Shown: positions 1 through 21,127 of the stretch, piece after piece
Position numbering within the stretch: the first letter of the stretch is position 1
How the letters are laid out: every line of letters begins with the position of its first letter
From: Octopus sinensis
Lineage: Eukaryota
Direction: 5' to 3'
Length of the DNA stretch: 21,127 nucleotides
Assembly: GCF_006345805.1 (NCBI RefSeq)
Contig: NW_021823808.1
Coordinates: forward strand, 1 to 21,127
Notes under the pieces: model-generated
Database searches by the model: none
The model's input: the letters and a program-made list of their open reading frames with translations, nothing else
Told to the model about the DNA's origin: nothing
Made by a program: the position numbers and the translations under genes

Positions 1-3000
1 CAAAAAGTACCAACACCAGTCCCTTCCTACCTAACAGACGCAAGAAATGTAACATATTACCCAAAACACCTAGATCGAGAAGGAGTCCTCTTCCCTTGAA
101 CCGGAACCCAATCCCCAGCTAACCAACGAAATGAGACAACTTGCTTCTCAGGTCACAGCTACCCAACTAAACAAAATAAAAGCCCAAATAAGCACATATC
201 AACTAATCAAACGTGGATTACCAATCCCTTCTGAGCTCTTAGATGATTTAGGAATCATAAACCCACTTGTATTCCTAAAAAATAATCACCACTAGAAAAT
301 AGATATGAACATATTATTAAAAGAGCGGGAAAATATGTAATATAATTTATCGATTTTTCAGAATTAAACAACAATTAAAATATCGATCGGAAAGTCTGGC
401 GGGAGTTTTGAACAGTCTTAGTGAGGACAATAAAATGAAGGCTTTGATCGAGTTGAAGGCGATTGGCCTGCTGGATCTCCAAAAGCACGTGCGGGAAGAA
501 GTGTTGTGTGTGATGAAGGAGTCCTGCCGAATTGAGGGACCTGCCTTTGGTCGTCGAGTCAAGAGACAAAGCCTCCGTGATTCCAGAATAACAGAAAGAA
601 TGGAAAAACATGAAAAAATGGAATCCGAGAGACTAAGAAGACAACAATTTTTAGTTAAAATGTAAAAATTCTGATTTTTAGGAATTTTTGGGGAGAATTC
701 AGCAACATCAAAGGCAATTCCGTGAAAATATGCGAATTCGAGCAACCAAACTGGGCAAAGTGAACAAGGCCGTGTTAAACCACCACCTGACGAATGAACG
801 AGAGCAAAAGAAAGAGGAGGATCGAATTCGGCGGGAAAGAATGCGTCGATTAATGGCAAATAAATAATTAAACACGTTTTTAGGAAGAGGATGAAGTGGG
901 GTACCGAAAGTTGATAGATCAAAAGAAGGACACCCGATTGAAATACTTGTTGGAACAAACGGACGAATATATAGGGAATATGGCCAAGTTATTGCAGTCC
1001 CACATGTGTGATCGGTCATTGGGGGAGGAAGGACAGGACTGTTATTCCATTGCTCATTTTAATCGAGAAAAGATTCAAGTCCAGCCTACAATCCTCACAG
1101 GCGGCACTTTGAAGTTGTATCAGATTGCTGGACTGGAGTGGATGGTGTCTCTTTATAACAACAATTTGAACGGTATTTTGGCAGATGAGATGGGTTTGGG
1201 CAAGACTATTCAGACTATTGCTCTTCTGGCCTATTTATTGGAACATAAGAGAATTCACGGTCCCCATTTGGTTGTGGTGCCCTTGTCGTAAGTGGTCGTG
1301 CTGATTGGAAGGACTTTGTCCAATTGGGTGAATGAGTTTGGTCGATGGGCACCTTCGATGGCTGTGGTGGCATATCGAGGGACCCCACAAGTGAGGAGGG
1401 AAGTCGGCTTAAGAATGAGATCTACAAATGTAAATGTGGTCATTACAACATATGATTATATCATAAAAGACAAAAATGTCCTTTCGAAGGTATCTTTTTT
1501 GACTAACAGGAAGATGAGGTGGGTTTATCTGGTCATCGATGAAGGACATCGTATGAAGAACCATCACTGTAAACTGACCAGTATTCTTTCCAGCAAATTC
1601 CATGTCCCCTACCGACTGCTTCTAACGGGGACTCCTCTGCAGAACCGTCTTCCTGAACTCTGGGCTCTTTTAAACTTTATTCAGCCGACAATATTTAAAT
1701 CCTGTGCCACGTTCGAGCAGTGGTTTAGTGCTCCATTTGCTAGTATGAATGAGCGGGTGGAACTTAACCAGGAAGAGTCACTTTTGGTAATTCGTCGACT
1801 CCACACGATTTTACGTCCATTTATCCTTCGAAGACTAAAAAAGGAAGTTGAATGTCAGTTGCCGGATAAAGTGGAATATATAATCAAATGTGCCCTCACT
1901 CCACTCCAGAGAATTATGTATACACATATGCAGAAGAATGGAGTAGTCCTCACATGTGATGAAAAGTCCAAAGTTGTTGGGAGGTCACTTTCTAATACTC
2001 TTATGCAATTACGGAAGATATGTAATCATCCTTTCATGTTTGAGTCGGTTGAAAAGTCGTTGGCACAGAAATTTGGAATGTCCAATGATATGGTCACTGG
2101 GCCTCTTCTTTTCCGTGTTTCGGGAAAATTTGAAGTCCTTGACAGAATATTGCCCAAATTGAAAGCAGTGAATCGAAAATGTCTTGTTTTTTGTCAAATG
2201 ACATCTTTAATGAATATTTTGGAGGATTATTTGAATATGAGGGATTTTTCTCACCTCAGATTGGACGGGTCTACCAAAGCTGAGGACAGGGAGTTCCTCT
2301 TGTCTCAGTTCAACGACCCCCAACTTGACACGTTTATATTCCTTCTGAGTACTCGGGCTGGTGGGTTGGGACTGAACTTACAAACTGCGGACACAGTGAT
2401 AATATTTGACTCTGATTGGAATCCCCATCAAGACCTGCAGGCCGAAGACAGAGCACATCGGATTGGGCAGCTCAGACAAGTCACAGTACTTCGTCTAGTC
2501 ACTGTTAATTCTGTGGAGGAAAGAATTCTTTCTGCTGCAAAGAATAAACTAAATATGGACGAGAAGGTCATTCGTGCTGGAATGTTTGACCAAAAGTCAA
2601 CATCCGATCAAAGAAGGCAATTCTTGCAGAGTTTATTGGATCAGGACGGAGATGAGGTTAAGGACGCTGATTCTATCCACGACGATGAAGCCATCAATGC
2701 TATGCTAATGAGGTCAAACGAGGAATATGAGTTGTTCACACAGATGGACTCCCAGCGTGAACAAATGGACAAACGTGACAATATTCCTTCAAGAGTAATC
2801 ACCGAGGATGAACTCCCCCTTTGGCTTGTTCATTCGTCTTATGAAAAAGTGAACTCGCCAATTTGGGAACATTCTTTCTCACGGAGACGGGCACAAGTTG
2901 AGGAGGAGGATTCGAGTTTCTCAGAGGATTATGTGCCCAGTAGACCAAAGAGAGCAGTCAAGCCAACCCAGAGGGATATTGGTCAGCTCTTGAACGATTT

Positions 3001-3325
3001 GTTGACATTTTTGATTGACTATCATGACGAGTAATGGTTTTAGTATAGTTAAGGGATGGCCGAGCATTGAGATTGATTGTCCTTTCCTGGAATTGCCATC
3101 GAGGAGAGAGTTGCCTGACTATTACGAGATTATTAAAAAGCCAGTGGACATAAAGCGGATTAAGGTGTTGGGTGTGTTGTATTGTAGAGTCGAATCAAGT
3201 TGAAGAAATACTTCATTGGAGGAGTTCTCTAAGGATGTTGTACTCATGTTTGAGAACGCCCAACTGTACAATATTGAGGAGTCTTTGATTTTGAGGATTC
3301 TGTTGAATTGTGTAAAGCATTCATT
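1..3325 (+). repeat. Long direct repeat, left copy (offset 17,804 bp to the right copy)
   Basis: Position 1 CAAAAAGTACCAACACC matches 17805. All ORF-track entries recur at +17804. Differences I found (not exhaustive): C147/G17951, T304/C18108, and indels near 3071-3080 (+5), 3210 (-2) and 3290 (-1). Confidence 0.99.
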
Positions 3326-3403
3326 CAAAAGAAAAATGAACTGAGTAGAGCTCAGTCTTTTCATGACATTCTCTATTTGATAATTTCATTCTTTGTTGAA
3401 TAA
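1..3403 (+). CDS. SMARCA4: Brahma/BRG1-type SWI/SNF ATPase, copy 1. The window cuts off the first ~10 codons, and the bromodomain exons are frameshifted in this copy.
   Basis: Spliced translation gives QLQ ([23 protein letters not shown]), HSA ([12 protein letters not shown]...RERMRRLM|[19 protein letters not shown]), SNF2 ATPase motifs ([50 protein letters not shown]), SnAC ([19 protein letters not shown]) and a bromodomain ([19 protein letters not shown]). Introns: 49-73, 269-295, 337-361, 654-681, 856-883 (GC-AG), 1288-1311, 1490-1513, 3031-3053, 3165-3187. The first stop after the bromodomain is TAA 3401-3403. Confidence 0.95.
856..883 (+). other. 28-nt GC-AG intron in Brahma (also 18660-18687)
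   Basis: The sequence is ATG|GCAAATAAATAATTAAACACGTTTTTAG|GAA. Removal restores [13 protein letters not shown], collinear with BRG1 RRLM-AEDEEGYRK. Retention gives TAA, and no GT donor is available nearby. Confidence 0.88.
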
Positions 3404-3919
3404 ATGAATTGTAGTGACCTCTATCGTCTGGGAGGTGTTATAAGATCATATTTTTGTGTAATTTGATGGATATGGTCAATGTTTAATACAGTGACTCTTC
3501 CAAATTAGCCCCCCTTTTAATGCTCATCTCTCTAATTAGCCACATCTTGAAAATTCTTTTGAGAAAAATTTATTTTTTAGCATTCGGTTAAGATTTTTTT
3601 AATGTATTTAAATTTATACAGAAAAAATAATTTTTTATGCATTTTACAGAACATGTATACTATGCAATCACGTTCTTCTTATGCCCGTCCTATTTTTGAT
3701 GAAAGATTGAAAATTTTGACATGCATTTTCTTCTGAATATCTTGGAGATTGATTTTCTTTGGTACTTCATTAAAAATATCTGGAATAAAAATTTTTTTTT
3801 AAAAGTATTTGCTCTTTAAAAAGTTTCTAGGTTAAGTATTTAATAATCTAATTCTTTAAACGCGAGAGGCTGATGCGATCGAGAAAGAGCTAGAGCGTAC
3901 TATCAATGAAATATCGCTT

Positions 3920-4004
3920 TTTAATGTTCGAATAGGCTAAAGATTGCTCGTAAGCCTTGATTTAAAGAGGCCAAGACAAAGTCCATTTCCACTCCGCAGA
4001 CCTC
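3920..4004 (+). repeat. ~85-bp dispersed copy of a segment inside EEA1 (16045-16128)
   Basis: TTTAATGTTCGAATAGGCTAAAGATTGCTCGTAAGCCTTGATTTAAAGAGGCCAAGACAAAGTCCATTTCCACTCCGCAGACCTC aligns in the same orientation with TTTAATATTCGAATAGGCTAAGATATGCTCATAAGCCGTGATTTAAAGAGGCCAAGACAAGTCCATTTCCACTCCGCAGACCTC. Confidence 0.9.
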
Positions 4005-4022
4005 TGGGAACCATAAAATAGG

Positions 4023-4280
4023 CATTCTGCAGACAATCATGAGGAGATGCAATTAGTGGCTACGCAAAATCATCAAATGACATTGCGGACATAATACGTT
4101 GGAAGAGTTTTGTAATCAGAATTTTTTTTGTTTAAACGCGAAATCATCAGGAAAGTAGTATCGGAATGTGATATATGTCGATTTGCGACACCACTATAAA
4201 TAGTTGATCCTGAAAACCACATCATAGCCTCACAACCAAATGAGAGATTTCAGATAGATCTGATTGATCTCAAAAGGTGA
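4023..4280 (+). mobile_element. Degenerate retroviral-type integrase/transposase fragment (HHCC zinc-binding domain plus the start of the catalytic core; KRBA2/GIN/Ginger-like)
   Basis: With two frameshifts and a stop the translation is ...NHQM/HCGHNTLEEFCNQNFF/FKREIIRKVVSECDICRFATPL*IVDPENHIIASQPNERFQIDLIDLKR*. This shows H..H.G, CxxC and the PxERxQIDLID core start. Confidence 0.75.
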
Positions 4281-4755
4281 GACTTTGGTATTAAATAAAT
4301 TCAAATTTCTAGTATATTGTCAAACAATATTGTCGAATTACGAATGTCCGACGGAACAATGAAAAAAACCCACATGAAACGAATCAAAAAAATAAATAAA
4401 GATCAAAAATAATTAAAATTTTAGTTATAATCCATAAAGAAAGTTTTTTTCAATTTCTGTGTAACGTTATATGAAAATTTTAGAGCTTTAGTGCTTAAAC
4501 GTCTTACGCCTTATTATTGAATTAAATCTGTAGTAGATACATTTAGAATTGTTTTTATGTAAGATAACAATTATTAAATCTTAATAAATATATTTTATTT
4601 TAATATACTAATTTTTAAAGCAAGTTTTTGTGCATTATAATTTTAACAAATTAAAAAATATCATAAAAAAAATTATAACTTCTTTTAAGAGTTTGATCAA
4701 ATTAAGTATATTAATTTGAAACATAAAATTTCAAGTATTTTTTCTTGATTTTTTT

Positions 4756-5200
4756 CTAAGTCCACTCGGGTAACCCGTAGCGCTCGGTAATGCCCAGCGC
4801 CTGTGACATATTATGTCCAGTTTTGGTGATTTCATTATTTCCGCGGAAAGTAGTAGCAAGTTTTTTCAATTCGAATATCGATTTTTTTCTTACCAAATTT
4901 AGAATTAAAATAGCTGGCCCTAAGTGGCCACCCTCCCCTAGGTACTCGCTTGAGACGATCTTTGACATAGTTCAAAAGAGATGACATCCACTCTCCTGGG
5001 TTGGACGAATCAATAGACTCACAAATAGCTTTTAAGGATAACAAGTTGACGAGAGCTGCTGAGTTTCATTGTATTTGACAGGGCATTAAGACAGCCATGA
5101 ACAGACAAATCCACATTTTCTTGAGCGTCATTTACTTGGTATTCTGTGGATGCGTCCATGGAAATGACTTTTCCAGACTGAGAAAAACCAACCATCCTTA
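4756..5200 (-). other. Unidentified coding-like remnant
   Basis: This is a GC-richer island in AT-rich surroundings with overlapping minus-strand ORFs (LLSLKAICESIDSSNPGEWMSSLLNYVKDRLKRVPRGGWPLRASYF; FELKKLATTFRGNNEITKTGHNMSQALGITERYGLPEWT). I recognise no family. Confidence 0.25.
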
Positions 5201-5365
5201 CACCACTAACAAAATTTAAACTCTGTAGACTTTTTCTATTTATATTATTAGTGTTTTTTATTTAACCAAAAGTTTGTTAATCGAAAAAAAATAAAAATTT
5301 AACATTAAACGCAATAAAGTTTAAATTAACAAAAGTATACTGTGACACAAACAAAGTAAAAAAAA

Positions 5366-5841
5366 ATAATGGCTTCTTTGTTCTTGTTTATTTTCAATGA
5401 TTTTGTCAAATCTTGGCACTTTTTGCTAATCGCAATACGAATGTCATGTTCAGGATTCAGGCGATTTCTGTATTTAGCTTTAATTTCCAAAAGAGAGCTG
5501 AATCCTGACTCGCATAAGTATGTCGTTGCAAATGGAATCAGTTCATACAAAGCCTTTTGAGATAATTTTGGATACATTTTCACTACTGAACTCCAAAATT
5601 GCTCCAATGTACAATTGTAAGACTCTATTTTAAGTGCTTTGTTTGTTCGAAGATCAATCAGATCTTCTTTGAGTTCATGATCATCTGACATAATTTTCAG
5701 ATTATACGAAAATGGACTCGAAATCCATTTATTCGTAATATTTAGATCCGTTCCGAAATATCCCCCAAAAGACGTGGATAATACTTCTAAATGAGATATA
5801 ACTTCTTGACGAAAAGTAAGATTCATTGAATTGTCGACCAC
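5366..5841 (-). mobile_element. hAT (Buster/Charlie, ZBED8/FAM200-like) transposase C-terminal remnant
   Basis: FWSSVVKMYPKLSQKALYELIPFATTYLCESGFSSLLEIKAKYRNRLNPEHDIRIAIS is the hAT dimerisation region. A frameshift at the T5 run 5420-5424 hides the typical end KVPRFDKIIENKQEQRSH. The 5' part is truncated. Confidence 0.9.
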
Positions 5842-5844
5842 CTT

Positions 5845-6239
5845 TTCTAATTCTGATTCAGATTTAAAAAACCTTGACTTTTTCCACAGAAACCAGCTTC
5901 GTTCCCTGAACCGCCTTACAAGATCAGCAACTCGGGACTAATTAGCCGGACATCGTCAATGGTCGCTAGAGGCTATTTGGACACATCTTGAAGATGGACC
6001 CAACTTCACCTCCCTATGTGACCATGAAAGAAAACTTCCTATCAGATGACGTAAAATTCCGAGGACGACCCATAACAACCCTACCGGTTGTTCTGCAACA
6101 CGACTTGAGGCTTTTAAAGAAAACCCTGAAGACCTGTGATGATCTCGACAATCTTCGGATACTGGCCCAAAACCGCAAAGATTTTTCTCTCAATATTTCC
6201 ACCTGCAATCGTATCATTCACAATCTGACATACAATTGA
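5845..6239 (+). mobile_element. 5'-truncated non-LTR retrotransposon (LINE) ORF2 C-terminal fragment
   Basis: The translation DLKNLDFFHRNQLRSL/PPYKISN.../GR*RLFGHILKMDPTSPP...FRGRPITTLPVVLQHDL...DLDNLRILAQNR matches the post-RT LDxFHRxQLR...RWxLFGHILR...RGRPxTT pattern of invertebrate LINEs. Confidence 0.75.
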
Positions 6240-6386
6240 TGGATTCGGCAAACAATTTAACGCATAAAAATTAATTAGATGATCCCTTATCCTCAAATTT
6301 GAATCAAAAAGTTTATCAGGTTCTAAGAATTGAATTTTTTTAATTTTAATAAAAAGAAAATATAATCTTAATAATAAAATGGTATG

Positions 6387-6431
6387 GTGTGTGTCTGTCT
6401 GTCTGTCTGTGTGTCTGTCTGTCTGTCTGTG
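6387..6431 (+). repeat. (GT)/(GTCT)n microsatellite at the Helitron 5' end
   Basis: The 20-mer GTGTCTGTCTGTCTGTCTGT occurs twice (6391-6410, 6411-6430). Confidence 0.95.
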
Positions 6432-6554
6432 CACACCCACATTCAAATTGTTACAAACCAGATCAAATTGTCAAAACCTTCCCTTTGTAGTTATTCGATA
6501 ATGAGGCACATAAAAGGTTGATATCCTAAGAACCTTCCTGTCAAAAAATTTAAT

Positions 6555-8190
6555 AAGAAAGAATATCCTCGATGATGAGGTCCCCAAAACTTCAAGTCAA
6601 TTTTCTGCGTTTTTGTTAAAATGAACAACAAGAAAGTCCTCGACTCACATGATGTGGTCCCCCAAAACCTTCAAGCCAAAAATTAAAAAAAATTATTTTC
6701 TGCGTTTTTGTTAAAATGAACAACAAGAAAGTCCTCGACTCACATGATGTGGTCTCCCCCAAAACCTTCAAGCCAAAAAATTAAAAAAAATTATTTTCTG
6801 CGTTTTTGTTAAAATGAACAACAAGAAAGTCCTCGAATCACATGATGTGGTCCCCCAAAACCTTCAAGCCAAAAATTAAAAAAAATATTTTCTGCGTTTT
6901 TGTTAAAATGAACAACAAGAAAGTCCTCGACTCACATGATGTGGTCCCCCAAAACCTTCAAGCCAAAAATTAAAAAAAATTATTTTCTGCGTTTTTGTTA
7001 AAATGAACAACAAGAAAGTCCTCGACTCACATGATGTGGTCCCCCAAAACCTTCAAGCCAAAAAATAAAAAAAATTATTTTCTGCGTTTTTGTTAAAATG
7101 AACAACACAAGAAAGTCCTCGACTCACATGATGTGGTCCCCCAAAACCTTCAAGCCAAAAAATTAAAAAAATTATTTTCTGCGTTTTTGTTAAAATGAAC
7201 AACAAGAAAGTCCTCGACTCACATGATGTGGTCCCCCAAAACCTTCAAGCTAAAAATTAAAAAAAAATATTTTCTGCGTTTTTGTTAAAATGAACAACAA
7301 GAAAGTCCTCGACTCACATGATGTGGTCCCCCAAAACCTTCAAGCCAAAAAATTAAAAAAATTATTTTCTGCGTTTTTGTTAAAATGAACAAGAAAGTCC
7401 TCGACTCACATGATGTGGTCCCCCAAAACCTTCAAGCTAAAAAATTAAAAAAATTATTTTCTGCGTTTTTGTTAAAATGAACAAGAAAGTCTCGACTCAC
7501 ATGATGTGGTCCCCCAAAACCTTCAAGCTAAAAAATTAAAAAATTATTTTCTGCGTTTTTGTTAAAATGAACAACAAGAAAGTCTCGACTCACATGATGT
7601 GGTCCCCCAAAACCTTCAAGGTAAAAATTAAAAAAAATTATTTTCTGCGTTTTTGTTAAAATGAACAACAAGAAAGTCCTCGACTCACATGATGTGGTCC
7701 CCCAAAACTTTCAAGCCAAAAAATTAAAAAAATTATTTTCTGCGTTTTTTTAAAATAAACAACAAGAAAGTCCTCGACTCACATGATGTGGTCCCCCAAA
7801 ACCTTCAAGCCAAAAAATTAAAAAATTATTTTCTGCGTTTTTGTTAAAATGAAAACACAAGAAAGTCCTCGACTCACATGATGTGGTCCCTCAAAACCTT
7901 CAAGCCAAAAAATTAAAAAAAATTATTTTCTGCGTTTTTGTTAAAATGAACAACAAGAAAGTCCTCGACTCACATGATGTGGTCCCTCAAAACCTTCAAG
8001 CCAAAAAATTAAAAAAATTATTTTCTGCGTTTTTGTTAAATGAACACAAGAAAGTCCTCGACTCACATGATGTGGTCCCCCAAAACCTTCAAGCCAAAAA
8101 TTAAAAAAAAATATTTTCTGCGTTTTTGTTAAAATGAACGACAAGAAAGTCCTCGACTCACATGATGAGGTCCTCCACAACCTTCAAGCC
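6555..8190 (+). repeat. Tandem satellite array, ~17 copies of a ~95-bp unit
   Basis: The unit is TTTCTGCGTTTTTGTTAAAATGAACAACAAGAAAGTCCTCGACTCACATGATGTGGTCCCCCAAAACCTTCAAGCCAAAAATTAAAAAAAATTAT. CTGCG recurs at 6605, 6700, 6798, 6892, 6987, 7082, 7179, 7274, 7369, 7461, 7551, 7645, 7740, 7833, 7930, 8025 and 8118. Confidence 0.98.
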
Positions 8191-8907
8191 TCGTGAGGCC
8201 ATTAATTAGCTTAGCTATCTTTTTTCGATGACATAAATTCTTTTTTGTTAAATTTTCGTTAAAAAAATAAAATAAAAGCTCTAATTGTTATCGACCATGA
8301 ATAGACTGTGCAATTATCAGATTTTGAAAACCACTAAAAGGAAAAAGCAAAAAATTATTAGAGATTTACATAATTGATTCTTTTTAACTGCGCGAAACTG
8401 ACAAATTCGATTATGCTACTGTTTAGATTTCTTAAAAGATAGAGGCAAATAAAATTTAAATTAGTCATGTAAATTTCAATTTGCCTATATTTAAATCTCC
8501 TTGATTTAACAGGCTTTAATTTTTTTCCTTATAATACTACAAAGATGAAGCTGATTATCATTTTCTTTACCGAAACAGACAAGTTCGATTATGCTAAAGT
8601 TTCAATTCCTTTAAACATAGAGGCAATTAAGTATAATGGCTTTGATTGGATAATACACTTTACATAAATTTCACTAAATACATTACGTAGAAAATTTAAT
8701 ATAAATTACTGATTCGCGTTTACAAAATCATAAGAATGTCCTATAAAGAGAGATCTGAGAATGTAACAAACAAGAGAATATGAACCATATAACAAAAAAA
8801 GAGAAACGAGGGAAGATGTGCTTAAATGGTGAGGGAACTTAGACAACAGCTGAACAAGGTCAGGACTGCTGTTAGACTCAACTACGGGTAATAGAATTAT
8901 GCATTCT

Positions 8908-9707
8908 AGGTTAATTGTTTGGGATGAATGTACGATGGCTCATAAAGGCGCATTCAAGCAGTTGACCGAACATATAGAGATATCAAGAATGTAGCGACCA
9001 TTTGTTTGGGGGAGCATTAGTTGTATTGGCAGGTGATTTTAGACAGACGCTGCCAATTATTCAAAGAGGGACGCCTGCGGATGAATTGAATGCCTGCCTC
9101 AAATCGTCATATTTGTGGACACACGTGAAAAAGGTAAGCTTAGATGTAAATGTACATGCACATTTACAAGGCGTTAATAGCATATTCCCACAATCCTTCT
9201 AGATATTGGAAATGGGGCAATCACTTCAGAAATGCACGACCAGAAAATTAGGCTACCGGAAGAATTATGTATTTTCGTAGAGAAACAGCAGAAGAATTAT
9301 TGAATGCCGTCTATTCCGAACTATCTGAACACTACGTGAATTTCGACTGGCTGCGTGAACGAGCTATATTAGCTCCACTTAATGATGAGGTACTTAATAT
9401 AAATTTAGATTTATTAATGAAAATCCCTGGCAGAGAAAGAATATATAAATCGGTCGACGTTATTATGGACCATGAAAGGGCCTGCGATAGATTTAAGAGA
9501 CTACAATTTCCGCTGAAGATAAGTTTTGCTATGACAATAAACAAGGCCCAGGGACAGTCTTTAAAGGTAGTAGGCTTATTTTTAGAGAACGAGTGCTTTT
9601 CACATGGCCAGCTGTATGTGGGGTGCTCAAGGGTAGGTAGAAGAGAAATTTATTTATATTTGCCAAGGATGGACGGACTGCAAACATCGTTTATCCACAG
9701 GCCTTAG
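8908..9707 (+). pseudogene. Helitron PIF1-family helicase remnant
   Basis: Motifs seen: RLIVWDECTMAHK (Walker B), [32 protein letters not shown] and [29 protein letters not shown]...[15 protein letters not shown]. There are frameshifts near 8955-9000 and ~9200-9265, and an internal deletion near 9480. Confidence 0.93.
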
Positions 9708-9771
9708 AATAAGGTTATATCAAAGCAGGTCGCATTTATATATCTACATAAATTTATAGTTATTTAAGGAA

Positions 9772-9841
9772 ACTGCGAGCGTAGCGAGCAGGGCCTCCGC
9801 AGGAGCTAGCTCGCAGTGAGCGAAGCGAACTGCTGAGCTAG
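9772..9841 (+). terminator. Helitron 3' subterminal hairpins and CTAG terminus
   Basis: ACTGCGAGC (9772-9780) pairs with GCTCGCAGT (9809-9817). GCAGT (9813-9817) can instead pair with ACTGC (9829-9833). CTAG occurs at 9806-9809 and 9838-9841. Confidence 0.8.
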
Positions 9842-9878
9842 TTTGCTTATAATAAAAATAAATTTAAAAACAACAAAA

Positions 9879-11275
9879 TCATTCAACAACTATCTTCTGC
9901 ATTTTGGCTACAAACGCATCCAATTTCTTATATAGGGAAATCCTTAATATCAATAAAAAACCAAAAAAACATTTTTTAGTCGACTTTAATTCTCATGTTC
10001 ATATCTGAGTTCAAATCCTGAACCATTCTGTCCAATTCAACTCCATCAATTTCAAACAAAGTCATAAAATTACTACAAATATATAAACATTGTGTCAAAC
10101 AAACTTTATCGACAAACAAGACATTATTTTTAGCATTCTCTTCAAAATAACTGACAAGAATATTTATAAACAAATCTGCAAAATTACTCATGAAATAATC
10201 CAATTTTATGATCTGAAAATTTATTAAAAAACAAATCAACTTCCCGACAATCCTCGAGGTCCCTTGCGATCGAAATCAAATCCAAATCCCCCACCAACCT
10301 AAGCACAAACAAGGACGCACAATCCTTGTCCACCATTTGCTTCTAATACTCAAAAAACACAAAAATAACAATCAGTTCAAAAGGACGTTCAAAATTGTCG
10401 TCATTTCGAGACACAACAACAGCCAAATAACAAACCAAATAAGGCGACCGACTCACAATACCAAAAAAACTAATCATCAGTCACTTCCATCAACCTGCTC
10501 TCAAAAACAGCTCACAAAAAACTGGGAGTGACTCAACAGAACGGAAATAAACAAACAACGACCAATTCAGCATCCACAAATGATCAGTAATGCCTTCACA
10601 AGACTGATTTTTGACTAACCTTATCCACAACCCAAACCTGTGATAAAACCGCTCCAATTCAGCCAAGTGGGTCTCAGCCCGACTGAAGTTACCCAAAAGA
10701 ACCGCACAGCACAACTTACCCCAAAACCTTCACAAACCGGCCAGAATCGACATAAAGCATCTAAAACACGTGCAAAGAACCTACTAGTGGATGAAGTAAC
10801 TCCAATTAGAGGTAGGCCTCCTCGTATTTTCCAATATCGAACTTGAATTGGACAAACTCAAAGGCAAAGCACAACAAATTGGGGAAATCAGTCTAAAAAT
10901 AGTCACAAAATGGCTACATCAAATTCCGACTGCAATCTGCTGAAAACCATGCTGGGGACTCTAAAATTGATGGGTTGATAAGATCACGTGCTGCCGTTGA
11001 TTTCGCTCTTGAATTTGGAAATGGCCGCAATAGGGGACCGAAGGACTTTTCGTTCGAGGAGAGTACGTGCTAATTTTTTCACGTTTTTCAAGTAATTCTA
11101 ATAAAATATTTGAATTAGTGGAACCATGTGGGACTGTTTCAGTGTTGTGTACTATTTTGTAGTATTCAATCTCGTCGTCTATTCCGTGGGTTTTTGACAG
11201 TAATTCGAGAATGGAGAATTCATATCTGATTTTTGTATATCTTTTTAAGATTATAAAAATATTTTGATAATACAT
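9879..11275 (-). CDS. EIF3E: Eukaryotic translation initiation factor 3 subunit E (INT6), divergent, with apparent lesions; 5' end uncertain
   Basis: The spliced and frame-corrected translation is collinear with eIF3e: ILELLSKTHGIDD; VPH|ELLEKREK; FVQFKFDIGKYEEA; WGKLCCAVLLGNF; HLWMLNWSLFVYF; SPYLVCYLAVVV; DCRE|IIKLDYF; MRIKVD; SLYKKLDAF...VVE*. Tiny introns include GTTCCACTAATTCAAATATTTTATTAG and GTAGCCATTTTGTGACTATTTTTAG. There is an in-frame TAA at 10806-10808 and several 1-2 nt indels. Confidence 0.85.
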
Positions 11276-11679
11276 AACTTTCACGTTAATTTATTATTTT
11301 TTAATATTATAATTATATAAAATTAACAAAATTATAGAGTTTTGTAGATGTTTTTGGACGTTTAGTCTGATTATCAGAACTATATAAATCTTATTTAAAA
11401 TTAATGTTACATGCCATCAAATGCTATTTTTCGTCCCTTCTACCTTTCGTATTTTAAATGACAGCGTAGTATTCATGAAGGCAATAAAATGTGCATATTC
11501 ACAAATGGGTCAAAAATATTTACTTGATTTCGAAGAGATACATGTCAAGCAGTAAGATTTGGTCCTCTGTAAAATGACCTCCTCGATTTTAATCTCCATT
11601 GGTATCTTTATCCTGAAATGGACAGCTATGAAAGAATTTTCTTTGACATTAATGTGATTGATTATTCATTGAAATATTT

Positions 11680-12050
11680 CCATGTCTCCGGCTATCCAAA
11701 ATTTAAGAAGGACGAGTTTTTGTGGACATGACGGAATTTCTATAATTTTGTTAAAAAACCTTGGGCAAGTAGCAATAGCAGCCCTGGTTCAAATCTATAA
11801 TTCCTTAATAAACAACAATTCAATACCTACCATTTAGAAAATTGCTCACATTTGCACTATCCTGAAATCGGGAAAGCCTAGATACGACCCATCGTCAGAC
11901 AGACCAATTTTCCTCCTTTGCGTAGTATCTAAAGCTCTGGAAAAAACTGGTACTCAAACGAGTCAAACAATTATTTCTTCATTTGAATTTCCAACATAGA
12001 TTCAAAAGTGGGAAATCTACGGCTTGGCTTTTACCAGGCTGATTAACTTA
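11680..12050 (+). mobile_element. Degenerate non-LTR retrotransposon reverse-transcriptase fragment (Jockey/I-like, RT domains 0-2)
   Basis: The translation is AIQNLRRTSFCGHDGISIILLKNL...IYNSLINNNSIPTI*KIAHICTILKSGKPRYDPSSDRPIFLLCVVSKALEK/...FQHRFKSGKST. Confidence 0.88.
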
Positions 12051-12711
12051 ATCTCAAAAGGACTAACGTTGCTACTACGTTACTTATAGTTGTCTGGTGC
12101 GTGCGGTTTTGTTACTTAACAGACTTTCGAAAAATATCAAAAAATGAAACCACTCATCAAATAATAAATAAAGTATGATTGTTGGGCTCTAATAATACAG
12201 ATTAGTCGATAAATCGATAGGTAACAAAATGGGCGGGTTTTATAACGGACTGTGACATTATATTTTTGTAATAAAACCATCATTAAGACTTTGTGAATTT
12301 GATTTCCTGTATTTTGAAACTGTAGGCCTTCATTGTTAGCTGGAGTTTGTTTACATTTTTCCTGATCATGAAAAGTCACTGTTGACAATTTAATGCCTAC
12401 GCCTCGAGTGGAAAATAAAATATAAAATGAATTTATAATTACTTTTCTTATCAAGTTCTAATCAGATTTTTATCGAAAATCTTAAAAAACAAATATCGAG
12501 TAAAAAACTCACAAAAAGACAAAATTGTCAAGTAAATTCAAATAACTTCAAATCTAGAAAAAAATTCAAGATCAGCAAAAAGACAAATTAAATTAGAAAA
12601 AATCAAAATCACTTTTAATTCGAAGACCAGTATTTTCCAATTGTAAAAAACATTTTCAATAGTACTGAGCAAATTAGTACGATCTATTTATGCTTAGCAA
12701 ATTTAAACCTG

Positions 12712-13504
12712 TCATAGTCTGTTTGAGAAGTTTTTGTTTACTGGCTTTATATAGTAAAAAATAAGACCATAATTTGCTATTACAAGCAAAATAATCATAA
12801 CAAATGAAACATGAATAATCCAACTCGGCACGGACTTTAAATTCTTACATTCAAATAGTTGCTCCACATCGACATAAAAAGCCCCGTCTACAAATTTAGA
12901 ATTAATAAAATACAATGTCGTAAATATCCCGACAAGTACTAAACCTCAGTTTATTCAATTTTTCCAATTGAGGCAGACATTTAGTGCAAAATGATTTATT
13001 CGGTGGTGGGAGTTGTCCATATAAATATTTCTTTTTGAAATAAAATTTTAAAACAACCCAAGCTGTGGCTCCGTCCAACATTTTGAAAGATTTGTTGATA
13101 ACTTTACAAATGTTTTATAAGTTTCTGAAACTTGTCCATTGAATAGCAATCTAATTTGACAATATAAGTAAACCTTCGCAAAATGCAGTATCCCAAATAT
13201 TAATTACTGTGTTGATTGAGAGTTGGACGTAGTCGTAGGTGATTCCACGGTAAACAACAGAGTGACCACAGTTTTCCACAATCTAGTAGTCAAAAGAATA
13301 TTTAAATGCCATTTTTCCTCTAAGTTTTTGCACTTTAGAAAGCAAATTTTTGCAGTCAATGCAAATGCTAAAAGGACGAGAATATTTTCCAGCACAATCC
13401 ATAAAGAACCCCAACTCTTGGCTGTAGTTTACAAGAAGCTTGTAACATGTCGATTTATCAGAACTGAGTGCATAGCCTATTAAAACGATCGTCAAGACAA
13501 GCAT
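12712..13504 (-). CDS. OSTM1: Osteopetrosis-associated transmembrane protein 1 (ClC-7 beta subunit)-like, with apparent indels
   Basis: It has a signal peptide MLVLTIVLIGYALS, then TCYKLLVNYS...DCAGKYSRPFSICIDC (OSTM1 CxxLL...C...ARP..LC..C), ENCGHS...IWDTAFCE|DC, FCTKC, (LC)VDVE, FEC and a C-terminal TM helix. Introns are at 13283-13309 (GC-AG) and 13151-13173. Confidence 0.78.
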
Positions 13505-13703
13505 TGCGGTAAAGTTTTGAAATAATTTATTAATGAAATCCAATTATTTTTAAGATTAATTTTATTTTGTAATTTTTTAAATTACTAAATATAAAGGTTT
13601 TAATTAGAATATGATAAACCTTGAATAAAAAATAATATTTTATCGCAAAAAAAACTTTCGTAACAATAAAAACCAAAACCTAAAAAGTTAAATTAAGAAT
13701 TAT

Positions 13704-14326
13704 TTATATCAGAAAGATTGCTAAAATATTTTCCAATGAATTCATCTGATCCTTCGAAATATAAATTGTGGGTCGTTTTATTTCAAAAACTCCACTGCCT
13801 CTTCAGGTCTCATCCCAAGACGCTAAAAAAACTCACAAAAAATACTTTCATAAGATAACAACAAACAACTGTTGCACTTCTCGACTTTCCAGCCTTACAG
13901 TGCACATAGACACGAGTTTTTGACTCAAAATAATTCATGATAAAATCGACTGATTTTTCCAAATCAGACATTGAGGGCGAAGGTCCCATGTCAATAGTGG
14001 GGACTCTCAATCTTTCTATTCCAAGACTTTTAATGGTCTGTCAATAAATATTTAAGAATTACTTTAGAACTCGGACTGGTTAAGTATAACTCATAATCTT
14101 GACAGAGGCAGACAATTCCGTGAATGTTATAAGAAGGAATTAACTTTTTTATTACGTTAAAAATTACTTCATTAACAATAAGTTTTTTTGAAGGCAAGGC
14201 TCCTAATATAACACATTCGTCCACTACGCTGTACCACGTGGTTAATAAAAGTTTTTTGAGTAATTTGTTGTATAGTAAAGTCGGGAGGAATGATACATAT
14301 GCTAAAGATTGTCTTAAAATAAACAT
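13704..14326 (-). CDS. PTPMT1: Mitochondrial phosphatidylglycerophosphatase / dual-specificity phosphatase PTPMT1
   Basis: Motifs seen: FLPTLLY, WYSVVDECVILGALP, LGIERLRVPTIDM and the catalytic VYVHCKAGKSRSAT. Introns are at 14144-14167, 14038-14062 and 13823-13845. One missing base at 13781-13783 restores KRPTIYISKDQM. Confidence 0.93.
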
Positions 14327-14522
14327 AACAATTCCACTATAAATTAAATTTTATTTATTTTAATTAATACCAAAAAATCTTAAATAAATCAATTAAATTT
14401 AGAAAACTCGATTTGGTACCACGTGGTAGATATAATCCATTGTATTCAATCTAAATTGACTATGTGGTTAATGTTATTTTAATAGCCAATTAAGGCAAAA
14501 ATACTCATTTCAATAACCAATA

Positions 14523-17500
14523 TTATTCGTTTAAATAAAATATGTCAATAATATTCTCTGGTTGTGGATTCCTCTTACTTTTGATGGTGTTATAACATTG
14601 GTCACACAAACACGTTGATTTTTCGAAGCAGCTGCCAACTGAAGTCTACCTGTAGTACACGCAGCGCAGAATATGGCTCCACAACTACGACAATGATGCT
14701 ACCCGATTAAATACTCCTCTAACCTTCCTTACTGTCAGAGAAAAGACTATTTTACAATTAGCACACAGTCGACAATCCTTATCCGAATGCCACTGAGTGT
14801 TGGATACTCGATTGGCGATTATCTAAATGTTTTGGTCACTCCATGTGCCTGAAGGGACGAGTTTTCCGAGGCCAATTCACGGATTCCGGTGGTCAGATCA
14901 ACGTTTTTGAGTTTCATTGCTAACAACTGTTCTCTGGTCTCTTCGTCCCGTTCTTCAATCTTGAGATACCTGAGATTCCTTATATTAATACTACTCTTTC
15001 ATTAGCAGGTCATTCGACTCTAATTGAGTCCTTAACTGCTTTTCCAGATCTGACCAGTCAGTCAACACACAACAACCTTCTTTCTCGTTTGTTTGAATTT
15101 GTAGTTTGTCTAAGCTTATTTTGAGTGAATTGGTTGATTGTGTCAGCTCGAAGTTTAATTTTGTGATTGAATTGCAATTTTCGTCATATTTTTCCTGCAA
15201 ATCAGCATTTTGTACTAAAAGACAGTCAATTTCCTGTTTTCTAGATATATGAACAGCGTCGGCTTGGTTAATGTAGTTCTAAGTATTATAAAATAGTATT
15301 TATAACCTTAAAAACTGAATTTAAATATTTAAAACGATTCAAAACATCGAACAAATAGCATTTAATGTGTTCTCCCCTGTCAGCTGACTCCAAACACAGT
15401 TTTTTCAGTTCGACTGATCCAAATGCAGCCTTTCGGCATTGACAATCAAATTTATTAGAAAGAGACGATTCTTCTCGGTTTTTGCTTCCCAAATCCTAAT
15501 CTGACTGGACTGTGATGAACATTTTAATATCAATTTTTGTTGCGTCAATTTAAAGTTTTGTAAACTTTTTTGTGTAATTCGAATCACTCAAATCCATCAT
15601 TCTGAGACACTCGTAAAACTTGCCAATTGATTCGACAATTTGTTTCAACAAAAGTAGCAAATTAGAATGCTTGTCCAACGTTCTTAATTGAGCACGAACG
15701 GAAAACACGAAATCGTCATTTTTTCAATAATTGAAGTTTTGAAATGCAAAAGTCTCGATTCTCGACATTGTCAATTCAGTCTGATTCATTAATATCCGGA
15801 TTCGTCGATTACAGTTAATTACTGGCACAAGAAGACTGACAAGAATCGAATCAATCTCATCTCGATGGCAAACCAGCCTGCCACGTGTCTCATCAACCAA
15901 TCCTTTTAGGCCAATAACTTCATCTTTCCAAAAATTCCAAGACCCAATTTTCACTTTATTCACTCTAAGGGAGTGCCCAATTATCAGATTCTTTAAAACT
16001 TGTAAATTTTGACTCATTGAACACTGATTGGCCTCCGCAACTTGTTTAATATTCGAATAGGCTAAGATATGCTCATAAGCCGTGATTTAAAGAGGCCAAG
16101 ACAAGTCCATTTCCACTCCGCAGACCTCGCAAGTTCAATTTGCCGTATAGAATGAGCAAATGTGGCAATTTCCTCGCTTGTGATTTGAAATGAGACGATA
16201 TTAATAGTTTTGTGGTGGTCATCTCTTCACGAATTAAACTGGCTGTCCTTTTAATGACTCTCCAGACAATTTCGACTTTCTCCTGTTGATTGTACAACTC
16301 AGAATAATTGAATCAAGCGTGTTTTTGGACGAACGAAGCGAAGTGGCGAGTTTTGGGAGGAAAGTTCGGATTAAACTCATTTTTTGCTCAAGATCACAAA
16401 ATGTCGACATTTTTTGGCCAAGGTTGGCATTTTCTTGTTCGGTAAAACTAATTTGTTTGGTCAAATCTTCAATCTATGTAAATAAAGCACGTTTTATTCA
16501 ACTTGACAGGAGTATTCCAGTTCCTTGCATTTCATAGCTTCGTCAAAAGCCGCGGTTTGTTCGATATTCATAATTCGGGCTGCCTCGACTTTATTTAAAA
16601 GTTTTTCCTAACAAGAATAAACGACTTTCCGACCTGTTCTGTCCTGAGGTAGTCGATCGTGACTCGAGACGTCTCATCCGTCCCCGCCGACTGAACAAAA
16701 AAAGAAATTTGAGTCTCAAGTTGTCCAATCTGACCAAAAAGTGTCTCATTTTTTTATAAAAAGTCTAAAAATCAGTCCAAACTGGGGACACCTTCTTGAA
16801 ATAGTAGTCATACTCTGAATATTGGAGACTGTTGACAAAAAACATTTAATAATCCATTTAACAAACATAAATGAATTAGAAAACAAGTTTTTTTGATAGT
16901 ATTTGTGTTATTGTCAAGTCTTTTCTTAACGAAATTGCAAGTTTTTGTGATTTTTTGATATATTTTTGCATGTTTTGGGCCAATTTATTAACCCGACTTT
17001 TTGAAACTTCAATACAAGTTGATTTGGCGTGTTTTTTCATCAAATCAAGTTTCTCTCTGCAATATTCACTCAAATCTGCCTGCTCTTGTTTAAATTGTGT
17101 CAAATCTGCTTTGATCTACTAATATAATACATTAAAAAAACAAAATTCAATTTTTTGATGTGCTTTTCTCTGAAAAGTGCCGATTCTGCTCTTAATTTTT
17201 GACATTCTTGTTCCAAGTTGGATTTATCTTTTTCCAACTGTTTGTTTATTAGTTGAAGGCTATCAATTTGTTGTTGCATCAAATTTTTGTCGTCGGTCAA
17301 CAATTCTTGTTGTCCATTCTAATATATATATATTTGAGGACTTGATGGGTTGAAAAGTGAACTGATAATTCTTCGCAAGTATCAAAATTCTCAAAACATG
17401 AAGGGCAGACAAATCCTCGGAGGTCATTATTTGTGGATAATTCGTCTTGTGTTGGTTTTTTGTCCGCGTTTTTACCCTTTTTTTAAATATTTGTAAACTT

Positions 17501-17526
17501 ACTGAAAGGCGTATTAGTTTTCTCAT
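14523..17526 (-). CDS. EEA1: Early endosome antigen 1-like (C2H2 zinc finger - coiled coil - FYVE), with apparent indels
   Basis: The N-terminus is MRKLIRLS|GK...GFVCPSCFENFDTCEELSVHFSTH, followed by a long heptad-rich region. The C-terminus is ELASENSSLQ|IIANRVSNTQWHSDKDCRLCANCKIVFSLTVRK|HHCRSCGAIFCAAC...QRVC/DQCY. Tiny introns include 17477-17502, 14823-14848 (GC-AG) and 14699-14723. Internal exon boundaries are only partly resolved. Confidence 0.88.
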
Positions 17527-17774
17527 TAGAATTCAAACAATTAAATTTTATTATTTATTAACAAATTGTTTCTAAATAAATAAGTTTATGATATAATTAA
17601 TTAAATATTTTTCATTATATTAGATTTAAATTAATGTTTTTTAATAGAATAAAAATGAATATTTACTATAAAATAATCAATAAATAAAAATTAATTTTTT
17701 TAATTATTAAATGATTATTTCAAATAATTAAATAAACATATATTATTTAATAATACACGTTCATTGTGGTTGGA
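17527..17774. promoter_or_regulatory. Putative bidirectional promoter between EEA1 (-) and Brahma (+)
   Basis: This 248-bp spacer lies between two divergent ATGs and is almost devoid of G and C. The promoter function is inferred from position only. Confidence 0.6.
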
Positions 17775-20700
17775 ATGATTTATACTTCTCAGCCCGATAT
17801 TGCCCAAAAAGTACCAACACCAGTCCCTTCCTACCTAACAGACGCAAGAAATGTAACATATTACCCAAAACACCTAGATCGAGAAGGAGTCCTCTTCCCT
17901 TGAACCGGAACCCAATCCCCAGCTAACCAACGAAATGAGACAACTTGCTTGTCAGGTCACAGCTACCCAACTAAACAAAATAAAAGCCCAAATAAGCACA
18001 TATCAACTAATCAAACGTGGATTACCAATCCCTTCTGAGCTCTTAGATGATTTAGGAATCATAAACCCACTTGTATTCCTAAAAAATAATCACCACTAGA
18101 AAATAGACATGAACATATTATTAAAAGAGCGGGAAAATATGTAATATAATTTATCGATTTTTCAGAATTAAACAACAATTAAAATATCGATCGGAAAGTC
18201 TGGCGGGAGTTTTGAACAGTCTTAGTGAGGACAATAAAATGAAGGCTTTGATCGAGTTGAAGGCGATTGGCCTGCTGGATCTCCAAAAGCACGTGCGGGA
18301 AGAAGTGTTGTGTGTGATGAAGGAGTCCTGCCGAATTGAGGGACCTGCCTTTGGTCGTCGAGTCAAGAGACAAAGCCTCCGTGATTCCAGAATAACAGAA
18401 AGAATGGAAAAACATGAAAAAATGGAATCCGAGAGACTAAGAAGACAACAATTTTTAGTTAAAATGTAAAAATTCTGATTTTTAGGAATTTTTGGGGAGA
18501 ATTCAGCAACATCAAAGGCAATTCCGTGAAAATATGCGAATTCGAGCAACCAAACTGGGCAAAGTGAACAAGGCCGTGTTAAACCACCACCTGACGAATG
18601 AACGAGAGCAAAAGAAAGAGGAGGATCGAATTCGGCGGGAAAGAATGCGTCGATTAATGGCAAATAAATAATTAAACACGTTTTTAGGAAGAGGATGAAG
18701 TGGGGTACCGAAAGTTGATAGATCAAAAGAAGGACACCCGATTGAAATACTTGTTGGAACAAACGGACGAATATATAGGGAATATGGCCAAGTTATTGCA
18801 GTCCCACATGTGTGATCGGTCATTGGGGGAGGAAGGACAGGACTGTTATTCCATTGCTCATTTTAATCGAGAAAAGATTCAAGTCCAGCCTACAATCCTC
18901 ACAGGCGGCACTTTGAAGTTGTATCAGATTGCTGGACTGGAGTGGATGGTGTCTCTTTATAACAACAATTTGAACGGTATTTTGGCAGATGAGATGGGTT
19001 TGGGCAAGACTATTCAGACTATTGCTCTTCTGGCCTATTTATTGGAACATAAGAGAATTCACGGTCCCCATTTGGTTGTGGTGCCCTTGTCGTAAGTGGT
19101 CGTGCTGATTGGAAGGACTTTGTCCAATTGGGTGAATGAGTTTGGTCGATGGGCACCTTCGATGGCTGTGGTGGCATATCGAGGGACCCCACAAGTGAGG
19201 AGGGAAGTCGGCTTAAGAATGAGATCTACAAATGTAAATGTGGTCATTACAACATATGATTATATCATAAAAGACAAAAATGTCCTTTCGAAGGTATCTT
19301 TTTTGACTAACAGGAAGATGAGGTGGGTTTATCTGGTCATCGATGAAGGACATCGTATGAAGAACCATCACTGTAAACTGACCAGTATTCTTTCCAGCAA
19401 ATTCCATGTCCCCTACCGACTGCTTCTAACGGGGACTCCTCTGCAGAACCGTCTTCCTGAACTCTGGGCTCTTTTAAACTTTATTCAGCCGACAATATTT
19501 AAATCCTGTGCCACGTTCGAGCAGTGGTTTAGTGCTCCATTTGCTAGTATGAATGAGCGGGTGGAACTTAACCAGGAAGAGTCACTTTTGGTAATTCGTC
19601 GACTCCACACGATTTTACGTCCATTTATCCTTCGAAGACTAAAAAAGGAAGTTGAATGTCAGTTGCCGGATAAAGTGGAATATATAATCAAATGTGCCCT
19701 CACTCCACTCCAGAGAATTATGTATACACATATGCAGAAGAATGGAGTAGTCCTCACATGTGATGAAAAGTCCAAAGTTGTTGGGAGGTCACTTTCTAAT
19801 ACTCTTATGCAATTACGGAAGATATGTAATCATCCTTTCATGTTTGAGTCGGTTGAAAAGTCGTTGGCACAGAAATTTGGAATGTCCAATGATATGGTCA
19901 CTGGGCCTCTTCTTTTCCGTGTTTCGGGAAAATTTGAAGTCCTTGACAGAATATTGCCCAAATTGAAAGCAGTGAATCGAAAATGTCTTGTTTTTTGTCA
20001 AATGACATCTTTAATGAATATTTTGGAGGATTATTTGAATATGAGGGATTTTTCTCACCTCAGATTGGACGGGTCTACCAAAGCTGAGGACAGGGAGTTC
20101 CTCTTGTCTCAGTTCAACGACCCCCAACTTGACACGTTTATATTCCTTCTGAGTACTCGGGCTGGTGGGTTGGGACTGAACTTACAAACTGCGGACACAG
20201 TGATAATATTTGACTCTGATTGGAATCCCCATCAAGACCTGCAGGCCGAAGACAGAGCACATCGGATTGGGCAGCTCAGACAAGTCACAGTACTTCGTCT
20301 AGTCACTGTTAATTCTGTGGAGGAAAGAATTCTTTCTGCTGCAAAGAATAAACTAAATATGGACGAGAAGGTCATTCGTGCTGGAATGTTTGACCAAAAG
20401 TCAACATCCGATCAAAGAAGGCAATTCTTGCAGAGTTTATTGGATCAGGACGGAGATGAGGTTAAGGACGCTGATTCTATCCACGACGATGAAGCCATCA
20501 ATGCTATGCTAATGAGGTCAAACGAGGAATATGAGTTGTTCACACAGATGGACTCCCAGCGTGAACAAATGGACAAACGTGACAATATTCCTTCAAGAGT
20601 AATCACCGAGGATGAACTCCCCCTTTGGCTTGTTCATTCGTCTTATGAAAAAGTGAACTCGCCAATTTGGGAACATTCTTTCTCACGGAGACGGGCACAA

Positions 20701-21127
20701 GTTGAGGAGGAGGATTCGAGTTTCTCAGAGGATTATGTGCCCAGTAGACCAAAGAGAGCAGTCAAGCCAACCCAGAGGGATATTGGTCAGCTCTTGAACG
20801 ATTTGTTGACATTTTTGATTGACTATCATGACGAGTAATGGTTTTAGTATAGTTAAGGGATGGCCGAGCATTGATTGATCCTTTCCTGGAATTGCCATCG
20901 AGGAGAGAGTTGCCTGACTATTACGAGATTATTAAAAAGCCAGTGGACATAAAGCGGATTAAGGTGTTGGGTGTGTTGTATTGTAGAGTCGAATCAAGTT
21001 GAAGAAATATACTTCATTGGAGGAGTTCTCTAAGGATGTTGTACTCATGTTTGAGAACGCCCAACTGTACAATATTGAGGAGTCTTTGATTTTTGAGGAT
21101 TCTGTTGAATTGTGTAAAGCATTCATT
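17775..21127 (+). CDS. SMARCA4: Brahma/BRG1-type SWI/SNF ATPase, copy 2. It has an intact frame from the ATG, and the window end cuts off the last ~25 codons.
   Basis: ATG 17775 ([14 protein letters not shown]...) is in frame. Removing the same nine introns (227 nt: 17853-17877, 18073-18099, 18141-18165, 18458-18485, 18660-18687, 19092-19115, 19294-19317, 20835-20857, 20964-20986) leaves 3126 nt, which is 1042 open codons. These include an intact bromodomain [23 protein letters not shown]...K|[29 protein letters not shown]. Confidence 0.96.
17805..21127 (+). repeat. Long direct repeat, right copy
   Basis: It matches 1-3325. The final ATTCATT at 21121-21127 aligns with 3319-3325, and the offset falls to 17,802 after the three indels. 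Confidence 0.99.

What the first reader, a model, noticed from the sequence alone, without database searches (positions are those of the whole stretch)
1..21127. 17.8-kb unit with five housekeeping genes repeats head-to-tail: tandem duplication or gene-bearing circle
Seen: 1-3325 recurs at 17805-21127 with near identity, and both window ends fall inside Brahma. Joining the overlap gives a closed ~17.8-kb unit with complete Brahma, eIF3e, OSTM1, PTPMT1 and EEA1. Inference: if the window is a whole contig, this terminal redundancy is what long-read assemblers produce from a circular template or a collapsed tandem array. Gene-bearing extrachromosomal circles are reported for some reduced animals (dicyemids; recalled, not checked). 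It could also be an ordinary segmental duplication or a mis-join of two haplotypes, which the two substitutions would fit.
Basis: partly seen in the sequence, partly recalled or inferred. Interest (0 to 1): 0.7.

Follow-up and report, generated by a model that had tools for sequence, protein, structure and literature searches.

The report
Self-overlapping 17.8-kb gene-bearing draft contig
The window looks like one whole, error-prone long-read contig from a tiny-intron animal (dicyemid-like) whose two ends overlap by 3.3 kb, so a 17.8-kb block of ordinary nuclear genes and transposon debris lies head-to-tail, but the sequence alone cannot say whether that is a tandem repeat, a free DNA circle or an assembly error.

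Summary
Bases 1-3325 recur at 17805-21127 with a period of about 17,802-17,804. The copies differ by 2 substitutions and 4 small indels, and both window ends lie inside one Brahma/SMARCA-type gene.

The unit is ordinary nuclear DNA with 17-28 nt GT-AG introns. This fits a dicyemid best; the organism is absent from every searchable collection. Besides Brahma, eIF3e, OSTM1, PTPMT1 and EEA1, about 37-45% of the unit is repeat debris: a hAT fragment, a broken PIF1/Helitron-like helicase, a 1.6-kb 95-bp satellite and a short dispersed repeat.

The sequence is a draft. PTPMT1 and EEA1 carry homopolymer frameshifts. Three of the indels between the copies frameshift Brahma in the internal copy only. 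All six differences lie within 304 nt of a window end (P about 4e-5). So the window is probably a whole contig, and the two copies are the same DNA read twice. They are not diverged paralogues and not two haplotypes.

My ranking:
- Recent or polymorphic tandem head-to-tail repeat: 0.4
- Assembly artefact on a single-copy locus: 0.3
- Free circle: 0.2

Only reads or wet-lab tests can decide. Interest is modest.

The parts
1..3325 (+). Copy A of the terminal repeat. It is the Brahma gene from codon 11 to 78 nt before its stop.
   Evidence: aligns to 17805-21127 with 2 substitutions and 4 indel events.
17805..21127 (+). Copy B of the terminal repeat. It is cut off by the window end.
   Evidence: this copy keeps the bromodomain exons in frame.
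17775..21127 (+). Brahma/SMARCA2-4-like SNF2 ATPase gene, 5' end and body (copy B). It has about 8 mini-introns of 23-28 nt. It continues in copy A to the stop at 3401-3403.
   Evidence: best hits are SNF2L2/BRG1/brm at 57-65% identity. tblastn; gene models; ATG; 3' exons.
3069..3289 (+). Cluster of four indel differences (+2, +3, -2, -1 nt) that frameshift the Brahma bromodomain exons in copy A only. Probably consensus errors.
   Evidence: The contexts are TTGA slippage, an AT dinucleotide and a T-run. There is no substitution in this stretch.
3917..4004 (+). 90-bp dispersed repeat, copy 1. Copy 2 is at 16041-16128 inside the EEA1 gene body, 92% identical.
5329..5937 (-). 203-codon stop-free frame with a hAT transposase C-terminal dimerisation domain (transposon fragment).
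   Evidence: PF05699, 23.3 bits against a cut-off of 21.4.
6600..8190 (.). 95-bp satellite with 16.8 copies, monomers 92-100% alike. It is preceded by a (TGTC)n run at 6388-6430.
8854..9704 (+). PIF1-like (Helitron-type) helicase remnant, broken into at least 4 reading frames.
   Evidence: PF05970, 87 bits on the joined pieces.
9772..9842 (+). GC-rich palindromes ending in CTAG, followed by T-rich DNA. This may be the 3' end of the Helitron-like element.
   Evidence: Calling it a Helitron end rests on recalled knowledge and was not tested.
9976..11275 (-). eIF3e gene. The N-terminal third is only roughly modelled.
   Evidence: frames and introns; the PDB eIF3e chains are the only hits, E = 1.4e-5.
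11573..12040 (+). Possible non-LTR retrotransposon reverse-transcriptase fragment. Identified by motif only; not confirmed.
   Evidence: open frames; no Pfam hit. This is a tentative call from recalled motifs.
12712..13543 (-). OSTM1-like gene, with a signal-peptide-like start and a C-terminal membrane helix. The exon structure is approximate.
   Evidence: 20.6 bits on one exon. PF09777, 31.5 bits against a cut-off of 25.8.
13704..14326 (-). PTPMT1 gene. It has a frame break in the T5 run at 13785-13789.
   Evidence: the alignment to mouse PTPMT1 (3rgo, E = 4.5e-26) continues across the break.
14523..17526 (-). EEA1-like gene with an N-terminal C2H2 finger, a coiled coil and a C-terminal FYVE domain. 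It has a frame break in the A5 run at 14619-14623. The middle part is unresolved.
   Evidence: best PDB hit is the EEA1 FYVE domain (1joc, E = 4.5e-14), aligned across the break; middle part not modelled.
17527..17774 (.). 248-bp AT-rich spacer between the divergently oriented EEA1 and Brahma start codons.

Best explanation
The window is a complete, draft-quality long-read contig from the nuclear genome of an animal with ultra-short introns, most like a dicyemid. The assembler walked about 1.19 times round a closed path, so the first and last 3.3 kb are the same DNA read twice. The few differences between them are consensus errors, with perhaps one or two allelic SNPs.

I think the most likely template is a very recent, near-identical head-to-tail tandem repeat of a 17.8-kb chromosomal segment, with two or more copies. 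It may be present in only some of the pooled genomes. Its junction-spanning reads could not be placed on a single-copy path and collapsed into this flankless contig.

Shown: the repeat, the gene content, the draft quality, and the clustering of differences at the window ends. Inferred: that the window is a whole contig, that the DNA really is head-to-tail, and that it is a tandem repeat and not a circle.
For: -: a 3,325-nt direct terminal repeat. Its central 2,764 nt are 100% identical.
- all six differences lie within 304 nt of a window end (P about 4e-5). This is expected if the window ends are real contig ends.
- the indels sit in slippage or homopolymer contexts, and three of them break a conserved reading frame in one copy only.
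- the same type of homopolymer frame break occurs in unique PTPMT1 and EEA1, and homology continues across each break. The sequence is therefore an unpolished long-read consensus.
- there are no Ns in the window.
- the gene structure runs smoothly across both repeat boundaries. The repeat is limited by the window ends, not by a duplication breakpoint.
- From established knowledge: missed-adapter or MDA chimeras give inverted joins, not direct ones. A direct head-to-tail layout over 21 kb normally needs reads from tandem or circular DNA. Chromosomal tandem duplications are far commoner than stable gene-bearing circles.
Against: - No reads, depth, assembly graph or contig header are available. 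Whether the window is a whole contig is inferred only.
- At the 3' side the in-frame copy is the terminal one (B) and the frameshifted copy is the internal one (A). This is the opposite of the simple expectation that contig ends carry the errors. It remains unexplained.
- A two-copy chromosomal duplication should usually assemble with its flanks when reads are long.
- No junction or breakpoint can be recognised inside the unit.
- The organism is identified only by intron size, GC content (35.7% against 36.7% for D. japonicum) and a long branch among Spiralia (PMC13644364, PMC6736024).
Confidence: 0.4

Rival explanations
1. Assembly artefact on a single-copy linear locus. A false join closed the path. 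It could have come through one of the repeats in the unit (the 95-bp satellite or a transposon fragment), from a chimeric read in a low-coverage leftover contig, or from a step that merges assemblies or haplotypes.
For: - About 37-45% of the unit is repeat or uncharacterised DNA, including a 1.6-kb satellite of 92-100% identical monomers.
- The stochastic indel errors suggest few reads or no polishing.
- The likely source genome is 49% repeats. It was built by merging Platanus and Falcon assemblies and then running HaploMerger (PMC6736024).
- The error cluster at 3069-3289 lies in the internal copy, which could mark a seam between merged pieces.
Against: - The redundancy is in a unique gene, not in the repeats. 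A repeat-induced break would leave repeat sequence at the contig ends.
- The satellite is fully traversed and shows no seam.
- Long reads of 10 kb or more span every repeat in the unit.
- A random ligation chimera would rarely rejoin two points only 18 kb apart (inference).
Confidence: 0.3
2. A free extrachromosomal circle of about 17.8 kb that carries the five nuclear genes and the transposon block. It would have been excised or amplified from the chromosome, for example during the somatic genome rearrangements described for dicyemids.
For: - The contig is closed and has no flanks.
- The differences between the copies look technical.
- Dicyemids are reported to form extrachromosomal circles and to amplify DNA selectively (Noto 2003 and Awata 2006, as cited in PMC6543705).
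Against: - Known dicyemid circles are 0.3-2 kb (median about 700 bp), and the only protein domains found on them are mitochondrial (PMC6543705, section 6). This unit is more than 20 times larger and carries nuclear genes.
- An abundant circle should give deep coverage and a clean consensus, unlike this draft. This argument is weak if the contig was never polished.
- The unit shows no element that could serve as a replication or segregation function.
- The prior for a stable circle carrying essential single-copy genes is low.
Confidence: 0.2
3. Two alleles of one heterozygous locus were placed one after the other (a haplotype mis-join or false tandem duplication).
For: - The copies differ by two substitutions, one of them non-synonymous.
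- The candidate source genome is highly heterozygous and passed through a haplotype-merging step (PMC6736024).
Against: - Only 2 substitutions occur in 3,325 nt. About 41 are expected at 1.24% heterozygosity, or about 8 at one-fifth of that rate (P = 0.011).
- The central 2,764 nt are identical.
- The copies are a full 17.8-kb unit apart, with unique sequence between them, and are not adjacent.
Confidence: 0.07
4. An ordinary older segmental duplication inside a larger chromosome-scale sequence, from which the window happened to be cut.
For: The sequence shows only that the 3.3-kb segment occurs twice.
Against: - Divergence is about 0.06% and the differences are dominated by indels.
- The differences cluster at the window ends (P about 4e-5), which an arbitrary cut would not produce.
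- The window length of 21,127 is not a round number, which suggests it was not cut to a fixed length.
Confidence: 0.03

Closest known systems
Terminal-overlap ('circular-looking') contigs that long-read overlap assemblers produce from circular or tandemly repeated templates (own knowledge)
   Same: It has a direct repeat at the two contig ends shorter than one read, near-100% identity, residual differences concentrated near the ends, and no unique flanks.
   Different: Such contigs are usually organelle genomes, plasmids, rDNA or satellites. This one carries single-copy-type nuclear genes with spliceosomal introns. At the 3' side the terminal copy is the cleaner one.
Small circular DNAs of dicyemids (Noto et al. 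2003; Zverkov et al. 2019, PMC6543705)
   Same: The likely host group is the same, and the circularity is inferred from terminal direct repeats of assembled contigs.
   Different: Those circles are 0.3-2 kb. They are non-coding or carry single mitochondrial genes, and they share a circle-specific motif. This unit is 17.8 kb and carries five nuclear genes plus transposon debris. The motif could not be tested because it is given only in a figure.
Gene-bearing eccDNA or ecDNA amplicons in other eukaryotes, such as yeast gene circles, the Amaranthus EPSPS replicon and tumour ecDNA (own knowledge)
   Same: If circular, it would be a chromosome-derived circle of tens of kb carrying complete genes.
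   Different: There is no evidence here for circular topology, raised copy number or selection.
Recent tandem segmental duplication
   Same: The arrangement is head-to-tail, the identity is near-perfect, and the gene structure continues across the repeat boundary.
   Different: Only 1.19 units are visible. No second complete copy, junction or chromosomal flank is seen.
False duplications in assemblies of heterozygous genomes (own knowledge; the HaploMerger step is cited in PMC6736024)
   Same: It is a small redundant piece in what is probably a merged, haplotype-reduced assembly.
   Different: The copies are far too similar for the reported heterozygosity, and they are separated by 14.5 kb of unique sequence.

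Membership tests
Self-overlapping (cyclic-path) assembly contig | Direct repeat occupying both ends of the sequence | tested here: met
   1-3325 = 17805-21127, reaching base 1 and base 21127.
Self-overlapping (cyclic-path) assembly contig | The copies are the same template, so differences are technical and not evolutionary | tested here: met
   2,764 nt are identical and the indels sit in slippage contexts; the same error type occurs in the unique genes.
Self-overlapping (cyclic-path) assembly contig | The window is the entire contig | tested here: inconclusive
   Indirect only: differences cluster within 304 nt of the window ends (P about 4e-5) and the length is not round. The source record could not be found.
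Extrachromosomal circular DNA | Covalently closed circular topology (exonuclease resistance, reads longer than one unit without flanks) | not testable with these tools
   No reads or wet-lab data are available.
Extrachromosomal circular DNA | Copy number differs from that of chromosomal single-copy genes | not testable with these tools
   No depth information is available.
Dicyemid small circular DNAs (PMC6543705) | Size about 0.3-2 kb (main pool 600-800 bp) | tested here: not met
   The unit is 17.8 kb.
Dicyemid small circular DNAs (PMC6543705) | Non-coding, or carrying only mitochondrial genes | tested here: not met
   The unit has five nuclear genes with spliceosomal mini-introns and no tRNA or rRNA.
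Dicyemid small circular DNAs (PMC6543705) | Circle-specific 12-20 bp sequence motif | not tested
   The motif appears only in Figure 5 of the paper, which is not held as text.
Tandem segmental duplication | Two or more full copies joined head-to-tail, with chromosomal flanks | tested here: inconclusive
   Only 1.19 units are visible, with no flank and no recognisable junction.
Organelle, plasmid or viral genome | Organellar, prokaryotic or viral gene content | tested here: not met
   The content is eukaryotic nuclear genes and transposon remnants only. There are no Rfam or tRNA hits, and the sequence is absent from the viral, metagenome and prokaryote collections.
Helitron carrying captured genes (rolling-circle transposon) | Intact Rep/helicase ORF, and element ends that bracket the captured genes | tested here: not met
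   Only a helicase remnant in at least 4 broken frames is present, and no Rep domain was found. The putative CTAG 3' end at 9842 abuts the eIF3e 3' end and is not joined to a 5' end.

The most novel reading that the evidence does not exclude
The unit is a real 17.8-kb extrachromosomal circle, or a selectively amplified head-to-tail amplicon, of a dicyemid. It would carry five nuclear housekeeping genes, be more than 20 times larger than any circle described for these animals, and be the first with nuclear protein-coding genes. This would tie the reported somatic genome rearrangement or amplification to defined gene-bearing DNA.
Probability: 0.17. Interest if true: 0.7.

Novelty: new member of a known kind. 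Interest (0 to 1): 0.3.

Why it matters
If the head-to-tail arrangement is real, it gives a defined, PCR-testable locus for asking whether dicyemids, or a similar reduced parasite, amplify or excise gene-bearing chromosomal DNA. Until now this has been discussed only for sub-2-kb non-coding and mitochondrial circles.

If it is an artefact, the contig should be flagged in the source assembly for three reasons:
- It duplicates 3.3 kb of Brahma.
- It carries frame-breaking consensus errors in at least three genes.
- It would inflate gene counts or create false pseudogenes.

Either way, the window is a clear example of genes with 17-28 nt introns.

Tried and rejected
- I looked for the source record or same-species data. 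An exact-protein look-up of the 580-aa Brahma ORF found nothing. A concatenated query of the less conserved genes gave no hit at E <= 0.001. The best Brahma hits reached only 57-65% identity. A 48-nt exact pattern was absent from the viral, metagenome and prokaryote contig collections. The organism is therefore not in any searchable collection, and no independent contigs could be used to test adjacencies.
- Noto et al. 2003 is not held. No paper on a long-read dicyemid genome was found.
- I wrote three gene modellers: longest open path through GT-AG mini-introns, a version weighted by codon bias, and a frameshift-tolerant version. They worked for Brahma but chose wrong frames in the AT-rich genes. 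The eIF3e N-terminus, the OSTM1 exons and the middle of EEA1 remain approximate. I did not use the extra frameshifts these models proposed as evidence.
- Pfam scans of the putative LINE fragments and the unresolved middle of EEA1 gave nothing.
- I looked for a seam in the satellite array that might mark a false join or a recombination junction. The monomers are uniformly 92-100% alike.
- I looked for other internal repeats that could define a junction. Only a 90-bp pair and a weak 60-bp pair turned up.
- I considered and rejected a mitochondrial, plasmid or viral genome, and a Helitron with captured genes (see the membership tests).
Full report
**1. The observation**

A local alignment of the two window ends and the repeat finder agree. 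Bases 1-3325 recur in direct orientation at 17805-21127, reaching the first and the last base of the window.

The copies differ by two substitutions: 147 C/G and 304 T/C. They also differ by four small indel events, all between 3069 and 3289 of copy A. Copy A has an extra GA and an extra TTG, lacks an AT, and lacks one T of a T-run. The central 2,764 nt are identical. The period is 17,804 at the 5' side and 17,802 once the indels are netted. A 3.3-kb repeat of this identity is far beyond chance.

**2. What the unit contains**

The window holds no Ns and is 35.7% G+C. Its content runs as follows.

- **Brahma (+ strand).** A Brahma/SMARCA2-4-type SNF2 ATPase starts at an ATG at 17775, runs off the window end in copy B, and ends in copy A at the stop at 3401-3403. 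The best database hits are SNF2L2/BRG1/brm at 57-65% identity. tblastn and gene models are.
- **Repeat block (3404-9975).** This contains:
  - one copy of a 90-bp dispersed repeat (3917-4004; the second copy is at 16041-16128);
  - an open frame with a hAT dimerisation domain (5329-5937, minus strand);
  - a (TGTC)n run;
  - a 95-bp satellite of 16.8 copies (6600-8190);
  - a PIF1-like, Helitron-type helicase remnant split over at least four frames (8854-9704);
  - GC-rich palindromes ending in CTAG (9772-9842).
- **Four genes on the minus strand.**
  - eIF3e at 9976-11275. The only PDB hits are eIF3e chains.
  - An OSTM1-like gene at about 12712-13543 (PF09777 above its cut-off).
  - PTPMT1 at 13704-14326 (mouse PTPMT1, E = 2e-24).
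  - An EEA1-like gene at 14523-17526, with an N-terminal C2H2 finger, a coiled coil and a C-terminal FYVE domain. The best PDB hit of the FYVE domain is EEA1 itself.
- **Spacer.** EEA1 and Brahma diverge from a 248-bp spacer.

No tRNA or Rfam family is present. Genes take about 52% of the unit, the repeat block 37%, and a further 8% (11276-12699) is uncharacterised, with a possible reverse-transcriptase fragment. So the unit is an ordinary piece of a repeat-rich nuclear genome. It is not a compact cassette of housekeeping genes.

**3. The organism**

All well-supported introns are GT-AG and 17-28 nt long. One is probably a 28-nt GC-AG intron.

According to PMC13644364, introns this short are known in animals only from myxobolid myxozoans and from the dicyemid Dicyema japonicum. 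Three points favour a dicyemid:
- D. japonicum has 36.7% G+C, 49% repeats and 1.24% heterozygosity (PMC6736024). Henneguya has 29% G+C.
- The Brahma protein is a long branch that joins the fast-evolving spiralians, not the cnidarian, in a simple NJ tree.
- No myxozoan protein appears among the best hits.

This assignment is likely but not proven. The organism is absent from the protein collection and from the three DNA collections.

**4. The sequence is a draft with indel errors**

- In PTPMT1 the reading frame changes inside a T5 run (13785-13789). No GT-AG intron is possible there. The alignment to mouse PTPMT1 continues straight across the break.
- In the FYVE exon of EEA1 the same happens in an A5 run (14619-14623). 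The alignment to human EEA1 restores the conserved SKK...CDxC motif only if one base is missing from the assembly.

These are the classic residual errors of an unpolished long-read consensus.

The differences between the two Brahma copies are of the same kind: TTGA slippage, AT against ATAT, and T4 against T5. Copy B translates without a break into conserved bromodomain sequence:

...[82 protein letters not shown]...

Copy A is thrown out of frame three times within 220 nt, and that stretch contains no substitution. Natural decay would not produce that pattern. Consensus noise would.

**5. The window is probably a whole contig and the copies are one template**

All six differences lie within 304 nt of one or the other window end. 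If they were spread at random over the 3,325-nt overlap, the chance of that is about 4e-5 (2e-4 if the two adjacent indels count as one event). An arbitrary cut from a longer sequence would not produce this. True contig ends, where the consensus is built from few reads, would.

Together with the odd length (21,127) and the perfect central identity, this means the assembler ran about 1.19 times round a closed path. Gene structure is continuous across both repeat boundaries. The extent of the repeat is therefore set by the contig ends, not by a duplication breakpoint.

One detail does not fit. At the 3' side the terminal copy (B) is the correct one and the internal copy (A) carries the errors. 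This could reflect a seam between tiled or merged reads, or polishing reads that all mapped to the cleaner copy. I could not test either idea.

**6. What is excluded or disfavoured**

- **Old segmental duplication:** excluded in practice. There is no substitutional divergence in 2.7 kb.
- **Haplotype mis-join:** disfavoured. About 41 substitutions would be expected at 1.24% heterozygosity, or about 8 at one-fifth of that rate. Only 2 are observed (P = 0.011 at the lower rate). The copies are also a full unit apart.
- **Organelle, plasmid or virus:** excluded by content.
- **Helitron carrying captured genes:** not supported. The helicase is a remnant, no Rep domain was found, and the putative 3' end abuts eIF3e and not a 5' end.
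- **Known dicyemid circles:** these are 0.3-2 kb, and the only protein domains found on them are mitochondrial (PMC6543705). The unit does not belong to that class.

**7. What remains**

Three readings survive, and the sequence cannot separate them.

- **(a) A real head-to-tail tandem repeat in the chromosome.** It would be very recent, possibly polymorphic or somatic in the pooled animals, and collapsed by the assembler. I rate it 0.4. Direct head-to-tail layouts normally need real tandem or circular reads, and tandem duplication is the commonest such structure.
- **(b) An artefact on a single-copy locus.** I rate it 0.3. The contig is low quality, the genome is repeat-rich, and the probable source went through assembly merging and haplotype reduction. 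Against it, the redundancy lies in a unique gene, and the only long repeat is traversed without a seam.
- **(c) A free circle.** I rate it 0.2. It fits the flankless closed contig and the reported biology of dicyemids. It has a low prior for essential nuclear genes, nothing in the unit could serve for replication or segregation, and there is no topological evidence.

The remaining 0.1 goes to the haplotype mis-join and old-duplication readings.

**8. Verdict**

The inference of a cyclic assembly path gains support, and two of the four alternatives are weakened, but circle against tandem array stays open.

As it stands, the finding is an assembly-level signature on an ordinary gene-and-transposon segment, so its interest is modest. 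It would become notable only if reads or bench tests showed a gene-bearing circle or amplicon.

Noticed in passing
window 17853-17877, 18073-18099, 18141-18165, 18458-18485, 19092-19115, 20835-20857, 20964-20986; also 10213-10240, 10343-10369, 13823-13845, 14038-14062, 14699-14723, 17116-17141, 17319-17341: The spliceosomal introns are only 17-28 nt long (mostly 23-28), GT-AG, often starting GTA. This is the ultra-short intron class reported only for dicyemids and myxobolid myxozoans.
   Followed up: partly
window 18655-18682 (equivalent to 851-878): The Brahma intron here is best explained as a 28-nt GC-AG intron (GCAAAT...TTTTTAG). That keeps the conserved ...[14 protein letters not shown]... 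sequence. The GT-AG alternative of 43 nt deletes conserved residues.
   Followed up: no
window 13785-13789 and 14619-14623: There are single-base frame breaks in a T5 run (PTPMT1) and an A5 run (EEA1 FYVE exon). Homology continues across both, so they are likely consensus deletions and not real pseudogenisation.
   Followed up: yes
window 6600-8190 (and 6388-6430): A 95-bp satellite has 16.8 copies that are 92-100% alike and differ mostly in A-run length. It is preceded by a (TGTC)n microsatellite and lies next to a Helitron-like helicase remnant, so it may be internal to that element.
   Followed up: partly
window 8854-9704 and 9772-9842: A PIF1-like helicase remnant sits in at least 4 frames. 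It is followed 70-140 nt downstream by GC-rich palindromes ending in CTAG, which resembles a Helitron 3' terminus. This lies only about 130 nt from the eIF3e stop codon.
   Followed up: partly
window 3917-4004 and 16041-16128: A 90-bp dispersed repeat (92% identical, same orientation) has one copy downstream of Brahma and one inside the EEA1 gene body, in the part of EEA1 that could not be modelled.
   Followed up: partly
window 15300-16240: The middle of the EEA1-like gene has long open frames that do not chain through GT-AG mini-introns, including an in-frame TGA at about 15725. This could mean more consensus errors, an insertion, or real decay.
   Followed up: partly
window 17527-17774; also 13544-13703 and 14327-14522: The gene spacing is very compact. 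A 248-bp AT-rich divergent spacer separates the EEA1 and Brahma start codons. Spacers of only about 160-200 nt separate the tandem minus-strand genes OSTM1, PTPMT1 and EEA1.
   Followed up: no
window 5970-6236 (+) and 11573-12040 (+): Open frames here have motifs that I recall from non-LTR retrotransposons (RGRP...-type tail; ...QHRFKSGKST... reverse-transcriptase motif). Pfam gave no hit, so the call is tentative.
   Followed up: partly
window 10001-11000: There is strong strand asymmetry (GC skew -0.31, AT skew +0.28) over the eIF3e gene. The sense (minus) strand is G- and T-rich.
   Followed up: no
window 147 / 17951: The one coding substitution between the copies changes Ser to Cys just upstream of the QLQ-like motif of Brahma. 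It could be an allelic SNP or an error.
   Followed up: no
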